Below, piece by piece: positions 1 through 64,000 of a stretch of DNA of 64,000 nt; position 1 is the first letter of the stretch; each line of letters opens with the position of its first letter. The position numbers were made by a program, and so were the translations under genes. The stretch is taken from positions 458,476 to 522,475 of the forward strand of contig CAVXYE010000018.1 of NCBI GenBank assembly GCA_963765865.1. The letters are read 5' to 3'. The notes beneath the pieces are model-generated. The model was not told the DNA's origin and ran no database searches. It saw nothing but the letters and a program-made list of their open reading frames with translations. This DNA comes from an uncultured Actinomycetes bacterium. GTDB taxonomy: Bacteria; Actinomycetota; UBA4738; HRBIN12.

Positions 1-157
1 CTTCCACCTGATCGAATTCGAGGATCTTCAGGACCTTCCAGCGACCCGTCACTGAGGCCACGAACTTGAGGCCCTTGACGGGCATCTTGCCCGCCTTCCT
101 GATGACGTCGACCCGGCCATAGTCCGCATCTGGCTCGAACACGAACACGGTGCCCAT
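1..157 (-). CDS. hypothetical protein, 3' part only (gene runs off the window start)
   Basis: ATG at 157-155 preceded by a strong RBS (GGGAGGGGGG). GC3-rich frame translating MGTVFVFEPDADYGRVDVIRKAGKMPVKGLKFVASVTGRW... No family recognised. Confidence 0.45.
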   Translation of the reverse strand, partial: MGTVFVFEPDADYGRVDVIRKAGKMPVKGLKFVASVTGRWKVLKILEFDQVE

Positions 158-343
158 ACCAACCCCCCTCCCAGTGGAAACAGCCGTAGTTGACGCCCTT
201 TCGACTGAGATAGCAAACCGGCTAAGGGACCGGATCCCTGTTGCACGGGGTCGCGCCACCGGGACGTCGCGCCGCCTTCATACCTCCCCGCGCGCCGATC
301 GAACCATCGCCGGGAGGCGGCCTTGGAACGGTCCATCGGGCCT

Positions 344-586
344 TCAGTTCACGTAGCCCTCGACGGTTCGCTCGTCGCGCACCTTCGCCTCATCGGGATC
401 GAGCCCCGCATCACGCCGGGCGCGCCGTTGATGGAGGAGATCCCACGACTGGTCGAGGGTCACCTCCAGATGCCGCAGGCGCTCCACGTCCGCTTCCGTG
501 GCCTCGCCTCGCGACTCCTTCTGGAACAGCTCGTGCTCTTCCGCTGCGAGCTCGTTGATCCGCTTCAAGATGTTCTCGTCTTCCAC
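344..586 (-). CDS. DUF2630-like small protein
   Basis: 80-aa ORF MEDENILKRINELAAEEHELF...LDQSWDLLHQRRARRDAG. Resembles the small actinobacterial DUF2630 proteins as recalled from memory. Confidence 0.55.
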   Translation of the reverse strand: MEDENILKRINELAAEEHELFQKESRGEATEADVERLRHLEVTLDQSWDLLHQRRARRDAGLDPDEAKVRDERTVEGYVN

Positions 587-874
587 GGTTGCACCTCCTT
601 CTGACGAGCCACCCTACAGACCCCTGGCCGGAAGCCGGGCGTCGAACCATATCCGCTGGCATCGCGACAGTTCGCCTTCGACCTGCGCATACTCGAGGCA
701 GGACACGAACCCGTCAGTGGCGGGAGAAGAGGTATCACGGGTTCGTCTCCACCGAATCCGTCCCACCGACCTTCTCGGGCCTCGTGAGCCGACACTTCGG
801 AGCGATCCTCAGCTCCCGACCGTCTCACCACTCGCCTCGGCCGCTTCGGGACATCTATCGAAGGAGTACGCACC

Positions 875-1180
875 ATGCAGGCATTGCGTATCGCGAACTA
901 CAAGGTCATCAAGGGCACGTTCCCCGAGCTCGCCGAAGAGGCGAAGGGCGGCATGCTCGATACCTTCAAGACGCAGCCCGGCTTCATCCGCTATGGACTC
1001 GCCGACACCGGCGAAGGCACGTGCGTGTCGATCAGCCTATGGGAGACGCACGCCCAGGCCGACGCGGCGACGACCGTCTCCGCTACCTGGGTCCGCGAGC
1101 ACCTCGCTGACCGAGTGGAGCTCCGCTCGAACCAGGTGGGCGACCTCGCCTTCTACGAAGGCGTGCGCGCAGCCGTTTGA
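875..1180 (+). CDS. ABM-domain (antibiotic biosynthesis monooxygenase-like/Dabb) protein
   Basis: 101-aa ORF with GGAG RBS at about 8 nt. Ferredoxin-like ABM pattern (FKTQPGFIRYGLADTGEGTCVSISLWETHAQADA). Confidence 0.6.
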   Translation: MQALRIANYKVIKGTFPELAEEAKGGMLDTFKTQPGFIRYGLADTGEGTCVSISLWETHAQADAATTVSATWVREHLADRVELRSNQVGDLAFYEGVRAAV

Positions 1181-1197
1181 CCGACCGTCTCTCGGAT

Positions 1198-1222
1198 GGG
1201 AAGCCCCGATCGGGGGCTTCCC
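1198..1222 (+). terminator. stem-loop immediately after the ABM gene stop
   Basis: Perfect 10-bp inverted repeat GGGAAGCCCC-gatc-GGGGCTTCCC 18 nt after the TGA at 1178-1180. No U-tract, as is common in high-GC genomes. Confidence 0.4.
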
Positions 1223-1495
1223 TCCGGGGACACACGCACGAGCGGTACCACGTCGAGCGACAGGAAGGGACGTGACCTGATGAGGACACGAGGGAACGAA
1301 CGCTTCGGGATCTGGACGAAGCCGCGGCTCAGGCGCGTGCCCGAGTCTGCCAAGCGCGTTCTCCGGGACTCGGTGTCGCCCGCGCGTCGCACGACCATGT
1401 CGCGGTGGGAACGATGGGGACCAACGATCGCTCCCCCGCGTCGCCGACCGACCCCGTCTCCGGGTCGTCGAGACACGTCCCGCATCCTCCCCTCG

Positions 1496-2396
1496 CTAGG
1501 AGCGGGCCTCGAGATCGGGGCGTCGCTCGAGCGCGGCGCCCAACCGATCGAGCGACGGCTCGGTCATCGGTTGCAGCAGCACGATCAGATGGTCGATCCC
1601 GAGTCGCGCGTACGCCTCGATCGCATCAGCCAACTCTTCGACCGACCCCGCGAACTCGTTCTCCTCTGCGGGCGCGTCGACGCCGGGATCGCGAACGACC
1701 ATCCCGACGGTCCTCGCCATCGTTCCGGGGTCGCGACCCTCGTCCTCGAGGGCCTCCGTCGAGAGCGGCGAGCTGCCGAGCGAGCCGGTCATCCGGTACG
1801 CCGTACCACGCCGTGTTCCACGCGTCGGCATGCCGAGCCGCCAGGCGCAGCATCCGTGGTCCCTCCCCCGCGACGAGGATCGGGATCGTGCGGCGAGCAG
1901 GAGGGAACAGCCGGGCGTCGCGCGTCCTGTGGTAACGCCCGGTCACGGTCACGCGCTCGCCTCGGAGCAGCGGGGTGATGATCCGGAGCGACTCCTCGAA
2001 CCGGGCCACCCGGTGGTCCTTCGGGAACCCGAAGGCGTCGTACTCCGGGTCGTGCCACCCCGCTCCGAGCCCGAGGATCACGCGGCCGGCGCTCACCTCG
2101 TCGGCGCTGACGGCCATCTTCGCCGTCAGTCCCGGGCTCCGGAAGCTCGTACAGAGCACGAGGGTGCCGATCTCGACCCGCTCCGTGCTCGCGGCGACGG
2201 CGCTCACGATCGTCCATGCCTCGTGCATCCCCTGGATCGACCCGGCCTCGGTCTGATCGAAGAGATGGTCGAACATCCATACCGAATCGAGGCCCTGCGC
2301 TTCGGCCGCCCGCGCGAAGGACCGGATCGCCGGCCATCCGGGCGTCTCGCCCGGGCCGTCGGCCTCGGCGGCCGGGAGGATCACGCCGATCTTCAC
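1496..2396 (-). pseudogene. LLM-class (luciferase-like) F420/flavin-dependent oxidoreductase; apparent frameshift near 1800
   Basis: N-terminal two thirds in the 1626..2729 frame (GTG at 2396: VKIGVILPAAEADG...GLGAGWHDPEYDAFGFP...). C-terminal third in the 1496..1831 frame (...TMARTVGMVVRDP...DAIEAYARLGIDHLIV), typical of the LLM C-terminus. A single indel joins them. Confidence 0.7.
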
Positions 2397-2488
2397 GGCG
2401 CCGAGTCTAGGTGCGACGTCCCTGCTCGTGCCGCTCGCCCGCCGGATCGTCGTCGACCGCCGAGCTGCGCCTGTGGAACGATGTGGCG

Positions 2489-3229
2489 ATGGGAGCCGAG
2501 CGCACCCCGTACTACCGCGCCGATCTGGCGCTGATCCATCACGAGGGGTTCGCCTTCCATGCCGAAGACTGCGCGCCGGGCATCCTCTCGTTGCTCGAGT
2601 CCGTCCGTTCGCGCCACGGCCTCGTCGTCGAGCTCGGCTGTGGGAGCGGGCTGTTGACGAAGCATCTCGTCGACGCCGGTCATCGCGTGATCGCCACCGA
2701 CGCCTCCCCGGCGATGCTCGACATCGCACGCGAGTACGCCGGCGCCGTCCAGGAGATCCGGCGTCTGACGTTGCCCGACGACCCGATCCCGGCTGCCGAC
2801 GCGATCGTGTCGGTTGGTCACGTCGTGAACTACCTGCCGGACGCGGACGCGATCGAGCGCGCCCTCGTGGCGATGGCGGAGGCGCTCCAACCGGGCGGTC
2901 TGCTCGCGATCGACCTGTGCGACCTGTCGTACGGAGAGGCGAGGTCGGCCCCGTCCACGGGTGGATGGGTCGCGGACGACTGGGCCATCATCACCGAGCG
3001 CTCCGTTCCTTCGCCCGATCGCTTCGTGCGTCAGATGGCGATCTTCATGAAGAACGAGGACGGATCGTGGCGGCGCGACGACGAGCGCCACGACAACGTG
3101 CTGATCGACACCAGCTCGGTGCCCGAGTTGCTGTCCCGCCACGGCGTGCACGCGGATGTCGGGCAGGCGTTCGGAAACGAACGCTTGCCGGAAGGCCTCC
3201 GCACGCTGATCGGGCGTCGGGAGGCGTAG
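2489..3229 (+). CDS. class I SAM-dependent methyltransferase
   Basis: Motif I VVELGCGSGLLT and post-I acidic residue. Start taken at MGAERTPYYRADL, since the upstream part of the ORF is low-complexity read-through. Confidence 0.7.
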   Translation: MGAERTPYYRADLALIHHEGFAFHAEDCAPGILSLLESVRSRHGLVVELGCGSGLLTKHLVDAGHRVIATDASPAMLDIAREYAGAVQEIRRLTLPDDPIPAADAIVSVGHVVNYLPDADAIERALVAMAEALQPGGLLAIDLCDLSYGEARSAPSTGGWVADDWAIITERSVPSPDRFVRQMAIFMKNEDGSWRRDDERHDNVLIDTSSVPELLSRHGVHADVGQAFGNERLPEGLRTLIGRREA

Positions 3230-3239
3230 TCTCGGGCCC

Positions 3240-3449
3240 GTGCTCGGCGAGGAAGAGGTCGTGGTCCTGGACGTGAAGCCGGTCGACCTGCACGGCGTGA
3301 TCTACCGGGACGTGACCGTCACCTTCCCCGACCGGTCGATCGGTCAGGCTCGGCTGGGCCCGGAAGGCGTCCCCACGGATCTCGAGCCGGGCGATGTCGT
3401 GTTGGCGACGAAGGTCGTCAACATGATCGTCTCGCTGCGCCGTCCCTGA
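3240..3449 (+). CDS. small hypothetical protein (69 aa)
   Basis: GTG start. Near-100% G/C at third codon positions over the whole ORF, consistent with real coding. No family recognised. Confidence 0.5.
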   Translation: MLGEEEVVVLDVKPVDLHGVIYRDVTVTFPDRSIGQARLGPEGVPTDLEPGDVVLATKVVNMIVSLRRP

Positions 3450-3464
3450 ACCGGTCGCTCGTCA

Positions 3465-3986
3465 TCACTCGGTGTCGGTCCAGCCGAGCCAGCCGAGGAT
3501 CTCGGACGCGACCGTCCGAAGCGGCCGGTCGTTCGGGATCGAGCGGTCGCCGAGACCGACACCTTCGCCGGCCGCGAGCCAGGCTTCCGCGTCACGGAGG
3601 TCGTCCCGGCGGGCCGCCGTGATGTCGGGCGCGAGCCGCCGCTCGATCTCGGAGAACGGAACGGTGAGCTCGACGACCCTGAGCGGCATGGACAGGGCAG
3701 ATCGCAGGCTCGCCAGCTCCGCTGGGGTCCTGATCGAGCGAGCGAGGATGAGGTACCGGACGCCGGCGCCGAGGTAGTTCGTCATCACCGGAGCCAGGTT
3801 CGCGAGCATCATCCGATGCTCGGAGCCCTCCGCCCCGCCCGCCCATCCCCAACACAACCAGTCGAGGTCGATCACCGCGTACGGGAGACCACGCTGCTCG
3901 AGCACGTCGGCCATCTCGATCGCCACCGAGCTCTTCCCGGTGCCGAACAGGCCGGTGATGAGCACGGCCTGCGGCTCATCCTGCAC
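3465..3986 (-). CDS. P-loop NTPase (AAA_33/kinase-like ATP-binding protein)
   Basis: GTG start at 3986 with AGGAG RBS. Walker A GLFGTGKSS. Stop of the upstream peptidase lies 7 nt away, so co-transcription is likely. Confidence 0.6.
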   Translation of the reverse strand: MQDEPQAVLITGLFGTGKSSVAIEMADVLEQRGLPYAVIDLDWLCWGWAGGAEGSEHRMMLANLAPVMTNYLGAGVRYLILARSIRTPAELASLRSALSMPLRVVELTVPFSEIERRLAPDITAARRDDLRDAEAWLAAGEGVGLGDRSIPNDRPLRTVASEILGWLGWTDTE

Positions 3987-5931
3987 GATCGATCTCCTCC
4001 GATCCCGTGGGCCTGAGGTACCGATCGAACCAGGCTTGCGTCCGCAGGATCGCATCGCGCGCGTGAGCCCGTTCGAAGGGCACGTGCCCCTCGCGCGGGT
4101 AGACGACGAGCTCGGTGTCCACACCCGTCCGTGCGATCGCCGCGAAGAGCTCCTCGGCTTGTCCGACCGGCGTGCATCGGTCCATCGCCCCTTGGATGAT
4201 CAGGGTCGGCGTGGTGCACGCCGCCGCGTGATACACGGGAGACCAGCGAACGTAGGGGCCGTTCGGGTCGGCCCATGCGTCACCGATGATGAAGTCGTCG
4301 AACGCCGCGATGTCCGCCGTGAGGTGGAACGACACCCAGTCGGCGATCACCGAGTTCGCCACCGCCGCCGCGAACCGGTCGGTCTGCGTGACCGCCCACG
4401 CGGTCATGTATCCCCCGTAGGAGAGCCCGGAGATCCCGAGGCGGGCGGGGTCCGCCAACCCGCGTTCGATGCAGAGATCGATCCCGGCCATCACATCGGC
4501 GAAGTCCTTGCCGCCGGGATCGTCGATCACGGCCTGCGCGAACGCGTGATCCCGGCCGTTGCTTCCTCGTGGGTTGGGCAGCAGCACGGCGTAGCCGGCG
4601 TTGGCGAGCAACGTCGCGTTCGGTTCGGAATCCGAGAAGTATCCGTTCCAGCACCACGACGGTCCTCCGTGGACGAGCGCGAGCAACGGGAAGGGCCCGG
4701 TCGCGCCCCGTGGCGTGAGGAGGAGTCCGTCGATCCGCAGCCCGTCTTCCGCCGACCAGCTCAACGCTCGGATGTCGGGGAAGACGACGCCGTCGACGAT
4801 CGCGTCGTTGAACGAGGTCAGCCGCTCCCATCCCCGCGTCGCGTGATCGAACCGAGCGAGCTCGGGCGCGATGCCGTGCGCCTGGTGCGTCGTGTACACC
4901 ACCTCGCCGCCGCTCGAGACGGCGCAACTCGGCTTCGTGATGTCGCCCCCGATGAACGGAGCCCCCGCCCAGAGCTCCTCTCGAGATCCGTCCAGCGTGA
5001 TCCGGCCGCACGCGGTGCCGGTGCCGTCGTAGCGCGCGTACCAGAGGGTCGCGGGGTCGCACCAGTCCACGAGGCCGACGGTCTCGAGGCCCACCCACGG
5101 ATCCGCGGCGGCCCCCGTGGCGATGTCGACGATCTTGACGCTGCCGCTCAGCATGCCGTGGTCGCTCGAGTAGCCCTCCACGATCGCCGCGCGGACGCCG
5201 TCGGGTGCGAGCGTGAGCCCCTCGAGCTGCCACGTCGGCCGATACAGGGTGGTGGCGGTTCGGCTCCCGAGATCCAAGCGAGCGACGGTGCACCGGTACC
5301 AACCCGATCCCCCGGACTCCTCCGACGTCAGGGCGACGACGGTGTCGTCGCCGTCCCAGTCGACCTCCCAGACACCGCGTCCCGGCGGGCCGACCTCGTC
5401 GACCTCGCCGGAGGCGAGGTCGACGAGGAACAGTCGGCGCCAGGCGTCGCCGGGGCGCCGCACGATCGGATCCGGGTCGGGCTCCGACCCGGTGACGGCC
5501 ACCGCCGACCAATCCAGCCCGTAGGACCACGGGTCGGCCACGAGGACGAGGAGCCTCGAACCGTCGCTCGACCACAGGAGCTGCTCGGCCGAACCTCGGA
5601 AGGTTGCCGCGAGCTCCGGCTCGCCGCCCATCGCCATGGTGTACGGGAGGTGGTGCCCACGCAGGAGTCGGTCCGAGAGGAACCCGAGACGCGAGCCGTC
5701 GGGAGACCACACCGGCGACCGGTCACCCCAGTCCCCGCCGGTGAGCCTCGTCACGCGGCCGTCGACGCCGAGCGACCACAGATCGCTCGGGATCGACACG
5801 CCGCGTTCGGAGACGGTGGCGTGCACGCTGAACACCACGTTCCCGTCCGGTCCGATCGCGATGTCCGCCGGGGTTCGGACGTTCAGGAGGTCATCCACCG
5901 TGGGACGCCGTGTCGGTGCGTCGCCTGCCAT
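3976..5931 (-). CDS. S9 family peptidase (prolyl oligopeptidase/acylaminoacyl-peptidase-like, beta-propeller plus alpha/beta hydrolase)
   Basis: 651 aa. Catalytic GLSYGGYM nucleophile elbow and C-terminal hydrolase domain. N-terminal WD/beta-propeller-like repeats (PDG...SPDGSRL). GGAG RBS before the ATG at 5931. Confidence 0.8.
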   Translation of the reverse strand: MAGDAPTRRPTVDDLLNVRTPADIAIGPDGNVVFSVHATVSERGVSIPSDLWSLGVDGRVTRLTGGDWGDRSPVWSPDGSRLGFLSDRLLRGHHLPYTMAMGGEPELAATFRGSAEQLLWSSDGSRLLVLVADPWSYGLDWSAVAVTGSEPDPDPIVRRPGDAWRRLFLVDLASGEVDEVGPPGRGVWEVDWDGDDTVVALTSEESGGSGWYRCTVARLDLGSRTATTLYRPTWQLEGLTLAPDGVRAAIVEGYSSDHGMLSGSVKIVDIATGAAADPWVGLETVGLVDWCDPATLWYARYDGTGTACGRITLDGSREELWAGAPFIGGDITKPSCAVSSGGEVVYTTHQAHGIAPELARFDHATRGWERLTSFNDAIVDGVVFPDIRALSWSAEDGLRIDGLLLTPRGATGPFPLLALVHGGPSWCWNGYFSDSEPNATLLANAGYAVLLPNPRGSNGRDHAFAQAVIDDPGGKDFADVMAGIDLCIERGLADPARLGISGLSYGGYMTAWAVTQTDRFAAAVANSVIADWVSFHLTADIAAFDDFIIGDAWADPNGPYVRWSPVYHAAACTTPTLIIQGAMDRCTPVGQAEELFAAIARTGVDTELVVYPREGHVPFERAHARDAILRTQAWFDRYLRPTGSEEIDRAG

Positions 5932-6069
5932 GCGTGCTCCTCCCTGACCGAGACTCTGTTCCGGACGCTACCCGAACCGACCGTGCGGACCTCGTCGGTC
6001 GGTTCCCGGCGGCCGATGCATCAGACGCGTAGCGAGGGTTGAGAAGCGGCCTCTCGGAGCGATCGCCCG

Positions 6070-6641
6070 TCACGAGGCGCGCTCGCGCCACTCGCGATCG
6101 AGGATCGCGTAGACGGCCTCGCTCTGCCACTCCCCCTTGAGGTACTCGTTCTCGACGAAGTGCGCTTCGCGGCGCATCCCCAGCTTCTCCAAGACGCGGG
6201 CCGATGCGACGTTGCGTGGTTCGAGCCGCCCGATCACGCGGTGCAAGCCCAGCTCCTCGAACGCGATCGAGAGGACCGCGCGGCCGCCCTCGGTCGCATA
6301 TCCGCGTCCGTGGTGGTCCGGATGGATGATGTACCCGAGCTCGCCGCCTGCGTGCTCCCGGCTGAAGACATCGAGGGTGAAGTCACCGATCACGTCGCCC
6401 GTCTCCTTCAGCTCGACCGCGAGAGCCAGGAAGTCGCCCTCCGCAGACGATCGTCGTCGCCCTGATCTTCCTGTCCAGCGCCTCGCGAACCTGGTCCTCG
6501 GTGCGCGCGTCCCACAACAGGTAGCGCGTCACGTCGGGCGCGGGATTGGTACGCGTAGAGCGATGCGAAGTCGGCCGGCGTGAACGGACGGAGGAGGAGC
6601 CGCTCCGTCTCCACGGAGGACACGGGCTTGCCGAGGTTCAC
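6070..6641 (-). pseudogene. GNAT family N-acetyltransferase (RimJ/RimL-like); two apparent frameshifts (about 6535 and about 6445)
   Basis: Three consecutive frames carry MNLGKPVSSVETERLLLRPFTPADFASLYAYQSRA / DVTRYLLWDARTEDQVREALDRKIRATT / EGDFLALAVELKETGDVIGDFTLDVF...HRVIGRLEPRNVASARVLEKLGM. Confidence 0.65.
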
Positions 6642-6651
6642 GCGCGCAAGG

Positions 6652-8326
6652 CTACTTGCGGATCAGCACGACGACGTCGAGGGTGCCGCCTGCCGAGCCG
6701 AAGGGCTCGACGCGGATCGTGAGCTCGTCGCCCTTGACGAGATCATGGCCGCCGAGCGAGCTCGGGATGCGGAGGTTGTAGAGGTACATCCCGTCCGACC
6801 TCCCGCATCACGCCCGGCTGGTCGACGGCTGCCACGGACGAGGCCGGATACGTGTCATCCGCGTGAACCAGCGTGATGGCCGGAGCCAGGCCGGCCCAGG
6901 AGACACCGTCGCACGCGATCCGCACCTTCACCGGGACCACCTGACCGGTCTGGACCAGGTCCTTCCCGGACCCGAGCGGCGGCAGGACCGCGCCTTCGCC
7001 CACCGAAACCGTGGCGTCGGAGGTCGCGGAATCGGAGCCGCCGTCGTCGTCGGCCACCGTCGCGTCCAGCGCGTACGTTCCGCACGAGGAGTAGCTCCGC
7101 GTGTAGGTCGTCGTCAGGCCGCCGGCGTTCCCGGCGCCCCCGTCGAACCACCAGGTGAAGGTGTCCGCGGTCCCCGGATCGGTCGCGGTCGCCGTCCAGA
7201 TCACGTCGCTGCCGGCGAGCGCGGTCGTCGTGCTCGGCGTGAGCGACACGATCGTGGGCGGAACGTTGTCGGCCCGCCACGAGAAGACATCCGTGGCCGT
7301 GCCGCCGTTCCCGTCCGAGGCGGTGACGGTGACCGATCCGCTCCCATCGTCGAGCGGTACGTTGCGCCACGACCACCGGCCGTTGCCGTGGTCCGTCACG
7401 GACCCCGCTCCCGCACCCGTGATCGTCAGGGGGTCGCCGTCGGGATCGCTGAACGATCCGTGCGTGACGAGGGCACTTCCCTCGTCACCCGACGCGTTGG
7501 CGCCGTGCTCCTGCACCGCCGGGGGCCGGTTCGGCGGTGTGGAATGGCCGAAGGTGATCTGAAGGGCGCAGGTGTCTTCGCACGTACCGAACGAGCCGCC
7601 GAGATCGAGCGAACCGGCGACGGTGAAACCGTTCGGAGCGTCGAAGTCGTACCCGGACCCGAGCCAGTCCTTGCTCGAGCCGGCACCCGGGTTGAACGAC
7701 CCGAGCGACACACCCGCGTCGACCGTCGCTCCGCTCAGCACCATCTTCGTTCCCGTCTGCCGGTCGTCGACCGACAGCCGTAGCGAGTCGACATCGTTGA
7801 GCGCCGCTTGGGCCTGCGCGAGGCTCCATCCCTTCGCGGTGGCGAGCTCTTGCGTGAAGTTGGTGAACACGACCGTGCAGCTGAGCGACGGATTGGTCAG
7901 CGTCGAGGTCAAGGTTCCTGCGGAGCGATCCCACGTCATCGTGAAGCGATTGGCGGAAGGGTTCGCGACCGTGCCGACCGCGTAGATGCCCTGACAATCG
8001 CCGCTCCGCGAACCCGTGTTGCCGTTCAGGAGGAACCTCGGAACGGTGAAGTTCGCTTCGATCCGGTTGGTCGTCGGAGCGAGATCGGCGACGCCGAGGA
8101 ACTCATCTCCCGTGTTGGCGAGGGAACCGATCGATCCGAGCCGTATCCCGCCGTAGCTCGTGAAGGTTGCGGGGCTGGGGGTGCTCACCTGGATCCCGGC
8201 CGGCCCCACATCGGTCCCGGCGTGCGCGGCGCTCGTGACGAACATGGTCAGGACGACCGTCGTCGCGGCGACCACCGCTCTCCCCTTCAACCGCCCCGAC
8301 CTCCTTCGCCCCCGACGCTCCAGCAC
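6652..8326 (-). pseudogene. secreted PKD/Ig-like repeat protein (signal peptide; Thr/Ser/Gly-rich); apparent frameshift near 6800
   Basis: Signal peptide VVLTMFVTSAAHA. Repeated DPDGDPLT / GGSDSATSDATVSV PKD-like modules. The last about 45 codons (MYLYNLRIPSS...VVLIRK) are GC3-rich only in a different frame, ending at the TAG at 6652-6654. Confidence 0.6.
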
Positions 8327-8457
8327 ACGTGAGGCGTCCCTCTAGGTATCGGCACACCGACCCCTGTTCCTACAGTGCGGGTTGTAGGTCAAGCGGCCCC
8401 CGCTGGTCGACGGAGGCGTGCGAGGAAGTTCGGGTCGCACGGCAGGGCGCCCAGAGC

Positions 8458-9456
8458 TCAGACGGCTCGGAGCGGGGCGGGTCGGGTCACGTGCTGGACC
8501 TGCCCGGGGAGCGTCACCACGAAGCGAGCGCCGCCGCCCGGCCGGTCCTCGACCCGGGCGGTCCCGCCATGCAACTCGGCGAACCGCTGCACGAGCGACA
8601 GACCGATGCCCACTCCGCCACGTGCACCCGCACCTTGGCGGAAGGGTTCGAAGATCTCGTCCTTGACGTCGTCGGGCACCCCGGGGCCCTCGTCTTCGAC
8701 GACGACGACCACCCCCTTGTCCCGTTCGGTGACGACCACCTGCACGGCGGTCCCGGCGGGGGTGTGCCGGGCAGCGTTGTTGAGCAGGTTCTCCACGATC
8801 CGCTCGACCTTCGCTCGATCGACGTCGACGAGCATCGGCTCGCTCTCGATCCGGACCGGGTGTCCCGAGAGCGACGGAAGTTCCAGAGCGAGGCGGTCCG
8901 CCAGTTCGCCGACATCGGTGGGCTCACGTTCCGGCTGGAGCTGGCCGCGGCGGAGCCGGTCGAGGTCGAGGAGGTCGTCGACCAGGCGCGACGCCTTCCT
9001 TCCTGCCTGTTCGATCACGCCGTAGAGATCGTTGAGCTCGACGCCCGTCAGCTTGAGCTGGTCGGCGCGGCGGATCGTCTGCATCGCGCCGAGGATGCCC
9101 GCGAGCGGACCTTTGAGGTCGTGCGAGACCGCGTGGAGCAAGGTGTTCTTCATGTCGTTCTGCGCTCGCAGGTCGTCCGAGACCTCCTCCTGCGACTCGA
9201 GCTGCGAGCGCTGGCGCTTCGCATGGTCCCGGATGATGGCGAGGAGCCAGACCACGAACAGGAACACCGCGTACCAGACGAGGGCGTTCCACGACGGAAC
9301 CAGGACGTTCGTCTCGACCGACCGGACATCCGCGAGCTGCATCGCGACGGCGGCGAGACCGGCCACCAGGAAACCCCATGCGCGCCCGAGGTTCCAGGTC
9401 GCGATCAAGATGGGAAGCACGTAGAAGGGCGCGATCGAGACGTTCGGGCCGATCAT
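8458..9456 (-). CDS. sensor histidine kinase (3-TM sensor, HisKA, HATPase_c)
   Basis: H-box LLHAVSHDLKGPL. N, G1 and G2 boxes (NLLNNAARHT, EDEGPGV, GIGLSL). Start set at MIGPNV. An alternative upstream frame (to about 9580, GTG with GAGGA RBS) encodes another TM helix, so the true N-terminus may be longer. Confidence 0.75.
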   Translation of the reverse strand: MIGPNVSIAPFYVLPILIATWNLGRAWGFLVAGLAAVAMQLADVRSVETNVLVPSWNALVWYAVFLFVVWLLAIIRDHAKRQRSQLESQEEVSDDLRAQNDMKNTLLHAVSHDLKGPLAGILGAMQTIRRADQLKLTGVELNDLYGVIEQAGRKASRLVDDLLDLDRLRRGQLQPEREPTDVGELADRLALELPSLSGHPVRIESEPMLVDVDRAKVERIVENLLNNAARHTPAGTAVQVVVTERDKGVVVVVEDEGPGVPDDVKDEIFEPFRQGAGARGGVGIGLSLVQRFAELHGGTARVEDRPGGGARFVVTLPGQVQHVTRPAPLRAV

Positions 9457-9648
9457 GTGAGTCGGCGACACCGACGCCGACGACGAACAGGACGGCCACC
9501 GCGAGCACGTACGCCGGCGGCCGCCCCGAAAGGAACGCTTCCAGCGGAAGCGCCCGCCTGTCGCGATGATCGACGTCCACGGATGAGTCCTCGGCGAGCC
9601 ACGCATCTACCTTGAGTTCGGTAGGCGCCGCAGCCGATGACCGGAAGG

Positions 9649-10251
9649 TCAATCGCCGGTCAGAAGGGCGCGGATGGCCCGGAACGCTCTCCCGCGGTGG
9701 CTGATCCGATCCTTCTCGCCGGGCTCGAGCTCGGCCATCGTCCGGTCCCAGCCCACGGGCACGAAGATCGGGTCGTACCCGAAGCCACCGGTACCGCGAG
9801 GTTTCGTGGTAAGGGCTCCCTCGCAAAGACCCTCGACCGAGATGAGCTCCCCGCCCGGAGCCACGAACGCGGCCACGCACCGATAGCGGGCCGTGAGACC
9901 GGCGGCCGGGATCCCCCGGACCGAGCGGATCAGCTCGGCGAGGTTCCGCTCGTCGGTCGCGTCCGGACCCGCGAACCTGGCGCTCCTCGGGCCCGGCCGC
10001 CCTCCGAGCGCGTCGACCTCGATCCCCGAGTCATCCGCGAGGGCAGGGATCCCCACGGCATCCGCGACGGCTCGAGCCTTGAGGGCCGCGTTGTCGAGGT
10101 AGGTCTCCCCCGTCTCGTCGACCTCCGGGAAGGTGCCCGCGTCACGGTCGTGAACCGTGACCCACTCCACCGGCCAATCCGAGCAGATCCGGATGATCTC
10201 GACGAGCTTGTGCTCGTTCTTCGTCGCGAGCGCGATCCGTCGGCGGAAGCG
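9649..10251 (-). CDS. rdgB: RdgB/HAM1 non-canonical purine NTP pyrophosphatase
   Basis: RIALATKNEHKLVEI...SGIEVDALGGRPG..FGYDPIFVP. No canonical in-frame start. The ATG at about 10252 is out of frame by 1 nt (possible indel). Confidence 0.75.
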   Translation of the reverse strand, partial: RFRRRIALATKNEHKLVEIIRICSDWPVEWVTVHDRDAGTFPEVDETGETYLDNAALKARAVADAVGIPALADDSGIEVDALGGRPGPRSARFAGPDATDERNLAELIRSVRGIPAAGLTARYRCVAAFVAPGGELISVEGLCEGALTTKPRGTGGFGYDPIFVPVGWDRTMAELEPGEKDRISHRGRAFRAIRALLTGD

Positions 10252-10262
10252 CCATCCGGGCT

Positions 10263-10979
10263 TCAGATACCCAGCGCCTCGGCCTGGATCTTCGTGAGCT
10301 CCGCGATCCCGGCCGCGGCGAGGTCGAGCAGCTCGTCGAGCTGCGGCCGGGAGAACGGCGAACCTTCCGCGGTCCCTTGCACCTCCACCAGCGCGCCGCC
10401 GCCGGTCATCACCACGTTGCAATCGACCTCCGCACCCGCGTCCTCCTCGTAGCAGAGGTCGAGACGGGGCTCACCGTCCACGATGCCGACCGACACCGCC
10501 GCGACCGAATCCTTCAACACCTCGGCCGGGGCTGGACCATCGGTCAAGCTCCGGAGGGCCAGGGCGAGCGCGATGTAGCCGCCCGTGATCGACGCCGTCC
10601 GGGTGCCCGCATCGGCCACCAGGACGTCACAGTCGACCGTCACGGTGCGCTCGCCGAGCCGTTCGAGTTCCGTGACGCTCCTGAGCGCCCGGCCGATCAA
10701 TCGCTGGATCTCCTGCGTGCGACCGCCCGGCTTCCCCCGGTTCACCTCGCGGCCGGACCGTTCCACGGTCGATGCGGGGAGCATCGAGTACTCGCCCGTG
10801 ACCCACCCACGACCCGTCCCGCGGAGCCAGCGTGGCGTGTCCTCCGACACCGTCGCCGCACAGAGCACGCGCGTCTTGCCCATGGAGAACAGCACGGAGC
10901 CGTTCGCCCACTCCTGATAGCCCAGCTCATAGCTCACGGGCCGGAGCTGCCCGTTGGCCCGGTCGTCGGGGCGGGTCAA
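10263..10979 (-). CDS. rph: ribonuclease PH
   Basis: TTG start with GGGAGA RBS, overlapping the upstream stop (TTGA). RPDDRANGQLRPVSYELGYQEWANGSVLFSMGKTRVLCAATV is the classic RNase PH N-terminus. Confidence 0.85.
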   Translation of the reverse strand: MTRPDDRANGQLRPVSYELGYQEWANGSVLFSMGKTRVLCAATVSEDTPRWLRGTGRGWVTGEYSMLPASTVERSGREVNRGKPGGRTQEIQRLIGRALRSVTELERLGERTVTVDCDVLVADAGTRTASITGGYIALALALRSLTDGPAPAEVLKDSVAAVSVGIVDGEPRLDLCYEEDAGAEVDCNVVMTGGGALVEVQGTAEGSPFSRPQLDELLDLAAAGIAELTKIQAEALGI

Positions 10980-11728
10980 CGGCCGATCTCCCACACCGCG
11001 TCGCGCGTCGCGACGTCGATCGGACCGTCGAACACCCGAGCCGCCTGTTCGAGCGAGACGCCGGGGTCGAGCGCAGGCGTCAGATGCGTGAGCACCAATC
11101 GGCGAACCTCGGCCCGCGCGGCGATCTCGGCCGCCTGCTCGGCACTGAGATGGAAGAAGGTGTGATCCATCGGGTCTTGATAGGTCGCCTCGCACAGGAA
11201 CAGGTCGGAGCCGCGGGCCAGCTCGATCGCCTCGTCGCAGGGGCCCGTGTCGCCGGTGTAGGCGAGCGTGTGGCCGTTCACCTCGATCCGGTACCCGAGC
11301 GAGTACACACCGATGTGGGTCATCTCGAAGGCCGTCACACGGAACGGCCCCACCTCCACCACACGCCCGGCGTCCAGATGGTCGAACGCGTACGCCTCGG
11401 CCATGACGTTCCGGCCGTTCTCCGAGACGAGCAACGCCGCAAGATCCATGAACCCGGCCGGCGAATAGAAGGGAAGGCCCGGCTGACCGAGATCGCCGTA
11501 ATGCCGCGCGTAGAACGCCGGGATCACATCGAGGAAGTGGTCCGCATGGCCGTGCGTGATCAGCACCGCATCGATCTCACCGGGCGCGACGTGCTCCTGC
11601 AAACGGGCGAAGGTGCCCGTTCCCGCGTCGAGCCAGAGGTGGAAGGACCCACTGGTGACGAGGTAGCCGCTGCACTCCCCCGCTGTTCCCGGCCACGTTC
11701 CGTGAGAACCCAAGACCGAGAGCCTCAC
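10976..11728 (-). CDS. MBL-fold metallo-hydrolase
   Basis: HxHxDH motif (ITHGHADHF). 4-nt overlaps with both neighbours. Confidence 0.75.
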   Translation of the reverse strand: MRLSVLGSHGTWPGTAGECSGYLVTSGSFHLWLDAGTGTFARLQEHVAPGEIDAVLITHGHADHFLDVIPAFYARHYGDLGQPGLPFYSPAGFMDLAALLVSENGRNVMAEAYAFDHLDAGRVVEVGPFRVTAFEMTHIGVYSLGYRIEVNGHTLAYTGDTGPCDEAIELARGSDLFLCEATYQDPMDHTFFHLSAEQAAEIAARAEVRRLVLTHLTPALDPGVSLEQAARVFDGPIDVATRDAVWEIGR

Positions 11729-12534
11729 GAGCGACCGCCCGCTTCGAGGTGGACGGCCTTGACGTGCGCCAGCTCGCGACCCAGGAAGAGCTCGGCATGG
11801 TCCCGGAACGGCTCGGCGTCTCCCGTCGTCAGGAACTCGTGGTGAGGGGGTGTCGGTTCATCGCGGAGGCTCCCCGCCCGAAGGAGCTCGGCGTAGACGT
11901 CCTTCGCCGTCTCCTCCGCGGAGGACACGAGCACGACATCGGGGCCGAGCTCCAGCTGGAGCAGCCCCGAGAGCAGCGGGTAGTGCGTGCAGCCCAAGAT
12001 CAACGTGTCGATCCCCTTCTCCTTCAGCGGTGCAAGATACCTGCGCGCGGCCTCCCGCAACTCCTCCGACGTCGTATCCCCGCGCTCCACATGCTCCACG
12101 AACACCGGGCAGGCGGCCCCGTGGAGCTCCACGACCGACCCCACCGCGCGCCGGTAGGCCCCGGCGTCGATCGTCGCGGTCGTCCCGATCACCCCGACCA
12201 CGCCGTTCCTGGTTGCTCGGATCGCGGCGCGGGCCCCTGGGTTGATCACCCCGACGACGGGGACCCCGTGCGCGGTCGCGATGTCGCCGATGGCGGAGAC
12301 CTCGATGGAATTGCACGCCACCACGAGCAGCTTGACGTCCCGCTCGACGAGGGACGCCGCGATCTCCATCGCGAACCTCCGGATCTCCTCGACCGGTCGC
12401 GGACCGTAGGGGAAGTTCGCCGAGTCCCCGACGTAGATCAGGGACTCGTTCGGCAACAACTCGAGGATGGCCCTCGCCACCGTGAGGCCACCGACGCCTG
12501 AGTCGAACACGCCGACCGGTCGGTTATCCGACAC
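11725..12534 (-). CDS. murI: glutamate racemase
   Basis: VGVFDSGVGGLTVARAI...VVACNSIEV...LGCTHYPLL. Confidence 0.85.
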   Translation of the reverse strand: MSDNRPVGVFDSGVGGLTVARAILELLPNESLIYVGDSANFPYGPRPVEEIRRFAMEIAASLVERDVKLLVVACNSIEVSAIGDIATAHGVPVVGVINPGARAAIRATRNGVVGVIGTTATIDAGAYRRAVGSVVELHGAACPVFVEHVERGDTTSEELREAARRYLAPLKEKGIDTLILGCTHYPLLSGLLQLELGPDVVLVSSAEETAKDVYAELLRAGSLRDEPTPPHHEFLTTGDAEPFRDHAELFLGRELAHVKAVHLEAGGRS

Positions 12535-12537
12535 GTG

Positions 12538-13470
12538 CTACCACCACAGCGACTCCTCGACCCCTCGCTCAGCCGCGGAGAGATCCTCCGCCCAGGCGTG
12601 CGTCGACAGGTACTTCCACCCGCCGTCGGGCAGGAGACACACGATGTCGCCACCGTCGAGCTCTTGGGAGATGCGCTGTGCGACGTGGATCACCGCGCCG
12701 CTGCTGATCCCCGCGAAGATCCCCTCCCGCGCCGTGAGCTCCCTCGTCGCGTGCAGGGAGTCGGCGGCGTTCACCAGGAATTTCCGGTCGATCTGCTCGG
12801 GGTCGAAGATCGGCGGGATGAACCCTTCGTCGAGCGAACGCAGCCCGTACACCAGATCGCCCAGCTCGGGCTCGGCCGCGACGACCTTGATCTGCTCGTT
12901 GTACGCATGGAGCCCGCGCCCGGCACCCGTCAGGGTTCCGCCGGTCCCCATGCCGGCGACGAAGTGCGAGATCGTCGGAAGGTCGCGGATGATCTCCTGC
13001 GCCGTCCCCTTCTCATGCGCGTCGGGGTTGGCGGGGTTCCCGTACTGGAAGGGCATGTAGTACCGGTCGTCGGTCGCGAGCGCGCGCGCGACCTCGATCG
13101 AGCCGTTCGTCCCCTTCGCTCCGTCCGATAGGACGATCTCGGCCCCGAACAATCGCAGGAGGCCGATCCGCTCCTCGCTCGCGTTGTCCGGGATCACCAC
13201 GGTGAGCTTGTATCCCTTGCGGCGTGCCACCATCGCGAGCGCGATGCCCGTGTTGCCCGACGTTGGCTCCAGGATCGTTCGTTCGGGCGTCAGCTCGCCC
13301 GAGCCCTCCGCCGCCTCCACCATGGCGAGGGCGATCCGATCCTTCGTCGAGCCGGTGGGGTTCTGCCCTTCGAGCTTGGCCCAGATGCGGACGCCCGGGG
13401 CGGAGGACATCCTGGGGATGCCGACGAGCGGCGTGTCCCCGATGGCATCCAGGATCGAGTCGAAGCGCAC
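12538..13470 (-). CDS. cysK: cysteine synthase (CysK/CysM family PLP enzyme)
   Basis: PLP lysine motif PTGSTKDRIA. GNTGIALA and SSGA motifs. Confidence 0.8.
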   Translation of the reverse strand: MRFDSILDAIGDTPLVGIPRMSSAPGVRIWAKLEGQNPTGSTKDRIALAMVEAAEGSGELTPERTILEPTSGNTGIALAMVARRKGYKLTVVIPDNASEERIGLLRLFGAEIVLSDGAKGTNGSIEVARALATDDRYYMPFQYGNPANPDAHEKGTAQEIIRDLPTISHFVAGMGTGGTLTGAGRGLHAYNEQIKVVAAEPELGDLVYGLRSLDEGFIPPIFDPEQIDRKFLVNAADSLHATRELTAREGIFAGISSGAVIHVAQRISQELDGGDIVCLLPDGGWKYLSTHAWAEDLSAAERGVEESLWW

Positions 13471-13525
13471 GATCCGGGATTATCTCAGCGCGCGGCGGCG
13501 AGCCGTTGCGCGCCGCAACCGATCC

Positions 13526-13939
13526 TCATCCAAGAACCCACCACGGGGTGTCGATCGTCGTCGAGCCTGGGTCGTTCGCGTCCTCGTACAGGAGCCTGGC
13601 GGCTCGATGACCCGCGTCGCTCAGCATCCACATCCGGGTGAGACCCGCGGCTCGACCGTCCTCGGCGAAAGCATCCAGGAGCTGCTTGCCGACCTTCGTC
13701 GATCGCACCGCCTCCGCCACCTGGAGGCTCGCGAGGAGTAGGAAAGAGCCACCGTCCGGCTGCGAGAAGGTTGAGCCCCACGCGAAGCCGACGACGGTCT
13801 CGCCGTCGGTCGCGACGTAGGCGAAGCCGCGTCCGTCGGCGAGGAACGCCGGGTTGGGGCGGCGCTCGAAACCGCGGAAGGCACGCACCGCGGCTTCGAG
13901 CGCCGCCCCATCGTTCGGGCCGAGCCTACGGATCTCCAC
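13526..13939 (-). CDS. GNAT family N-acetyltransferase
   Basis: 137 aa, acetyl-CoA binding region (VGKQLLDAFAEDGRAAG). Confidence 0.6.
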   Translation of the reverse strand: MEIRRLGPNDGAALEAAVRAFRGFERRPNPAFLADGRGFAYVATDGETVVGFAWGSTFSQPDGGSFLLLASLQVAEAVRSTKVGKQLLDAFAEDGRAAGLTRMWMLSDAGHRAARLLYEDANDPGSTTIDTPWWVLG

Positions 13940-14011
13940 AGGTGGGAGCTTGCCCCAACCGTGGGGGCGGCGCCAGGCTCGACGCGACTACGGGCAGGAT
14001 CGGGATCCGGC

Positions 14012-14975
14012 TCACCGCCAAGGCAGCGCGGCGCGTTCTGCCCAGTAGCGCTCGGGAGGCTGCGCGAGCTCGTTCATCGCCGCGAGCGCATCGTCGGGAA
14101 GCATCACGTCCACCGCCGACGCATTGCTCCGGACCTGCTCGACGGTCACCGCGCCCGACAGGACGACATCGGCCCACGGTTGCGCGTGGACGGCCGCGAG
14201 CGCGACCCGATCGGGCGTCGTCCCGAGCCGGCCGGCCACACCGCCGAGCGGCCCATCGGTCGCCGCGAGCCGACCGTTCGCCATCGCTTCCTTGATCAGG
14301 ACGCCGCGCCCGTCCGCGTGAGCCTCCGCCAACGCGGGACCGGCCGAAGGCTCCAGCACGTTCCAGGTCGACTGAACCGTCGAGAAGAGCGGTTCGCCAT
14401 CGACCCGCTCCTGGAGACCGCGAACGATCGCGTCGGCCTGCTGCGGACCGCTCGTGGAGAACCCGAGGAACAGGCCCGACTCCCGGAGCGAGCGGAGCTC
14501 ATCGAGCACCGCACGATCGTCGAACACACCGCTCTCGATGGTGGCGGAGTGGATCTGGTAGAGCGACAGGTGATCGCCCAGGAGCCGCCGCGACTCCGCG
14601 ATCTGCCGCCGGAGGGCGGTGACCGAGAGGTCCTTCACCTCTTGGACGTCGGCGTCGAGCCTCCATCCGCCCACGTAGGTGTATCCCCACTTCGATCCGA
14701 CGACGACATCGTCCGGATCGCGCGGTGGCGAGCCAGTCGCCCAGGAACGCCTCTGCATCTCCGTAGGAACGAGCCACGTCCACGTAGCGAACGCCGACGT
14801 CGTACGCGGCGTCGAGGACGTTATGGGTGCGCGCCTCCATCGCAGCGCGCGATCGCGCCAGCCCGAGGTCCCGATCACGTCCGACGTCGATGTACGCGGG
14901 ACGCCCGAGCGCGGCCAGCCCGAGCCCGATCCGAGAGACGACAAGCTCTGTTCCCCCGAGCCGTCGACGCTCCAT
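14012..14975 (-). pseudogene. aldo/keto reductase; apparent frameshift near 14700
   Basis: N-terminus MERRRLGGTELVVSRIGLGLAALGRP...DAAYDVGVRYVDVARSYGDAEAFLG in one frame. Remainder (VGSKWGYTY...LSLYQIHSATIESGV...) in another. Confidence 0.7.
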
Positions 14976-14997
14976 CTCGTCGCGGGGTCCCGCCCGA

Positions 14998-16416
14998 TCA
15001 CGTCTGCCGGTTGAACCAGATGCTCCCGGGCCCCGTCGAGAAGCTGGCGCCCTGCCCCGAGACCGTCACGCTCTTCCCGGCGTTGGTGATCGCGATCCCG
15101 TCATAGTCGCCGTAGTAGGACGTGAAGCCGTTCGCCCCCTTGTACGGAGCCCCTGACGTGGCGTCGGAGATCCGGAGCGGCGCCGACCACGTCGTGCCGC
15201 CGTCGCCGGAGGCGCGGTACCAGACGTTCCAGGAGCCCGTGCTGTTGTCCATGTAGGTGATCCGGAAATCGCCCGAGCCCTTCGCCGCGATCGCGGGGAA
15301 GCTGCCGTTCGCCGCCGCGTTGCCGACCTCGACCCTCCCCGACCACGTCACGCCACCATCGGTCGAGCGCCGGGTGAACACATGATTGTTCGCGCCCTGG
15401 GTCGTCGCCCCGGAGTACTCGATGACCAGAGCCCCCGACGCATCGGCCGCGATCGTCGTCGTGGACGACGTCTCGAAGTTGACCCCGGTGAAGACCGTGT
15501 TGTCGACCGTGACCTTGGTCCACGACGCCCCGCCGTTCGTGCTCCGCCACACCTCGATCTCCACGGGGCCGGCGGTCTTGACGCTTCCGCCCGAGTACTT
15601 GGAATCCGAGAGCACCGCGGTGCCGTTCGCCAGCACGACGAAGCCGTTCGGGTAGCGGTACACGCTCGAGTCGGTGTTCACCGCGACCGGGGTCGAGAAC
15701 GATGCCCCCGCGTTGTGCGATGACGTCAAGAAGAGTTGGCTGCGGCTCTCGTAGGCGACGTAGACGTCCGTCCCGTTCGCGCTCGTCGCCATCCAGGGCT
15801 TGTCCGCCCAGCTCTTGCCCGACACCTTGAGCGGTGTCGACCATGTGGAGCCGTGGTTCGTGGACTTGGAGAACACGATCGTGTTCGAGTTCATCCACGT
15901 TCCGTAGACGGCGCCCGACGCCGTCGTTGCGAGCACGGGGTCCCACTGGCCCGCGACGCCGCTGCACGTGCAGATCGGCTTCTCCGCAGCCCACGTCTGC
16001 CCGCCGTCGGCGGAGATCCGGATCTCCATCTGCGGGTTCGGGCAGTGCTGACACGTGATGCCGTAGCGGTTGTAGAGCGCGTAGACGTATGGGGCCGAGG
16101 GATCGGCAGCGACGTATGGCTCCCACGTGTCGTCGTTCGCGATCTGGACCTCGCCCGCCCAGCCCGTCGCGGCCAACGCGGAGGGGTCGAGGACCCGGCG
16201 CCGGATACTGATGGTGCCCGCGTGGTTCTCAGCAGCGGCATCAGGGTCACCACCCTCCTCGAGGCCCTCGGAGTCCTGACCTTCCGATGCCGGCTCGTCG
16301 TTGTGATCGGCGGTCGATGCCGCCGCGACGGCAGGGGCGTTCCGCGTCCTCAGGAACAAGGTCGCTCCCGCGGCGACGACCACGACGACGACGGCCAACA
16401 CGACGTACCTGCGCAT
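14998..16416 (-). CDS. membrane-anchored BNR/sialidase-like (exo-alpha-sialidase / glycoside hydrolase) protein
   Basis: N-terminal TM anchor. Multiple SxDxGxTW BNR repeats (STDGGVTWS, SGDGGTTWS, STNGGASWT). Confidence 0.65.
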   Translation of the reverse strand: MRRYVVLAVVVVVVAAGATLFLRTRNAPAVAAASTADHNDEPASEGQDSEGLEEGGDPDAAAENHAGTISIRRRVLDPSALAATGWAGEVQIANDDTWEPYVAADPSAPYVYALYNRYGITCQHCPNPQMEIRISADGGQTWAAEKPICTCSGVAGQWDPVLATTASGAVYGTWMNSNTIVFSKSTNHGSTWSTPLKVSGKSWADKPWMATSANGTDVYVAYESRSQLFLTSSHNAGASFSTPVAVNTDSSVYRYPNGFVVLANGTAVLSDSKYSGGSVKTAGPVEIEVWRSTNGGASWTKVTVDNTVFTGVNFETSSTTTIAADASGALVIEYSGATTQGANNHVFTRRSTDGGVTWSGRVEVGNAAANGSFPAIAAKGSGDFRITYMDNSTGSWNVWYRASGDGGTTWSAPLRISDATSGAPYKGANGFTSYYGDYDGIAITNAGKSVTVSGQGASFSTGPGSIWFNRQT

Positions 16417-16532
16417 GCGCCCCTCCCGACTCGGTCTCCGGTTCGCGACGCGAACCTAGGACGCGACGGAGGCGGGCGCGAATCGCGGGATGACCGATGG
16501 TCACTCCGCCGCTCGTCCCTCCTGACCTTCGG

Positions 16533-16895
16533 CTAGGAGCCGCTCTTGGCGTAGTTGCTCGCGCCGAACCAATCCACGACGACGACCGGCTCATCGCCGA
16601 GGACCCACGCGTCGTGTCCGCTCGGCAGTGACGTCACATCGCCCGGCTCGGCGACGAACTCCGTGCCGTCGTCCATCCGGATCGCGAGCTTCCCGGCGAC
16701 GTGGTACTGGAAATGGGGTGCCTCGCAGCTCGGCGTCTGCGCGATCGGCTTCACGTCGGTCGACCAGCGCCACCCCGGCTCGAACACGAGCCGTCCGATC
16801 TCGGAGTCACCCACCTTCAGGATCTCCGCGTGTCCGTTCGGGAACTCTCGGAGCTCGTCCGGCTCACCGAAGTCCCTGTGCTCGGTCTGCTGCAT
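16533..16895 (-). CDS. cupin domain protein
   Basis: Start at MQQTEH with GGAGG RBS. Divergent from the TetR gene. Confidence 0.6.
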   Translation of the reverse strand: MQQTEHRDFGEPDELREFPNGHAEILKVGDSEIGRLVFEPGWRWSTDVKPIAQTPSCEAPHFQYHVAGKLAIRMDDGTEFVAEPGDVTSLPSGHDAWVLGDEPVVVVDWFGASNYAKSGS

Positions 16896-16932
16896 CTCGA
16901 CCACTCCTCCCGATCCTCGACAGGGTGTATCC

Positions 16933-16950
16933 TTACTTACTAGTAGGTCA
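16933..16950. promoter_or_regulatory. candidate TetR operator (AT-rich palindrome core TACTAGTA) in the divergent cupin/TetR intergenic region
   Basis: cttacTTACTAGTAggtca stands out as an AT-rich near-palindrome in a GC-rich genome, placed between divergent starts. Confidence 0.3.
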
Positions 16951-16987
16951 GAAGTCAACCGTCACGAAGAGGGAAACTGCGCGAGCG

Positions 16988-17569
16988 ATGGGAGCGACCG
17001 AGGTGGACACCGCGACCCAGATCCTCGATGTGGCCGAGCGTCTGGTGCAGGAACGCGGCTACAACGGATTCAGTTACGCCGACGTCGCCAGCGAGCTCGA
17101 CATCTCGAAGGCAGCGCTCCACTACCACTACCCCGGCAAGGCGGAGCTCGGCGAAGCACTGATCGAGCGGTACGCGACGCGGTTCGCGGAGGCGCTCGTG
17201 GCCGTCGACGCCCGCGGGATCGACGCGGCCGAGAAGCTCCGCGCGTACGCGCAGCTGTACGCGGAGGTGTTCCGAGACGATCGGATGTGCTTGTGCGGGA
17301 TGCTCGCCGCCGACTACGCGACCCTGCCCGAGCCGATGCGCGAGCGGGTCGTGCGGTTCTTCGACGACAACGAGGTCTGGCTGACCCACGTGCTCGAAGA
17401 CGGCCGCGCGGCGCGGACCCTGCGTTTCCAGGGACCCGCTCGGAGCGTCGCGCGAACGCTGGTCGGCGGACTCGAGGGCGCGATGCTGGTCGCGCGGCCC
17501 TACAAGGACATCAAACGGTTCCGATCAGCAGCATCGCTGCTGATCGATGGTCTCGCGGTCGAGCGCTAG
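16988..17569 (+). CDS. TetR/AcrR family transcriptional regulator
   Basis: HTH QERGYNGFSYADVASELDISKAALHYHYPGK. Confidence 0.8.
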   Translation: MGATEVDTATQILDVAERLVQERGYNGFSYADVASELDISKAALHYHYPGKAELGEALIERYATRFAEALVAVDARGIDAAEKLRAYAQLYAEVFRDDRMCLCGMLAADYATLPEPMRERVVRFFDDNEVWLTHVLEDGRAARTLRFQGPARSVARTLVGGLEGAMLVARPYKDIKRFRSAASLLIDGLAVER

Positions 17570-17860
17570 GCGCGGGCGGCGCTCCGCGCCGCCCGCCACC
17601 GCGGGGAGGATCGAGACGACGTCGCCGTCCGCGACGGCGGTCTCGAGCGAGCCCAGGTAGCGCACGTCCTCGTCGTTCACGTAGACGTTGATGAAGCGGT
17701 GCAAACCGCCCCCCTCGGCCAGGACGTTCTTCGTGACGCCCGGATACCGTGACTCGAGGTCCTTCAGGACCTCCTCGAGCGTGGCCCCTTCGACGGTCAC
17801 CCGCGCCTCGTCACCGGCGAACTTGCGGAGGATCGTTGGGAGTTTGACGGTCACGGGCAT
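17525..17860 (-). CDS. cysO: MoaD/ThiS/CysO-type ubiquitin-like sulfur-carrier protein with a 20-aa extension after Gly-Gly
   Basis: MPVTVKLPTILRKFAG...HRFINVYVNDEDVRYLG...ILPAVAGG, then the same frame continues AERRPRLALDRETIDQQRCC before the stop. Overlaps the TetR 3' end by 45 bp. Confidence 0.7.
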   Translation of the reverse strand: MPVTVKLPTILRKFAGDEARVTVEGATLEEVLKDLESRYPGVTKNVLAEGGGLHRFINVYVNDEDVRYLGSLETAVADGDVVSILPAVAGGAERRPRLALDRETIDQQRCC

Positions 17861-17875
17861 CGGTTCAGCAACTCC

Positions 17876-18709
17876 TCATCCGGCTCGGGCGGGGACGCCG
17901 CAGAACTGCTCGTAATCGATCAACTCGGTGATCGTCGGATCCTTGCCGCACACCGGGCAATCGGCGTCCCAGCGGATCTTCATCTCTTGGAAGTCCATGG
18001 TGAGGGCGTCGTACAGGAGCAACCGGCCCTCGAGCGTGTCGCCCTCCCCCGTGATGATCTTGATCGCCTCGGTCGCTTGGATCGATCCGATCACGCCCGG
18101 CAGGACACCGAACACGCCACCCTCGGCGCAGCTCGGGACGGTGCCGGGCGGCGGCGGAGCCGGGAACAGGCACCGGTAGCACGGCGTCTCCTGACCGGGC
18201 ATGAACACCGTCGCCTGGCCTTCGAACTGGTAGATCGAACCGTACACGAGGGGCTTGCCCGTGAACTGCGTCGCATCGTTGACGAGGTAGCGGACCGGGA
18301 AGTTGTCGGTGCCGTCGACGATCACGTCGTAGCCCTCGAAGATCTCGAACACGTTCGTCGAGAACAGCAACGTCTCGTGGCCTACCACCTCGATCGTGGG
18401 GTTGATCGCTCGGAGGTGATCGACGGCCGAGGCCACCTTCGAGCGGCCGACGTCGGCCGTGGTGTGCAGGATCTGGCGCTGAAGGTTGGTCACATCCACC
18501 TGGTCGAAGTCCACGATGCCGAGCTTGCCGATGCCGGCGGCCGCCAGGTACATCGCGACGGGGGAGCCGAGTCCGCCGGCGCCGATCACCAAGACCGAGC
18601 TGTCGAGGAGCTTCCGCTGACCCTTGCCGCCGATGTTCGGCAAGATGATGTGGCGCGAGTAGCGTTGCACCTGCTCTTCGGTGAACATCGGCGGCGTTGA
18701 GGCGCTCAT
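17876..18709 (-). CDS. moeB: MoeB/ThiF/MoeZ-type E1-like adenylyltransferase (no rhodanese domain)
   Basis: VLVIGAGGLGSP nucleotide loop. CxxC...CxxC zinc motif. Confidence 0.85.
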   Translation of the reverse strand: MSASTPPMFTEEQVQRYSRHIILPNIGGKGQRKLLDSSVLVIGAGGLGSPVAMYLAAAGIGKLGIVDFDQVDVTNLQRQILHTTADVGRSKVASAVDHLRAINPTIEVVGHETLLFSTNVFEIFEGYDVIVDGTDNFPVRYLVNDATQFTGKPLVYGSIYQFEGQATVFMPGQETPCYRCLFPAPPPPGTVPSCAEGGVFGVLPGVIGSIQATEAIKIITGEGDTLEGRLLLYDALTMDFQEMKIRWDADCPVCGKDPTITELIDYEQFCGVPARAG

Positions 18710-19158
18710 GCGATCGAGAGCTCCTCTTCCGTGATCGCACCGTCCCGGATCCAGAACGAGCGAGCGATCGGATCCGTCCGGTCGGCGAGCGACACGACGA
18801 TGTATCGAGCGTCCGGATAGAACGCGAGCCGCGTGTCCGTCTCGCTCGGGTACGCGTCCGAGTGCGTATGGGAATGGTAGATCGACCAGAGGTCCCAGCC
18901 GCGCTCATCGAGCTCATCGAACACCTTGAGCTGCTCCTTGCCGTCGAGGCGGTAGGTTGCCGGGCTCGCGTCGGCGTTCGTCATCGGGAAGACCTTCACC
19001 GGGACGCCGGCCTCCGCCGCGATCAGACCGCAGCATTCGTTCGGGAATTCGCGGAGCGCCTGCTCCACGATCTCTTTGAAGAGGACGCCGTCAAGCTCGG
19101 TCACGCTTCGTCTCCGGGAGGTCGGCCGGACAGGCGCAGCCGCCTGTTGCAGGTGCAA
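18706..19158 (-). CDS. mec: Mec+/JAMM (MPN) family metalloprotease
   Basis: JAMM motif E...HSHTHSDAYPSETD. 4-nt overlap with moeB. Confidence 0.8.
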   Translation of the reverse strand: MHLQQAAAPVRPTSRRRSVTELDGVLFKEIVEQALREFPNECCGLIAAEAGVPVKVFPMTNADASPATYRLDGKEQLKVFDELDERGWDLWSIYHSHTHSDAYPSETDTRLAFYPDARYIVVSLADRTDPIARSFWIRDGAITEEELSIA

Positions 19159-19177
19159 ATGCTACCAGCGGGGTGGG

Positions 19178-20206
19178 TTATTCCCGGACCCGTCCGATCA
19201 CGGTGATCGACCCCGGTGGACCCGGCACGACCTCGCCGATCTCGGTGAACAGGTCCGTGGACGGGCTCCGATCCGAAGCCACCAGGAGTCCTCCACTCGT
19301 CTGCGCGTCGGCCAACACGATCTGTTCGGGCGGTGTGAGCTCGCCCCACTCGGTGACCTCCTGCAGCCAGGCGTGGTTGCGCTTGGTCCCGCCGGCGACG
19401 ATGTCTCGTCTGGCCAGGTCGAGCACCGTCGGGAGGAGCGGCACGGAACCCGCGTTCACGATCGCAGCGCACCCGCTCGCGTCCAGCATCTTCCTGAGGT
19501 GCCCGAGGAGGCCGAACCCGGTGACGTCCGTCCCCGCTCCCACGCCGGCCGAGACCATCGCGGCGGACGCGTCCGCGTTGAGCGCAGTCATCGTGTTCAC
19601 CGCGAGCCGGGCGACGTCTTCGTCCGTCTGCCCGCGCTTGATCGCCGTCGTGATGAGCCCGGTCCCGATCGGCTTCGAGAGGTACAGATGCATCCCCGGT
19701 CGTGCCGTGGAGTTGCGGACGATCGCGTCCGTCTCGACGAAGCCGATGGCCACCATCCCGAACAGCGGTTCTCGCTCGGTGGTGATCGTGTGCCCGCCGA
19801 CCACCGCCGCGCCGGCCTCGAGGACGATCTGGCGAGCACCCGCCAAGACCTCGGCGAGCAGCTCGAGCGGGAGCTCGTCGACCGGCCATCCCGCCACGTT
19901 CAAAGCGAGCCGCGGCGACCCGCCCATCGCGTACACGTCACTGAGTGCGTTGGCGGCCGCGATCCGGCCCCAGTCGCCGGGGTCGTCGACCAACGGCGTG
20001 AAGAAGTCGAGGGTGAGCACCAGTCCGGTTCCATCCGTGAGGCGGTACACGGCGGCGTCATCGCCGGTCTCCTCCGACACGAGGACGTCCTCAGGCTTCG
20101 TGGTCGGGCCGAGCAGATCGAGCACCCGCGTGAGCTCCCGCGGGCCGAGCTTGCACGCGCATCCCGCCCCGTGGCTGAACGACGTGAGGCGAAGCGCTTG
20201 CACCAT
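19178..20206 (-). CDS. selD: selenide, water dikinase (selenophosphate synthetase), Cys form
   Basis: N-terminal SHGAGCACK (Cys at the Sec/Cys position), DAAVY, PurM-like fold. Stop of fabI and this ATG are arranged TGAtcATG. Confidence 0.85.
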   Translation of the reverse strand: MVQALRLTSFSHGAGCACKLGPRELTRVLDLLGPTTKPEDVLVSEETGDDAAVYRLTDGTGLVLTLDFFTPLVDDPGDWGRIAAANALSDVYAMGGSPRLALNVAGWPVDELPLELLAEVLAGARQIVLEAGAAVVGGHTITTEREPLFGMVAIGFVETDAIVRNSTARPGMHLYLSKPIGTGLITTAIKRGQTDEDVARLAVNTMTALNADASAAMVSAGVGAGTDVTGFGLLGHLRKMLDASGCAAIVNAGSVPLLPTVLDLARRDIVAGGTKRNHAWLQEVTEWGELTPPEQIVLADAQTSGGLLVASDRSPSTDLFTEIGEVVPGPPGSITVIGRVRE

Positions 20207-20208
20207 GA

Positions 20209-20983
20209 TCAGACCAGGTCCGTCCCCATCGCATGGAACCCCCCGTCGACGTGCACGACCTCACCCGTGATGCCCGACGAGAGGTCCGACAGGAGGAACG
20301 CGACGGTGTTCCCCACCGGGGTCGGGTCCTCCACGTCCCAACCGAGCGGCGCGCGACGGCTCCACGAACCGCTGATCTGATCGAACCCCGGGATGCCCTT
20401 GCCCGCCATCGTCTTGATCGGGCCGGCGCTCACCGCGTTGACGCGGATCCCCTTCGGACCGAGGTCGCGGGCGAGGTACCGCGTGACGGATTCGAGACCG
20501 GCCTTGGCGACGCCCATCCAGTCATAGATGGGCCATGCCACGGTCGCATCGAAGTCGAGCGACACGATCGCGCCGCCGTCGCCCATCGACGGCAGCAGCC
20601 CGACCGCGAGCGCCTTCAGTGAGAACGCGCTGGTCTGCACGGCTGTGGCGACGCTGTCCCAGGGCGTATTCAGGAAATTGCCTCCCAACGCATCTTGGGG
20701 GGCGAAGGCGATCGCGTGGAGGAAACCATCGAGGCGTCCCCATCGCTGTTGGAGCTCTTCACAGACCGCGGCGATCTGCTCGTCGGAGTTCGCGTCCATC
20801 TCCAGGACGTCCGGCGTCGTGGGGAGCCGCTTGGCCGTCTTCTGGGTGAGGCTGACGGTGCGTCCGAAGTTCGTCAGGACGATCTCCGCGCCCTGCTCCT
20901 GAGCGGATCTTCGCGGCCGCGAACGCGATCGACTGCGGCGTGAGCACGCCGGTGATCAGCAGCTTCTTCCCCTCCAGCAGCAT
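20209..20983 (-). pseudogene. fabI: enoyl-[ACP] reductase FabI/InhA; apparent 1-bp insertion near 20905
   Basis: MLLEGKKLLITGVLTPQSIAFAAAKI then out of frame. Removing one C restores ...AQEQGAEIVLTNFGR... joining the InhA-like C-terminal ORF (SAGPIKT...VHVDGGFH). Confidence 0.8.
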
Positions 20984-20992
20984 CGGTCGCTC

Positions 20993-21283
20993 CTATCCGG
21001 CCTTCGTCGCCTTCCAGGTCACGTTGCCATGATCGTCGGTCTGCGTGACCTCGATCGTCAGGGTCGTGCCGGCCGCGCTCGTCGCTGTGCACTGGAAGGT
21101 CGCGCCCGCCTTCACGGGCTCATCGTCTGGGCAATCGACGGTGATCCCGTGCGTGCCGAGCTGCTGCTCGACCTGCGTAGCGAGCTTCTCTTCCAGGCCG
21201 TTCGCATCGAGGGTCTTCGTACGGCTGCACCCGCCCACCAGCGCGAGCGACGCGAGGAGAACCACCACGCTGCGCTTGTGCAC
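20993..21283 (-). CDS. DUF4333-like lipoprotein
   Basis: GTG start with GAAAGGG RBS. Lipobox LALVGGC. Confidence 0.6.
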   Translation of the reverse strand: MHKRSVVVLLASLALVGGCSRTKTLDANGLEEKLATQVEQQLGTHGITVDCPDDEPVKAGATFQCTATSAAGTTLTIEVTQTDDHGNVTWKATKAG

Positions 21284-21359
21284 GCGCCATGCCCTTTCCG
21301 GTCGAGGCTCGGTCGACGGCGGGCCCGAGCCTAGCCCCCCACGGGTAGCATCGGCCACC

Positions 21360-22073
21360 ATGGACCTCGGGATCGACGGCAAGGTTGCGCTCGTCACCGC
21401 CGCCTCGAAGGGACTCGGGCGCGGCGCGGCGGCCGCGCTCGCGGCCGAGGGATGCCGTGTCGCGATCTGTGCGCGCGACCCCGAACGGCTGGCCGAGACC
21501 GCGAACGAGCTGCCGGGCGAGATCCTCGCGCTGCCCGCCGACGTCACCGAGCCCGCCGCGCCGCGGCGGCTCGTCGATGCCACCGTGGAGCGGTTCGGAC
21601 GCCTCGACATCGTCGTCGCCAACGCCGGCGGCCCGCCTCGCGCTCGCGCGCTGGAGGTCACCGACGACGGCATGATCGACGCCGTGAACGCGAACATGCT
21701 CGCGTCGATCAGGCTCGTCCGGGCCTCGCTCCCTCATCTCCGCTCGGCGGGCTGGGGCCGGATCGTGCTCATCGCGTCGCAAGCGATCAAGCAGCCGATC
21801 CCCGACCTCGCGTACTCGAACGCCGCCCGGACGGGCCTGTGGGCGTGGGCGAAGACCGCGGCGCAAGATCTGATCGACGATGGGATCACGCTGAACGTTC
21901 TGTGTCCGGGGCTCCATGCCACCGATCGCGTCGCGGAGCTCGGGCACGAGGGACGTCTCGGCGATCCCGCGGACTTCGGGCGGGTGGCCGCGTTCCTGTG
22001 CTCCGGCCCCGTCGGCTTCCTCTCGGGCGCCGCCATCCAGGTCGACGGCGCGGGTACCCTGGGCCTCTTGTGA
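21360..22073 (+). CDS. SDR family oxidoreductase
   Basis: TAASKGLGRG cofactor motif, YSNAARTG...K catalytic tetrad region. Confidence 0.8.
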   Translation: MDLGIDGKVALVTAASKGLGRGAAAALAAEGCRVAICARDPERLAETANELPGEILALPADVTEPAAPRRLVDATVERFGRLDIVVANAGGPPRARALEVTDDGMIDAVNANMLASIRLVRASLPHLRSAGWGRIVLIASQAIKQPIPDLAYSNAARTGLWAWAKTAAQDLIDDGITLNVLCPGLHATDRVAELGHEGRLGDPADFGRVAAFLCSGPVGFLSGAAIQVDGAGTLGLL

Positions 22074-22094
22074 AGCGCGAGAGGGGACGTCCGT

Positions 22095-23745
22095 GATGGC
22101 CAGCGAACAGGTCCGAGACCTCGTGGACCGCTATTGGGAAGGGCTCCTCGAGCGGGACCCGCTGATGGGGACCTTCATCGGGGACGAGCGCTACGACGAC
22201 CGACTCCCCGACATCGGAGCGGCCGGCCGCGCCGAGGAGGAAGAGGCCTCTCGCGAGGCGCTGACGGCGCTCAGCGCCTTCGACCTCGAGACGCTCGACG
22301 ACGCGGACCGTGCCGACGCCGACGTGATGCGCGCGATCTGCGAGCGCTCGCTCGCTCGGATCGAGCAGCGGATCGACCGCTTCGAGGTGGTGAACCACAT
22401 GCACGGGGCCGGCACGCTGCTCGCTCAGGTCGCCTCCCTCCAGCGAGCCGACACGCCCGAGCGCGTCGATCGCTACGAAGCCCGGCTCCGGGCGTTCCCC
22501 GAGATGCTGGATACCGCGATCGAGATCGCGCGGGAGGCGGTGGCCACGGGCGTCGTCACGCCCCGGATCGTCGCCGAGCGCGCGCTCGCGCAGCTCGATC
22601 GGATCCTCGCGCTGGCACCGGACGACTCGCCGGCGATGCTCCCCCTGGGCGACGACGCAGCGGTCAAGGACCGGATCGCGGCCACCGTGCGCGACGTCCT
22701 GTACCCGGCCCACGCGCGGTTCCGCGACGTCGTCCGCGACGAGTACCTGCCCGCGTCCACCCGGACGATCGGCATGTCCGCGCTCCCGGGCGGTGAGGGG
22801 ATGTACAAGGCCGAGGTCCTCGGCTGGACCAGCCTCGATCTCGATCCGAAGACCGTGCATGAGCTCGGGGTGGAGCGGTTCGAGCAGATCCAGACGGAGC
22901 GGGACGTCGTGGCTGCGGAGCTCGGGTTCGCCACGCCGGCCGACGCGATCGCCGACCGAACCGCGCGAGGGGAGAACACGCTCCCCAGCCCCGAGGCCCT
23001 GGTCGCGATGGCAGAGGATCAGGTCCGTCGCAGCTGGGAGATCGCTCCCTCATTCTTCGGACGGCTCCCGAGCGCCAACTGCCAGGTCCGCCGGGTCGAG
23101 GAGTTCCGTGAGGCCGACGAGCCGTTCGCGTTCTACAACCCGCCGACCGAAGACCGCTCTCGTCCCGGGATCTACTACATCAACGCGTACGACCTCCCGG
23201 ATCGCGCGATGCACCACGTCGCGTCGGTCACCTACCACGAGGCGAACCCCGGCCACCATTTCCAGATCGCGCTCGAACAGGAGACGCCCGGACGCTCGGC
23301 GCTCCGCCGGTTCGGCGGCGCGTTCGCCGGGAGCGCGTACTGCGAGGGCTGGGGCCTCTATTCCGAGCGGCTCGCCGACGAGATGGGGCTCTATCTGGAC
23401 GGATGGGAGCGGCTCGGCATGCTCGACAACCAGGCGCATCGCGCGGCCCGGCTGATCACGGACACGGGGATCCACATGTTGGGGTGGACCCGCGAAGCAT
23501 CCATCGCGAAACTCGAGGAGGCCGGCCAGACCCACACCGATGCCGTGATCGAGGTCGACCGCTACATCGGGATGCCGGGGCAAGCGCTCTGCTACATGGT
23601 CGGGATGATCGAGATCGAGAAGGCACGCGACGCCACGCGGGAGCGGGAGGGCGCCGCCTTCTCGTTGCGAGACTTCCACGATCGCGTGCTGGCGGTCGGG
23701 CAGCTGCCGCTGCCCTCGTTCCGCCGCGCCTTCGGCACCTCCTGA
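22095..23745 (+). CDS. DUF885 family protein (putative metallopeptidase-like)
   Basis: 549 aa. HEANPGHHFQ zinc-binding-like motif characteristic of DUF885. Confidence 0.7.
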
Positions 23746-24937
23746 TCACTCGGCCGAACGCCAGGCTTCGCGGATCCGCACACGCCCGCGGGTCCGCAGG
23801 ACCGCGCCCGAATACAGTCGGGCCGCGAACGGCACCAGGAGGACCGTCGAGCCGACGAGGACGATCAACGACAGCACGATCTGCCATCCGGGAGCCGCGC
23901 CCAAGACGATCCGCACCGGCATCGCGAGCGCGGAGGAGGTCGGCAGGATCGACGCGATCACCTGTAAACGACCGTTCGGATCCTCGAGCGCGCCGATCGA
24001 GATGAAGAACGAGACGAGGATCGTCAGGTTGATCGGGACGATCACGTTCTGCAGTTCCTCCATCCGTGTCACCAGCGATCCGGCCGCCGCGAACAACGTC
24101 GCGTAGAAGGCGAAGCCGAGGATGAACCATCCGATCACGAGCCCGGCCGCACCGAACGCGCTCGACGACACGTTGATCGCGTTCGTCGCGAACGCGAGTC
24201 CGATCGCGAACGATGAGATCACGATCAACTGCGCCAGGCCGAGCGTGCCGATGCCGACGATCTTCCCCAGGAGGAGCTGTTTCGGGCGGATCGCGGAGAG
24301 CAGCATCTCGACCACCCGCGAGGCCTTCTCCTCGATCACGCCGCTCGCGACCCAGATCCCGTACCCGAAGAGCTGCCCGTAGAGCAGGAGCACACCGACG
24401 AAGGCGACGGCGGCGTTCTCGCTGCGGTGGGGCGGAGCCGGCTGCAGGACGGCGAGCACCAGGGGCGTCGGGTCGTTCGCCGCATCGCGTTCGGTCTGCG
24501 GGACCTGGTGCTCGTCCAGCAGCGCCGTCACCGCGGCGTTCCTCGCGGATGCCTCCACGAGGCTCGAGAGCACGTCGGGGATGCCGGTGAAGCCGATCAG
24601 CTCGTTCGCGTCGATGACGGCATCGACCGAGCCGTCCCGCAGGGCTGCGTCGGCGGTCGCCCGGTCGGCGAAGGCACGGACCGCGATCGGGTATCGGTGG
24701 CTGTGCGTCGTGGCCGAGCTGTGCCGCGCCCGTCGCGATGGACGAGGGGCCCACGTACCCGAGGTCGAACGACGGCCCCGCGCCGCCCGCGCTGGACGCG
24801 CGCGCGAGGACGAGGATCGAGATCACGGCGATGTTGATCAACGTGGAGAACAAGAAGCTGCGCTCGCGGATCCTCACCCAGAAGTCGCGACGCGCCACGA
24901 GCCGCCAGGTGCCGCGGTCGGTGGGCTCCGAGCTCAC
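23746..24937 (-). pseudogene. ABC-2 type transporter permease; apparent frameshift near 24700
   Basis: GTG start overlapping the ATPase stop (GTGA). N-terminal TM (FLFSTLINIAVISILVLA) in one frame, remaining TM helices in the 23746..24573 frame. Confidence 0.65.
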
Positions 24938-25863
24938 TCCGCGACCACCTCGCGGAAGAGCTCCGCGAGCGAGGGGCGAACCGGGCCGAACGACACGACG
25001 TCGCCCTCTGCGCGGGCAAGATCCAGGACGCGTTGCGGATCCGCCTCCACGCTCAGTTCCAGCACGACGGCCCCGTCGTCCTGACCCGCGAGCGAGACAC
25101 CGGGCACGACCCCCCACCATCCCTGCGTCGCCGCCGGAACCTCGACCCGCCAGAGGTTGCGCGCCCGCATCGCGCGGAGCTCATGGATCGACCCCCGCGC
25201 GACGATGCGCCCGCGGTCGATCAGCACGACCTCATCGCAGAGCCGTTCGACCAGCTCGAGCTGATGGCTCGAGAAGACGACCGGGACGCCCCGGTCGCGC
25301 GCCTGCCCGCGGAGCACGTCCGCCAGGACATCCACCCCGACCGGGTCCAGCCCCGAGAACGGCTCATCGAGGACCAGGACGTCGGGCTCGTGGACGAGCG
25401 CGGCTGCCAGCTGGACGCGTTGCTGGTTCCCCAACGACAGGGTCTCCATGCGATCGTTCGGATCACCGACGACCTCGAGGAGCTCGAGGAGCTCCGTGGC
25501 GCGGCTGCGCGCCACGCCCTTGGGCGTGCCGCGCAGCCGCGCCAGGTACACCAGCTGTTCGCGCACCCGCATCTTCGGGTACAGCCCGCGTTCCTCGGGC
25601 ATGTAGCCGAAGCGTCGTCGGGTCACGGCGTCGACGGGCCGTCCTCGCCATTCGACCTGGCCGGCGTCGGCGTGGAGCACCCCGAGCGCGATGCGCATCG
25701 TCGTCGTCTTGCCCGACCCGTTGCGCCCGACGAACCCCACGATCCGTCCCTCGGGGACCTCGAAGGACACGCCATCGAGCGCGACGACGTCGTCGAACCG
25801 ACGGCGGAGATCGATCAGCTCGAGCACGGGCGAAGCCAGGATAGGCGAGGGAGAACCTGGCAC
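24934..25863 (-). CDS. ABC transporter ATP-binding protein
   Basis: Walker A GRNGSGKTT. Signature LSLGNQQRV. Walker B VLVLDEPFSGLD. Confidence 0.85.
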   Translation of the reverse strand: MPGSPSPILASPVLELIDLRRRFDDVVALDGVSFEVPEGRIVGFVGRNGSGKTTTMRIALGVLHADAGQVEWRGRPVDAVTRRRFGYMPEERGLYPKMRVREQLVYLARLRGTPKGVARSRATELLELLEVVGDPNDRMETLSLGNQQRVQLAAALVHEPDVLVLDEPFSGLDPVGVDVLADVLRGQARDRGVPVVFSSHQLELVERLCDEVVLIDRGRIVARGSIHELRAMRARNLWRVEVPAATQGWWGVVPGVSLAGQDDGAVVLELSVEADPQRVLDLARAEGDVVSFGPVRPSLAELFREVVAE

Positions 25864-25905
25864 CGGTACCCCGCCTCCCTCGCGGAGGCGGGGTACCGGC
25901 CGTGG

Positions 25906-28249
25906 TCAGGCCGCGGTGACGGACGTCGGCGCCGGCTCGCCGAGCGCCACGCCCAAGACGTCCCGGACGTCGTCGGCGAGGTGGAACCGCATCTCGGCGC
26001 GGACCTGCTCCGGGACGTCGTCCAGATCGCCTTCGTTCCGCTTCGGCAGGATGACCTCCGTGAGTCCCGCCCGGTGCGCGGCGAGCACCTTCTGCTTCAC
26101 GCCGCCGATCGGCAGGACCCGACCCTGGAGGGTGACCTCGCCGGTCATCCCGACGGCCGGCCTGACCGTCTCGCCGGTGAGCAGCGAGACGAGCGCGGTC
26201 GTCATCGTGACCCCGGCGCTCGGTCCGTCCTTCGGAACCGCACCCGCGGGCACGTGGACGTGGAACCGGCCGGTGAGCCGGCCCGGGTTCGATCCCGAGC
26301 TCCGTCGCGTGCGAGCGGACGAACGACAGGGCGATCTGCGCCGATTCCTTCATCACGTCGCCGAGCTGCCCGGTCAGGGTCAGCCCCTCGCCCTCGTCCT
26401 CACGCGTGGCCTCGATGAACAAGACGTCCCCACCCGTGCCGGTCACGGCGAGGCCCGTCGCGACGCCCGGGACCGAGGTCCGTTCGGCCATCTCTTCGAA
26501 GGAGAAGCGCTGGCGGCCCAGATAGCCCCGCACGTCGTCGCGGTCGACGACGACCGGAGCCACCGTGTCGCCCGCGGCGAGCTTCGTCGCGACCTTGCGG
26601 AAGGTCTTGCCCAGCTCTCGCTCCAGGTTGCGAACGCCCGCTTCCCGCGTGTACGACGCCACGATCTCGCGGAGGGCATCGTCCGTGACACTCACTTCGT
26701 CCTCTCGGAGCCCGTTGCGCTCGATCTGCCGCGGCATCAGGTGATGCCGAGCGATCGCGACCTTCTCGTCCTCCGTGTACCCGTCGAGCCGGAGCACCTC
26801 CATCCGGTCGAGCAACGGTCCCGGGATCGTCTCGGCGACGTTGCCCGTCGCGACGAACAGCACCTCAGACAGGTCGAGATCGACGTCGAGGTAGTGGTCG
26901 CGGAAGGTGTGGTTCTGCGCCGGGTCGAGCACCTCGAGGAGCGCCGAGGAGGGGTCGCCGCGCCAGTCGGCTCCGACCTTGTCGATCTCATCGAGCATCA
27001 TCACGGGGTTCTTCGTCCCCGCGTCCTTCAGCGCGCGCACGATCCGTCCCGGCAGCGCACCGACGTACGTCCGGCGGTGGCCGCGGATCTCGGCCTCGTC
27101 GTGCACGCCACCGAGGGAGACGCGGACGAACTTCCGTCCGAGCGCACGCGCGACCGACTCGCCGAGCGACGTCTTGCCGACACCGGGAGGTCCGATCAGG
27201 GTGAGGATCGCGCCGGATCCTCGTCCGCCCTCTTCCGAGAGCCCACGCTCCGCCCGGAGCTTGCGGACGGCCAGGTATTCGACGATCCGGTCCTTCACGT
27301 CGCCGAGGCCCTCGTGATCCTCGTCGAGGATGCGACGCGCGTCGGTGATGTCCAGGTTGTCCTCGGTGCGCACGTTCCAGGGAAGCTCGGTCATCCAATC
27401 GAGGTACGTGCGGATCCACCCGTACTCGGGCGACTGCTCGGAGGTTCGCTCGAGCCGGCCGAGCTCCCGCTCGGCCTGCTCGCGGACGCCGTCGGGCATC
27501 CCGGACTCCGTGATCTTGGCGCGGAGCGTCTCGATCACGTCCTCCGAACCGTCTTCGCCGAGCTCCTTGCGGATCGCGGCCATCTGCTCGCGCAGGATCG
27601 CCTCGCGCTGACGCTGCTCGAGGCTGTCCGACACCTCGTCGCGGATCTTCTCCTTCACCTGCACCTCGGCGAGGGTGTCCTTCGCCCACTCGAGGACGAG
27701 CTCGAGCCTGCGCTCGACGTCGATCGTCTCGAGGACCTCGACCTTCCGCTCGAAGGAGAGATCCGGCGAGTACCCCGCGATGTCCGCGATCTGTCCGGGA
27801 TCGGACAGGCCCCGGAGGAACTCGGCGACGGCGGGGACGCCCCGGGCCTCGACGATGCTCTCGATCGTCGCGCGATACTCGCGCGCGAGCGTTTCCGCCC
27901 GTTCGGACGCGGGCTCGTCCGCGACGGGCTCGAGCTGAACCCACGTCGCTTCGCCGGTGCCGGCGACGCCGACGCCGATCGTCGCGCGGGCCAGGCCGCG
28001 GATCACGAGCGCCTCCGTCCCGCCCCGGATCTTGCCGAGGTCCTCGATCTTCGCGATCGTCCCGACGCGCGCGTAGCGCCCGTCGAGCCGAGGCACGAGC
28101 ACGAGCAGCCGGTCGTCGTCCGAAGCGGCGGCGTCGACCGCCGCCCTGGCCTCGGGCGACTCCAGCGTGAGCGTCACCACCATGCCCGGCAGGACCACAC
28201 CGGTGGTCAGCGGGAGCAGCGGGAGCGCCAAAGTGTCTAGATCAGCCAT
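25906..28249 (-). pseudogene. lon: ATP-dependent Lon protease (La); apparent frameshift near 26270
   Basis: LON N-domain, AAA+ (GPPGVGKTS) in the long frame. Protease domain with catalytic PKDGPSAG serine in the 25906..26253 frame. Confidence 0.85.
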
Positions 28250-28405
28250 CGAAGTCCCTTTCGCATCGAGCGATTCGCACCTGCAAGAACACGACGCCTC
28301 GCGAGGGCATTCCCGGTCTCGGTGAGGTGATTACATCGTTACATGCTTCATCCGTTCACGAACTTCGACGAACGTTCATGTGTCGTTGTCATCGGGAGGC
28401 CGTAG
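28250..28405. promoter_or_regulatory. divergent lon / ABC-efflux promoter region with AT-richer repeats
   Basis: Direct repeat TTACAT-cg-TTACAT, palindrome GAACGTTC and an imperfect inverted repeat CGTTCACGAAc/TTCGACGAACG. Function unassigned. Confidence 0.25.
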
Positions 28406-29427
28406 GGTGTTCGTGATGGCCGGGGCGATCGTCGTCGAGGGGCTCGTCAAGAGCTTCGGCTCCGTAGAAGCATTGCGTGGCATCGATCTTGATGTTGCGC
28501 CGGGAACCGTCTTCGGCCTGCTGGGGCCCAATGGGGCAGGCAAGACCACTGCGATCCGGATCCTGACGACCCTGCTGCTGCCGGACGGCGGCCGGGCCGA
28601 GGTCGTGGGGCTTGACGTGGTTCGGGACGCGGAGGTCCTCCGGAGCCGTTTCGGGCTGGCCGGGCAGTCGGCGGCCGTCGACGAGAACCTGACCGGTCTC
28701 GAGAACATCGAGATGGTCGGACGGCTGTACCACCTCTCGTCCGCGGAAGCCCGACGACGCGCCGCCGAGATCCTGGAGCGGTTCGGGCTCGCCGACGCCG
28801 CCGACCGTCAGGCCAAGACGTACTCGGGCGGGATGCGGCGCCGGCTCGACGTGGCAGCCAGCCTCGTCGCCCGCCCCGACGTGCTGTTCCTCGACGAGCC
28901 GACCACCGGGCTCGACCCGCGGAGCCGGATCGACCTCTGGGCGATGATCCGTGAGCTGGTCAACGAGGGGAAGACGATCCTGCTCACGACGCAATACCTC
29001 GAGGAGGCCGACAACCTCGCCGACCGGATCGCGGTGATCGACCTCGGCACGGTGATCGCGGAGGGCACGTCGGACGAGCTCAAGGACCAGATCGGCGGCG
29101 AGGTTCTGGAGCTCCACGTCCAGGATCGGGCAGACCTCGCGAGGATCGTCGAGATCCTCGCCGGGATCGGCACCGGCGAGCCGACGCTGCGACCAGGAGG
29201 CCGGAAGGATCCGTATCCCCGTGGGGAGCGCGGGTCCTTCGGCCCTGCTCGACAGCGTGCGCCGGCTCGACGACGGCAGCATCGCGATCGCCGACATCGC
29301 CCTGCATCGCCCGACCCTCGACGACGTGTTCCTGTCGCTCACCGGCCACGCCGCGGAGCAGGAAGAGGAACAGGACGCGGCGGCCACGAAGCGTCGCGGA
29401 AGAGCCCGCGGGGAGGACCGACGATGA
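28406..29427 (+). pseudogene. ABC transporter ATP-binding protein (DrrA-like); apparent frameshift near 29215
   Basis: GTG with GGAGG RBS. Walker A GPNGAGKTT. Signature YSGGMRRRL. C-terminal 68 aa in the 29221..29427 frame. Confidence 0.8.
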
Positions 29428-30267
29428 GGGTCGCGACCCAGCCGTCCTCCGGGGTCGACCTCTCGACCCGGGTCCGGTACGGCTTCGCCGACGGCATGGT
29501 CGTCATGCGCCGGAACCTGCTGCAGATCCTGCGCATCCCGACGGCCCTCGTCTTCGAGTTGGCGCAGCCGATCATGTTCGTGCTGCTGTTCACGATCGTG
29601 TTCGCGGGGAACATCGCGAACCTGCCACCGGGCTTCACGTACGTGATGTTCCTGATGCCGGGGATCTTCGTGCAGAACGCGATCTTCGGATCGACGACCA
29701 CCGCGATCGGTCTCGCGGAGGACATGAAGAAGGGCCTCGTCGACCGGTTCCGGTCGCTCCCGATGGCCCGTTCCGCCGTCCTCGTCGGTCGCACCACTTC
29801 CGACGTGGCGAAGAACCTGATCCTGCTGCTCCTGGTGATCGTCGTCGCCTACCTCGTCGGGTTCAGGTTCCAGAACGGTTTCGTTGGCTGCGATCGGGAT
29901 GATCGCGCTCGTGCTCTCGGTCGGGTTCGTCTTCTCCTGGATCTCCGCCGTGGTCGCACTCGCGATCAAGCAGGTCGAGGGCGTCCAGGCGGCGATGTTC
30001 ACCGGCATCTTCCCCATCGTGTTCGTGAGCGCGGCGCTCGTGCCGGTCATCGGGATGGCCTCGTGGATCCAGCCGATCGCCGAACACAACCCGGTCACGG
30101 TCTGGGCCAACACCGCGCGCGTACTCGCGCTCGGCGACGTGGCGATCCCTCCGAACTACGGACCCCAGACCCTGCAGGCTCTGATCGTCACCTCGATCAT
30201 CTGGATCGCGGCCCTGCTCTTGGTCTTCGTGCCGCTCGCGATCAGGATGTATCGGAAGCTCACCTGA
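29424..30267 (+). pseudogene. ABC-2 type permease (DrrB-like); apparent frameshift near 29880
   Basis: ATGA overlap with the ATPase. N-terminal TM helices then frame change into the 29884..30267 ORF. Confidence 0.7.
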
Positions 30268-30334
30268 GGGAACAAGGGCGGTTCCGGTTGGGTTGCACAA
30301 CGTAACCCGTCCGCCCGTCGTCAAAGGGGGTTCG

Positions 30335-31920
30335 ATGTTCGGCTTCGAAGGGGACAACGCTCGCGAGAAGGTCATCGTCCTGCTGACGATGTGCTTCGCG
30401 CTCGCGATGGCGATGCTCGACAACACCGTCGTCAACGTGGCGCTGCCCAGCATCAAGAACGACCTCGGCGCCGGGTTCAGCCAGCTCCAATGGATCGTCG
30501 ACGGCTACGTTCTGGCGTTCGCGTCGCTCCTGCTCACGGGCGGGATCCTCGGGGACCGATACGGGCGCAAGAAGATGTTCCTGACCGGGGTCGCGGTGTT
30601 CACCCTCTTCTCGTTCCTCTGCGGCGTGTCGCAGACCCCCGGACAGCTGATCGCCTTCCGCGCCCTTCAAGGCGTGGGCGGCGCGCTCCTGCTCCCGGGG
30701 ACGCTGTCGATCCTCACGGTGACGTTCCCCGTGCACGAGCGGGCGAAGGCTCTCGGGATCTGGGCGGGCGTGTCGGGGATCGCGCTCGCTCTCGGACCGA
30801 CGCTCGGCGGCTACATGGTCGAGCACATCGGTTGGGAGTCGGTGTTCTTCCTGAACGTGCCGATCGGGATCGTCGCCTTCATCGTCGCCACTCGGACCGT
30901 CAAGGAGTCGGTCTCCGAAGCCGAGCGACAGCTCGACGTCACGGGGCTCGTCCTGGGGACCGCCGCCCTCTTCTTCGTGACCTACGCCTTGATCGAGGCC
31001 AATCAGCTCGGCTGGACCAGCACCAGGATCGTGGGATCGTTCGTCCTCTTCGCCGCCTTCTTGATCGCGTTCCTCTGGTGGGAGCTGCGGAACCCGCACG
31101 CGATGATGCCGCTGCGCTACTACCGGATCCCCTCCTTCTCTGCCGGGAACGCGGTTGCCTTCAGCGTCGGGATGGGGATGTTCGCCACGTTCTTCTTCCT
31201 GACGATCTACATGCAGAGCATCCACGGCTACTCGCCGTTCAAGTCCGGGGCGGGATTCCTCCCCATGACGCTCGCGATCATCGCGACCGCGCCGAACGCG
31301 GGCCGGTACGCGTCGACCCACGGGTCACGAGCCCCGATGACGTTCGGCCTGCTGCTCGCCGGTGTCGGGCTCATCCTGCTCGGGGTGCTGCTCACGCCTA
31401 CCACGTCCTACTGGATGGTCCTGTTCCCGATCTACCTGGCGATGGGGATCGGGCTCGGGGCGACGATCGCGCCGATGACGGCTGCGGTGATGAACTCGGT
31501 CGGTCCGCAGCGCGCGGGCCTCGGCTCCGCCATGACCAACACGAGCCGTGAGGTCGGGGGCGTGCTCGGGATCGCGCTGCTCGGCGCGATCCTCACCACC
31601 GAGCTCAAGAGCGCGTTCGCGCCCGCCGTCGCCGGACTCGGCCTCAACCCGCAGCAGCTCGCAGCTGTGAGCGAGGGTGCACAGCACGGGAGCCTCGTGA
31701 CTTCGGGGATCGGGCTGACGCCGACACAGGCGACCGGTCTGCAACAGGCATTCAACGAGGCCTTCATGAAGGGGTTCCAGCCTGCCCTCGTCTTCGCCGG
31801 CGTCATCGTCCTGATCGCGTGTGTGGTCGCGAACCGGCTGATCCCGGGCCGCGAGACGGTCGCCCAGGCGCACGCCGCGGCTGCAGGCGGACCACACGGA
31901 GCCCGTTCCGGTCGAGATGT
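30335..31920 (+). CDS. MFS transporter, DHA2 (EmrB/QacA) family, 14 TM
   Basis: AAAGGGGG RBS. LDNTVVNVALPSI, GxLGDRYGRKK motifs. 3' end uncertain because the frame runs on without a stop; a likely indel near the end. Confidence 0.7.
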
Positions 31921-31941
31921 GACCCGAGTGACGGTCTCGGC

Positions 31942-32418
31942 TCAGCTGCCGGGCTTGAAGACCATGTCCGCGACGACCAGGACCAGCACGACCACGTCGA
32001 TGCGCGAGATCGGCGAAGATCCGTTTGATCCGCCGCTGGATCTCGGGGTCGGAAGGATCGCGCTCGGCTGCGAGCTTCCCGAGTCGCTCGGACTCCGGTC
32101 CCAGGAATCCGGCGCCGGTGGCGATCGTGGCCGCGATACCGGCGAGCCCGAGCAGCACCCAGGTATCGGTGAAGTTCCAGGCGCTGACCGCGACGATCCA
32201 CACCCCGAGGACCAACACGGCGATCGCCGAAGGCGTGATCAGCCGCTTGCCGAGATCCCCGATGTCCTTGGCGGTGGCGGCCAGACGCGCCGGGTCACCC
32301 TCCCCCATCACCTTCGTCGCGAGGGCCTGCGCGTAGATCGCGCTCCCCACCCACGTGATCGCCGCGAGGACGTGGAAGAACTTCAGCGTGTCGTAGTACC
32401 CGGTCGAGATGGCCAGCA
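31942..32418 (-). pseudogene. DUF2269-like small membrane protein; apparent frameshift near 32000
   Basis: GGGGGAG RBS. Three TM helices then the C-terminal helix (ISRIDVVVLVLVVADMVFKPGS*) in another frame. Confidence 0.5.
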
Positions 32419-32478
32419 TCGCTCCCCCTTCGGGCGGTTCGCGGTATCTCAGCGCAGATCCCCTCCGGGGGCAAGCGT

Positions 32479-33709
32479 CTACGGCGTGGGGTGGCGGGCG
32501 TCGTACCGCCAGAACCCGGGTGCGAACCAACGAAGCACGCCGATCCCGACGATCGTGATGAGCCCACCCGACACGATCGAGATCGCGGGGGTCGTGAGGG
32601 TCGCGACCACGCCGGACTCGACGTCGCCGAGCGACGGCCCGGTGGCCCACACCGCCATGCCGATCCCCTCCAAACGTCCGCGGTATCGATCCTCGACCGC
32701 GGCCTGGATGATCGAGATCCGGAAGATGCCGCTCACCATGTCGCCGGCGCCGGCGATCCCCAGCATGAGGAGCGAGAGCCAGAGCACGTGCGAGAGACCG
32801 AACACGACGATCGCGGCGCCCCACACGACGATCGACAACATGATCGCCCTTCCCTGTCGACGTACATCCTTCGCTCGGCCGGAGAGCAAGGTGGCGATGA
32901 ACGCTCCCGCGGCCGGCGCGGCGTAGAGGAACCCGAGGTAGTGCGCCTGCGCCTCCTCGACGCCACCCGCGAGATGCAGCGCCACCGCCGGCAAGAGCGC
33001 CATCGGGAACCCGAAGATCATCGCGTTCAGGTCCGCGAGGAACACCGACTGGACGTTCCGCTTGCCCTTCAAGAAGCGGAACCCATCCTTGACCGCCGCC
33101 CAACTGACCTCGTTCTCCTCGTCGGCGGGCGGCGACGGGCGCATCAACCGGAACGCCCCGATCGCAACGAGGAACGTGGCGACGTCGAACAGGTAGACCC
33201 CGGCCGGCTGCGATCGCGACCAGCAGGAAACCGGCCGCGACCGGTCCGAGCATCCCCGCGAAGGTTCCGAACCCGGCGTCGAGCGCGTTCGACGACGGCA
33301 GCAGTTCCTTGTCGAGGAGCCGGGCAGGCCAGGTGTCCAAGGCGGGGCGGTTGAACGTGTACAGGCCGGCCGCGACGAACGTGAAGACGTACATCGGCCA
33401 CAGCAGCGGGTGCGGGAGGAGCGCGTTGATCGCCATCAACCCCGACAGCGCGGCGAGCAGCACGTGGGTCACCGTGACCAACCGTCGTCGCTCGACCGCG
33501 TCGGCAACCGTTCCGCCGATGATCGGGAACACGAAGACCGGGATCAGCGCCGCCAGTCCGAGCAACCCGACCGCGAGCGTCGATCCGGTGATCTTGAAGA
33601 CCTGGTACGGGATCGCGACCGCGACGATCTCGTCACCGAAGTTGGACACGCTGTGCCCGAAGAAGAGCAGGCGGAAGTCGCGCGAGACCTTGAGCGGCGT
33701 GACATCCAT
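32479..33709 (-). pseudogene. MFS transporter; apparent frameshift near 33170
   Basis: N-terminal TMs ([17 protein letters not shown]...) in the 31325..33805 frame. C-terminal half in the 32479..33147 frame. Confidence 0.7.
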
Positions 33710-33819
33710 CAGGTGCCCGCGCGCGCGTTGCAGGACGCCGAGACGCGGCGGCGGATCGGGTCGAGGAGTCATGGGGAGCTGGTCCACGGTCGAGGACCGT
33801 AGCACCGAGCCTCAGGCGT

Positions 33820-34656
33820 TCAGCGCAGCAGACGCGAGAGTCGCCGATCCGCCAGGATCTTGCCGCCGGTCTGGCAGGTCGGGCAGTACGTGACCTCGTA
33901 GTCCTCGTACGAGACGCGCCGGAGGTCGGCGCCGCAGCGGGGGCAGGGCTCCCCCGAGCGTCCGTGCACGGTGAAGTGATCGCCGAGCTTGGTGGGGAGG
34001 CCCCCGCTCCGGCGCCGTTCGGCCTCGAGCGCGTCGCCGAGGATCCGATGGATCGACGCGACGAGCGTCGCCCGCTGATCGGCATCGAGCTTCCCGAGCT
34101 GCGACGTGGGCGAGAGCTTCGCGTCGTGCAGGACGTCGTCGGTGTAGCCGCGACCCATGCCCGCGATCGTCCGCTGGTCGCGCAGGATCGTGTGCACCCG
34201 CCGCGTGTCGGTCGAGCTCATCACGAGCTCATCGGCCTCCGGGCTCAACGCCTCGGGTCCGAGCTTCGCGAGCGGACCGTCGTCGCCGGCGGCGAGGATC
34301 CACCAGCCCGACTTCCGTTGGGTCCCGAACTCCTTCACCAGCAGGGAGGGCCGTTCTTCGAACCGAAGCCGGACCACGCTCCCGCGAGGCTTCGTGCTCT
34401 TCGGCGGCGCCTCGACATCGATGCGACCTCCCTGCGAGAGATGCACCAGCAGCCGGCGCTCGTCGTCGAAGGCGAAGACCAGGTACTTCCCCCGGCTGCC
34501 GACCGACCCGACCGTCGCTCCCCGGAGCTCCTCCGGGCGAGGCGCGTACGTCTTCAGCGATGAGAACTGCAGGATGTCGGCGCGGTCGAACCGCGCGCCC
34601 TGCACGATCTCATGGATGCGCTCGGAGAGTGCGTGGACCTCGGGGAACTCGGGCAT
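33820..34656 (-). CDS. Fpg/Nei family DNA glycosylase (formamidopyrimidine-DNA glycosylase/endonuclease VIII)
   Basis: N-terminal MPEFPEV catalytic Pro2/Glu3. C-terminal zinc finger CPRCG...CPTCQ. Confidence 0.85.
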
Positions 34657-34665
34657 CGGCCCCGT

Positions 34666-36078
34666 TCACCCCGTCAGTCCGGCGGCCGCCGCTCGCACGA
34701 TCGCGGCACACTCGTCCACACGATCGGCGTGCGTGCGGTGCGAAACGATGCAGGCACGGACCCAGTACTCGTCACGGATCATCGTGCTCGACAGGAACAC
34801 GCGCTTGGACGCGTTGATCCGCGCCAGCAGCTCACGGTTCGCGCCGTCGTCGGCCGCTCGGAGGCGGAACGGGACGACGGTGAGCTGCGGATCCCACCCG
34901 ATCTCCAGGTTGGGATCGGCGACGAGGGCCCGATGGAGCCGATCGGTCAGGTCGAGCTTCTCGTCGAGCGCCTCGCGGAACGCGGCCGACGCCATGCAAG
35001 GCCAGCGGGAACCACACGCGGAACCCTCGGTTGTCCCGCGAGAGCTCGGGCGAGTACTCGTTGTAGTTCGGCAGCGTCGCCCGTCGGCGGCAGGTCCTGG
35101 AGGTAGGCGGCGCCCTCGTAGTGCGCGTCGCGGAGCGCGGCCCCGTCCCGCACGACCAGACCGCCCGTCCCGTAGGGCAGGAAGAGTCCCTTGTGCGGAT
35201 CCAGCGTGACGCTGTCGGCCCGTTCGATCCCTCGGAACCGCTCCCGGCCCCGATCGGTGAGCTGGAAGAAGCCGCCGTAGGCGCCGTCGACGTGCATCCA
35301 CAACGCTTCGGCCTCCGCGACGTCGGCGACGTCGCCGAGGGGGTCGACCGCACCGGTGTTCGTCGTGCCGACGGCCGGGATCACGAGGAACGGACGGCGG
35401 CCCGCCGCGCGGTCTTCGCGGACCATCGAGCGGAGGGCGTCGGGATCCATCCGAAGTTCCCGCGTCGGTCGGGACCAGGCGGAGGTTGCGCCGGGAGAAC
35501 CCGGCGATCGTCGCCGCCTTCGTGTTGCTCGCATGCGTCTGATCGGTGCAGTAGTACGTACCGTCCAGGAAGTCCTCGCCCAGCTTCGCGTGTCGCGCGG
35601 TCACGAACGCGGAGAGGTTGGCGAGCGAACCGCCCGTCGTGAGGAGGCCCTGCGACGTCTCGGCCGGGAAGTCGAAGAGCGAGCACATCCACCGGGTCAC
35701 GTTCTCTTCGATCTGGACGATCGCCGGGCTCGGCTGCCACAAGCCGTCGAACCGATTGAGCGCTTGCGCCAGGAACTCCGCGAGCGCGGCCGTGAACAGA
35801 CCGCCGCCGGGGATGTAGGCGAGGTACCCGGGCCCGCTGAACTCGTACGTGTTGCGAGCGGCCTCGATCGCGTCCTCGAGGAGCCCGTCGAAGTCCCCGT
35901 CGGCGTGCTCGGGTGGTGCCGCCTCGAGCTTGGCCGCGACCTGCAGCGCGTCAGCGGTGTTCTCGGCGGGAGCGTCCTCCAGCCCGCCGATCCACCCCAC
36001 CACGGCGTCCAGGACGGTCCGGCCCATCGCCCGCATCTCCTCGGGCGCCGGGTCGAACGCGAAACCGCTCGGACTCAC
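34666..36078 (-). pseudogene. PLP-dependent group II amino-acid decarboxylase; three apparent frameshifts (about 35480, about 35060 and about 34995)
   Basis: GTG start with GGGAG RBS. N-terminal, middle (DPHKGLFLPYGTGGLVVRD) and C-terminal (EYSPELSRDNRGFRVWFPLALHGV / AFREALDEKLDL...) pieces lie in three frames. Confidence 0.75.
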
Positions 36079-36281
36079 GCGAGCTCCCGCGCGACCGCAT
36101 CGAGCAGGGCCTGTGATGCTTCTGCGACCTCGTCGACCGCCCGGTCGAACGCGTCGCGGTGCCGTGCCGACGGCTGCCGGAAGCCACTTACCTTGCGGAC
36201 GAACTGGAGCGCGGCCTCCCGGACCTCGTCGGGCGGCGCGACCTCGGAACCTTCGCGGAGACGCTTGATGCTTCTGCACAT
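36075..36281 (-). CDS. DUF2277-like small protein
   Basis: 68 aa MCRSIKRLREGSEVAPPDEVREAALQFVRKVSG. GTGA overlap with the decarboxylase. Confidence 0.55.
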   Translation of the reverse strand: MCRSIKRLREGSEVAPPDEVREAALQFVRKVSGFRQPSARHRDAFDRAVDEVAEASQALLDAVARELA

Positions 36282-36307
36282 GCAGTCACGCTACCGCGAC
36301 GGCCGGC

Positions 36308-38490
36308 TCAACGACGGGTGAGCTCGCGCACCCGGGCCGCTGCCGTGTGGGCGCGACCGACGGCGGCCTGGTCCGGCCGTCGTCCGGGTTCGCCGAACCG
36401 CGCCAGCTCGAACGTCCGTACGACGATCCCCGCCTCGCCCAGGACCTCGGGCGGGAGGTCGGGGTCGGCCGGGAGCGACGCCAGGAGCTCGCTCGGGGTT
36501 TGGCTCGGCCGGCGCGGGTGACCCGCGGCCGCGAGCGCATCGACGAGCGCTTCGAACGCCCGACCGGCGGCGTCGGGGGGGCGCGGCGCTCGCGATCGGC
36601 GGCGGCGGCGCCGTCCATAGCCGATCGCGAGCGCCGCGCCCCCGAACGCGAGCACGGCGATCGGCCACCATCGTCCGACGACCGGCGCCGCGGCGAGGAA
36701 CGCGTGCACGCCCCGGCCGACCGCGTCCTTGAGCGGCGCCGGCACGTGCTCGCGGATCAACCGCTGGATCGAGGCGATGACCTCGGCGCCGATCAGGCTT
36801 CCGGCGACCGGTTCGGCGGGAGGGACACCGAACGTCGGGTCGTAGGGCAGCCAGCCGACGCGCGGGTAGTAGACCTCCACCCACGCGTGCGCGTCGGCCT
36901 GGCGCACCTCGAAGTACCCGGTCAGCGGGTTGCGATCGCCGGGCCCGTACCCGGTCACGATCCTCGTCGGGATGCCGTCCGCGCGGAGCAACACGGCCAT
37001 CGCGCTCGCGATGTGCTCGCAGAAGCCCCGTCGGGTCTCGAACAGGAAATGATCGACCGCGTCGACGCCCGCGGGCTCGCGCGGGACCGAGAGGTCGTAG
37101 CGCGTGTGCTCTTGGATCCATGCCTGGACGCGGACGACCGCCTCCTCCTCGCTGTCGGCGTCGCCGACGATCCGCGCGGCGAGGTCGCGGTCGCGCTGCG
37201 GCAGCTCCGCCGGGAGCTGCAGGTACCGGGCGAGCGATGGCGCGTTCGTGTTCGGCCGGGGCAGCAGCCGCAGGAGCGGTGTCGGCACGACGGGCACCTG
37301 CGACACGACCGAGTACACCATCCCCTCGTCCAGCAGGAAGGACGAGCGGATCGAGCCGTACCGGTCCATCTGCAGACCGCTGCCCGGGAAGTAGACCTTC
37401 TCCGCGCGCGCGGCAGCGAACAGGACGTTCGGTTGCGCTTGCGACACGTAGAACGTCTGCACGACTTCGTTGGAGAACGGCGGCGGGAGCGGGGCCTCGA
37501 TCGGCGGGTACCCGGGTTCGAAGGACTGCGTGTCGGCGTCGAGGCTGAGTGCGGACGAGCCGGTATCGGAGGCGGTCCAGAGCGAGCCATCGTAGGTGTC
37601 GAAAGCCTCCGCACGCCAGAGCTCGGGCTGGTCCGCCCGGACGCGGAACACGATCTGGTCCGACAACGCGCCTCGCGCCCGGAGGTCCATCGTGGAGCTG
37701 AACCCCGGATACCCGAGCGGGGCGAAGTCCACGACGCCGTCTCCGCCGGCGCTCGGGAGTCCCGGGTTCGTCACGGCGTCGGTCGAGGACGAGGTCGGCG
37801 TTCGGTGACCCAGCGTGAACGGAGGCGTCCGCACGAGGGACGCGGGGAGCCTCGGCATCGCGAGGAAGACCGCGCTCCCCAGGCACAGGGCGGCGATCGC
37901 CCGCGACGGCCGCGGAACGGACGCCCGCGAAGCGCGGCCGCGGGGCCTCGACCGTCGTCCGGATCGCGAGCGGGGCCGCGTACCGGTCTGGCCGGGGCGC
38001 GGCCGACAGCCAGAGCCAGGCGGCGGCCAGCGCCGCCCAGAGACCCAAGATCCACACGAACGAGGTGGTGAGCGCCAAGGCCCCGGCGGCCGCGATGAGG
38101 GTCGTGGACGACGTCATCGAGAACGCCAGGTCGCGCCGGCGCGGAACGTCGAACGCGTGGAGGACCTGGACCCACAGGAACAGGCCGGCGAGCGGGACGC
38201 GCGCGGCATCCACCGTCGTGATCGGCGCTCACCGACTGGAGGAACCCCATCGTTGCGACGAGGAGCCCCGCCGCCAGCAACACCTTCAGCACGATGCTGG
38301 GTCGAGCTCGACGGACGTACGAGAAGGCATATCCGGCCGGCGCGAGGACGAGCGCGGTCACGGCGACGACGCCCGTCACCGCACCCTGCAACGCCAACGC
38401 GATGATGCCGACCTCCACCGCGAGCGCGACGACCACGCGCATCGCGATCGAGTCTTCGGGCGCGGCCGGTGACCGTCTCGTCGGCCTCAC
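36308..38490 (-). pseudogene. transglutaminase-domain protein with DUF3488-type N-terminal membrane region (TgpA-like); two or more apparent frameshifts
   Basis: N-terminal TM helices in the 37771..38490 and 36291..38213 frames. Transglutaminase core (FCEHIASAMAVLLRADGIPTR, DAHAWVEVY) in the 36308..37858 frame. Confidence 0.75.
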
Positions 38491-39674
38491 GCCCGGACCT
38501 CCTCACGGACATCGCCTGCGCGAGATCGCCCGCCGGGGCCCCATCGGCGAACGTCGGCGCCGGCCGCGCTCAGCGCTTCGGCCACGCGGCCGGCCTCGCC
38601 CGCGCCCGGCTCGGCGAGCACGCACACCACCCGGGGGACGAGGCGCACCAGCCGGCGGACGTCGCCCTCCAGCCGAGGACGCTCCCCGCGACCCCAGATG
38701 GGGAAGGCGATGACGAGCGTCTGGATCCCACGCAGGTCCTCCGGCCCGAGACCCGCCAACACCTCCTCGAGCGGAACACCGCTCGGCTCCAGCTTGGCGA
38801 GCCAACGGAACATCTCCGACCGATCGGCTCGCGGGAGAACGTCGATGCCCAGGCCGGGGCGCGCGGCGATCAGCCGCGCGCCCTGGCCGTGCGCCGTCGC
38901 CGCGTCCAGCACGGACGCGGCGACGGAGCAACAACGATCGAGCGGCGTCCACGCGTCGCCCTCGTCGCGCTCCGTGTCGACCACGACCACGAGACGCCGG
39001 GTCCGCTCCTCCTCGAACTCCCGCACCATCAGCCGGCCGTGGCGCGCCGTCAGCGCCCAGTGGACATGGCGCATGGGGTCGCCCGGCCTGTACTCCCGGA
39101 CGCTGAGGTAGTCGGGTCCCTGCCCGCGACGCGGCGCCTCGTGCACGGCTCGGGCGTTCGTCGCGATCGGCTCGACGAACGACAGGGTTCCGAGCGGGAA
39201 GACGCGCGGCAGCACGAGGGTCCGGGCCTCGAGCTTCGCTCGGACGCGCCGTTCGGCCACGCCGAACGGCGCGTCCGAGCGAAGCTCCGCGCCGACCGTG
39301 AGGATCTCGCCGCGCCGGCGAGGTGTCCGCAACGTGGTCGCCTCGACCCGTTCGCGTCGCCGGATCGGCGGCAGGAGCGTTCGGACGGGCTCGAGATGCG
39401 TGTCACGAACGGTGACGTTGCGTCGGACGCCGCGCGCGGTTCCCCGCACCCGCAACTCCACGATCGTCGGCACGCCTTGCTCCGCCTCCTCGGGTGCGGC
39501 GAGCTCGATCGAGAGCCCGCGGAGGGCGGCGAACGGAAGCACGAGACCCGCGGCGAGCGCGCCGAGGAGCAACGCCGCGATCACGTAGAGCCATCCGGCC
39601 TGGACGTTCGTCCCGATCAGGAACAGCACCGCGGCGCCGAGCAGCAGACCGGCGGCGCGTTTGCGCAGGCGCAT
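38487..39674 (-). CDS. DUF58 domain protein (vWA-like, MoxR partner)
   Basis: Start MRLRKRAAG 5 nt after the moxR stop. YLSVREYRPGDPMRHVHW motif. Confidence 0.8.
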   Translation of the reverse strand: MRLRKRAAGLLLGAAVLFLIGTNVQAGWLYVIAALLLGALAAGLVLPFAALRGLSIELAAPEEAEQGVPTIVELRVRGTARGVRRNVTVRDTHLEPVRTLLPPIRRRERVEATTLRTPRRRGEILTVGAELRSDAPFGVAERRVRAKLEARTLVLPRVFPLGTLSFVEPIATNARAVHEAPRRGQGPDYLSVREYRPGDPMRHVHWALTARHGRLMVREFEEERTRRLVVVVDTERDEGDAWTPLDRCCSVAASVLDAATAHGQGARLIAARPGLGIDVLPRADRSEMFRWLAKLEPSGVPLEEVLAGLGPEDLRGIQTLVIAFPIWGRGERPRLEGDVRRLVRLVPRVVCVLAEPGAGEAGRVAEALSAAGADVRRWGPGGRSRAGDVREEVRA

Positions 39675-39679
39675 GAGGC

Positions 39680-40651
39680 TCAGGCGCCTCGCGTCGCGTG
39701 CAGCGGGATCGGTACCTCCTCGAGCAATCGCGCGATGACGCCCCGGCAGGTCGGGCCGCTCGCCCGGGCGTCCTTCGCCAACACGCGGTGCGCGAGCGCC
39801 GGGATCGCCAGGGCCTTCACGTCGTCCGGCAGCACGTAGTCGCGCGCCATCGCGACGGCGCGCGCCTGCGCCGTGCGCACGAGCCACACGGAAGCGCGCG
39901 GCGACGCGCCGAGGGCAAGCTCGGGAGCGGCCCTCGTCGCCGTCACGAGCTCGACCGCGTACCGGAGGACGGCCTCATCGACGTGGACGGTCCGGACCAC
40001 GTCCTGCGCGGTCCGCACCTCCTGGGGCGTGAGCACCTGCTCGAGATCGTTCAGGGGGTGTCGCTCCAACTGGCGACGGACCAGTTCGGTCGCGCCGCCC
40101 TCATCCGGATAGCCGACGCCGACCGCGAGCGCGAAACGGTCCAGCTGCCCCTCGGGCAGGGGGTACGTCCCATGCTGCTCGACGGGGTTCTGGGTCGCGA
40201 TCACGAGGTACGGCTCCGGCAGTGCATGCGTGACCCCCTCCACCGTCACCTGGCGCTCTTCCATCGGTTCGAGCAGCGCCGATTGCGTGCGGGGCGTCGA
40301 CCGGTTGATCTCGTCCACCAGCACCACGTTCGCGAACACGGGGCCCGGCACGAAGCGGAACGATCCGGTGACCTGGTCGAAGACGCTGACACCCGTGAGG
40401 TCCGAGGGGAGCAGATCGGGGGTCGCCTGGATGCGGGTGAAGGCGCCGCCGATCGAGGCGGCCAGCGCGCGAGCGAGCGTCGTCTTCCCCACGCCCGGGA
40501 CGCCTTCCAGCAGCAGGTTGCCATCCGCGAACATGCAGATCGCGGCCGTCCGGACGGCATCGTCGTTCCCGGCGATGACCTTGGCGACGTTCTCCGTGAG
40601 CCGTTGGAGGGCCGCCGAGGCCTCGCCGAAGGCGGGGCTCGGCTCGATCAC
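39680..40651 (-). CDS. MoxR family AAA+ ATPase
   Basis: Walker A GVPGVGKT. Walker B VVLVDEINR. Typical about 320 aa MoxR. Confidence 0.9.
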   Translation of the reverse strand: MIEPSPAFGEASAALQRLTENVAKVIAGNDDAVRTAAICMFADGNLLLEGVPGVGKTTLARALAASIGGAFTRIQATPDLLPSDLTGVSVFDQVTGSFRFVPGPVFANVVLVDEINRSTPRTQSALLEPMEERQVTVEGVTHALPEPYLVIATQNPVEQHGTYPLPEGQLDRFALAVGVGYPDEGGATELVRRQLERHPLNDLEQVLTPQEVRTAQDVVRTVHVDEAVLRYAVELVTATRAAPELALGASPRASVWLVRTAQARAVAMARDYVLPDDVKALAIPALAHRVLAKDARASGPTCRGVIARLLEEVPIPLHATRGA

Positions 40652-40698
40652 CGTTCAGGCTTCGACGCCCCGACGGAGGCGCTTGAGCGAGCGGCCTG

Positions 40699-41730
40699 TC
40701 AGGCCCGCTTCGCCGCCAGGGCGGCGATCGCTTCCATCACGACCCGGTGCGCGAGGATCGCCGTGATCTCGGATGTGTCGTAGGGCGGGGACACCTCGAC
40801 CACGTCCATCCCCGCCAGCTCGACCGCGCCCACGATCTGCCGGACCGCGCGGAGCAGCTCGCGCGCGAGGAGCCCGCCGGACTCCGGGGTCCCGGTGCCC
40901 GGCGCCATCCCCGGATCGACGACGTCGATGTCCACCGAGAGGTAGATCCGGTCGGGCCCGTCGAGGGCCTCCGCGATCGCGTCGGCGACGACGGCCTCGG
41001 CACCGCGGTCCTCGATCTCGACCATCGGGTGCCAGCGGAACCCTTGCTCCCGCATCCAGGCGAACGTCTCGCGGTCCGGCCAGTAGCCGCGGAGCCCGAC
41101 CTGTACGAAGTTCCGGCCGGCGACCCAACCCTCCTCGATCAGCCGTCGCATCGGCTGGCCGTGGGCGTAGAGGTTCCCCCACTGGTCGGCGCCCGTGTCG
41201 GCGTGCGCATCGAAATGGATGACCCCGACGGAGCCGGGCCACGCGTGACGCGACACCGCGGCCGCGCTCGGATACGTGATCGAATGGTCCCCGCCGAGCA
41301 CGATCGGGATCGCTCCGTGCGACGCGACCTGCCGGACCTTCTGATGGATCACGCGGAGCGCGCGTTCGGGGCGGGTGGGGACGATGGGTGCGTCGCCGGC
41401 GTCGACGACGGTGAGGTGCGCGTACGGCTCGGTGTCGAGCTGGATCGACCATGCGGAATCGCTCGCCCAGGTGGTCGGGGCCATCCGGATCGCGCGTGGA
41501 CCGAACCGCGCGCCGGGTCGCGACGAGACTCCCTCATCGAACGGAGCCCCGACGATCGCGACGTCGGCCTGCGCCGCCGCGAGGGACCCGTCGTCGGTCG
41601 CCCACGCGAGCTTCTCGAACGAGCCGTGCCAGTCCGAGTAGTACGGGAGATCGACGTTCGAGAATTCGGCGAACTCGTCGTCCCCGCGGAGCTCGCTGTG
41701 CTCCAGCCGGAAGTCGGGCGGGTCGCTCAT
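40699..41730 (-). CDS. agmatinase/arginase-family ureohydrolase
   Basis: Mn-binding GGDHSITY, DAHADT, SVDIDVVDP motifs. Confidence 0.8.
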   Translation of the reverse strand: MSDPPDFRLEHSELRGDDEFAEFSNVDLPYYSDWHGSFEKLAWATDDGSLAAAQADVAIVGAPFDEGVSSRPGARFGPRAIRMAPTTWASDSAWSIQLDTEPYAHLTVVDAGDAPIVPTRPERALRVIHQKVRQVASHGAIPIVLGGDHSITYPSAAAVSRHAWPGSVGVIHFDAHADTGADQWGNLYAHGQPMRRLIEEGWVAGRNFVQVGLRGYWPDRETFAWMREQGFRWHPMVEIEDRGAEAVVADAIAEALDGPDRIYLSVDIDVVDPGMAPGTGTPESGGLLARELLRAVRQIVGAVELAGMDVVEVSPPYDTSEITAILAHRVVMEAIAALAAKRA

Positions 41731-42461
41731 GGCGGGTCAGCTTCCCACATGCCCGGCCGGGGGAGGCCGCGGATCTCCTCTCCGGACCCGAACACGTCGC
41801 GGTGCGCGCGCGTGATCACCGACACGGAGCCTGCGCCTTCGACCCGCCAGCGCCCGTCGACGAACATCGCGGCGGTTCGCTCGTCGAGTCCGAGCAGGAT
41901 CACGTCGTCGCGGGGCGCTGCCTCGAGCGACGCATCGACCCAGCGCGTGCCGAACGTGTCGAAGTGGGGCACCACGGCGATCCCCGGGATGAGCCCGAGC
42001 GCCTGTCGGTACCGGCGGCGGTCGTCGCCCGGCATCCGATCGCGGATCAACGTCCACTCCCCGAACGCCATCGCCCCGGCCGATGATCCCGCGAGCGCGG
42101 CACCCTCGCGCCACGCATCGACGATCGCCTCCCACGCGGGGGTTCCGGCGAGCACCTTGGGGACGAGCCCCGGGTCGCCGCCCACGAGGTAGAAGAACCG
42201 GCCGGCTCGGGCGCGAGCCGCGAGCTCCGGGGAGCGAGCCCGCGATCGGGTGGTGAGCGGCAGTTCCTCGAGCTCGAGCCCGAGCTCGCGGAACCATCGC
42301 CGGGCGTTCTCGGCCGCCCGTTCGGGATGCTGACGCGCCGCCGCGGTCGTCACGACGAACGCGGGGCCGCCTCGAGCGGCATCGACGAGGAGACGGTCCT
42401 GCGGTTCGTTGCCCGGGTGCAGCTCGTCGCCACCGACGAGCGCGAGCGGTCCGAAGCTCAT
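41727..42461 (-). CDS. peptidase S51/cyanophycinase-like (class I glutamine amidotransferase-like) protein
   Basis: 244 aa. GSSAGA nucleophile elbow. ATGA overlap with agmatinase. Confidence 0.55.
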   Translation of the reverse strand: MSFGPLALVGGDELHPGNEPQDRLLVDAARGGPAFVVTTAAARQHPERAAENARRWFRELGLELEELPLTTRSRARSPELAARARAGRFFYLVGGDPGLVPKVLAGTPAWEAIVDAWREGAALAGSSAGAMAFGEWTLIRDRMPGDDRRRYRQALGLIPGIAVVPHFDTFGTRWVDASLEAAPRDDVILLGLDERTAAMFVDGRWRVEGAGSVSVITRAHRDVFGSGEEIRGLPRPGMWEADPP

Positions 42462-42487
42462 CCTTTGCGCTCCGCCGGCAACAGCGA

Positions 42488-44062
42488 CTAGAGGTCTTTC
42501 AGGATCTTCCGCACGGCGTTCGTCCCCGGACCGCCCGTGATGCCGCCGCCGGGGTGCGCGCCCGAGCCCGCGAGGTAGAGACCGTCGAACAGGAACCGGT
42601 AACGAGCCTCGCCGAGCAACGGACGCCAGGCGAAGAACTGATCGAGCCCGGGCTCGGCATGCTGGATGTGGCCGCCCGTGAGCGCGTACCGCTCTTCCAT
42701 GTCGACCGGCGTCACGACCTCGAACGCCTCGACGAGCTCCCCGAACCCCGGCGCGAACCGCTCGAGGGTCTTGATCGCGATCTCGCCGACGTGCTCGCGT
42801 TCGCCGGCCCAGGTGCTCTCACGGAGCTGATAGGGGGCGGCCTGGAACAGCACGCTCATCAGGTGCTTGCCCTCGGGAGCGAGCGATGGGTCCGTCAGGG
42901 ACGGGATCGTGGCTTCCAGGACGGGGTCTTCGCTGACGCGACCGTACTTCACGGCATCCATCGCGCGCTCGACGTCGTCGATCGAGGGCCCGATCACGAT
43001 CCGACCGGCGAGGCGCTCGGGATCGCCGCCGTGGAACGCGGGAAGGCCGCTCAGGGCGAAGTTCACGCGTGCCGCCGCTCCGGGCTGACGGATGTTCTCG
43101 CCCCGCCAGTGCATCGTCGGCCCGACGGCGACCGGGTCGAGCAACCGCACGGTCCGCTTGGGATCTGCGGTCGAGACCACGAGGGGGACGTCGACCTCGC
43201 TGCCGTCGGCGAGGGTCACGCCGGCGACGCGTTCCGCCCGCGTGCGGATCGCGACGACGTCGTGCTCCGTCCGTATCTGGACGCCGCGCGCCTTCGCGGC
43301 CGCCTCGAGCGCGTCCGCGAGCGCGTCGGTCCCGCCGCGCGCGAAGAGGGCCGTACCCGCCGCGCCGCCGTCGGTGCCGGCCGAGTCGTTCAGCAGGACC
43401 TGCGCGGTGCCCGTCGCCCATGCGCCCATCGCCGTGTAGAGGACCCCGCGCGTGCAGAGCGGCCCCCTGACCGATTCGAGCTCGAAGACCTCCTGGACCA
43501 GGTCCGCCACGGCCATGGGCAGCGCCCGGACCGCCTCGCGGCCGGTCTTCGCACCCAGGTCGCGGAACGCCTTGCCGAGCTTCAGTCCCATGATCGCGTC
43601 GGCGAGCGACGGAGACTTCGGGTCCGGGGGGAGCGCCACCTGCACGTACGCGAGGAAGCTGGCGATCGCCCGCACCTTCTGGTCGAACCCGACGAACGCA
43701 TCGGCGTCGTGAGGGCTGTGCGGTCGGAGCTCCTCGGCGGTCCTCGCCGCGTCGCCCCAGAAGGTGATGGCGGAGCCGTCGGGCATCGGCGCGTGCATCC
43801 GCACCGCGGGGGCGATCGTCGAGTAGCCGAAGCGTTCGAGACGGAGGTCCTTCACGACGGATGGGCGCAGGCGCCCGACCGTGTGGACCAATCCCGGCGC
43901 ACGGAACCCGGGGGCGGGCTGGCTGCCCCGCAGGATCCCTCCCGCGCGTTCGGCGCGCTCGAGCACGACGACCGCCCGACCCGCCTTGGCGAGCGCCGCG
44001 GCAGCGATCAGCCCGTTGTGGCCGGCGCCGATCACGACGGTGTCGATCGTCTTCGCGGCCAT
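42488..44062 (-). CDS. phytoene-desaturase (CrtI) family NAD(P)/FAD-dependent oxidoreductase, paralog 1
   Basis: GGAGGG RBS. VVIGAGHNGL dinucleotide motif. C-terminal LYLAGSGAHPGGGITGGPG. Confidence 0.8.
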   Translation of the reverse strand: MAAKTIDTVVIGAGHNGLIAAAALAKAGRAVVVLERAERAGGILRGSQPAPGFRAPGLVHTVGRLRPSVVKDLRLERFGYSTIAPAVRMHAPMPDGSAITFWGDAARTAEELRPHSPHDADAFVGFDQKVRAIASFLAYVQVALPPDPKSPSLADAIMGLKLGKAFRDLGAKTGREAVRALPMAVADLVQEVFELESVRGPLCTRGVLYTAMGAWATGTAQVLLNDSAGTDGGAAGTALFARGGTDALADALEAAAKARGVQIRTEHDVVAIRTRAERVAGVTLADGSEVDVPLVVSTADPKRTVRLLDPVAVGPTMHWRGENIRQPGAAARVNFALSGLPAFHGGDPERLAGRIVIGPSIDDVERAMDAVKYGRVSEDPVLEATIPSLTDPSLAPEGKHLMSVLFQAAPYQLRESTWAGEREHVGEIAIKTLERFAPGFGELVEAFEVVTPVDMEERYALTGGHIQHAEPGLDQFFAWRPLLGEARYRFLFDGLYLAGSGAHPGGGITGGPGTNAVRKILKDL

Positions 44063-45663
44063 CAAGCGGCCCTCCGACCCTTGCGCTTCTCCTTCAGGTA
44101 CTCGAGCGCGGAGATCCGTCCCGGCGCTCCCATGATGCCGCCACCGGGGTGCGTCGCCGAACCGCACATCCAGAGATCCCGAACGGGCGTCCGATATCGA
44201 GACCACCCCGGGACCGGGCGATTGAAGAACAGCTGCTCCAAGGAGAGCTCCCCCTGGAAGATGTTGCCCTCGGAGAGGCCCGTGATGTCCTCGATGTCCT
44301 TCGGCGTGATGAACTGATGCCCGACGATGTGGCGGCGGATGTCGGGGAAGCGCTCCTCGATCGTGTCGATCACGTTCTGCCCGAACGCCTCGCGCTTGGC
44401 GTCGTCCCAGATCTCGCCGTCGGCCAGGTGGTACGGGGCGTATTGGACGAAGCAGCTCATGACGTGGTTGCCGGGCGGCGCCATCGAGGGGTCGACGAGG
44501 GTGGGGATGATCATGTCGATGTACGGGCGCGCCGACGGCCGGCCGTACTTCGCGTCGTCGTACGCGTGCTCGATGTAGTCGATGCTCGGCGAGAAGGAGA
44601 TCGCGCCGCGGAGCCACTCACCCTTGCCCGGCTTGCACGCGAGCTCGGGCAGACCGTCGAGGGCGAGGTTCACCTTGCCGGATGAGCCGCGGTACTTGTA
44701 GCGGAGCACCTCGCGCTTGAACGACGGATCCAGCACGGAGTCGTCCAGGAGCTTGATGAACGTCCAGCGCGAGTCGAGCGAGGACATCACCACGCTCGCC
44801 TCGATCTCCTCGCCCGACTCCAGCACGACGCCCGTGGCGCGCCCTCCTTGCGTTCGGATGTGCGCGACGGGGGCTTCCGTGCGGATCTCCGCGCCCGCGG
44901 CCAGCGCGGCCCCGGCGATCGCGTACGCGATCGCGCCGGTGCCGCCCCGCGGGATCCCCCAGGCGCGGAAGGCGCCATCGATCTCTCCCATGTAGTGGTG
45001 CAGCAGCACGTAGGCGGTGCCGGGCGAGCGCGGACCTTGGAACGTTCCGATGATCCCGCTCGCGCTCATCGTGGCCTTCAGCGGCTCCGTCTCGAACCAC
45101 TGATCGAGGAAGTCGGCCGCCGACATCGTCATCAGCTGGATGAACGTGGTCTGGAGTCGTCGGGGAAGGTCGCGGAACTGCTTCGCGAGCGGCGTCAGCG
45201 GCAACCACTCCCCCGGTGAGAGCTTGGCCGGATCGGGCGGCGGGACGGACAGGATCGGCTTGATGAACCGGCCCATCTCGGCCATCAGCGGTCCGTACTC
45301 CTCGTACGCCTCCGCGTCGTTGAGCGACCAGCGTCGCAGCTCGCGGATGGTCTTGCCGTGGTCGTTGACCCGCCACAGGTAGTCGTCGTCGAGCGGGGTG
45401 ATCGTGCCGTCCAGCGGCAGGATCTCCAGGCCGTGTTTGGGGAGCTGGAGCTCGCGGATGATCTCCGGCCGCAGCAACGACACGACGTAGGAGAAGACCG
45501 AGAAGCGGAAACCGGGAACGATCTCCTCGGTGAGCGTGGCACCGCCGAGGATGTGGCGCCGCTCGAGCACCAGGACCTTGAGCCCCGACCTCGCCAAGTA
45601 CGCCGCGTTCACGAGGCCGTTGTGGCCGCCACCGATCACGACCGCGTCGTACCGCTTCGCCAT
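44062..45663 (-). CDS. CrtI-family NAD(P)/FAD-dependent oxidoreductase, paralog 2
   Basis: VVIGGGHNGL, C-terminal LWMCGSATHPGGGIMGAPG. TGATG junction with paralog 1. Confidence 0.8.
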   Translation of the reverse strand: MAKRYDAVVIGGGHNGLVNAAYLARSGLKVLVLERRHILGGATLTEEIVPGFRFSVFSYVVSLLRPEIIRELQLPKHGLEILPLDGTITPLDDDYLWRVNDHGKTIRELRRWSLNDAEAYEEYGPLMAEMGRFIKPILSVPPPDPAKLSPGEWLPLTPLAKQFRDLPRRLQTTFIQLMTMSAADFLDQWFETEPLKATMSASGIIGTFQGPRSPGTAYVLLHHYMGEIDGAFRAWGIPRGGTGAIAYAIAGAALAAGAEIRTEAPVAHIRTQGGRATGVVLESGEEIEASVVMSSLDSRWTFIKLLDDSVLDPSFKREVLRYKYRGSSGKVNLALDGLPELACKPGKGEWLRGAISFSPSIDYIEHAYDDAKYGRPSARPYIDMIIPTLVDPSMAPPGNHVMSCFVQYAPYHLADGEIWDDAKREAFGQNVIDTIEERFPDIRRHIVGHQFITPKDIEDITGLSEGNIFQGELSLEQLFFNRPVPGWSRYRTPVRDLWMCGSATHPGGGIMGAPGRISALEYLKEKRKGRRAA

Positions 45664-45765
45664 CGAACCCCCCACCGGTGACCGGAGGCGAACGGCCACC
45701 GGCGTGGGCGGCGCTCGCGCTTGTGAGCCCATGCTAGCCGTGACCCCCTGGCCACACCAACGAGC

Positions 45766-45784
45766 CCTTGACTGCAAGTCAAGG
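45766..45784. promoter_or_regulatory. perfect palindrome CCTTGACT-gca-AGTCAAGG in the divergent intergenic region (candidate operator)
   Basis: 8-bp arms with a 3-nt spacer, lying between the minus-strand CrtI paralog 2 start (45663) and the plus-strand GcvT-like start (45849). Confidence 0.35.
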
Positions 45785-45848
45785 CGACCGAACGACCCTC
45801 AACGCGGCTGGCGTAGGCTCTCGCGCGGAACGTCCGAGGAGGTCTCAG

Positions 45849-47043
45849 GTGTCGGTCGGAACCGCCTTCTATCCGCGGCAGCGAGAGCTGAACCGCAACG
45901 AGGTCTGGGGTGAATGGGCCGGGTACTTCGCCGCCCAGGTGTACGCCGACTTCCACGACATCGAGTACAGCGCGATCCGTGAGGCCGCCGCGGTGATCGA
46001 CACGAGCCCCCTCTACAAGTACGTCGTCTCGGGCGCCGACGCCGGCAGGCTGTTGGATCGGGTCGTCACGCGAGACATCTCGAAGCTCCAGGTCGACCAG
46101 GTCATCTACACACCCTGGTGCGACGAGGACGGGAAGGTCCTCGACGACGGCACGGTGACCCGGCTGGCGGCGGACGAGTACCGCGTGACCTCCGCGGATC
46201 CGTGCTACCGCTGGTTCCTGTTGAACGCGACCGCGCTGGACGTGGACGATCGCCGACGTCACCGAGGATCTGGGAGCGCTCGCGCTGCAGGGGAAGCTCA
46301 GCAGGGACGTGCTCGAGGCCGCGACCGGCGAGGACTGGACCGATGTGCGCTACTTCCGTCACCGCCGGACCTCGATCGCGGGTGTCGATGTCAGCGTGAC
46401 CCGCACCGGCTACACCGGCGACCGCGGGTACGAGCTGTGGATCCCGGTCGCGGGAGCGCTCACCGTCTGGGACCGCCTGTTCGACGCGGGCGAGGCGTAC
46501 GGGATCTTCCCCGCCGGGATCCGAGCGCTCGATGTGGCCCGGGTGGAAGCCGGACTGATCCTGATCGACGCCGAGTACACGAGCGCTCGCCACGCGATCA
46601 GCCCCGAACAGAACTACTCCCCGTTCGAGATCGGTCTGGGGCGTCTCGTGGAGTTCGGGAAGGAAGCGGAGTTCACCGGGGAACGAGCGCTCAAGGCCGA
46701 GCGCGCGGCGGGTGGTCCGGCGCGGCGCCTCGTCGGGTTGGAGCTGGACTGGGCCGGGATCGAGGCGATGTTCGCGAAACACGGCCTCGCGGCGATGATC
46801 TCGCCGTTCGTCGACCGCGCGCCGGTCCCGGTCTACCGGGAAGGACGGCAGATCGGCCGCGCGACCTCGATCACGTGGGGGACGACGATCAAGAAGATGG
46901 TCGGCTTCGGTTCTCTCGACAAGGAGCACGAGAAGCTCGGCTCACGGGTATCGGTCGAGTACAGCGTGGAGGGCGAACGCGGCAAGGTGGCCGCGACCGT
47001 GGTTCCGCTGCCGTTCCTCGACCTCCCACGCAAGCGGACCTGA
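45849..47043 (+). pseudogene. aminomethyltransferase (GcvT/DmdA-like, folate-binding) family protein; apparent frameshift near 46255
   Basis: GTG with GGAGG RBS. GcvT N-terminal domain then frame change into the 46309..47043 ORF (RTGYTGDRGYELW...). Confidence 0.7.
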
Positions 47044-47111
47044 TGTTCGACACGAGAACGCAACCCGCGCACCGTCGTCCCTCGCGCCGTTTCCTGCCAC
47101 GATAGTCGTTC

Positions 47112-49037
47112 GTGGCCACGCCTCGGTTCCCTCGTTCCCTCATCGCCTTCGCCCTCCTCGGCGGAGCCGTGGCCGCAGTCGTCGTCGCGCTCGGAAGCCT
47201 CGTCACGGGCATCGCCGCAGGGGTTGCCGTGTGGCTCGTTGGGCTGTTGCTGATCCGGTGGGCCGCCGGGCGCGGCTACCTCGGCGATGATCATGATCCG
47301 TCGCGCCGCCGGTTCCTGGTCTGGACCGGGCTCGGCGGGCTCGCGTGGGTCGCCGGCGGCGCTGCGTTGGGGCGCGCCGCAGCCACGCTGACCCGTCCCG
47401 ATGCGGGAGCGATCCAGGAGGCGGCCGCGCGGGATCTGGGCGCCGAATACATGGAGCTCGTGCGGCGGGCCTACCACCCGGGGCGCTCCGGGGACGTCCA
47501 GCTGCTGATCTCGCCCTTCAACAGCGCGAATTACGCGTCGGAGTCGCTCTCGCTCGTTCCGCAGGATCCCCGGACGAGCCACGCCGCGGTCTGGATGTAC
47601 CTGGAGCGCATCCCGCTCGTCGTCTACGGGCCCGGCATCGTGCAGCGGTCCGACTCGGCCGAGCGCGTCTCGCTGGCCGATCTCGCGCCGACGACCGCCC
47701 GCCTCATCGGGTTCGACGGGTGGCCGGACGATCGCGACGGCAGGGTGCTTCCCGGTCTCGCAACGAACGGACGTCCACCGAAGATCGTCGTCACGTACGT
47801 CTTCGACGGCGGCGGATGGAACGTCCTGCGGCATTGGCCCAACGATTGGCCGAACCTGAAGAAGCTGATGGGCCAGGGCGCCAACTACCGCAACGCGCTG
47901 ACGGGCTCGTTCCCCGCGATCACGGCCTGTGCGCACGCGACGATCGGCACGGGAACGTTCCCCAGCACGCATGGGATCACCGGTCACAACATCCGGGCCG
48001 ATGCCGGCGGCTCCCGCAAGGCCTACGGGGAACCGGGCGCCGCCGATCCATCGGACATCCTCCAGCCCACGCTCGCCGACCTGTACTCGGACGCGACCGG
48101 GAACCGAGCCTGGGTCGGGCAGGTCGGCTATCAGATCTGGCACATGGGCATGATCGGCTTCGGCGGTCCCAACCGGGGTGCGGACCAGAAGCCCGTCGGC
48201 GTGTACTGGGACGAGACGCCGGGGAGCTGGGCCCCGCACAACCCGCAGCTCTTCCGGCTCCCCGCGGCGACCCCCGGACTCGATGTTTTCGAAACCCATC
48301 AGACGGACTTCGCTGCGAAGGAGGCGACCCTCACCGAACCCGGATGGGACCGGCAGTTCGACCCGAAGGGTGGACAGTCGCCCTGCTGCAGCCCTCCGGT
48401 CGTGGAGTACCAGCACGACCTGCTCGTCGCGACGCTCGACTCCGAGCCGATCGGGGTCGGCGGTCCGTCGCTCCTCTACACCACGTACAAGTCCCCGGAC
48501 TACACCGGCCACATCTACAACATGTACTCCGAGTGGGAAGGGCTGATGCTGCGAACGGTCGACGAGCAGCTCGGGCGGTTGGTGGAGGACCTCGAGGCCC
48601 GGTATCCCGGCGAGTACGTCCTGATCGTCACCGCGGACCACGGCCAATGCCCATTGCCCGACGCGGTGAACGGCGTCCGCCTCGACCCGATCCAGCTGAC
48701 GCGCTCGATCGAAGAAGCGTTCGGCGCCGGCCCCGTCTCGGTCGTGCAGAACGTGTGGCCGAGCGAGGTCTACATGAACGTCCCGGGGCTGCGTGACGCC
48801 GGCGCATCGCTCGACGACGTGGCGGCGCACCTGAGGCATCTCACGTATCGGCAGAACCTCGGACCGTACGTTCCACGCAGCGCGATCGAACAGGATCTGC
48901 TGGACGATCCCGAATTCTCCGCCGTCTTCGCATCCACGTGGCTCGATGGTCTCGGAGACGTGTCCCGCTTCGGGAACACGATCTACACGGGTCAGGATGT
49001 CGATCCCGGCATCCCGCCCTCGTCGCTCACCCTCTGA
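47112..49037 (+). CDS. alkaline-phosphatase superfamily (type I phosphodiesterase/nucleotide pyrophosphatase-like) protein with N-terminal TM segments and a twin-arginine motif
   Basis: 641 aa in one frame. SRRRFLVWTGLGG Tat-like motif. AlkP-core metal-ligand region (TADHGQ). Confidence 0.65.
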   Translation: MATPRFPRSLIAFALLGGAVAAVVVALGSLVTGIAAGVAVWLVGLLLIRWAAGRGYLGDDHDPSRRRFLVWTGLGGLAWVAGGAALGRAAATLTRPDAGAIQEAAARDLGAEYMELVRRAYHPGRSGDVQLLISPFNSANYASESLSLVPQDPRTSHAAVWMYLERIPLVVYGPGIVQRSDSAERVSLADLAPTTARLIGFDGWPDDRDGRVLPGLATNGRPPKIVVTYVFDGGGWNVLRHWPNDWPNLKKLMGQGANYRNALTGSFPAITACAHATIGTGTFPSTHGITGHNIRADAGGSRKAYGEPGAADPSDILQPTLADLYSDATGNRAWVGQVGYQIWHMGMIGFGGPNRGADQKPVGVYWDETPGSWAPHNPQLFRLPAATPGLDVFETHQTDFAAKEATLTEPGWDRQFDPKGGQSPCCSPPVVEYQHDLLVATLDSEPIGVGGPSLLYTTYKSPDYTGHIYNMYSEWEGLMLRTVDEQLGRLVEDLEARYPGEYVLIVTADHGQCPLPDAVNGVRLDPIQLTRSIEEAFGAGPVSVVQNVWPSEVYMNVPGLRDAGASLDDVAAHLRHLTYRQNLGPYVPRSAIEQDLLDDPEFSAVFASTWLDGLGDVSRFGNTIYTGQDVDPGIPPSSLTL

Positions 49038-49125
49038 CATCGGGTCATCGGCGACGTTGACCCGCTCCACGTGGGTCGCGTACCGTGCCGCGCGTCCGTC
49101 CCTGGGTCCATCGGACCCCGATCGC

Positions 49126-50730
49126 ATGAGCGAGAGCCGCTACGACGCCATCGTGGTCGGCGGTGGCCACAACGGCCTGACCGCCTCGTTCTACCTGGCT
49201 CGGGCGGGGATGAAGACCCTCGTGCTGGAACGGCGCGAGCTCCTCGGGGGCGCCTGCGTCACCGAGGAGATCGCGCCGGGTTGCCGGGCGTCGACCGCGT
49301 CCTACATCGCCTCGATGCTGCGGCCCGAGGTGATCCGGGACCTCGATCTGGAGCGGCACGGCTTGCGGATGGTCCCCTGCGAGCCGGGGCTCCAGGCGGC
49401 GTTCGAGGACGGCACGGTGTTGCCGTGGTGGACGGACCACGAGCGGACCGTCGCGGAATGGGCACTCGTGAACGCCGCCGACGCGCGCACGTTCGACCGC
49501 ATCGACCGTCGGCTGAAGGAGCTGGCTCGCTACCTCCAGCCCTTCTTCCTCGAAGCGCCACCGGACGTTCATGCGCGCGGATGGGCGAGGATCAAGGAGG
49601 GGCGGCGGGTCTACGGACGCGTCAAGAAGATCCGGGGGGACGAGATCACCGACCTGGTCGAGTTCCTGACGGGTTCGCTCGGTGACTTCCTGGATCGTCA
49701 TTTCGAATCCGAGACGATCAAGCGGATGTTCCTCGCGAACAACGTGTACGGGATGCACGCCCCTCCCTACCGGCCCGGCACGGCGATCGGGCTCCTGTTC
49801 CACCTCCTCACGGGCGGAGACGACGATGTCCAGGGCTGGTTCGGCCACGTGATCGGGGGCATGGGCTCGATCACCCAAGCGATGGCGGCGGCGGCGCGGG
49901 AGGCGGGCGCGGAGCTCCGGGTCGAGGCGCCGGTCGCGAGGATCATCACGGCGGGTGACCGCGCGCGTGGCGTCGTCCTGGACGACGGGACCGAGCTGAC
50001 CGCAGAGACCGTCGTGTCCAACGCCGATCCCAAACGAACCTTCTTGACCCTCATGGAGCCGACGGATCTGCCCGACGGGTTCCGAGGCTCGGTCGAGGCG
50101 ATCAAGATGGACGGGCCGTGCGCGAAGGTGAACATGGTCCTCACCGAAGCGCCGCGTTGGAACGGGATGCCCGCCGACGCCGACCTCAACCGCCGGTCGT
50201 TCGCGACGCTCGTGCCGACGCTCGAAGCTGCGGAGCGCATGTACGACATCGCGAAATGGGGCGACATCCCCGAGGAGCTCTGGGTGGATTGCGTGGTCGC
50301 GTCGAACGTGGACCCGACGCTCGCCCCCGCGGGGAAGCACATCATGACGTGCTTCGTGCAGTACGTCCCGTACCGGTTGCGCGCCGGAACCTGGGACGAC
50401 CATCGCGAGCTCCTCGGGAAGCGCGTGATCGACATCGTCGGCCGGTACGCGCCGAACGTTCCCGGATCGATCGAAGCGATCCAGGTGCTGACGCCACTGG
50501 ACCTCGAACGCACCTTCGGCCTCACCGAGGGCAACATCTTCCACGGTGACCTCAACATCCAGCAGCTCTTCTTCATGCGGCCGGTCCCCGGCTGGTCGGA
50601 CTACCGGACCCCGGTCGAGGGGCTCTACCTCTGCGGGGCCGGGGTCCATCCCGGTGGCGGCGTGACCGGAGCTCCCGGCTACAACGCGGCGCACCAGATC
50701 CTTCGCGACCGGAAGCGGGCGCGCCGATGA
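49126..50730 (+). CDS. CrtI-family NAD(P)/FAD-dependent oxidoreductase, paralog 3
   Basis: IVVGGGHNGL, C-terminal LYLCGAGVHPGGGVTGAPG. ATGA overlap into soxD. Confidence 0.8.
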   Translation: MSESRYDAIVVGGGHNGLTASFYLARAGMKTLVLERRELLGGACVTEEIAPGCRASTASYIASMLRPEVIRDLDLERHGLRMVPCEPGLQAAFEDGTVLPWWTDHERTVAEWALVNAADARTFDRIDRRLKELARYLQPFFLEAPPDVHARGWARIKEGRRVYGRVKKIRGDEITDLVEFLTGSLGDFLDRHFESETIKRMFLANNVYGMHAPPYRPGTAIGLLFHLLTGGDDDVQGWFGHVIGGMGSITQAMAAAAREAGAELRVEAPVARIITAGDRARGVVLDDGTELTAETVVSNADPKRTFLTLMEPTDLPDGFRGSVEAIKMDGPCAKVNMVLTEAPRWNGMPADADLNRRSFATLVPTLEAAERMYDIAKWGDIPEELWVDCVVASNVDPTLAPAGKHIMTCFVQYVPYRLRAGTWDDHRELLGKRVIDIVGRYAPNVPGSIEAIQVLTPLDLERTFGLTEGNIFHGDLNIQQLFFMRPVPGWSDYRTPVEGLYLCGAGVHPGGGVTGAPGYNAAHQILRDRKRARR

Positions 50731-50975
50731 GCCTGATGGTCCCCTGCCCACGGTGCGGTCCCCGTCCCCAGGAGGAGTTCACGTTCGGCGGAGAGCTCCG
50801 CGCGCTCCCCGCGGAGGATGTCGATGACTTCGCGCGGGTCTACCTCCGTCGGAACGCGCCCGGACCGCAGCCGGAGCGGTGGTTCCACGCCTTCGGGTGC
50901 CGGCGGTGGGTGAGCCTCACCCGCGACACCGTGACGAACCGGATCGATCCGGACGTGATCCCGTCCGGTGGGTGA
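50727..50975 (+). CDS. soxD: sarcosine oxidase delta subunit
   Basis: 82 aa MSLMVPCPRCGPRPQEEFTFGGE, the SoxD zinc-ribbon-like N-terminus. Confidence 0.7.
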   Translation: MSLMVPCPRCGPRPQEEFTFGGELRALPAEDVDDFARVYLRRNAPGPQPERWFHAFGCRRWVSLTRDTVTNRIDPDVIPSGG

Positions 50976-53538
50976 CGCCCTTCGGTTCGAGGGACGACGG
51001 GTCGCCGTCGAGCCGGGCGACACCGTTGCCTCCGCGCTGTACCGCGCAGGCGTCCGAACCTTCACGCGCTCGCTGAAGTACCACCGGCGGCGGGGCCTCT
51101 TCTGCATGACGGGCGATTGCCCGAACTGTTCGTTGAACGTCGACGGCGACCCGGGGGTGCGCGCCTGCACCACGGACGCACGGGACGGCCAGGTCGTCCT
51201 CCGCGAGTCGGGATGGCCCTCGGCCGAGCACGACCTGCTCCACGTGGCGGATCGGCTGCACCGCTTCCTGCCCGTGGGCTTCTACTCGAAGACCTTCATC
51301 CGTCCTCGGTTCGTGTGGGGACTCGCCGAGCGAGCGATCCGCCGCGCGACCGGGGTCGGGCGCCTGCCGGCCGGCAGGCCGGCAGGCGCGAAGCCGGCGC
51401 GCGCCGTGCACGTCGATCTGTTGGTCGTCGGAGGTGGGGTCGCGGGGTTGGCGGCCGCGGCGGAAGCCGCGGCCGCAGGATCCCGGGTCATGCTCGTCGA
51501 GGAACGCCGGCTCGGGGCGACGGTCTGGGACGCGCGTGCTATCGCACGGATCGAGGCGCTCGCGCGGGAGGCGACGGCGGCGGGCGCACGGATCCTCGAA
51601 CGTCACACCGCGGTCGGCGTGTACGAGGGGCCGTTCGTCCCCGTGGTCGGTCCCGACGAGGTCCTGCACATCGAGGCCGCTCGCGTGATCGCAGCGACCG
51701 GCGCCGTCGAAGCACACGCGGTCTTCCCGGGGAACGACCTGCCGGGCGTCTTCCTCTCGCGGGGCGCCGCACTGCTGGGCGTTCGGCATGGCGTTGGGCC
51801 GGGCCGCCGCGCGGTCGTCGTCGCCACCACCGACGAGGGGCGCGCCTCGGCGGAGGCGCTCCGGACCACCGGCGTTGAGGTGCTGATCCACGACGGACCC
51901 GTCATCGCAGCGGAGGGGAGCGGCCGGGTCCGTGCGGTGATCATCGAAACCCCGAGCGGCCGCGAGCGGATCACGTGCGACACGCTGGTGCTCTCGCTCG
52001 GGTGGGCGCCGCGCGACGCACTGCTCCGGATGGGCACGGATCAGGAGGTCGCCGGCGCCGGCGAGGTCGTGATCCCGGGCTGCTCGCTCGAGGAAGCCGA
52101 GGCGAGCGGCAGACGGGCGGCGAACGGTCAGACCGAAGCCTCGAGCGAAGTGCCGACGGTCCCGGTGGCGGGCGACGGCTACGTCTGCCTGTGCGAGGAC
52201 GTGAGCCTCCACGACCTCGAACAGGCGTGGGACGAAGGCTGGCGCTCGTCGGAGATCCTCAAGCGCTACACGACGGCGACGATGGGCCCGTGCCAGGGGG
52301 CCGTGTGCGGGCGGCTCCTGGCTGCGTTCGCGGGCGCGCGGGCGGACGCGGTCGCCACCGCGGGCGCACGCACCACGGCGCGTCCGCCCGCGCGCCCGCT
52401 CCCGCTGGAGGATCTGGCCGCCGGGGTCGACGAGTCGATCGAGCAACGGACCTCGCTCCACGATCGCCATCTCGACCTGGGCGCGCGCATGGAGCGGAGC
52501 GGTTCGTGGTCGCGACCGACCACCTTCGGCGACATCGAGCAGGAGATCGGCGCGGTCCGCCACCGGGCCGGGCTGCTCGATGTCGGCACCCTTGGGAAGT
52601 TCCTGGTCGCCGGGCGCGATGCAGCGGAGCTGATGGATCGGGTGTTCCCCGTCCGCGTTCGCGATCTGACCCCCGGCCGCTCGCGCTACCTCGTCGCGCT
52701 CGATGAGGCCGGCTACGTGATCGACGACGGTCTCCTCGCTGCCCTGGACCGCGGCCGCTTCTACCTCTGCTCGACCTCCGGAGGCGCACCGGCGATGGAG
52801 GCGTGGCTCCGCGACTGGATCGACCGCTGGGACCTCCACGTCCATCTGCTCGATCAGACCGCCCAGCTCGGGGCGATCCTCCTCGCGGGCCCGAGCGCCC
52901 GGACGATCCTCGAACGCCTGACCGACGATGAGGTGAGCGCGGAGGCCCTCCCCCATATGCGGCACGCCGAGATCACCGTCGCCGATGTGCCCTGCCGTGC
53001 GCTCCGGGTCGGCTTCGTCGGCGAGGTCGGGTTCGAGCTCCACCACGAGCGCTCGCGCGGTCCCGAGCTCTACGACGCGCTGCTCGAGGCCGGCCGCCCC
53101 GAGGGCGCCCAGCCCTTCGGGCTGGGCGCCCTCGACACGCTCCGGTTGGAGAAGGGTCACCTCTATCTCGGACAGGACACGTTGCCCGACGACCATCCGG
53201 CGAAGCTCGGCCTGGACTGGGCCGTCGCGATGGAGAAGCCGGGGTTCGTCGGGAAGGCCGCGCTCGAGCGCATGCGAGCGCTGCCGCTCGAGCGCACCCT
53301 GGTGGGACTCCGCATCGAGGGCGAGCCGCGGCGCGGGGTCCCGCTCCTCGCCGGCGGTCGCGTCGTCGGGCGGGTGACCTCGTGCGCGCGCTCCGAGGCC
53401 GCCGGCGGGACGATCGCGCTCGGCTGGATCCGCGCGACGGACGGCTCCTTCCCGACCGAGCTCTTCGCCGGCGAGTCATCCGCCACCGTCGTGCCGACAC
53501 CCTTCTACGACCCCGAGGGGGCCCGGCTCCGTGCGTGA
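50968..53538 (+). CDS. soxA: sarcosine oxidase alpha subunit
   Basis: GTG start overlapping the soxD stop. N-terminal 2Fe-2S-like Cys cluster, FAD/NAD Rossmann (VVGGGVAGLAAA), C-terminal GcvT-like folate domain. Confidence 0.85.
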   Translation: MGDALRFEGRRVAVEPGDTVASALYRAGVRTFTRSLKYHRRRGLFCMTGDCPNCSLNVDGDPGVRACTTDARDGQVVLRESGWPSAEHDLLHVADRLHRFLPVGFYSKTFIRPRFVWGLAERAIRRATGVGRLPAGRPAGAKPARAVHVDLLVVGGGVAGLAAAAEAAAAGSRVMLVEERRLGATVWDARAIARIEALAREATAAGARILERHTAVGVYEGPFVPVVGPDEVLHIEAARVIAATGAVEAHAVFPGNDLPGVFLSRGAALLGVRHGVGPGRRAVVVATTDEGRASAEALRTTGVEVLIHDGPVIAAEGSGRVRAVIIETPSGRERITCDTLVLSLGWAPRDALLRMGTDQEVAGAGEVVIPGCSLEEAEASGRRAANGQTEASSEVPTVPVAGDGYVCLCEDVSLHDLEQAWDEGWRSSEILKRYTTATMGPCQGAVCGRLLAAFAGARADAVATAGARTTARPPARPLPLEDLAAGVDESIEQRTSLHDRHLDLGARMERSGSWSRPTTFGDIEQEIGAVRHRAGLLDVGTLGKFLVAGRDAAELMDRVFPVRVRDLTPGRSRYLVALDEAGYVIDDGLLAALDRGRFYLCSTSGGAPAMEAWLRDWIDRWDLHVHLLDQTAQLGAILLAGPSARTILERLTDDEVSAEALPHMRHAEITVADVPCRALRVGFVGEVGFELHHERSRGPELYDALLEAGRPEGAQPFGLGALDTLRLEKGHLYLGQDTLPDDHPAKLGLDWAVAMEKPGFVGKAALERMRALPLERTLVGLRIEGEPRRGVPLLAGGRVVGRVTSCARSEAAGGTIALGWIRATDGSFPTELFAGESSATVVPTPFYDPEGARLRA

Positions 53539-54007
53539 GCTCGCCCGCGCTCTGGTCGGCGTCGTCACGGCTTCGGCCGAGGCCGGTGCGCTCGACCTGC
53601 TCCTCGTTCCGGGACGCGCCCTCGCGTGCCGCGTTGCCGACGACGAGCTCCTGCTGCTCAGCGCCCCACCGGTCACCGACGAGGTCGCTCGAGAGGTCGC
53701 GACACGTCTCGCCGCGCTCGACCCCGACGCGCTCGTGATCGACACCACCGACGGATGGGCGGCGATCTCGGTGGTAGGGGACGATGCGCGGGCGAGCTTC
53801 GGTCTCCTGTCCCGACTCGAGCTCCCCGACGCCGGTTTCCTCCAAGGCGAGGTCGTGCACGTCCCGGCCAAGGTCGTCGCCGGTGACGGCCGGGTGCTCA
53901 TCCTGGTCCCGTCGATCTGGGAGGCTCATCTGCACGATCGAGCGGCGAAGGCCCTCGGGCACACCGGACCGCTCGAGGCGCGCCCGTGGGCGGTGCCCAC
54001 CTCATGA
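53531..54007 (+). CDS. soxG: sarcosine oxidase gamma subunit
   Basis: 158 aa, 8-nt overlap with soxA and ATGA overlap with soxB. Position and size fit SoxG. Confidence 0.6.
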   Translation: MRELARALVGVVTASAEAGALDLLLVPGRALACRVADDELLLLSAPPVTDEVAREVATRLAALDPDALVIDTTDGWAAISVVGDDARASFGLLSRLELPDAGFLQGEVVHVPAKVVAGDGRVLILVPSIWEAHLHDRAAKALGHTGPLEARPWAVPTS

Positions 54008-55212
54008 CCGGGATCTTCCGCCGGCGCGTGTTCCTCCGCCGGGTCGAGCCGAAGCGTCGCTACGACGTCGTGATCATCGGGGGCGGCGTGAACGGGCTGT
54101 CGCTCGCCTACAACCTCGCGTCGCGTCACGGGATCCGCGACGTCGCGGTCTTCGAGGCCGGCTACATCGGCGCCGGCGCGTCGGGACGGAACACGCAGGT
54201 CGTCCGCGCGAACTACAACACGCCCGAGAACGTCCCGCTGTACAAGGCGAGCTTGGGGATCTGGCGCACGCTCAGCCAGGAGCTCGACTTCAACGTCCAG
54301 TACTCGACGCAGGGCGAGCTGGATCTCTGCCACACCACCGATTCGCTCGAGGTCGAACGGGACAAGTCCCTGCTGAACCACGCCTACGGTGTGCAAACGG
54401 ACGTCGTCACGCCGGAGGAGATCGCGCGACTGCATCCGCTCGTCGACCTCACCGCCGGCGGTGAGCTGCCGGTGCTCGGGGCGTCCTACCACCCGCCTGG
54501 ATCCATCGCGCGCCACGATTCGGTCGTGTGGGGATACGCGTCGGCGGCGACGCGCCTCGGCGTCCACGTCCACGAGGGCACGCCCGTCACGGCGATCACG
54601 ATGGATGACGACGGCTGCACCGGGATCGAGACCTCCCGCGGTCCGGTGTCGGCCGGCGCCGTCGTCTCCGCGGTCGCTGGCTGGACCTCGATCGTCGCCG
54701 ACATGGCCGGCCTGAGACTCCCCATCAGCACGCACCCGCTCCAGGCGTTCGTGACGGAGCCCTACCGTCACGTGCTCGACGGGTTGGTGTCATCGATGGA
54801 TCTGTACGTCTACATCTCGCAGACCGCGCGCGGCGAGCTGCTGGTCGGGGCGGAGATCCTCCCGTACAACACGTACTCGACCCGCTCGACGTTCGATTTC
54901 CTCTCCGAAGCGGCCAAACGCTCGATCCAGATCCTGCCGTTCATGGCGCGGGCCCGCGCGATGCGGCAATGGGCGGGCCTGTGCGACATGACGCCCGACT
55001 CGTCGCCGATCCTCGGGGAGACCCCGGTCCCGCGCTTCTTCCTGATGGCGGGGATGGGGACGTGGGGCTTCAAGGGCTCGCCGATCTTCGGCCGCACGAT
55101 GGCGGAGCTCGTCGCCACCGGCCGGACACCCGAGCTGATCGCGCCGTTCGCACCGGACCGGTTCGAGCGGGACCGGATGGTGCCGGACGCGGCGAGCGCC
55201 GGCACGCACTAG
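54004..55212 (+). CDS. soxB: sarcosine oxidase beta subunit (FAD-dependent)
   Basis: VVIIGGGVNGLSLAY Rossmann. DAO-family flavoprotein. Confidence 0.85.
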   Translation: MTGIFRRRVFLRRVEPKRRYDVVIIGGGVNGLSLAYNLASRHGIRDVAVFEAGYIGAGASGRNTQVVRANYNTPENVPLYKASLGIWRTLSQELDFNVQYSTQGELDLCHTTDSLEVERDKSLLNHAYGVQTDVVTPEEIARLHPLVDLTAGGELPVLGASYHPPGSIARHDSVVWGYASAATRLGVHVHEGTPVTAITMDDDGCTGIETSRGPVSAGAVVSAVAGWTSIVADMAGLRLPISTHPLQAFVTEPYRHVLDGLVSSMDLYVYISQTARGELLVGAEILPYNTYSTRSTFDFLSEAAKRSIQILPFMARARAMRQWAGLCDMTPDSSPILGETPVPRFFLMAGMGTWGFKGSPIFGRTMAELVATGRTPELIAPFAPDRFERDRMVPDAASAGTH

Positions 55213-55284
55213 CGCGTCCGGTCGCGGGAACCGCTCTCCAGGTCCGTATCGGGCGACGTCTTCGCCTCGCCGGACCCCGCGCTC

Positions 55285-56472
55285 CTACCGCCACGCGGCG
55301 GGCAGCGCCGGCCATACGACCTCGTTCGCACCCAGCCACGCGGCCAGCTCGTCGATCGCGCGCTTCGCCGGCGGCCAGTCCGACGGCGTCACGACGTGCT
55401 CGGCGTAGATCGCGTTCACGCGAAGCACGCCGGCCTTCCGGTCGTAGAGCGGGTCGATCCGCCCGATCAGTCGGTCACCCCGGAGGATCGGGAGGACGAA
55501 ATACCCGAACTCGCGCTTCGCCTTCGGCACGTAGATCTCCAAGCGGAACCGGAAGTCGAACAGGCGCTCGGTACGCTCCCGATCCGAGATCAGATCGTCG
55601 AAGGGCGAAAGAGCGTCGTGCGGCCACGGAACGTCGTGTCCAACAGATCGCGGTGCGCGACCCACCGACCCGGGAGGCCCTCGACCTCGATCGGCACGAT
55701 CAGCCCGTCGCGCAGGTGACGGCGGATCGCGGTCTCCCGCATCGGAACCGGCCCGTCGAAGAGCGTGCCGATCCGCTCCAGCCGTTCGAGACCGCGGGCT
55801 CGCAGCTGCCGATCGACGAGCTCGGTGGCGATCTCGGACGCCGGAAGGGCGGGAACGCGTGGGAGGGACCGTGACGCCAGATCCCAGATACGCTGCTGGC
55901 CGTCGCGGCCGACGATCATCACCCGGCCCTGCAGCCACAGGATGTCGAGCAGCATGGGTACGTTCTGCCCTTCATCGTTCCAACCGCCGGTCTGCCAGCC
56001 CTCGGCAGCCCGATTCTCCAGGTCCCGCGCCCGGAGCGGACCACGCCGTCGCAGCTCACCGATCACGTACCGGACGAAGGCGTCGTTCGCCTCCAGCCAC
56101 CGTCGGACGTACTCGCGGCGCTTCCAGGTCCCGTGGGGGTAGCGCCGCATCGAGATGCGGTGGATCGGGAGGTCGGCCGTCGGCACGATGTGCGCCCAGT
56201 ATTCGAACAGCGCGCGCTCGCCCCAGAGCAGCCGTTCGAGCTCGGCGACGCGGAACCGCCGGCCGAGCCGGCTGAACAGGACGAGTTGCTCCGTCCGGGC
56301 GACCGCCGAGGTGGGATCGATCTGCACCTCGCCCAGGCGTCGCACGACCTCCTCGATCGACCCGGGTCGAGGAACGTCGAGGAGCTGCCCCGTCACGGCG
56401 AGCTGCCGCGCCCGCCGTCGCGAGACGTGGACCGGCTCGGGCATCGAGGTCATCGGGCTCACGGAGGCCATC
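55285..56472 (-). pseudogene. YcaQ-family winged-helix DNA-binding protein (crosslink-repair DNA glycosylase-like); apparent frameshift near 55620
   Basis: N-terminal 3/4 in the 55590..56639 frame. C-terminal FDFRFRLEIYVPKAKREFGYFVLPIL in the 55285..55938 frame. Start uncertain. Confidence 0.55.
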
Positions 56473-56553
56473 GAGTCCCGGAGGCTACCGCCCGACGGCG
56501 ACGGCCTCCTGGAGAACCGTTCTGCCTCCCCGTCCGTACACCCACGGAGTACC

Positions 56554-57135
56554 GTGCTGAGAGTGAAGATCGACGACCCGGGATCCGATGCAGCGCTCAT
56601 GGCGGAGTTCGCCGCCCGCGAGGAGCGCGCTGCCGGCACGCTCTTCGACCGGTTCGCGTCGAGGATCTACGGGCTCGGCGTGGTGATGCTGGGCAACCCC
56701 CAGGCGGCCCAGGATCTGGTGCAGGACACCTTCGTGAAGCTCTGGCGGACCGCCGAACGATACGACCCGCAACGCGGGCGGCTCGAGACGTGGGTCCTGC
56801 TCACCGCCCGGTCGCTCGCGATCGACAGCCTGCGGCGTCGCGTGCTGGAATCCCGTTCGCTGCAGGCGATCGGGATCCAGCCCGAAGACGACCCGGAGCC
56901 GCTCCCGGACGAGCGCGCGGCGCTCACGGACCTGTCCGCCCGCGCCCGGCGCGCGATGGCGTCGCTGTCCCCCGAACAGCGCTCCGCCCTCGAGCTCGCC
57001 TACTTCGGCGGCCGAACGACCGCCGAAGTGGCCGCGCTCGAGGGCATCCCCCAGGGCACCGTGAAGACGCGGATCCGCGCCGCGCTGCTCCGCTTGCGCG
57101 ACGAGATGGCGAAGGACGCCGACCATGACGTGTGA
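56554..57135 (+). CDS. ECF-type RNA polymerase sigma factor
   Basis: Region 2 (LVQDTFVKLWR) and region 4 (AEVAALEGIPQGTVKTRIRAA). GTG with GGAG RBS. An alternative ATG lies at 56599. Confidence 0.75.
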   Translation: MLRVKIDDPGSDAALMAEFAAREERAAGTLFDRFASRIYGLGVVMLGNPQAAQDLVQDTFVKLWRTAERYDPQRGRLETWVLLTARSLAIDSLRRRVLESRSLQAIGIQPEDDPEPLPDERAALTDLSARARRAMASLSPEQRSALELAYFGGRTTAEVAALEGIPQGTVKTRIRAALLRLRDEMAKDADHDV

Positions 57136-57862
57136 CGAGGTCCGTGAGCTGCTCCCCGAGCACCTGCTCGGCACCCTCGAGGGTCCCGAGGACCTCGAGG
57201 TCCGCCGGCACCTCCGAGGGTGCAGCACCTGTCGCGAGGAGCGGATGAAGCTCGAGGACGGGGTCGCCGCGCTCTCCCGCGCGGTGCACGATCAGGAGCC
57301 GCCCGCCGAGCTTCGGGACCGCGTCCTGCGCACGCTCGACGAGGAGTGGAACGAGGCCGGACCGCTCACCGCGACGGTCCGGCGGCATCGCGACCGCTCG
57401 CCGTGGCGAGCGGTCGCGGCCGCCGCTGCGGTCGTGCTCGTTGCCGGCTCGCTCGCGTTCGGCGCGACCCAGGCCCGTCGGGCCTCGGTCGCGACCGCCG
57501 ACGCCGCGAGTTACACCAATCTCCTCAGGTCGCTCGGCGGCAAGGAATTCAGCGTCGGCGAACTCCATCCGACCGGAGGCTCCACCTTCGATGGCCAGGT
57601 CCTGGTGTACGAGGGAGACGCATCCAAGGGGTGGGGCTCCTGGGCGATCGTCTTCGTCAAGGCGCCCGGCTACGTCGGAGACGCCACCGCGACGCTGATC
57701 GGCGCGGACGGCGGAGCGTTGGCGCTGCCTCCGCTGCGGGTCAGCGATGGCGAAGCCCACAGTTGGATCGTCACGGGCGACGATCTGAGCGGGTACGATC
57801 GCCTGACGATCACGACGCCGGATGGCAACGTCGTGGCGACGGGTGCCATCCACCCGGCGTGA
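57125..57862 (+). CDS. zinc-finger (HxxxCxxC, ZAS-type) anti-sigma factor with one TM segment
   Basis: ATGA overlap with the sigma gene. CDEVRELLPEHL...RHLRGCSTC. TM WRAVAAAAAVVLVAGSLAF. Confidence 0.65.
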   Translation: MTCDEVRELLPEHLLGTLEGPEDLEVRRHLRGCSTCREERMKLEDGVAALSRAVHDQEPPAELRDRVLRTLDEEWNEAGPLTATVRRHRDRSPWRAVAAAAAVVLVAGSLAFGATQARRASVATADAASYTNLLRSLGGKEFSVGELHPTGGSTFDGQVLVYEGDASKGWGSWAIVFVKAPGYVGDATATLIGADGGALALPPLRVSDGEAHSWIVTGDDLSGYDRLTITTPDGNVVATGAIHPA

Positions 57863-57917
57863 ACCGGGCACCTTCCCCGCCCGTAGAACCTCGAACCGGC
57901 TAGCGGAGGGAGCGATC

Positions 57918-58376
57918 ATGCACACACGGACCTTCGTCCTATCCAGCGTCGCCGCGGTGGCGCTCATCACGCTCGCGGCGTGCTCGTCGAGCAGCTCGAC
58001 GGCGAGCTCCGGCGAGCGAGCTCGAGCTCCGATCTCGGGCAAGATCACGATCGGCTCGGATCAAGCGAACGACCACGGCACGGAAGACGCGACCGGCAAG
58101 ACAACGTTCGAGATCGAAGCCAGCAACGACAGCAGCGGCTACTTCTTCAAGCCGACGATCCTGCAGGGCTCCGGCGGGCAATCCATCACGTTGGAGATCA
58201 AGAACGACGGGTCGGTGCCGCACAACTTCTCGATCACCTCGATGAACGTGAACGTCACGGTCGAGCCGGGCGCGTCGCAAGAAGTGAAGGTCACGTTCCC
58301 GCAGACGGGGACGGTGGAGTACTTCTGCAGCTTCCACCACGCGCTCGGCATGGCGGGCGAGCTGTCGGTGGCCTGA
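57918..58376 (+). CDS. cupredoxin (plastocyanin/azurin-like type-1 copper) lipoprotein
   Basis: GGAGGGAG RBS. Lipobox LAAC. Copper ligands H...C-x2-H-x4-M (FCSFHHALGM). Confidence 0.7.
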   Translation: MHTRTFVLSSVAAVALITLAACSSSSSTASSGERARAPISGKITIGSDQANDHGTEDATGKTTFEIEASNDSSGYFFKPTILQGSGGQSITLEIKNDGSVPHNFSITSMNVNVTVEPGASQEVKVTFPQTGTVEYFCSFHHALGMAGELSVA

Positions 58377-58382
58377 TCGCCC

Positions 58383-58713
58383 TTAGGCGAGCGACGATCG
58401 GCAGCGGCTCCAGAGCGACGGACAGCTCGTCGGCGGACAGCTCCGCGTGGAGGCCGTCGATCAGCTCGGCGATCTCCGGGCTCATGACCGCGAGGACGTG
58501 AGCGCCGCTTCGCGACGCGAAGGTGTGTGGAGAGCCGCGCGGCACGACGAAGAACTCGCCTGGAGCGACGCGCTCCCGTGAGCCGTCCACGAAGACCTCG
58601 AGCTCGCCGTCGAGGCAGATGAAAGCTTCCTCGCCCGCGTGATGGATATGGAGTGGCGCCTGATCCCCGTCGTACGGGTCCAGATGCCAGTCTCGGATCA
58701 GGAAATCCGCCAT
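58383..58713 (-). CDS. cupin domain protein (3' end uncertain)
   Basis: HIHHAGEEAFICLDGE cupin motif. The listed ORF would overlap the cupredoxin by about 85 bp. A +1 frame gives a TAA at 58383-58385, which is the preferred end. Confidence 0.5.
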
Positions 58714-58741
58714 GGTGCACCCATTCATGCCGTGCGACGCC

Positions 58742-59092
58742 GGTGGAGGTGGCGGGATTCGAACCCGCGTGCTCGGGCGACCATCTGGGGCTTCTCCGGG
58801 CGCAGCCGGCGTATGGATCTCACCTCGGGGTCTCCACCGGCGGAAGGCCCCTCGGCCAGCCCGGGTGCGATGTCCCGCGGTGGCCCCCAGGCGGAGCCCT
58901 CGCGGTGAGCCTGCTCAGTGACGCCCGTACCCCGACCGCAGGCACACGGGGCGGGCGGCTACCTAGAGACTAGGCAGCGAGCGCGAACTCGTCGTTGGCG
59001 CTTGTGTTGGTCCGGCGTTTTACGTGACATCCGGGATCACGGCCCGCTTCACCCAGACGGTTATCCGTCCGAGTCGAAACCAGTACACCCCC
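58742..59092 (-). ncRNA. ssrA: tmRNA (SsrA), tag peptide ANDEFALAA
   Basis: Minus-strand RNA begins GGGGGUGUACUGGUUUCGAC and ends ...GGUUCGAAUCCCGCCACCUCCACC (the terminal A is not encoded). The 7-bp acceptor pairs with the 5' end. Internal reading frame GCC AAC GAC GAG TTC GCG CTC GCT GCC TAG. Adjacent to smpB. Confidence 0.85.
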
Positions 59093-59260
59093 ATATGCAG
59101 TTGTCCTTCGAAGTATACGGGCGACCGTGTCGGCGGGGCGGCGTAGAGTCGCGCCATGGCCTTCAAGGGTTCGGCACGACGACGACGTTCCTCAAGGATC
59201 TCGGGCGCAACAACTCCAAGGAATGGTTCCCCCGACTGGCTGACGGGTTAGCGCTGACGG

Positions 59261-59728
59261 CTAGCGCCGCCGGCCGGCCGCCCGCTCCATCTCGCGCTGC
59301 GCCTCGCGCTTCGCGATCGACTGGCGCTTCTCGTACTTCCGCTTCCCGCGAGCCAGCGCGACCTCGACCTTCGCGATCCCGTGCGTGAAGTAGATGCGGA
59401 GCGGGACGAGGGACAGGCCCTTCTCGTTGACCTCGCGAGCGATCTGATCGATCTCCCGCCGGTGCAGGAGCAGCTTGCGCGGCCGGAGCGGCTGATGCGT
59501 GCGCTTGTCTCCCTGCTCGTACGCCGGGATGTGCAGGCCCTCGAGCCACAGCTCGCTCCCTCGCGCGCGGCCGTAACAGTCGACCAGGGAGGCGCGCCCC
59601 TCCCGGAGCGACTTCACCTCGTCTCCCGTGAGCTGGATGCCACACTCGAAGTGCTCGAGCAGCTCGTAATCGTGTCGCGCACGCCGGTTGCTGGCGACGA
59701 TCTTCTCACCCTCGTCCTGCCGGCCCAT
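59261..59728 (-). CDS. smpB: SsrA-binding protein
   Basis: IVASNRRARHDYELLE...GIQLTGDEVKSLR, Lys/Arg-rich C-terminal tail. Confidence 0.9.
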   Translation of the reverse strand: MGRQDEGEKIVASNRRARHDYELLEHFECGIQLTGDEVKSLREGRASLVDCYGRARGSELWLEGLHIPAYEQGDKRTHQPLRPRKLLLHRREIDQIAREVNEKGLSLVPLRIYFTHGIAKVEVALARGKRKYEKRQSIAKREAQREMERAAGRRR

Positions 59729-59738
59729 GGCCGGGAGG

Positions 59739-60650
59739 CTACACGTCGAGGAAGCGGCGGATGCCGATCGTGCCCGCGACGATCGCGACGCCGGCGGCGG
59801 CGATCAGGATCCACGGCGTGATCGCCAGCACGTCGCCGTTGCGGATCAGGGGGAGCCAGACGATCCTTCCTCGCAGCTGGTCGACGACGAACACCTTCAC
59901 GAGGAACAACGTGATGATCGCGAGGGCGGCGCCGACGAGCGCCTCCACCAACCCTTCGATCAGGAACGGCACACGGATCCGCCAGTTCGTGGCGCCGACG
60001 AGTCGCATGATCCCGATCTCCTTGCGGCGCGCGAACATCCCCATGCGGAGCGTGTTGGCAACGAGAACGGTCGCGCTGACCAGCATGATCACCGCGATGA
60101 ACAGGACGCCGTTGCGGAGCACCCGGGTGATCGCCGAGAGCCGGTCAAGGATGTCGCGGAAGTCCAGGACCTTGAGGACACCGGGTTCCGTACAGGTGAT
60201 GTCGTGCGTCGTCGGATCAGGCTCACACGACAGCGCCGCGGTGATCTGGGCGTACTGCGCGGTGTCGGCCAGCGTCACGCGGAACGAGGCGGGATACACA
60301 TCGCACGGGACGTTCTCCGTGATCGCCGGGTTGCTCTCGAAGAGCTGTTTCGCTCGCGCACACGCTTCGTCCTTGTTCTCGTACTCCACCGACGCGACCG
60401 CGGGGAGCTGCTGGAGCTCGGACTGGATGCGCGTCACGGTGTCGGTCTTCACGGGGTCACTCAGGTAGACGGCGACCTGGACGTTCCCGGTCACGGCCTC
60501 GATCACCAGGTTGATCTCGCGCGCGATGATGAGCGCCAACCCGAACAGGAACAGGGCGATGAACGCGGTCGACATGGCCGCGAACGCCATGATCCCGTTC
60601 CGGCGGATCCCGGCCGCGGTCTCGCGGAAGTAGAACTCGATCCGTCGCAC
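59739..60650 (-). CDS. ftsX: cell division ABC-like permease FtsX
   Basis: N-terminal RETAAGIRRNGIMAFAAMST and 4 TM topology. Immediately downstream of ftsE. Confidence 0.85.
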   Translation of the reverse strand: MRRIEFYFRETAAGIRRNGIMAFAAMSTAFIALFLFGLALIIAREINLVIEAVTGNVQVAVYLSDPVKTDTVTRIQSELQQLPAVASVEYENKDEACARAKQLFESNPAITENVPCDVYPASFRVTLADTAQYAQITAALSCEPDPTTHDITCTEPGVLKVLDFRDILDRLSAITRVLRNGVLFIAVIMLVSATVLVANTLRMGMFARRKEIGIMRLVGATNWRIRVPFLIEGLVEALVGAALAIITLFLVKVFVVDQLRGRIVWLPLIRNGDVLAITPWILIAAAGVAIVAGTIGIRRFLDV

Positions 60651-60654
60651 AGCC

Positions 60655-61335
60655 CTAGGAGTACACCCCTCGTGACTGATCCCGGACGACCTTGCCCTTG
60701 TCGAGCTCGATCACGCGCTTGCGCATGGCGTCCACGATCGCCTGATCGTGGGTGGCCATGACCACCGTCGTCCCGATCTTGTTGACCTTGTCCAGGAGCC
60801 GCATGATGTCGACGCTCGTGTTCGGATCGAGGTTGCCCGTCGGCTCGTCGGCCAAGAGCACCAGCGGGCGGTTGACGCAAGCGCGCGCGATCGAGACGCG
60901 CTGCTGCTCGCCACCCGAGAGCTCATCCGGATAGTTGTTGAGCTTCTCCCCGAGGCCCACGTAGTCCAAGATCTCCGGCACCCGAGTGTCGATCACGTGC
61001 TTGGGCTTCCCGATCACTTCCAAGGCGAACGAGACGTTCTCGAAGACCGTCTTGTCCTGGAGCAGCTTGAAGTCCTGGAAGACGCAGCCGATGTTCCGCC
61101 GGAGCTTGGGGATCCCGCCGAGCGACGACAGCCGCACGACGTTCTTCCCCGCCACGAACACCTCGCCGGTGGACGGCTCTTCTTCGCGGAGGAGCAGACG
61201 GAGCGTCGTGGACTTGCCTGAGCCGGACGGACCCACGACGAAGACGAACTCGCCCTTCTCGATCTCGATCGAGACCGCTTCGAGGGCAGTGACGCCGTTC
61301 TTGTACGTCTTGGTGACGTTCTGGAGGCTGATCAT
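60655..61335 (-). CDS. ftsE: cell division ATP-binding protein FtsE
   Basis: Walker [10 protein letters not shown]. Signature LSGGEQQRV. Walker [12 protein letters not shown]. Confidence 0.9.
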
Positions 61336-61423
61336 GTTGTTGCGCAGCTGGGGAAGGGTGCGGGGTCGACCCACCCTATCAGAGGGTCGTCGCGCTTCTG
61401 TGGAGGTTCGGGGTCTATCCGCG

Positions 61424-62530
61424 TCATACCGAGGCGCGCCGCCGGAGCTCCGCTTCGATGAAGCGGTCGAGATCCCCTGCAAGCACCCGCTGAGGGTCCC
61501 CCACCTCGACATCGGTGCGGTGGTCCTTGACCATCTGATACGGAGCAAGCACGTACGACCGGATCTGGGACCCGAAATCGACGGCCTTCCGTTCGCCTCG
61601 GATCTCGTTCATCTGCTCCTCACGCTTGCGGCGCTCGAGGTCGGCCAGCCGAGCTTTCAGGATGCCCATCGCGGTGGCCTTGTTCTGGAGCTGGGAGCGT
61701 TCGTTCTGGCACGCGACCACGATGCCGGTCGGAAGGTGGGTGATCCGCACGGCCGAGTCGGTCGTGTTGACCCCCTGTCCGCCCGGGCCGCTGGAGCGAT
61801 ACACGTCGATACGAAGGTCCTGCTCGTCGATCTCGAACTCCTCGGCCTCCGACTCGTCCAACGCGGGGATCACGTCGAGCGACGCGAAGGACGTGTGACG
61901 CCGCTTCTGCGCATCGAACGGGCTGATCCGGACGAGCCGGTGGACGCCACGCTCGGCCGAGAGCAGCCCGTACGCGTTCGGCCCGTGCACGGTGAACGTG
62001 GCTGATTTGATCCCGGCTTCGTCGCCGTAATGCACCTCGTCGACCTCGACCTTGAAGCTCTCCTGCTCCGCCCACCGTGTGTACATCCGAAGGAGCATGT
62101 CGGCCCAATCCATCGACTCCGTCCCGCCGGCGCCCGCCTGGACCGTGGCGATCGCGTCGTGCGCGTCGTACGGACCGGACAGGAGCGCCGCGAGCTCCAC
62201 CTTCTCGAGGTCGACCTCGAGCGCGGCCATCGTCTGCCCGAGCTCGTGCTGAAGATCGAGGTCGGCCGACCCGCTCAAGAGCTCGTCGATCGCGGTGGCG
62301 TCACCGAGTCTGCGTTGCAAGGCATCGTAGCGGGCGACCTCGGCGGTCAGCCGCGCGAGCTTGGACGTGACCTGCTGCCCGTGGGCGGGATCGTCCCAGA
62401 GCGAGGGATCGGAAGCCTGCTGCTGCAGCTCGACCATCTGGGCGCGTTTCCCGTCGACGTCAAAGGAACCCCCTTGCCGCCTCGACGCGCTCGGCGATGG
62501 CCCGCAGCCGCTCGGTGTGCTCGCTCATGT
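61424..62530 (-). CDS. prfB: peptide chain release factor 2, with programmed +1 ribosomal frameshift at about 62462
   Basis: Frame-0 start [22 protein letters not shown] stops at CTT TGA C preceded by the SD-like AGGGGG. The +1 frame continues [25 protein letters not shown]... through SPF and GGQ motifs. Confidence 0.85.
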
Positions 62531-62564
62531 CGTTGCGAGTCTACGGGCCGTACGCTTCCCCGCC

Positions 62565-63026
62565 ATGCACGAGGCCGTCCGCGAACTCGAACCGCGGGAT
62601 GCTGGGGCGTGCGACGCGATCGTCGCCGGCTTGCCCGCGTGGTTCGGGAACGAGCAGGGCATCCGCGACTGCGCGCTCGCGGTCCGCTCGCAGACCGGTC
62701 TCGTCGCGACGGACGAGACCGGCGTCACGGGCTTCCTCACCTGGACGCATGACGGCGAGCGCGGCGTCGCGGAGATCACGTGGATGGCGGTCCGTGCGGA
62801 TCTCCGTCGCCGGGGCATCGGCCGCTCGCTCCTCGGCGCGCTCATCGACCGTCTGCAGGAGCAGCAGGTCCATCGGTTGGACGTGAAGACGCTCTCCGAG
62901 CGCGCCGCGTACGCGCCCTACGCGGAGACGCGAAGCTTCTATCGAGCCAACGGGTTCGAGTGGGTTGCCGAGCTGGACATCTGGGACGAGGACGACCCCG
63001 CTGTCCTGCTGAGCCGCTCGCTGTGA
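62565..63026 (+). CDS. GNAT family N-acetyltransferase
   Basis: About 153 aa. MAVRADLRRRGIGRSLLGALI acetyl-CoA motif. Start chosen at MHEAVREL to avoid overlapping the prfB start. Confidence 0.6.
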   Translation: MHEAVRELEPRDAGACDAIVAGLPAWFGNEQGIRDCALAVRSQTGLVATDETGVTGFLTWTHDGERGVAEITWMAVRADLRRRGIGRSLLGALIDRLQEQQVHRLDVKTLSERAAYAPYAETRSFYRANGFEWVAELDIWDEDDPAVLLSRSL

Positions 63027-63032
63027 CGGCGG

Positions 63033-64000
<968 letters not shown>

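Follow-up and report, generated by a model that had tools for sequence, protein, structure and literature searches.

Pseudogenes of reductive evolution, of the Mycobacterium leprae type, are shared within a lineage, carry nonsense mutations and deletions, and are under relaxed selection. Disrupted frames of another kind are errors of consensus sequences. In long-read (Nanopore and PacBio) assemblies, single-base indel errors of the sort addressed by the IDEEL test split ordinary genes, and their density varies with assembly and coverage. Homopolymer indels are described as the typical Nanopore consensus error, the textbook form being a deletion or a wrong length in a run (PMC9262707), and in metaFlye assemblies of soil Nanopore reads no more than 56.8% of the proteins were full-length (PMC13087279). 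Long-read MAGs of the Microflora Danica project were produced from Nanopore reads only, with Flye assembly and one Medaka round (PMC12313526). Polishers such as Pilon and Racon create frameshifts when they mix haplotypes in heterozygous regions; the study describing this deals mainly with short-read polishing of diploid eukaryotes and also recommends its own tool, Hapo-G, for metagenome assemblies (PMC8092372).

Here, we analysed a 64,000-nucleotide stretch of DNA from an uncultured soil actinobacterium (the window), in which about 20 ordinary genes seem broken. We attribute the frame breaks, with a probability of about 0.9 and on the basis of sequence comparison, to errors in the consensus of a metagenome assembled from long reads and not to mutations of the organism: the genes appear broken because the assembly added, and rarely dropped, single bases. 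The window resembles the described long-read errors in that single-base indels split ordinary genes, and differs from their textbook form in its ratio of 27 insertions to 2 deletions, mostly outside runs. It also resembles haplotype-mixing errors, which occur where haplotypes differ and can cause coding frameshifts; in the window, both alleles of a SNP are retained. In contrast to the diploid case, the haplotypes here would be co-existing bacterial strains, and the faulty step would be the assembler consensus or Medaka. With M. leprae type pseudogenes the window shares many disrupted frames in an actinobacterial genome, without the lineage sharing, nonsense mutations and relaxed selection.

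Results

Frame breaks and their absence from relatives

The window was aligned at the DNA level to contigs of the same species with 95–99% identity, comprising 13 short-read contigs and 11 long-read assemblies (ERZ250395xx and ERZ25039464). The alignment gave 27 insertions and 2 deletions of single bases specific to the window (about 0.47 per kb), disrupting about 21 of its approximately 65 genes. The first-pass annotation, made from the letters alone, had described pervasive single-base frame disruptions, and every gene that it listed is indeed affected, and its positions are off by about 45 nt at most. The four genes it had named only as possibly affected are all hit: rdgB (10241), the histidine kinase (9456), MFS_1 (31882), and a cupin (58418). 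At every place listed, GC3 frame analysis showed same-strand coding segments adjoining in different frames, and the high GC3 reported across the breaks was recovered at about 0.9 on either side. Pfam profile coordinates adjoin across the breaks (MFS_3, Pyridoxal_deC, ABC2_membrane, GCV_T, and AlkZ-like). After 28 bases were deleted or added, the corrected ORFs matched the lengths in relatives, except for the cupredoxin gene, which was incompletely restored. None of the corrected genes contained a premature stop caused by a substitution, and pN/pS did not change across the breaks (0.134 upstream, 0.127 downstream).

None of the in-gene indels of the window was present in any short-read contig of the same species covering them, and they were absent from nearly all long-read relatives. 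Relatives sharing the same disrupted genes, together with high-accuracy reads confirming every indel, had been named in advance as the finding that would speak for genuine decay; among the relatives compared, the breaks recur at most in one or two long-read assemblies. Of the window's insertions, six are each shared with one long-read assembly, which varies with the site, and another two are each shared with two long-read assemblies. The assemblies concerned differ from site to site, which fits recurrent artefacts and not a haplotype. The 11 long-read assemblies have their own private single-base indels, which break gene calls in other genes. Together, these private indels comprise 138 added and 55 missing bases (0.04–1.48 per kb), a ratio of about 2.5 in favor of additions. 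Indels of the short-read contigs, by comparison, are solely in-frame, locally compensated or intergenic, and L175 showed zero gaps over 6.5 kb. Because the relatives are 95–99% identical to the window and not identical, any single site may be a private real mutation of the strain.

Sites along the window

Genes named below lie on the minus strand unless marked (+), and fractions in brackets give the relatives from which an event is absent. The luciferase-like monooxygenase (LLM) gene at about 1496–2395 has an extra base at 1756 (2/2 short-read, 6/7 long-read); Bac_luciferase profile positions 2–214 lie in one frame, and the corrected ORF is continuous. The GNAT gene (6070–6641) has extra bases at 6444–6446 (6/7) and 6539–6540 (7/7). 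At the latter, a C/G SNP is represented by both alleles, with GGGCCGGG or GGGGCGGG in relatives and GGGCGCGGG in the window, and once both sites are corrected the ORF matches that of relatives at 189 aa. The PKD/Big_9 protein gene has an extra base close to its 3' end, at 6794 (7/7), so that the window reads CCCGTCCGA where relatives read CCCGCCGA or CCCGTCGA; the corrected ORF encodes 557 aa. The histidine kinase gene is interrupted about 40 codons from its start (9456–9458; 11/12, including short-read L195). In codon 5 of rdgB (Ham1 family), an extra base at 10241 (11/12) gives CCGTCGGCGG in place of CCGTGGCGG or CCGTCGCGG; the corrected RdgB has 201 aa, equal to relatives. For the aldo/keto reductase gene, with an extra base at 14723 (2/2), Pfam matches begin only at profile position 59, and the corrected ORF has the 320 aa of relatives.

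The extra base in fabI lies at 20909–20910 (5/5). The repair suggested in the first-pass annotation, removal of a C from a CC run, proved wrong: the CC is kept in relatives, and the window has GCGAAGATCC where four relatives have GCGAGATCC and one has GCGAAATCC. On the coding strand, GCGA[A/G]ATCC is written with AAGA in the window instead of AGA or AAA. The corresponding peptide is AAARSAQEQG in the four relatives and AAAKSAQEQG in the one, and the corrected FabI has 257 aa.

In the ABC-2 permease gene (24688; 5/5), homologues match two frames adjoining at 24633/24692. The extra base of lon (26284–26287; 11/11 and L001) lies in the stretch that separates the AAA+ module from the protease domain, with CCCGG and CCGGG combined as CCCGGG; the corrected Lon has 780 aa. 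In the drrA-like ABC ATPase gene (+), an extra base at 29189–29190 (6/6) retains both alleles of a G/C SNP, homologue HSPs change frame at 29189, and the corrected ORF has 337 aa. The drrB-like ABC-2 permease gene (+) is hit at 29882–29885 (5/6), with ABC2_membrane matched at 5–127 and then 134–208 and a corrected ORF of 280 aa. In the MFS_1 gene (+), an extra base close to the 3' end, at 31882–31885 (6/6), deletes the stop codon, and the ORF therefore extends to 32926 (877 aa in the window, 542 aa corrected, 528 aa in relatives). The DUF2269 gene has an extra base at 32011 (5/6); tblastn with an intact relative protein placed residues 1–136 in one frame and 136–158 in the next. The MFS_3 transporter gene is interrupted at 33209 (3/3 short-read, 4/6 long-read) and matches MFS_3 at 10–167 and then 168–385. 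Three extra bases occur in the PLP-dependent decarboxylase gene, which matches Pyridoxal_deC at 9–176 and then 175–297. The first, at 35462–35463 (10/10), gives CCCGCGTC against CCCGGTC or CCCCGTC in relatives; the second, at 35077–35078 (4/4 short-read, 4/6 long-read), and the third, at 34988 (4/4 short-read, 6/6 long-read), contain both alleles of a T/C and a C/G SNP, respectively.

The TgpA-like transglutaminase gene has two extra bases, at 37897–37899 (11/11), a merge of two haplotypes, and at 38223–38226 (11/11); its corrected ORF has 726 aa against 710–727 aa in relatives. The GcvT-like aminomethyltransferase gene (+), matching GCV_T at 4–120 and then 129–244, has an extra base at 46247–46248 (15/15), where 14 relatives have GGAGATC, one has GGACATC, and the window has GGACGATC. 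The AlkZ/ycaQ-like gene, by contrast, lacks a base. At 55608–55609, within a multi-SNP patch, 9/9 relatives have one more base; Pfam matches run from 1–231 and then 240–328, and the corrected ORF has 389 aa. This event (55609) and the one at 38508 are the two window-specific deletions, of which only 55609 is uncompensated. The cupin gene has an extra base at 58418–58421 (10/10), and correction gives an ORF of 114 aa (relatives, 109 aa).

Several events were missing from the first-pass annotation. A compensated pair at the 3' end of the DUF58 gene (38508–38538) consists of +1 at 38535–38538 (10/11) and -1 at 38508, and leaves nine residues out of frame with gene length unchanged; the C-terminus reads ...WGPGGRSRAGDVREEVRA in the window and ...WGPAGDLAEAMSRREVRA in relatives, and the true residues are found in the adjacent frame. 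Extra bases also lie directly upstream of two start codons, that of the AlkZ-like gene (56454; 8/9) and that of the drrA-like gene (+), in its non-coding or start region (28412–28413; 6/6), where relatives have GTTCTGATGG or GTTGTGATGG and the window has GTTCGTGATGG. A probable but uncertain extra base at 58005 (8/9), beside a naturally variable GAGCTC repeat in the cupredoxin gene (+), does not fully restore that gene when corrected alone. A single-base difference at 1415, between the ABM and LLM genes, is absent from 9/9 relatives and could be an error or natural variation; short-read contigs pair it with a nearby opposite indel.

Co-location with strain SNPs

In an automated test with strict criteria, 11 of the 27 insertions (41%) place the two alleles of a SNP side by side, compared with 3.2% expected from simulated random insertions (P = 3e-10). 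When multi-SNP merges were counted by eye, 18 of 28 sites lay on a strain SNP with both alleles present. The same side-by-side pattern was found in 56 of the 138 private insertions of the other assemblies. With the best-supported correction, 20 of the 25 resolvable sites have an extra base unlike either neighbor, and the runs concerned reach at most GGG -> GGGG. At 9–16 sites, a single allele occurs among the available relatives, and these could be plain low-coverage indel errors.

Discussion

We propose that the frame breaks are a strain-mixing artefact of the consensus, a reading supported at the two-allele sites. The sample would have contained at least two co-existing strains; where these differ by a SNP, the piled-up reads could be aligned as if one base were inserted and another deleted. 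If only the inserted base then entered the consensus, during assembly or polishing, a substitution would be turned into a +1 indel. To judge by the contig names (contig_N), the contig sizes and the relatives present in ENA and GTDB, the window and its closest relatives appear to stem from soil samples sequenced by Nanopore, assembled with Flye and polished in one Medaka round, of the Microflora Danica long-read type.

Genuine pseudogenisation would mean that the strain truly carries about 25 frameshift mutations in a decaying genome. In its favor, the breaks are dense, at about one gene in three, and the few window insertions common to one or two other assemblies could be read as segregating alleles. 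No short-read contig, however, carries the breaks, nearly all same-species assemblies lack them, and every other long-read assembly has a different set. The usual mutational spectrum is deletion-biased, in contrast to the 27 insertions and 2 deletions seen here, and nonsense mutations are lacking. Selection is unchanged downstream of the breaks, the essential fabI is among the broken genes, and the extra bases duplicate SNP alleles. Pseudogenisation is already close to refuted, and the original view, which took the breaks for indels of sequencing or assembly and not for decay of the genome, is supported by all tests that were run, the full length of the corrected genes among them. Its emphasis on long-read homopolymer errors, on the other hand, does not hold. 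Run-length miscalls, the typical Nanopore consensus error (PMC9262707), are compatible with a minority of sites, namely 26287 (GG -> GGG), 38535 (GGG -> GGGG), and possibly 1756, 29882, and 58418. As the main cause, they are improbable, since 20 of the 25 resolvable sites have the extra base outside any run, no run exceeds 4, the events are nearly all insertions, and many of them lie on SNPs.

Deliberate or random single-base edits placed in otherwise correct sequence had also been considered, and nearly all events are indeed additions of one base unlike its neighbors, spread through the window. Such edits would place SNP alleles in tandem at 3.2% of sites instead of 41%; the signature is shared by 11 public assemblies, in which some window insertions recur, and this makes the explanation very unlikely and led us to reject it. 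The least credible alternative is that programmed ribosomal frameshifting or transcriptional slippage rescues the proteins in vivo: the sites are placed arbitrarily, across some 20 unrelated genes, are conserved in no relative, and show no slippery or Shine-Dalgarno-like motif. The window does hold one real programmed +1 frameshift, outside the genes listed by the first-pass annotation, in prfB (release factor 2), with the canonical motif CTT TGA C at 62456–62462 preceded by AGGGGG, a motif found at no other break.

Relatives of the window

The 64-kb window has 69% GC, and Pfam scans indicated a gene content ordinary for actinobacteria, comprising a luciferase-like monooxygenase, peptidase S9, GNATs, a histidine kinase, rdgB, RNase PH, a ThiS/ThiF/JAB cluster, fabI, lon, two ABC-2 exporters, MFS transporters, a PLP decarboxylase, a MoxR-DUF58-TgpA operon, arginase, amine oxidases, soxBDAG, an AlkZ-like glycosylase, an ECF sigma/anti-sigma pair, tmRNA, smpB, ftsEX, prfB, and secA. 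The nearest genomes are uncultured Actinomycetota MAGs from soil. A genome scan with Lon provided L001, a contig from a short-read MAG at 90% identity, and a metagenome scan with TgpA provided three short-read contigs (L081–L083) of 96–98% identity. Many contigs of 95–99% identity were obtained through exact matches to short, unbroken proteins of the window (ThiS, SoxD, SmpB, DUF2277, and one 69-aa ORF). Four other window proteins had no exact match, namely ThiF (277 aa), the 928-aa run-on Lon ORF, Fpg (278 aa), and ABM (101 aa). Eleven ENA assemblies (ERZ250395xx and ERZ25039464) provide the long-read relatives, with contigs named in Flye style (contig_N) and up to 1.5 Mb in size; additional short-read contigs carry JGI Ga... 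and k141_... names. Together, the relatives cover positions 1–62778.

Single-base frame breaks in the window

The first-pass annotation had named single-base frame disruptions in about 20 genes. At every place named, a GC3 frame plot and codon-position segmentation revealed coding segments with a GC3 of approximately 0.9 that abut on the same strand in differing frames, confirming the breaks. Pfam profiles continue across them, as in MFS_3 (profile positions 10–167, then 168–385), Pyridoxal_deC (9–176, then 175–297), ABC2_membrane (5–127, then 134–208), GCV_T (4–120, then 129–244), and AlkZ-like (1–231, then 240–328). In filtered blastx searches, the two abutting frames were matched by ORFs of syntenic loci for ABC-2, lon, drrA, drrB, MFS_3, the decarboxylase, and TgpA.

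Alignment of all relatives and clustering of the gaps gave 27 insertions and 2 deletions as window-specific single-base events. The insertions are at 1415 (uncertain), 1756, 6444, 6539, 6794, 9456, 10241, 14723, 20909, 24688, 26287, 28412, 29189, 29882, 31882, 32011, 33209, 34988, 35078, 35462, 37897, 38223, 38535, 46247, 56454, 58005 (uncertain), and 58418; the deletions are at 38508 and 55609. The call at 58005 is uncertain because the N-terminal region of the cupredoxin gene contains a short GAGCTC-type repeat (58005–58040) that shows natural low-complexity variation, its length differing among relatives by indels of 11–23 nt. Sites 864 and 3234 were set aside as natural intergenic variation, the window state being common to short-read contigs, and site 8430 was discarded after more relatives were added. 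Approximately 25 of the window-specific indels fall in 21 genes, which include not only all genes firmly listed in the first-pass annotation but also the four listed as possible (rdgB, histidine kinase, MFS_1, and cupin). The insertion at 38535 and the deletion at 38508 lie in the DUF58 gene, whose length is normal and whose nine-residue out-of-frame stretch reads GGRSRAGDV instead of AGDLAQAMS. This pair was invisible to the earlier frame analysis because the two events compensate each other.

Removal of the indels gave ORF lengths matching the annotation of the relatives: FabI 257 aa, Lon 780, GNAT 189, RdgB 201, aldo/keto reductase 320, DrrA-like 337, DrrB-like 280, TgpA 726, and AlkZ-like 389. 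The corrected DUF2269 protein joins residues 1–136 with 136–158.

Comparison of short-read and long-read assemblies

None of the in-gene indels of the window is present in the short-read contigs covering them, and they are missing from nearly all long-read relatives. The indels that do separate short-read contigs from the window are solely in-frame, intergenic, or paired and compensated within a few bases; one short-read contig (L175) aligns over 6.5 kb with zero gaps. The 11 other long-read assemblies carry private single-base indels of their own (138 extra bases and 55 missing ones) at densities of 0.04–1.48 per kb, compared with approximately 0.47 per kb for the window. In these assemblies, the breaks hit other gene calls: Lon is split in L162, L184, and L187, DUF885 and AIRS in L164, and MoxR in L181.

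Several window insertions reappear in single, varying long-read assemblies and in none of the short-read contigs. One such case is the DUF2269 gene in ERZ25039567 contig_36515 (L185, 13860–14336), the homologue of window 31943–32419. Here, two single-base errors, of which one is shared with window site 32011, offset each other, and the encoded protein is of normal length with 22 residues out of frame, SSRPSATLLTPRSSGGSNGSSP instead of KLAAERDPSDPEIQRRIKRIFA. Two contigs of a further ENA assembly, ERZ1370068 (L115 and L137), homologous to window 26.8–47.8 kb, align at approximately 90% identity with 400–600 gap openings over 13–14 kb; the pattern looks like that of a related organism whose long-read assembly is much noisier and essentially unpolished.

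Extra bases at strain-variable positions

Under the best-supported correction, the extra base is unlike both of its neighbours in 20 of the 25 resolvable sites, and the longest run at any site is four (GGG to GGGG). The extra base often lies exactly at a SNP among the relatives, with both alleles standing in tandem in the window. At fabI (20909), four relatives have GCGAGATCC and one has GCGAAATCC, and the window has GCGAAGATCC; the earlier proposal that a single C be removed from a CC run is incorrect. The relatives have CCCGG or CCGGG at lon (26287), where the window has CCCGGG. Likewise, GTGGC or GTCGC corresponds to GTCGGC at 10241, GGAGAT or GGACAT to GGACGAT at 46247, and CCCGGT or CCCCGT to CCCGCGT at 35462. 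A strict automated test with exact 16-mers, in which the relatives and the rule were identical for observed and simulated events, found the tandem-allele pattern at 11 of 27 sites, in contrast to 3.2% of random insertions in a simulation of 20,000 (P = 3e-10). By eye, with merges of two adjacent SNPs included, the pattern was seen at 18 of 28 sites, for which the first estimate of the chance rate was 3.6%. It also occurs in 56 of the 138 private insertions of the other long-read assemblies. At 9–16 sites, the relatives show one allele, and plain low-coverage indel error is possible there.

Origin of the frame breaks

Judged by sequence comparison, the frame breaks are evidently an assembly or consensus artefact, as the first-pass annotation had held, and its caution about pseudogene calls in the window is endorsed. 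Genome decay is not tenable because the indels are absent from the short-read contigs, other long-read assemblies have private indels of their own, and the spectrum of lesions, the selection on the genes, and the disruption of fabI, an essential gene, all speak against it. Decay should leave relaxed selection and mixed lesions (larger ones, deletions, and nonsense mutations). Instead, there are 27 insertions versus 2 deletions, no premature stop codon made by substitution was found in the corrected window genes, and pN/pS is 0.127 downstream versus 0.134 upstream of the first break (seven genes; relatives 86–97% identical). The annotation had regarded indels confirmed by high-accuracy reads, together with the same disrupted genes in congeners, as the mark of true pseudogenes; in the relatives, the indels are sporadic and confined to varying long-read assemblies. 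A reading of some shared insertions as genuine segregating null alleles is unlikely. Programmed frameshifting at the breaks was also rejected, as no slippery or stimulatory motif is present and the relatives lack the extra base.

The specific cause suggested earlier, long-read homopolymer error, does not fit as the main one, since most extra bases lie outside runs and the runs are short. Random or deliberate edits, the other suggestion, would not be expected to fall on tandem SNP alleles so far above the simulated rate; this reading is rejected because of the co-location with SNPs, the same pattern in other assemblies, and the recurrence of insertions among long-read assemblies. We infer a consensus or polishing artefact in which strain-variable positions would be the places where this step goes wrong. 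A substitution between co-assembled strains may be written as one insertion and one deletion; if the consensus kept the insertion alone and the matching deletion were dropped, a +1 indel would result.

The Microflora Danica long-read MAGs, which include several GTDB neighbours of the window, are Nanopore-only and were assembled with Flye and one Medaka round, with microdiversity as a limiting factor (PMC12313526). The ERZ assemblies may come from this project, and a Nanopore-type platform presumably lies behind the window. In soil ONT metaFlye assemblies, 56.8% of proteins reach at least 90% of the expected length (PMC13087279), in agreement with approximately one third of the window genes being broken. 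The Hapo-G paper describes frameshifts that arise when polishing tools blend the haplotypes of a heterozygous region (PMC8092372). We consider it fairly probable (roughly 60%) that a large share of the residual frameshifts in strain-mixed long-read metagenome assemblies are SNPs turned into +1 insertions with the alleles in tandem, and not random noise. If this mechanism is general, frameshift density in MAGs would follow microdiversity and not coverage alone, same-site errors would reappear across independent assemblies, and many errors could be found and repaired without short reads by searching for an XY pair at positions that carry X or Y in the population. The concentration of errors on strain SNPs suggests a cheap diagnostic and repair route.

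The frame breaks hold no novel biology. About one third of the window genes are liable to be miscalled as pseudogenes, truncated proteins, or fusions, with run-on ORFs such as a 928-aa "Lon" and an 877-aa "MFS", and at least one gene (DUF58) hides an out-of-frame stretch at normal length. Compensated pairs, as in DUF58 here and DUF2269 in a relative, slip past length-based checks such as IDEEL. Errors in such MAGs carry over into counts of pseudogenes, presence/absence calls in pangenomes, and protein databases.

Other features of the locus

The sole genuine frame change in the window, outside the earlier list, is in prfB (61424–62527, minus strand), which has a canonical programmed +1 site, CTT TGA C, at 62456–62462 preceded by an SD-like AGGGGG. 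Gene callers give only the downstream 337-aa prfB ORF in the relatives. The tmRNA gene (58742–59092, minus strand; tag peptide ANDEFALAA) adjoins smpB (59261–59728) and contains no window-specific indels.

Genes for a ThiS-like protein (111 aa), a ThiF/MoeZ-like protein, and a JAB (Mec-like) protein occur together at 12538–13470 and 17525–19158, with a PALP cysteine-synthase-like gene approximately 4 kb away, a set that may be akin to the CysO-CysM-Mec sulfur-carrier pathway for cysteine in mycobacteria. Gene content varies between strains at 14.0–16.5 kb (11.4–15.4 kb in the counterparts L161, L164, and L165). A BNR-repeat protein adjoins the aldo/keto reductase in the window, L162, and L163, and is replaced in L161, L164, and L165 by a histidine kinase, a response regulator, and a DoxD-Rieske protein. 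Other cassettes differ as well: an HNH_3 or DUF2461 gene lies between cupin and smpB in some relatives, and an RrnaAD methyltransferase separates soxB from the AlkZ-like gene in L169 and L170.

Follow-up and report, generated by a model that had tools for sequence, protein, structure and literature searches.

A selenophosphate synthetase gene as conserved neighbour of a putative CysO-type cysteine pathway in a clade of uncultured Actinomycetota

The window, the whole 64,000-nucleotide stretch of DNA that was analysed, carries fabI, selD, mec, an E1 gene (moeB) and a carrier gene on its minus strand. Profile assignments (NF005908, TIGR00476, PF00899, PF14464 and PF02597) bear out the identities that a first-pass annotation had given to these five genes. 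The features around them are as follows.

20209 to 20983, minus strand: fabI, enoyl-ACP reductase (NF005908, 288 bits on the C-terminal ORF)
19178 to 20206, minus strand: selD, selenophosphate synthetase (TIGR00476, 367.8 bits)
19146 to 19184, minus strand: promoter/operator-like motif (conservation across relatives)
18706 to 19104, minus strand: mec-like JAMM/MPN+ metalloprotease (Prok-JAB PF14464; motif HSHTHSDAYPSETD)
17876 to 18709, minus strand: ThiF/MoeB-type E1 adenylyltransferase (ThiF PF00899, 284.8 bits)
17525 to 17860, minus strand: CysO-like ThiS/MoaD-fold carrier (ThiS PF02597, 67.8 bits)
16988 to 17569, plus strand: convergent TetR-family regulator (kept in close relatives only)

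The junctions described in that annotation also hold: the fabI stop codon lies 2 nt ahead of the selD ATG (TGAtcATG), the mec stop and the E1 start overlap by 4 nt as ATGA, and 15 nt separate E1 from the carrier, whose 20-aa tail region is overlapped by the 3' end of the convergent TetR gene. Some details have to be corrected. The fabI gene is frameshifted in the window because of one extra A near 20911, a 1-nt insertion evident on alignment to the intact genes of the near-identical contig L001 and of L002; the N-terminal 74-aa ORF matches positions 4-32 in the profile search. The 19-nt spacer between selD and mec presumes that mec starts at TTG 19158, with an ORF spanning 18706-19158. The most likely start is GTG 19104, which is preceded by a GGAG Shine-Dalgarno sequence and is also called in L001, so that the spacer is 73 nt long; it contains a conserved promoter-like motif.

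SelD is of the Cys type, as first reported from its GAGCACK motif. The motif SHGAGCACK is present in 64/64 clade copies, the TIGR00476 score of 367.8 bits compares with a cut-off of 125 bits, and E. coli SelD (3u0o) is matched at 5e-77 with the catalytic motifs aligned. Values of dN/dS between 0.12 and 0.19 show that SelD is under purifying selection. The enzyme is canonical and full-scoring, of the same kind as serves the known SelD-dependent traits; the partner genes of these traits, SelA/SelB (Sec), SelU (selenouridine), YqeB/YqeC (Se-Mo hydroxylases) and SenA/SenB (selenoneine), are absent within 10 kb of selD in the window and in about 160 related loci, and that distance contains no further known selenium gene. 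As had been noted before, the window as a whole holds no homologues of SelA, SelB, SelU, YqeB or YqeC, and neither a tRNA-Sec nor an Rfam selenium-related element was found in it. In published surveys, the neighbours of selD are selA, selU, senB, yedF and DUF3343, and ThiF, ThiS and JAMM are not among them (bioRxiv 10.1101/2022.04.13.486033; PMC2432076; PMC5322559). An orphan SelD is an uncommon finding, with 26 organisms in 5200 genomes (PMC5029168).

The order selD-mec-E1-carrier is found at about 100 loci, from genomes and metagenomes, of one uncultured Actinomycetota clade of deep spread, within which identity drops to about 70% for E1, about 55% for SelD and about 42% for JAMM. A survey of SelD neighbourhoods, as the first-pass annotation had proposed, finds the adjacency to the triad recurring in related genomes: selD and mec are adjacent at about 40 of the 42 closest loci from genomes, at 0 of the next 38 SelD loci, and at 28/33 informative metagenome loci, which were picked up independently of SelD. 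The adjacency is far beyond chance, and the lack of conservation that the annotation had named as one sign of an incidental link is not what is seen. Every informative clade locus has SelD at most 2.2 kb upstream of mec, with no clear loss, and SelD adjoins even the operon of the L041/L042 branch, which is without E1. Tight junctions were counted in 70/70 loci for mec-E1, 53/53 for E1-carrier and 58/70 for selD-mec. The proximity of selD to mec is more persistent than the carrier-cysM junction or the fabI-selD junction, which is tight in 13/41 loci, those of the nearest relatives only. The SelD identity groups nest inside the E1 groups, showing vertical inheritance from a single origin; no independent recurrence of the SelD/triad association was found.

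The motif between selD and mec reads GGAATAACCCACCCCGCTGGTAGCAT-TTGCACCTGCAAC, with the general form GGAAT...TAGCAT-TTGCACCTGCAA. Its GGAAT overlaps the selD stop codon, and behind a TANNNT -10-like hexamer comes the palindrome TTGCA-CC-TGCAA. The motif is nearly invariant between loci that share only about 60% identity in SelD, and it remains beside mec where 0.5-2.2 kb of unrelated genes, in part on the opposite strand, intrude after selD (insertions in 12/70 loci). Neither RNA covariation nor an Rfam match was found in the mec motif region, and from its sequence conservation we predict that it acts as a promoter/operator. The same 18-mer precedes a MoeZ/MoeB-type stand-alone rhodanese gene, whose promoter is identical over 32 nt, and TusA-like genes whose MIRTRCRGLVGAMIPDRCCC leader ORFs end in ...PDRCCC, and a near copy, one mismatch away from the mec palindrome, is found elsewhere in the window.

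28275 to 28313, minus strand: lon promoter, near copy of the mec motif (GGAAT-N18-GTT, then TTGCAGGTGCGA)

The mec-type motif is not present upstream of selD, which appears to have its own leaderless-type promoter, with a -10-like element 6-8 nt ahead of the ATG in most relatives. No terminator was detected 3' of selD, so that read-through into mec is possible. Since the mec motif separates selD from mec and stays with mec past the insertions, the tightly coupled operon including selD that had been described at first is not supported.

The E1 aligns to residues 7-267 of 270 in UbaA, 15-276 of 392 in MoeZ and 115-385 of 387 in PRK08762. Because only the ThiF part of the MoeZ/MoeB models is aligned, it lacks a rhodanese domain, in agreement with the first-pass annotation; it carries CxxC...CxxC zinc motifs and PSCAEGG. 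In the carrier, the Gly-Gly (codons 17588-17593) is followed by a 20-aa tail (17528-17587), and such tails vary across the clade. The top solved-structure match of the carrier is M. tuberculosis CysO (3dwg_C, 5.5e-27). Downstream of it lie the following features.

13526 to 16958, minus strand: lineage-specific insertion between carrier and cysM (missing where cysM directly adjoins the carrier)
16533 to 16958, minus strand: cupin-like gene within the insertion
14998 to 16416, minus strand: BNR-like secreted protein within the insertion
14012 to 15001, minus strand: aldo-keto reductase within the insertion
13526 to 13939, minus strand: acetyltransferase within the insertion
12538 to 13470, minus strand: cysM, cysteine synthase of the CysO-dependent O-phosphoserine sulfhydrylase type (structure-hit comparison)
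9673 to 12534, minus strand: conserved downstream block (gene-order maps)
11725 to 12534, minus strand: murI in the block
10976 to 11728, minus strand: Rv1339-like MBL phosphodiesterase in the block
about 10272 to 10994, minus strand: rph in the block
about 9673 to 10250, minus strand: rdgB in the block

CysM matches M. tuberculosis CysM (3dwg_A) at 329 bits and other cysteine synthases at no more than 243 bits. The gene had been placed outside the cluster, and in the window it does lie apart, on the strand of the triad but 4 kb, not 5 kb, downstream of the carrier. It directly follows the carrier in 11/31 loci, deep branches included, and its separation here is due to a recent insertion. Gene-order maps give the clade order as selD, mec, E1, cysO, a variable stretch, cysM, murI, MBL, rph and rdgB, with the cysM-murI junction tight in 29/29 loci. 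On homology, the JAMM/E1/carrier triad is the counterpart of M. tuberculosis mec-cysO-cysM, in agreement with the earlier reading of it as an actinobacterial CysO-type thiocarboxylate system. Alternatively, it might serve SAMP-like conjugation or general sulfur mobilisation (molybdenum cofactor, tRNA thiolation), with the JAMM protein as deconjugase, and not a cysteine pathway. The carrier scores above the cut-off with NCBIfam SAMP1 (63.3 bits against 60) and archaeal MoaD (57.8 against 49.5), a full-length match of the E1 to UbaA reaches 355.9 bits, the JAMM protein matches the desampylase model, and a rhodanese-less E1 is the archaeal arrangement. However, the UbaA and desampylase scores fall under their cut-offs and E2/E3-like genes are absent; together with the CysO match of the carrier, an M. 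tuberculosis-like cysM directly 3' in many loci and the synteny with the mec-cysO-cysM block, this makes the alternative improbable.

We consider it probable that the locus comprises adjacent but separately promoted units, selD and the CysO-pathway unit mec-moeB-cysO, with, we infer, no functional coupling between them. SelD, fused to fabI only in the near relatives of the window, would be a selenide, water dikinase providing selenophosphate for a selenium trait encoded elsewhere in the genome. The second unit, ancestrally running directly into cysM-murI-Rv1339-like-rph-rdgB, would be a variant of the actinobacterial O-phosphoserine/CysO-thiocarboxylate cysteine pathway, with steps modelled on M. 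tuberculosis by homology. The in-operon rhodanese-less E1 would adenylate the Gly-Gly at the carrier C terminus, and sulfur would arrive in trans, from the stand-alone MoeZ-type rhodanese that is co-regulated with the unit and/or from TusA-like proteins, or as sulfide. The resulting CysO-COSH would be condensed with O-phosphoserine by CysM, and cysteine released by the JAMM protease Mec, which would also have to mature the carrier by trimming the variable post-Gly-Gly residues (20 aa here). The promoter/operator common to this unit, other sulfur-trafficking genes and lon suggests a cysteine or thiol-stress regulon, reminiscent of M. tuberculosis, in which a SigH-dependent promoter lying ahead of mec drives mec-cysO-cysM transcription, with AosR (PMC8280819). 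The selD-mec adjacency has a single origin and has been passed on vertically as conserved synteny, in parallel to the cysM-murI junction, invariably tight yet functionally unrelated. The persistence of selD near mec counts against separate units, and some selective link would fit it.

One such link was suggested in the first-pass annotation, with selenium handled by the carrier. Spelled out, selenophosphate or selenide would attack the carrier acyl-adenylate made by E1, giving a carrier selenocarboxylate, SelD would replace the rhodanese, and CysM and Mec would then yield, with O-phosphoserine, free selenocysteine or another selenium metabolite. In SelA, SelU and SenB, selenophosphate attacks activated substrates as a nucleophile, the adjacency is kept across the deep clade with no observed SelD loss, the E1 is without a rhodanese domain, selA/selB/selU/yqeBC lie within 10 kb at no locus, and the literature searched describes no comparable system. 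However, the missing domain is more economically accounted for by the stand-alone MoeZ/MoeB-type rhodanese with its nearly identical promoter. The carrier and CysM are orthologues of the ordinary CysO/CysM kind, selenocysteine in free form is generally toxic, and the single origin of the association and the rarity of orphan SelDs also speak against this link. The separate promoters, with that of mec shared by sulfur-trafficking genes, the unrelated or opposite-strand insertions, the rhodanese in trans and the E1-less L041/L042 operon leave adjacency as its one basis; we regard it as unsupported, and unlikely. The initial reading of the locus is partly supported, and the observation behind it confirmed.

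A link could also run in reverse, CysO/CysM/Mec capturing selenide for SelD, directly or through selenocysteine, or SelD clearing contaminating selenide from a thiocarboxylate route that is highly nucleophile-sensitive; proximity would then reflect shared physiology, not one pathway. Selenide can be turned into selenocysteine by cysteine synthases, and SelD receives selenium from NifS-like lyases. The persistent selD-mec proximity favours this link as it does the previous one, and TusA/YedF-like proteins occur in the mec promoter family, SirA/YedF-like proteins being known selD neighbours (PMC2432076). The gene-order maps, however, place no cysteine desulfurase or selenocysteine lyase in the neighbourhood, and the selD and mec promoters differ, which leaves the proposal unlikely. 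Our verdict is a variation on the CysO pathway, with an in-operon E1 that lacks a rhodanese domain, a rhodanese encoded elsewhere and SelD as conserved neighbour.

Like Mec(Rv1334)-CysO(Rv1335)-CysM(Rv1336) of M. tuberculosis, the locus has a ThiS-fold Gly-Gly carrier best matched by CysO, a sulfhydrylase of the CysM type, a JAMM hydrolase first in the unit, murI, Rv1339-like, rph and rdgB downstream and, as predicted here, a promoter of the stress type just ahead of mec. Unlike in the M. tuberculosis pathway with MoeZ, a rhodanese-less E1 sits inside the operon and the MoeZ-type rhodanese is a separate gene; moreover, the clade carrier often continues past Gly-Gly, selD is the immediate upstream neighbour and, in the window, carrier and cysM stand 4 kb apart with unrelated genes between them. 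With archaeal SAMP/UbaA/HvJAMM1 the triad shares a stand-alone rhodanese-less E1 (about 270 aa), a SAMP1/MoaD-like carrier and a JAMM partner, but here it is bacterial, linked to cysM and below the family cut-offs for E1 and JAMM. The triad can also be likened to QbsC/D/E of the thioquinolobactin siderophore pathway, in which a JAMM protease removes the residues after the carrier Gly-Gly before E1 activation. QbsC, unlike the E1 here, has a rhodanese domain, and the Qbs carrier tail is 2 aa long, whereas tails in the present clade are variable and not conserved. Finally, mycobacterial sulfurtransferase operons are regulated by polycysteine leader ORFs, leaderless short-ORF attenuators (bioRxiv 10.1101/834739) that resemble the ...PDRCCC leader ORF of the TusA-like genes; the mec leader of the clade, in contrast without a polycysteine ORF, shares the promoter/operator alone with these genes.

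Profile searches supported the five minus-strand genes and the family identities that the first-pass annotation had read from the sequence, and a cysteine synthase encoded nearby was assigned by comparison with known structures. The genes considered here are as follows.

12538-13470, minus strand: cysteine synthase, CysM type (structure-database comparison with M. tuberculosis CysM)
16988-17569, plus strand: convergent TetR gene, whose 3' end overlaps the carrier tail
17525-17860, minus strand: carrier, ThiS/MoaD fold (PF02597 profile match)
17876-18709, minus strand: E1, ThiF type (PF00899 profile match)
18706-19158, minus strand, likelier start GTG 19104: mec, Prok-JAB (JAMM) metalloprotease (PF14464, 74.9 bits; HSHTHSD...SETD)
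19178-20206, minus strand: SelD (TIGR00476, 367.8 bits against a cut-off of 125; SHGAGCACK)
20209-20983, minus strand: FabI (profile search)

The spacings quoted in that annotation are correct as measured, except that the 19 nt between selD and mec become 73 nt if mec starts at GTG 19104. This is most likely the true start: it is the one called for the JAMM gene in the near-identical locus L001, and it has a GGAG upstream. Compared with L001, an ENA contig, and with L002, both of which have an intact fabI, the window carries a single extra A near 20911 (20905-20915) and its fabI is therefore frameshifted. Either the assembly is wrong at this point or the gene has very recently become a pseudogene. 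The Lon frame (25463-28249, minus strand) is also broken. After the N-terminal two-thirds the sequence continues out of frame, and a separate ORF (25906-26253) encodes the proteolytic domain of the C-terminus; L001 likewise has lon called as two genes. The sole Rfam match in the window is a tmRNA gene (58741-59092, minus strand; tag peptide ANDEFALAA), which adjoins smpB (59261-59728).

By every sequence feature tested here, SelD is canonical. It covers positions 1-308 of the 311 in TIGR00476, thus nearly the full length, matches both PF00586 (AIRS) and PF02769 (AIRS_C), and possesses the N-terminal glycine-rich loop with Cys and Lys, which reads SHGAGCACK here and SHGAGC(A/G)CK in 64/64 clade copies. 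Intact ORFs and dN/dS values of 0.12-0.19 point to purifying selection and rule out pseudogenization. A fusion of SelD to ThiF, ThiS, JAB, or rhodanese domains was rejected as well, the best 120 SelD homologues being all plain AIRS plus AIRS_C proteins; all of them come from the same clade, and the search is uninformative beyond it.

The proposal that the carrier receives selenium had been accompanied by the remark that no selA, selB, selU, or yqeB-yqeC gene is visible in the window. The remark holds: searches with the E. coli SelA, SelB, SelU, YqeB, and YqeC proteins retrieved no homologue from the window or from about 160 related loci (10 kb on either side of selD), discounting selenium genes concealed in inserts or neighbors, and the window has no tRNA-Sec. 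Since the outgroup SelD loci are equally devoid of a partner selenium gene within 10 kb of selD, an isolated selD appears to be normal in these lineages. Orphan SelD proteins are rare, with 26 organisms among 5200 genomes (PMC5029168). Published surveys of selD neighbors list selA, selB, selU, NADH oxidoreductase fusions, SirA/YedF-like genes, DUF3343, senB, and a few others, and ThiF, ThiS, and JAMM genes are in none of them (PMC2432076, PMC5029168, PMC5322559, bioRxiv 10.1101/2022.04.13.486033). Our full-text literature search found no paper tying SelD to CysO, ThiF, or JAMM proteins or to selenocarboxylate, and none describing the motif that precedes mec.

The adjacency of selD to the triad of JAMM, E1, and carrier genes, whose recurrence the first-pass annotation had suggested surveying, is conserved in one uncultured Actinomycetota clade. 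Scanning species-representative genomes with SelD gave 80 loci. Of the 42 closest (SelD identity 54-92%), about 40 have the JAMM gene, E1, and carrier after selD, and these are all uncultured Actinomycetota MAGs, whereas all three genes are absent from the next 38 loci (Acidimicrobiia and Gemmatimonadales; SelD identity ~50-54%). The order is selD-JAMM-carrier-cysM, without E1, in L041 and L042, which branch more deeply. In a SelD-independent survey, metagenomes were scanned for an 18-mer of the mec promoter, yielding 38 loci with a JAMM gene downstream. Among the 33 with enough upstream sequence, selD lies within 400 nt in 21 and 0.5-1.6 kb upstream in 7 (28/33 in total), the other 5 being too short to decide on selD and containing inserts of the types found in the rest. 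None of the genome and metagenome loci surveyed showed a clear loss of SelD.

The SelD identity groups nest within the E1 groups, which argues that the selD-mec adjacency arose once and was inherited vertically. Repeated acquisition or in situ replacement of selD would have been compatible with the weak SelD-E1 identity correlation (rho of 0.40, versus 0.79 for E1-JAMM), but it is ruled out by this nesting, SelD identity merely saturating near 0.6. The adjacency is an undescribed, deeply conserved trait of an abundant uncultured actinobacterial clade, whose MAGs include Mb-scale contigs. Two loci bear unexpected labels: L023 (JBLMXP010000017.1), a Planctomycetaceae MAG with the actinobacterial cluster, and L057 (CAMBEL010000023.1), a Bifidobacterium breve MAG with an outgroup-type SelD. 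Both are probably binning contaminants.

The view of a tightly coupled operon including selD is not supported by what lies between selD and mec. The spacer contains a motif, GGAATA-N13-TGGTAGCAT-TTGCACCTGCAAC (19146-19184, minus strand), that combines a perfect palindrome with a GGAAT element and a -10-like hexamer, TANNNT, and it is near-invariant even in loci whose SelD proteins are only ~60% identical. The signature GGAAT...TAG(C/G)AT-TTGCACCTGCAA was noted in loci L002-L043 and L084-L160, which include copies before genes other than mec, and upstream of mec it is almost unchanged across a deep clade. An insert of 0.2-2.2 kb, sometimes on the opposite strand, separates selD from mec in 12 of the 70 loci. 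Where unrelated inserts of 0.5-2.2 kb follow selD (opposite-strand membrane proteins plus a PfkB kinase; BNR-like, nitrilase-like, and hydrolase genes), the motif stays with mec. An RNA element or riboswitch was rejected for this region, since the selD-mec leader has no Rfam match at gathering or permissive thresholds and RNAalifold on 20 leaders detected no covariation, predicting just the invariant palindrome without compensatory pairs. Therefore, the motif is best read as a putative DNA promoter plus operator.

selD appears to have a promoter of its own. Most loci (L004, L005, and L011-L039) have a conserved -10-like element of the cGTATCCTcg type (cGTA(T/A)(C/G)CTcg) at a distance of 6-8 nt from the selD ATG, on its upstream side, which implies that the selD mRNA would be leaderless in most clade members. 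Only the closest relatives of the window share the TGAtcATG fusion of fabI and selD. The search for an intrinsic terminator behind selD gave none, so some read-through into mec is possible.

Junctions that are tight (at most 200 nt) across loci
mec-E1: 70/70
E1-carrier: 53/53
cysM-murI: 29/29
selD-mec: 58/70
carrier-cysM: 11/31
fabI-selD: 13/41

Tightness is a poor guide to function in this lineage, given that cysM and murI, functionally unrelated, are always tight while the linked carrier and cysM genes are often split. Taken together, the evidence from these comparisons says that selD would be a neighbor of the operon rather than a member.

At the sequence level, the triad matches an actinobacterial CysO-type system. 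Among solved structures, the best match of the carrier is M. tuberculosis CysO (3dwg_C; 5.5e-27, full length), and the cysteine synthase scores 329 bits to M. tuberculosis CysM versus at most 243 for any other cysteine synthase. Scores for the archaeal SAMP system were 63.3 for the carrier as SAMP1 (cut-off of 60), 355.9 for the E1 as UbaA (450), and 65 for the JAMM protein as desampylase (130). Clustering of neighbor genes across loci gave the consensus order selD, mec, E1, cysO, a variable segment, cysM, murI, an MBL-fold phosphodiesterase (NF041851, Rv1339 family), rph, and rdgB, a block that we take to be M. tuberculosis Rv1334-Rv1341 with an extra E1. The cysteine synthase had been described as distant from the cluster. 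This is true of the window, where a gap of ~4 kb holds cupin-like, BNR-like, aldo-keto reductase, and acetyltransferase genes plus the TetR gene, but it is not ancestral: cysM directly follows the carrier in 11 of 31 loci, deep branches included, indicating that the gap is a recent insertion. The BNR-like secreted protein family is found at the carrier-cysM junction in the window (14998-16416, minus strand) and at the selD-mec junction in L096, L124, L129, and L146, which suggests that this neighbor is either mobile or has been recruited repeatedly. By analogy with M. tuberculosis, the triad is predicted to support thiocarboxylate-dependent cysteine synthesis.

The window carrier extends 20 residues beyond Gly-Gly (17528-17587, minus strand), in antisense overlap with the last 42 nt of the convergent TetR gene. 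Across the clade, such tails are non-homologous and very different in length, with 0 residues in ~14 loci, 1-2 in ~11, and 9 to >60 in ~10, as if selection acted only weakly on a stop codon right behind Gly-Gly. This variability suggests that the JAMM enzyme must mature the carrier in addition to hydrolyzing the CysO-cysteine adduct, the latter activity being expected from the M. tuberculosis pathway. Mec would thus trim the residues past Gly-Gly and subsequently free cysteine from the adduct. Carrier trimming has a parallel in QbsD/QbsE.

The E1 aligns only to the ThiF/adenylyltransferase part of the MoeZ/MoeB models, bearing out the earlier statement that it lacks a rhodanese domain, and selenophosphate had been offered as an alternative to the missing persulfide. 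That SelD substitutes for the rhodanese is weakened by L041 and L042, where selD is also adjacent to an operon without E1. In other high-G+C metagenome contigs, the 18-mer precedes two types of genes, encoding a rhodanese and a TusA-like sulfurtransferase. The former is a 116-aa single-domain protein (L113 1975-2325, minus strand; L090) that, among families, matches the rhodanese domains of MoeB and MoeZ best, and its promoter agrees with that of mec at every position of a 32-nt stretch. This stand-alone rhodanese could donate sulfur in trans to the rhodanese-less E1, and it would account for the missing domain more simply than SelD.

The TusA-like genes with the 18-mer have a conserved leader ORF upstream, M(I/V)RTRCRGLVGAMIPDRCCC.... 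In L098, L109, L130, L132, L161, L086, L120, L139, and L151, a short ORF, M(I/V)(R/C)TR(C/E)(R/A)G(L/T)VGAMIPDRCCC..., is found just downstream of the 18-mer before TusA-like (CPxP) genes, in one case with a DsrE-like gene next. Polycysteine attenuators of sulfurtransferase genes are known in mycobacteria (bioRxiv 10.1101/834739), and the leader is probably a cysteine-responsive attenuator of this kind. Upstream of lon (28275-28313, minus strand), the palindrome recurs with one mismatch after a canonical GGAAT-N18-GTT promoter. Reading the mec promoter itself as SigH/SigR GGAAT-N18-GTT was rejected, as this fits lon and one subclade (GGAAT-N17-GTT, L017-L021) but not the majority form. In M. 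tuberculosis, mec-cysO-cysM has a SigH-dependent promoter upstream of mec and is subject to AosR (PMC8280819). Together with the motif shared by rhodanese, TusA-like, and lon genes, this suggests that the mec unit belongs to an undescribed sulfur-trafficking or thiol-stress regulon.

Overall, we consider it probable that an ordinary SelD lies beside a variant CysO/CysM/Mec pathway, with an in-operon E1 devoid of rhodanese, a split-off rhodanese, and carriers needing trimming. Each of the two would have its own promoter, and their adjacency would go back to one origin followed by vertical descent. The idea of a selenium carrier has the proximity of SelD and the carrier as its only support, and we regard it as improbable. 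In its fuller form, an orphan SelD would provide selenophosphate or selenide, which would be transferred to the CysO-like carrier after activation by the E1 or used directly by an O-phosphoserine-dependent CysM, giving a protein selenocarboxylate or free selenocysteine and hence a new SelD-dependent trait based on a ubiquitin-like sulfur carrier system; this seems very unlikely. Were SelD functionally tied to the carrier, selenium would be specifically used in a way not described so far, and this would be the first ubiquitin-like carrier handling selenium. If the adjacency is mere synteny, the value of the locus is modest: it documents a variant actinobacterial CysO/CysM pathway and an apparently undescribed promoter/operator signature, which ties the operon to rhodanese, to TusA-like genes with polycysteine leaders, and to lon in abundant soil Actinomycetota. 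Compared with known systems, the carrier, CysM, and JAMM features fit the CysO-type cysteine pathway, and the difference resides in the activating enzyme: the M. tuberculosis pathway uses an E1 fused to a rhodanese (MoeZ), while the in-operon E1 of this clade has no such fusion.

Follow-up and report, generated by a model that had tools for sequence, protein, structure and literature searches.

The window, by which we mean the whole stretch of DNA analyzed here (64,000 nucleotides, from an uncultured Actinomycetes bacterium), carries on its minus strand a block of four genes, namely selD, a JAMM protease gene, an E1 gene, and the gene of a sulfur-carrier protein. The first of these, selD (19178..20206, minus strand), encodes selenide, water dikinase, and is a canonical selD, with a TIGR00476 score of 367.8 bits (cut-off 125) and an N-terminal HGAGCACK loop. 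It is followed by a gene (18706..19104, minus strand) for a Mec+-like metalloprotease of the JAMM/MPN+ class, 132 amino acids as called (Prok-JAB, E 5.8e-21), whose best match in the PDB is 2kks_A (E 2e-22) and whose NCBIfam desampylase match reaches only 65 bits against a cut-off of 130. Its JAMM motif, read from the translation as NECCG...HSHTHSDAYPSETD with the portion HSH-THSDAYP-S-ET-D, is intact in the form E...HSH-x7-S-x2-D and fits the consensus E-x(n)-H-S/T-H-x7-S-x2-D (quoted in PMC5925218). This gene overlaps by 4 bp that of the E1-like adenylyltransferase (17876..18709, minus strand; 277 amino acids), a protein of the MoeB/ThiF type (Pfam ThiF, E 5.3e-85; 1jw9_B, E 5e-58) that scores above the cut-off of the NCBIfam MoeB subfamily, contains two CxxC motifs, and is without a rhodanese domain; the E1 gene ends 15 bp ahead of the carrier. 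That a JAMM protein is co-encoded with the carrier had already been claimed in an earlier, sequence-only reading of this DNA and is confirmed by the profile match and the intact motif, with the E1 as a further partner. The carrier thus has E1 and JAMM genes directly upstream and, about 4 kb downstream, a gene (12538..13470, minus strand) for a CysM of the O-phosphoserine sulfhydrylase type, which matches M. tuberculosis CysM (3dwg_A, E 2.7e-97) with 329 bits, as compared with 243 for the next cysteine synthase. In many relatives cysM follows the carrier directly; here, it has been displaced by inserted genes.

Convergent with the carrier lies a gene for a TetR-family regulator (~17003..17569, plus strand; Pfam TetR_N and TetR_C_13), 188 amino acids long as called in relatives L003-L007. 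It is paired with a cupin-like gene (16533..16895, minus strand; 120 amino acids, with a weak Pfam Cupin_2 match below the gathering score), and the pair is wedged between the carrier and the downstream genes; the two genes also occur together in L002, L003-L007, L010, L011, L077, L089, and L090. No intrinsic terminator or promoter was found between carrier and TetR in a search of 16400..20400. Strains vary structurally between the cupin-like gene and the GNAT and cysM genes (12538..17003 in the window, compared with L003-L007): a BNR-repeat protein (14998..16416) is present in the window and in L005, the site being taken in other strains by a histidine kinase, a response regulator, and a DoxD-Rieske gene, and an aldo-keto reductase gene (~14012..15001) is kept across the window and L003-L007. 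Farther downstream, the order cysM (PALP), Asp/Glu racemase, MBL-fold protein, RNase PH, and Ham1-like protein is found both in the window (~9000..13470, minus strand) and in L003 (15947..19767), and presumably matches that of M. tuberculosis Rv1336-Rv1341. CysO, Mec+, and CysM of that species are Rv1335, Rv1334, and Rv1336, respectively, and from the match in gene order the locus would be the positional ortholog of mec-cysO-cysM, across distant Actinomycetota.

The carrier ORF (17525..17860, minus strand) encodes 111 amino acids, MPVTVKLPTILRK...DGDVVSILPAVAGG and then AERRPRLALDRETIDQQRCC, before a TGA stop codon. Residues 1-91 (17588..17860, minus strand) correspond to a sulfur-carrier core of the CysO type ending SILPAVAGG, in which the codons of Gly90-Gly91 occupy 17588..17593. 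The Pfam ThiS profile (PF02597) matches residues 5-91 (E 1.3e-18) and is followed to its final position, while the NCBIfam moaD_arch and SAMP1 matches both stop at residue 91. The best PDB match is M. tuberculosis CysO (3dwg_C, E 5.5e-27), which, like the Amycolatopsis carrier 4n6e_B, aligns end-to-end with residues 1-91, and both of these chains terminate at the Gly-Gly that matches G90-G91. Both glycines are invariant in alignments of 25 and 61 sequences, and all columns that are invariant in the family alignment are intact in the window carrier. An AlphaFold2 model built with 61 sequences gives the core a pLDDT of ~90 and the secondary-structure elements of a beta-grasp fold. By three independent definitions, those of the Pfam, NCBIfam, and PDB alignments, the beta-grasp domain ends at residue 91, with 20 residues beyond it, and the central claim of the sequence-only reading, that a CysO-like carrier here does not end at Gly-Gly, is thereby upheld. 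With respect to subfamily, the NCBIfam SAMP1 score is 63.3 bits against a cut-off of 60, and the PDB comparison gives 97 bits for CysO as opposed to ~24-28 for the H. volcanii SAMP1 chains and 33 for a Methanosarcina SAMP1 homolog; judged by these scores, the gene would encode a CysO ortholog, belonging to the CysO subfamily of ThiS/MoaD-fold carriers. The translated product lacks a free C-terminal Gly-Gly, being extended by 20 in-frame codons, and could therefore acquire one only via processing.

The tail, AERRPRLALDRETIDQQRCC, is encoded with its stop codon at 17525..17587 on the minus strand (codons 17528..17587, TGA 17525..17527) and is conserved neither in sequence nor in frame. Its first six codons (17570..17587) take up an 18-nt former spacer, and the last 14 together with the stop (17525..17569) run antisense to the 3' end of TetR, the TAG stop of which is at 17567..17569. 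The resulting overlap, 17525..17569, measures 45 bp, exactly as first proposed, and involves the last 15 TetR codons, stop included. Frame reading of the spacer likewise agrees with the earlier remark that neither of the alternative frames offers a stop directly after Gly-Gly: no frame does, as the +1 frame runs into a TAG about six to seven codons on, which lies in the CTAG palindrome at the end of TetR, and the +2 frame stays open for 24 codons. A programmed frameshift to the TAG of the +1 frame is unsupported, as the relatives use plain ORFs in each of the three frames. No special cause is needed for the length of the tail, because stop codons are rare in all frames of the window, which has 69% G+C; they make up 1.1-1.4% of codons in every frame, and at this frequency the probability of at least 20 codons before the next stop, once the original stop is lost, is 0.67-0.79. 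In the AlphaFold2 model, residues 90-111 have a pLDDT below 50 at all but two isolated positions and form no secondary structure, and the tail is accordingly predicted to be disordered.

The origin of the tail can be approached through relatives that possess the same convergent TetR gene and stop their carrier at or near Gly-Gly: in L010 and L011, the carrier ends GG-TGA, 4-10 nt ahead of the TetR stop; in L077, it ends GGGG-TAG, the CTAG being common to the TetR stop; and in L014, it ends GGS-TGA. From these four it follows that the ancestral carrier stopped at or near Gly-Gly and that the window lineage lost the stop, and the tail, by this comparison, originated by stop loss. Insertion of the TetR cassette was considered as the direct cause, prompted by L001, which is without TetR and ends GG-AP-TAA, and was rejected because the same four relatives retain the convergent TetR along with a stop at or near Gly-Gly; the stop was lost later, within the spacer.

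How common such extensions are was surveyed in 80 species-representative genomes, all of them uncultured Actinomycetota MAGs. No residue follows Gly-Gly in 38 species, one does in 17 (R, C, S, or A), two in 20 (RR, QG, AP, RG, and others), four in one, and 16-29 in four, and none of these four long tails resembles that of the window; put differently, 75 of the 80 species have at most two residues after Gly-Gly and 42 have at least one. Of the closest protein clusters, 117 that keep the end motif intact were compared, and 61 of these have a tail, which reaches at least 10 residues in 13 and a maximum of 84. On these counts, the family tolerates tails. Ends of 0-2 residues nevertheless exceed chance expectation, and since they are so strongly preferred, long tails may carry some cost, or may be processed inefficiently, without being lethal. 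JAMM and E1 genes lie directly upstream of the carrier wherever upstream sequence of the relatives is available, so that all relatives that can be compared in this respect have a JAMM, and the comparison set holds no JAMM-less carriers. Six species (L025, L041, L043, L048, L050, and L058) encode exactly one Cys after Gly-Gly, and what they encode is exactly the CysO-Cys adduct on which Mec+ acts as a hydrolase (for the pathway, see PMC3227635), so that in these species one cysteine would be set free whenever a newly made carrier matures.

Several described systems bear on what may become of such a tail. Each catalytic cycle of the M. tuberculosis pathway includes a cut by Mec+ at the bond that follows Gly-Gly, by which cysteine is released, and the rhodanese domain of MoeZR supplies the sulfur (PMC3227635). 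The window resembles this CysO/Mec+/CysM system in that its carrier and CysM find their best PDB matches there and in that a JAMM gene is adjacent, and it differs from it in four ways: M. tuberculosis CysO ends at Gly-Gly, whereas the window carrier has 20 extra residues; the rhodanese-bearing MoeZR is encoded elsewhere in that genome, whereas the window E1 is rhodanese-less and sits inside the operon; selD precedes the window operon; and cysM is set apart by inserted genes. The carrier, JAB, E1, and cysteine synthase together also recall operon types 4c and 4d of Iyer, Burroughs, and Aravind (2006), although type 4c has its E1 fused to a rhodanese domain, which is absent from the window E1 (PMC1779556). 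Carriers encoded with residues after Gly-Gly beside a JAMM gene, as in the window, are known from the biosynthesis of thioquinolobactin, in which QbsE has CF after Gly-Gly and QbsD is the JAMM, and of chuangxinmycin, in which CxnE has SEAARAEESR and is accompanied by CxnF; the neighboring JAMM has been proposed or shown to expose Gly-Gly in these pairs, in the case of CxnE/CxnF proposed (PMC5925218). These carriers serve secondary metabolism, however, and the window tail is twice as long as that of CxnE, overlaps a convergent gene, and demonstrably differs in frame from strain to strain. Fusions of a Ubl with MoaE also occur naturally, MoaX being an example. HvJAMM1 cuts a linear SAMP1-MoaE fusion exactly after Gly-Gly, removing a whole domain, and this cleavage is required for activity (PMC4443979). 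The likeness to the window consists in a JAMM/MPN+ protease and a MoaD-like beta-grasp protein extended past Gly-Gly; the difference is that HvJAMM1 belongs to the archaeal desampylase subfamily and that the part appended there is a functional domain, not non-coding read-through. The sequence-only reading had cited trimming of only two residues, in the QbsE/QbsD case, and such a limit is too narrow in view of the decapeptide proposed for CxnE and the cut SAMP1-MoaE fusion; still, the closest published cases involve 1-10 residues or a different JAMM subfamily, compared with 20 residues here. Two things alone are unusual in the window, namely how long the tail is and that it overlaps a convergent gene, both being due to the loss of a stop in G+C-rich DNA, and the carrier is otherwise of a known kind.

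Taken together, these observations make it likely, in our judgment, that the gene encodes a CysO carrier with a stop-loss tail that is kept functional by JAMM trimming after Gly-Gly; like the JAMM-processed precursors of the QbsE, CxnE, and HcyS type, it combines residues after Gly-Gly with a co-encoded JAMM whose E...HxH-x7-S-x2-D motif is intact. The carrier would serve the protein-thiocarboxylate route to cysteine that is formed by Mec+, CysO, and CysM. The carrier stop codon was removed by a small change in the spacer, a very short one, that separates the Gly-Gly codons from the TetR stop, and translation now continues through six codons of the old spacer and 14 more, antisense to the 3' end of TetR, before it meets a chance TGA. 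The 111-residue primary product would be an inactive precursor; the JAMM, whose normal job would be to release cysteine from CysO-Cys, would clip by the same activity whatever follows Gly-Gly, and trimming to 91 residues would free the Gly-Gly carboxylate, which the adjacent E1 could then adenylate. We infer cleavage by the JAMM from the precedents described above and from the purifying selection that still acts on the core where relatives bear a tail, and consider it the likely mechanism. The sequence-only prediction of a pro-protein activated by the neighboring JAMM is thus retained as the best reading, with the cleavage step itself carried over from precedent. A more speculative reading, which we think improbable, is that long tails make activation of the carrier JAMM-dependent, a crude zymogen-like gate. 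An alternative to trimming by the JAMM is that a general protease or carboxypeptidase removes the tail and the JAMM only hydrolyses CysO-Cys. A tail predicted to be disordered would be exposed to such enzymes, and it is by analogy that the window JAMM is linked to long tails; however, activation requires exposure of exactly Gly91, which non-specific trimming would overrun, and JAMMs of related systems cut precisely after Gly-Gly whatever follows (PMC4443979, PMC5925218), which leads us to consider removal by a general protease unlikely.

The stop loss might instead have inactivated the carrier, leaving either a decaying gene or an unactivated beta-grasp partner, with cysteine made via another route. 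A blocked Gly-Gly cannot be adenylated, and the window lineage has ~4 kb of inserted genes between carrier and cysM, both of which would fit inactivation. Against this, the 91 codons of the core show 11 silent and 0 replacement changes between the window and L088, and the dN/dS of the core is 0-0.36 in comparisons with close relatives (0.07-0.36 with L090, L002, and L089; 0.14-0.36 for L089/L002). Purifying selection on the core is thus strong among the relatives that bear a tail, and a pseudogene is rejected by these ratios; in addition, the family-invariant columns are all preserved, and the JAMM and E1 genes are intact and tightly packed with the carrier. Inactivation is, on this account, very unlikely.

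The same relatives speak to the suggestion, also made in the sequence-only reading, that the tail or its terminal Cys-Cys could itself be functional, whether as a metal or persulfide site, as a regulatory pro-peptide gating activation, or as a docking element. The tail does persist in several strains, Cys is chemically apt in a sulfur-transfer protein, and the six species with a single Cys after Gly-Gly may be cited in favor of such a module. In L088, however, the carrier of which is 97% identical in protein sequence to that of the window, there are three substitutions within the 45-bp overlap, and all three are silent in TetR (...DIKRFRSAASLLIDGLAVER-stop, unchanged), while all three replace residues of the tail (Ala to Pro, Arg to Gly, and Cys to Ser), which then ends ...QQGSC, with Ser-Cys in place of Cys-Cys. 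For 11 silent and 0 replacement changes in the core against 0 silent and 3 replacement changes in the tail, a Fisher test gives p ~0.003. Two further close relatives use wholly different frames: a 2-nt deletion in the 18-nt spacer gives L089 an unrelated tail of 24 amino acids, and a 1-nt deletion in the spacer gives L002 an unrelated tail of 28, both tails ending at other chance stops and both leaving the end of TetR (...LAVER-stop) unaltered. The C-terminus of TetR (...SLLIDGLAVER-stop) is identical in five relatives despite changes in the DNA. Because TetR-silent changes replace tail residues and the relatives use all three frames, the tail sequence, by these comparisons, is under no selection of its own; the overlapping DNA is constrained by the TetR frame only, and any of the three frames does equally well for a tail. 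Across the family, moreover, most species have no tail or one of 1-2 residues, the other long tails are unrelated, and the window tail is predicted to be disordered. Function of the Cys-Cys or of the tail sequence is therefore not supported; the comparison with close relatives and with the 80 species largely refutes a functional module, which we regard as very unlikely. Orthologs, which the sequence-only reading had proposed to check for the same tail, show it in part: L090 and L088 have one of the same frame and length, whereas L089 and L002 read other frames and the family as a whole mostly has 0-2 residues.

An origin of the tail in errors of sequencing or assembly, the true gene ending at or near Gly-Gly, deserves virtually no weight and is rejected: although the spacer is G+C-rich and indel-prone and some assemblies with the locus contain broken genes of the kind typical of indel errors, five separate ENA assemblies, in which the contigs measure from 142 kb to 1.5 Mb, yield the identical 111-residue carrier, a tail of the same frame and length is present in the JGI contig L090 and the SPAdes contig L088, which come from independent short-read metagenomes, the protein clusters nearest to the carrier comprise 46 (P0001) and 131 (P0002) sequences, and a stop right after Gly-Gly is available in no frame. 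The split frames in some long-contig assemblies, namely TetR in L004 (10170..11369) and SelD in L006 (7600..8760), are probably indel errors of long-read assembly; as genes are split in this way, frame calls from single assemblies of G+C-rich DNA need cross-checking, and it was for this reason that independent support was sought in L090 and L088. Of the outcome that had been named as pointing to an artefact, the part concerning relatives is realized, in that orthologs ending GG-stop exist, and the tail is nonetheless reproducible in the window lineage.

The conserved presence of selD upstream is a more curious feature than the tail. Over the loci compared (the window, L008-L087, L091, and L092), all relatives whose sequence reaches far enough upstream retain the order selD-JAMM-E1-carrier, even where SelD identity is as low as 64%, and the flanks on both sides vary; in one species, L072, 3.6 kb of DNA has been inserted between selD and JAMM. 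In the more distant relatives L091 (6388..6999) and L092 (475..1083), a gene of ~203 amino acids without a Pfam hit ends 1-2 bp ahead of selD, a position that is occupied in the window by a FabI-like gene (20209..20982). Searches of the literature found no published link of SelD to CysO, MoeB, or sulfur carriers, and SelD does not occur in the text of Iyer et al. on operon types (PMC1779556). No tRNA gene, including tRNA-Sec, was found within the 64-kb window, only a tmRNA gene (58742..59092, minus strand; tag peptide ANDEFALAA). One may conceive of selD, JAMM, rhodanese-less E1, and CysO, with or without CysM, as a functional unit in which SelD would provide the carrier with its activated chalcogen: CysO-AMP would be attacked by selenophosphate, or by a thiophosphate analogue, and become a CysO seleno- or thiocarboxylate, which CysM together with the JAMM would turn into free selenocysteine or cysteine, no tRNA being involved. 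This is a speculative proposal that we think improbable, and selD might be merely a neighbor inherited within one clade.

For the reading of such loci, our analysis sounds a note of caution, in that a carrier that looks blocked in a G+C-rich genome can be the plain read-through product of a lost stop. Such read-through would be tolerated because the pathway already has an enzyme that cuts after Gly-Gly, a cleavage carried over to the present locus by analogy, and annotators should call genes of this type neither pseudogenes nor novel fusion proteins. The use of three frames among near-identical strains amounts to a natural experiment, according to which JAMMs of this class would have to be indifferent to the residues after Gly-Gly, a property that would be useful in Mec+-type enzymes as tools for traceless tag removal. 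The tail itself opens no new mechanism, and it is the selD linkage, should it prove functional, that would merit experimental work.
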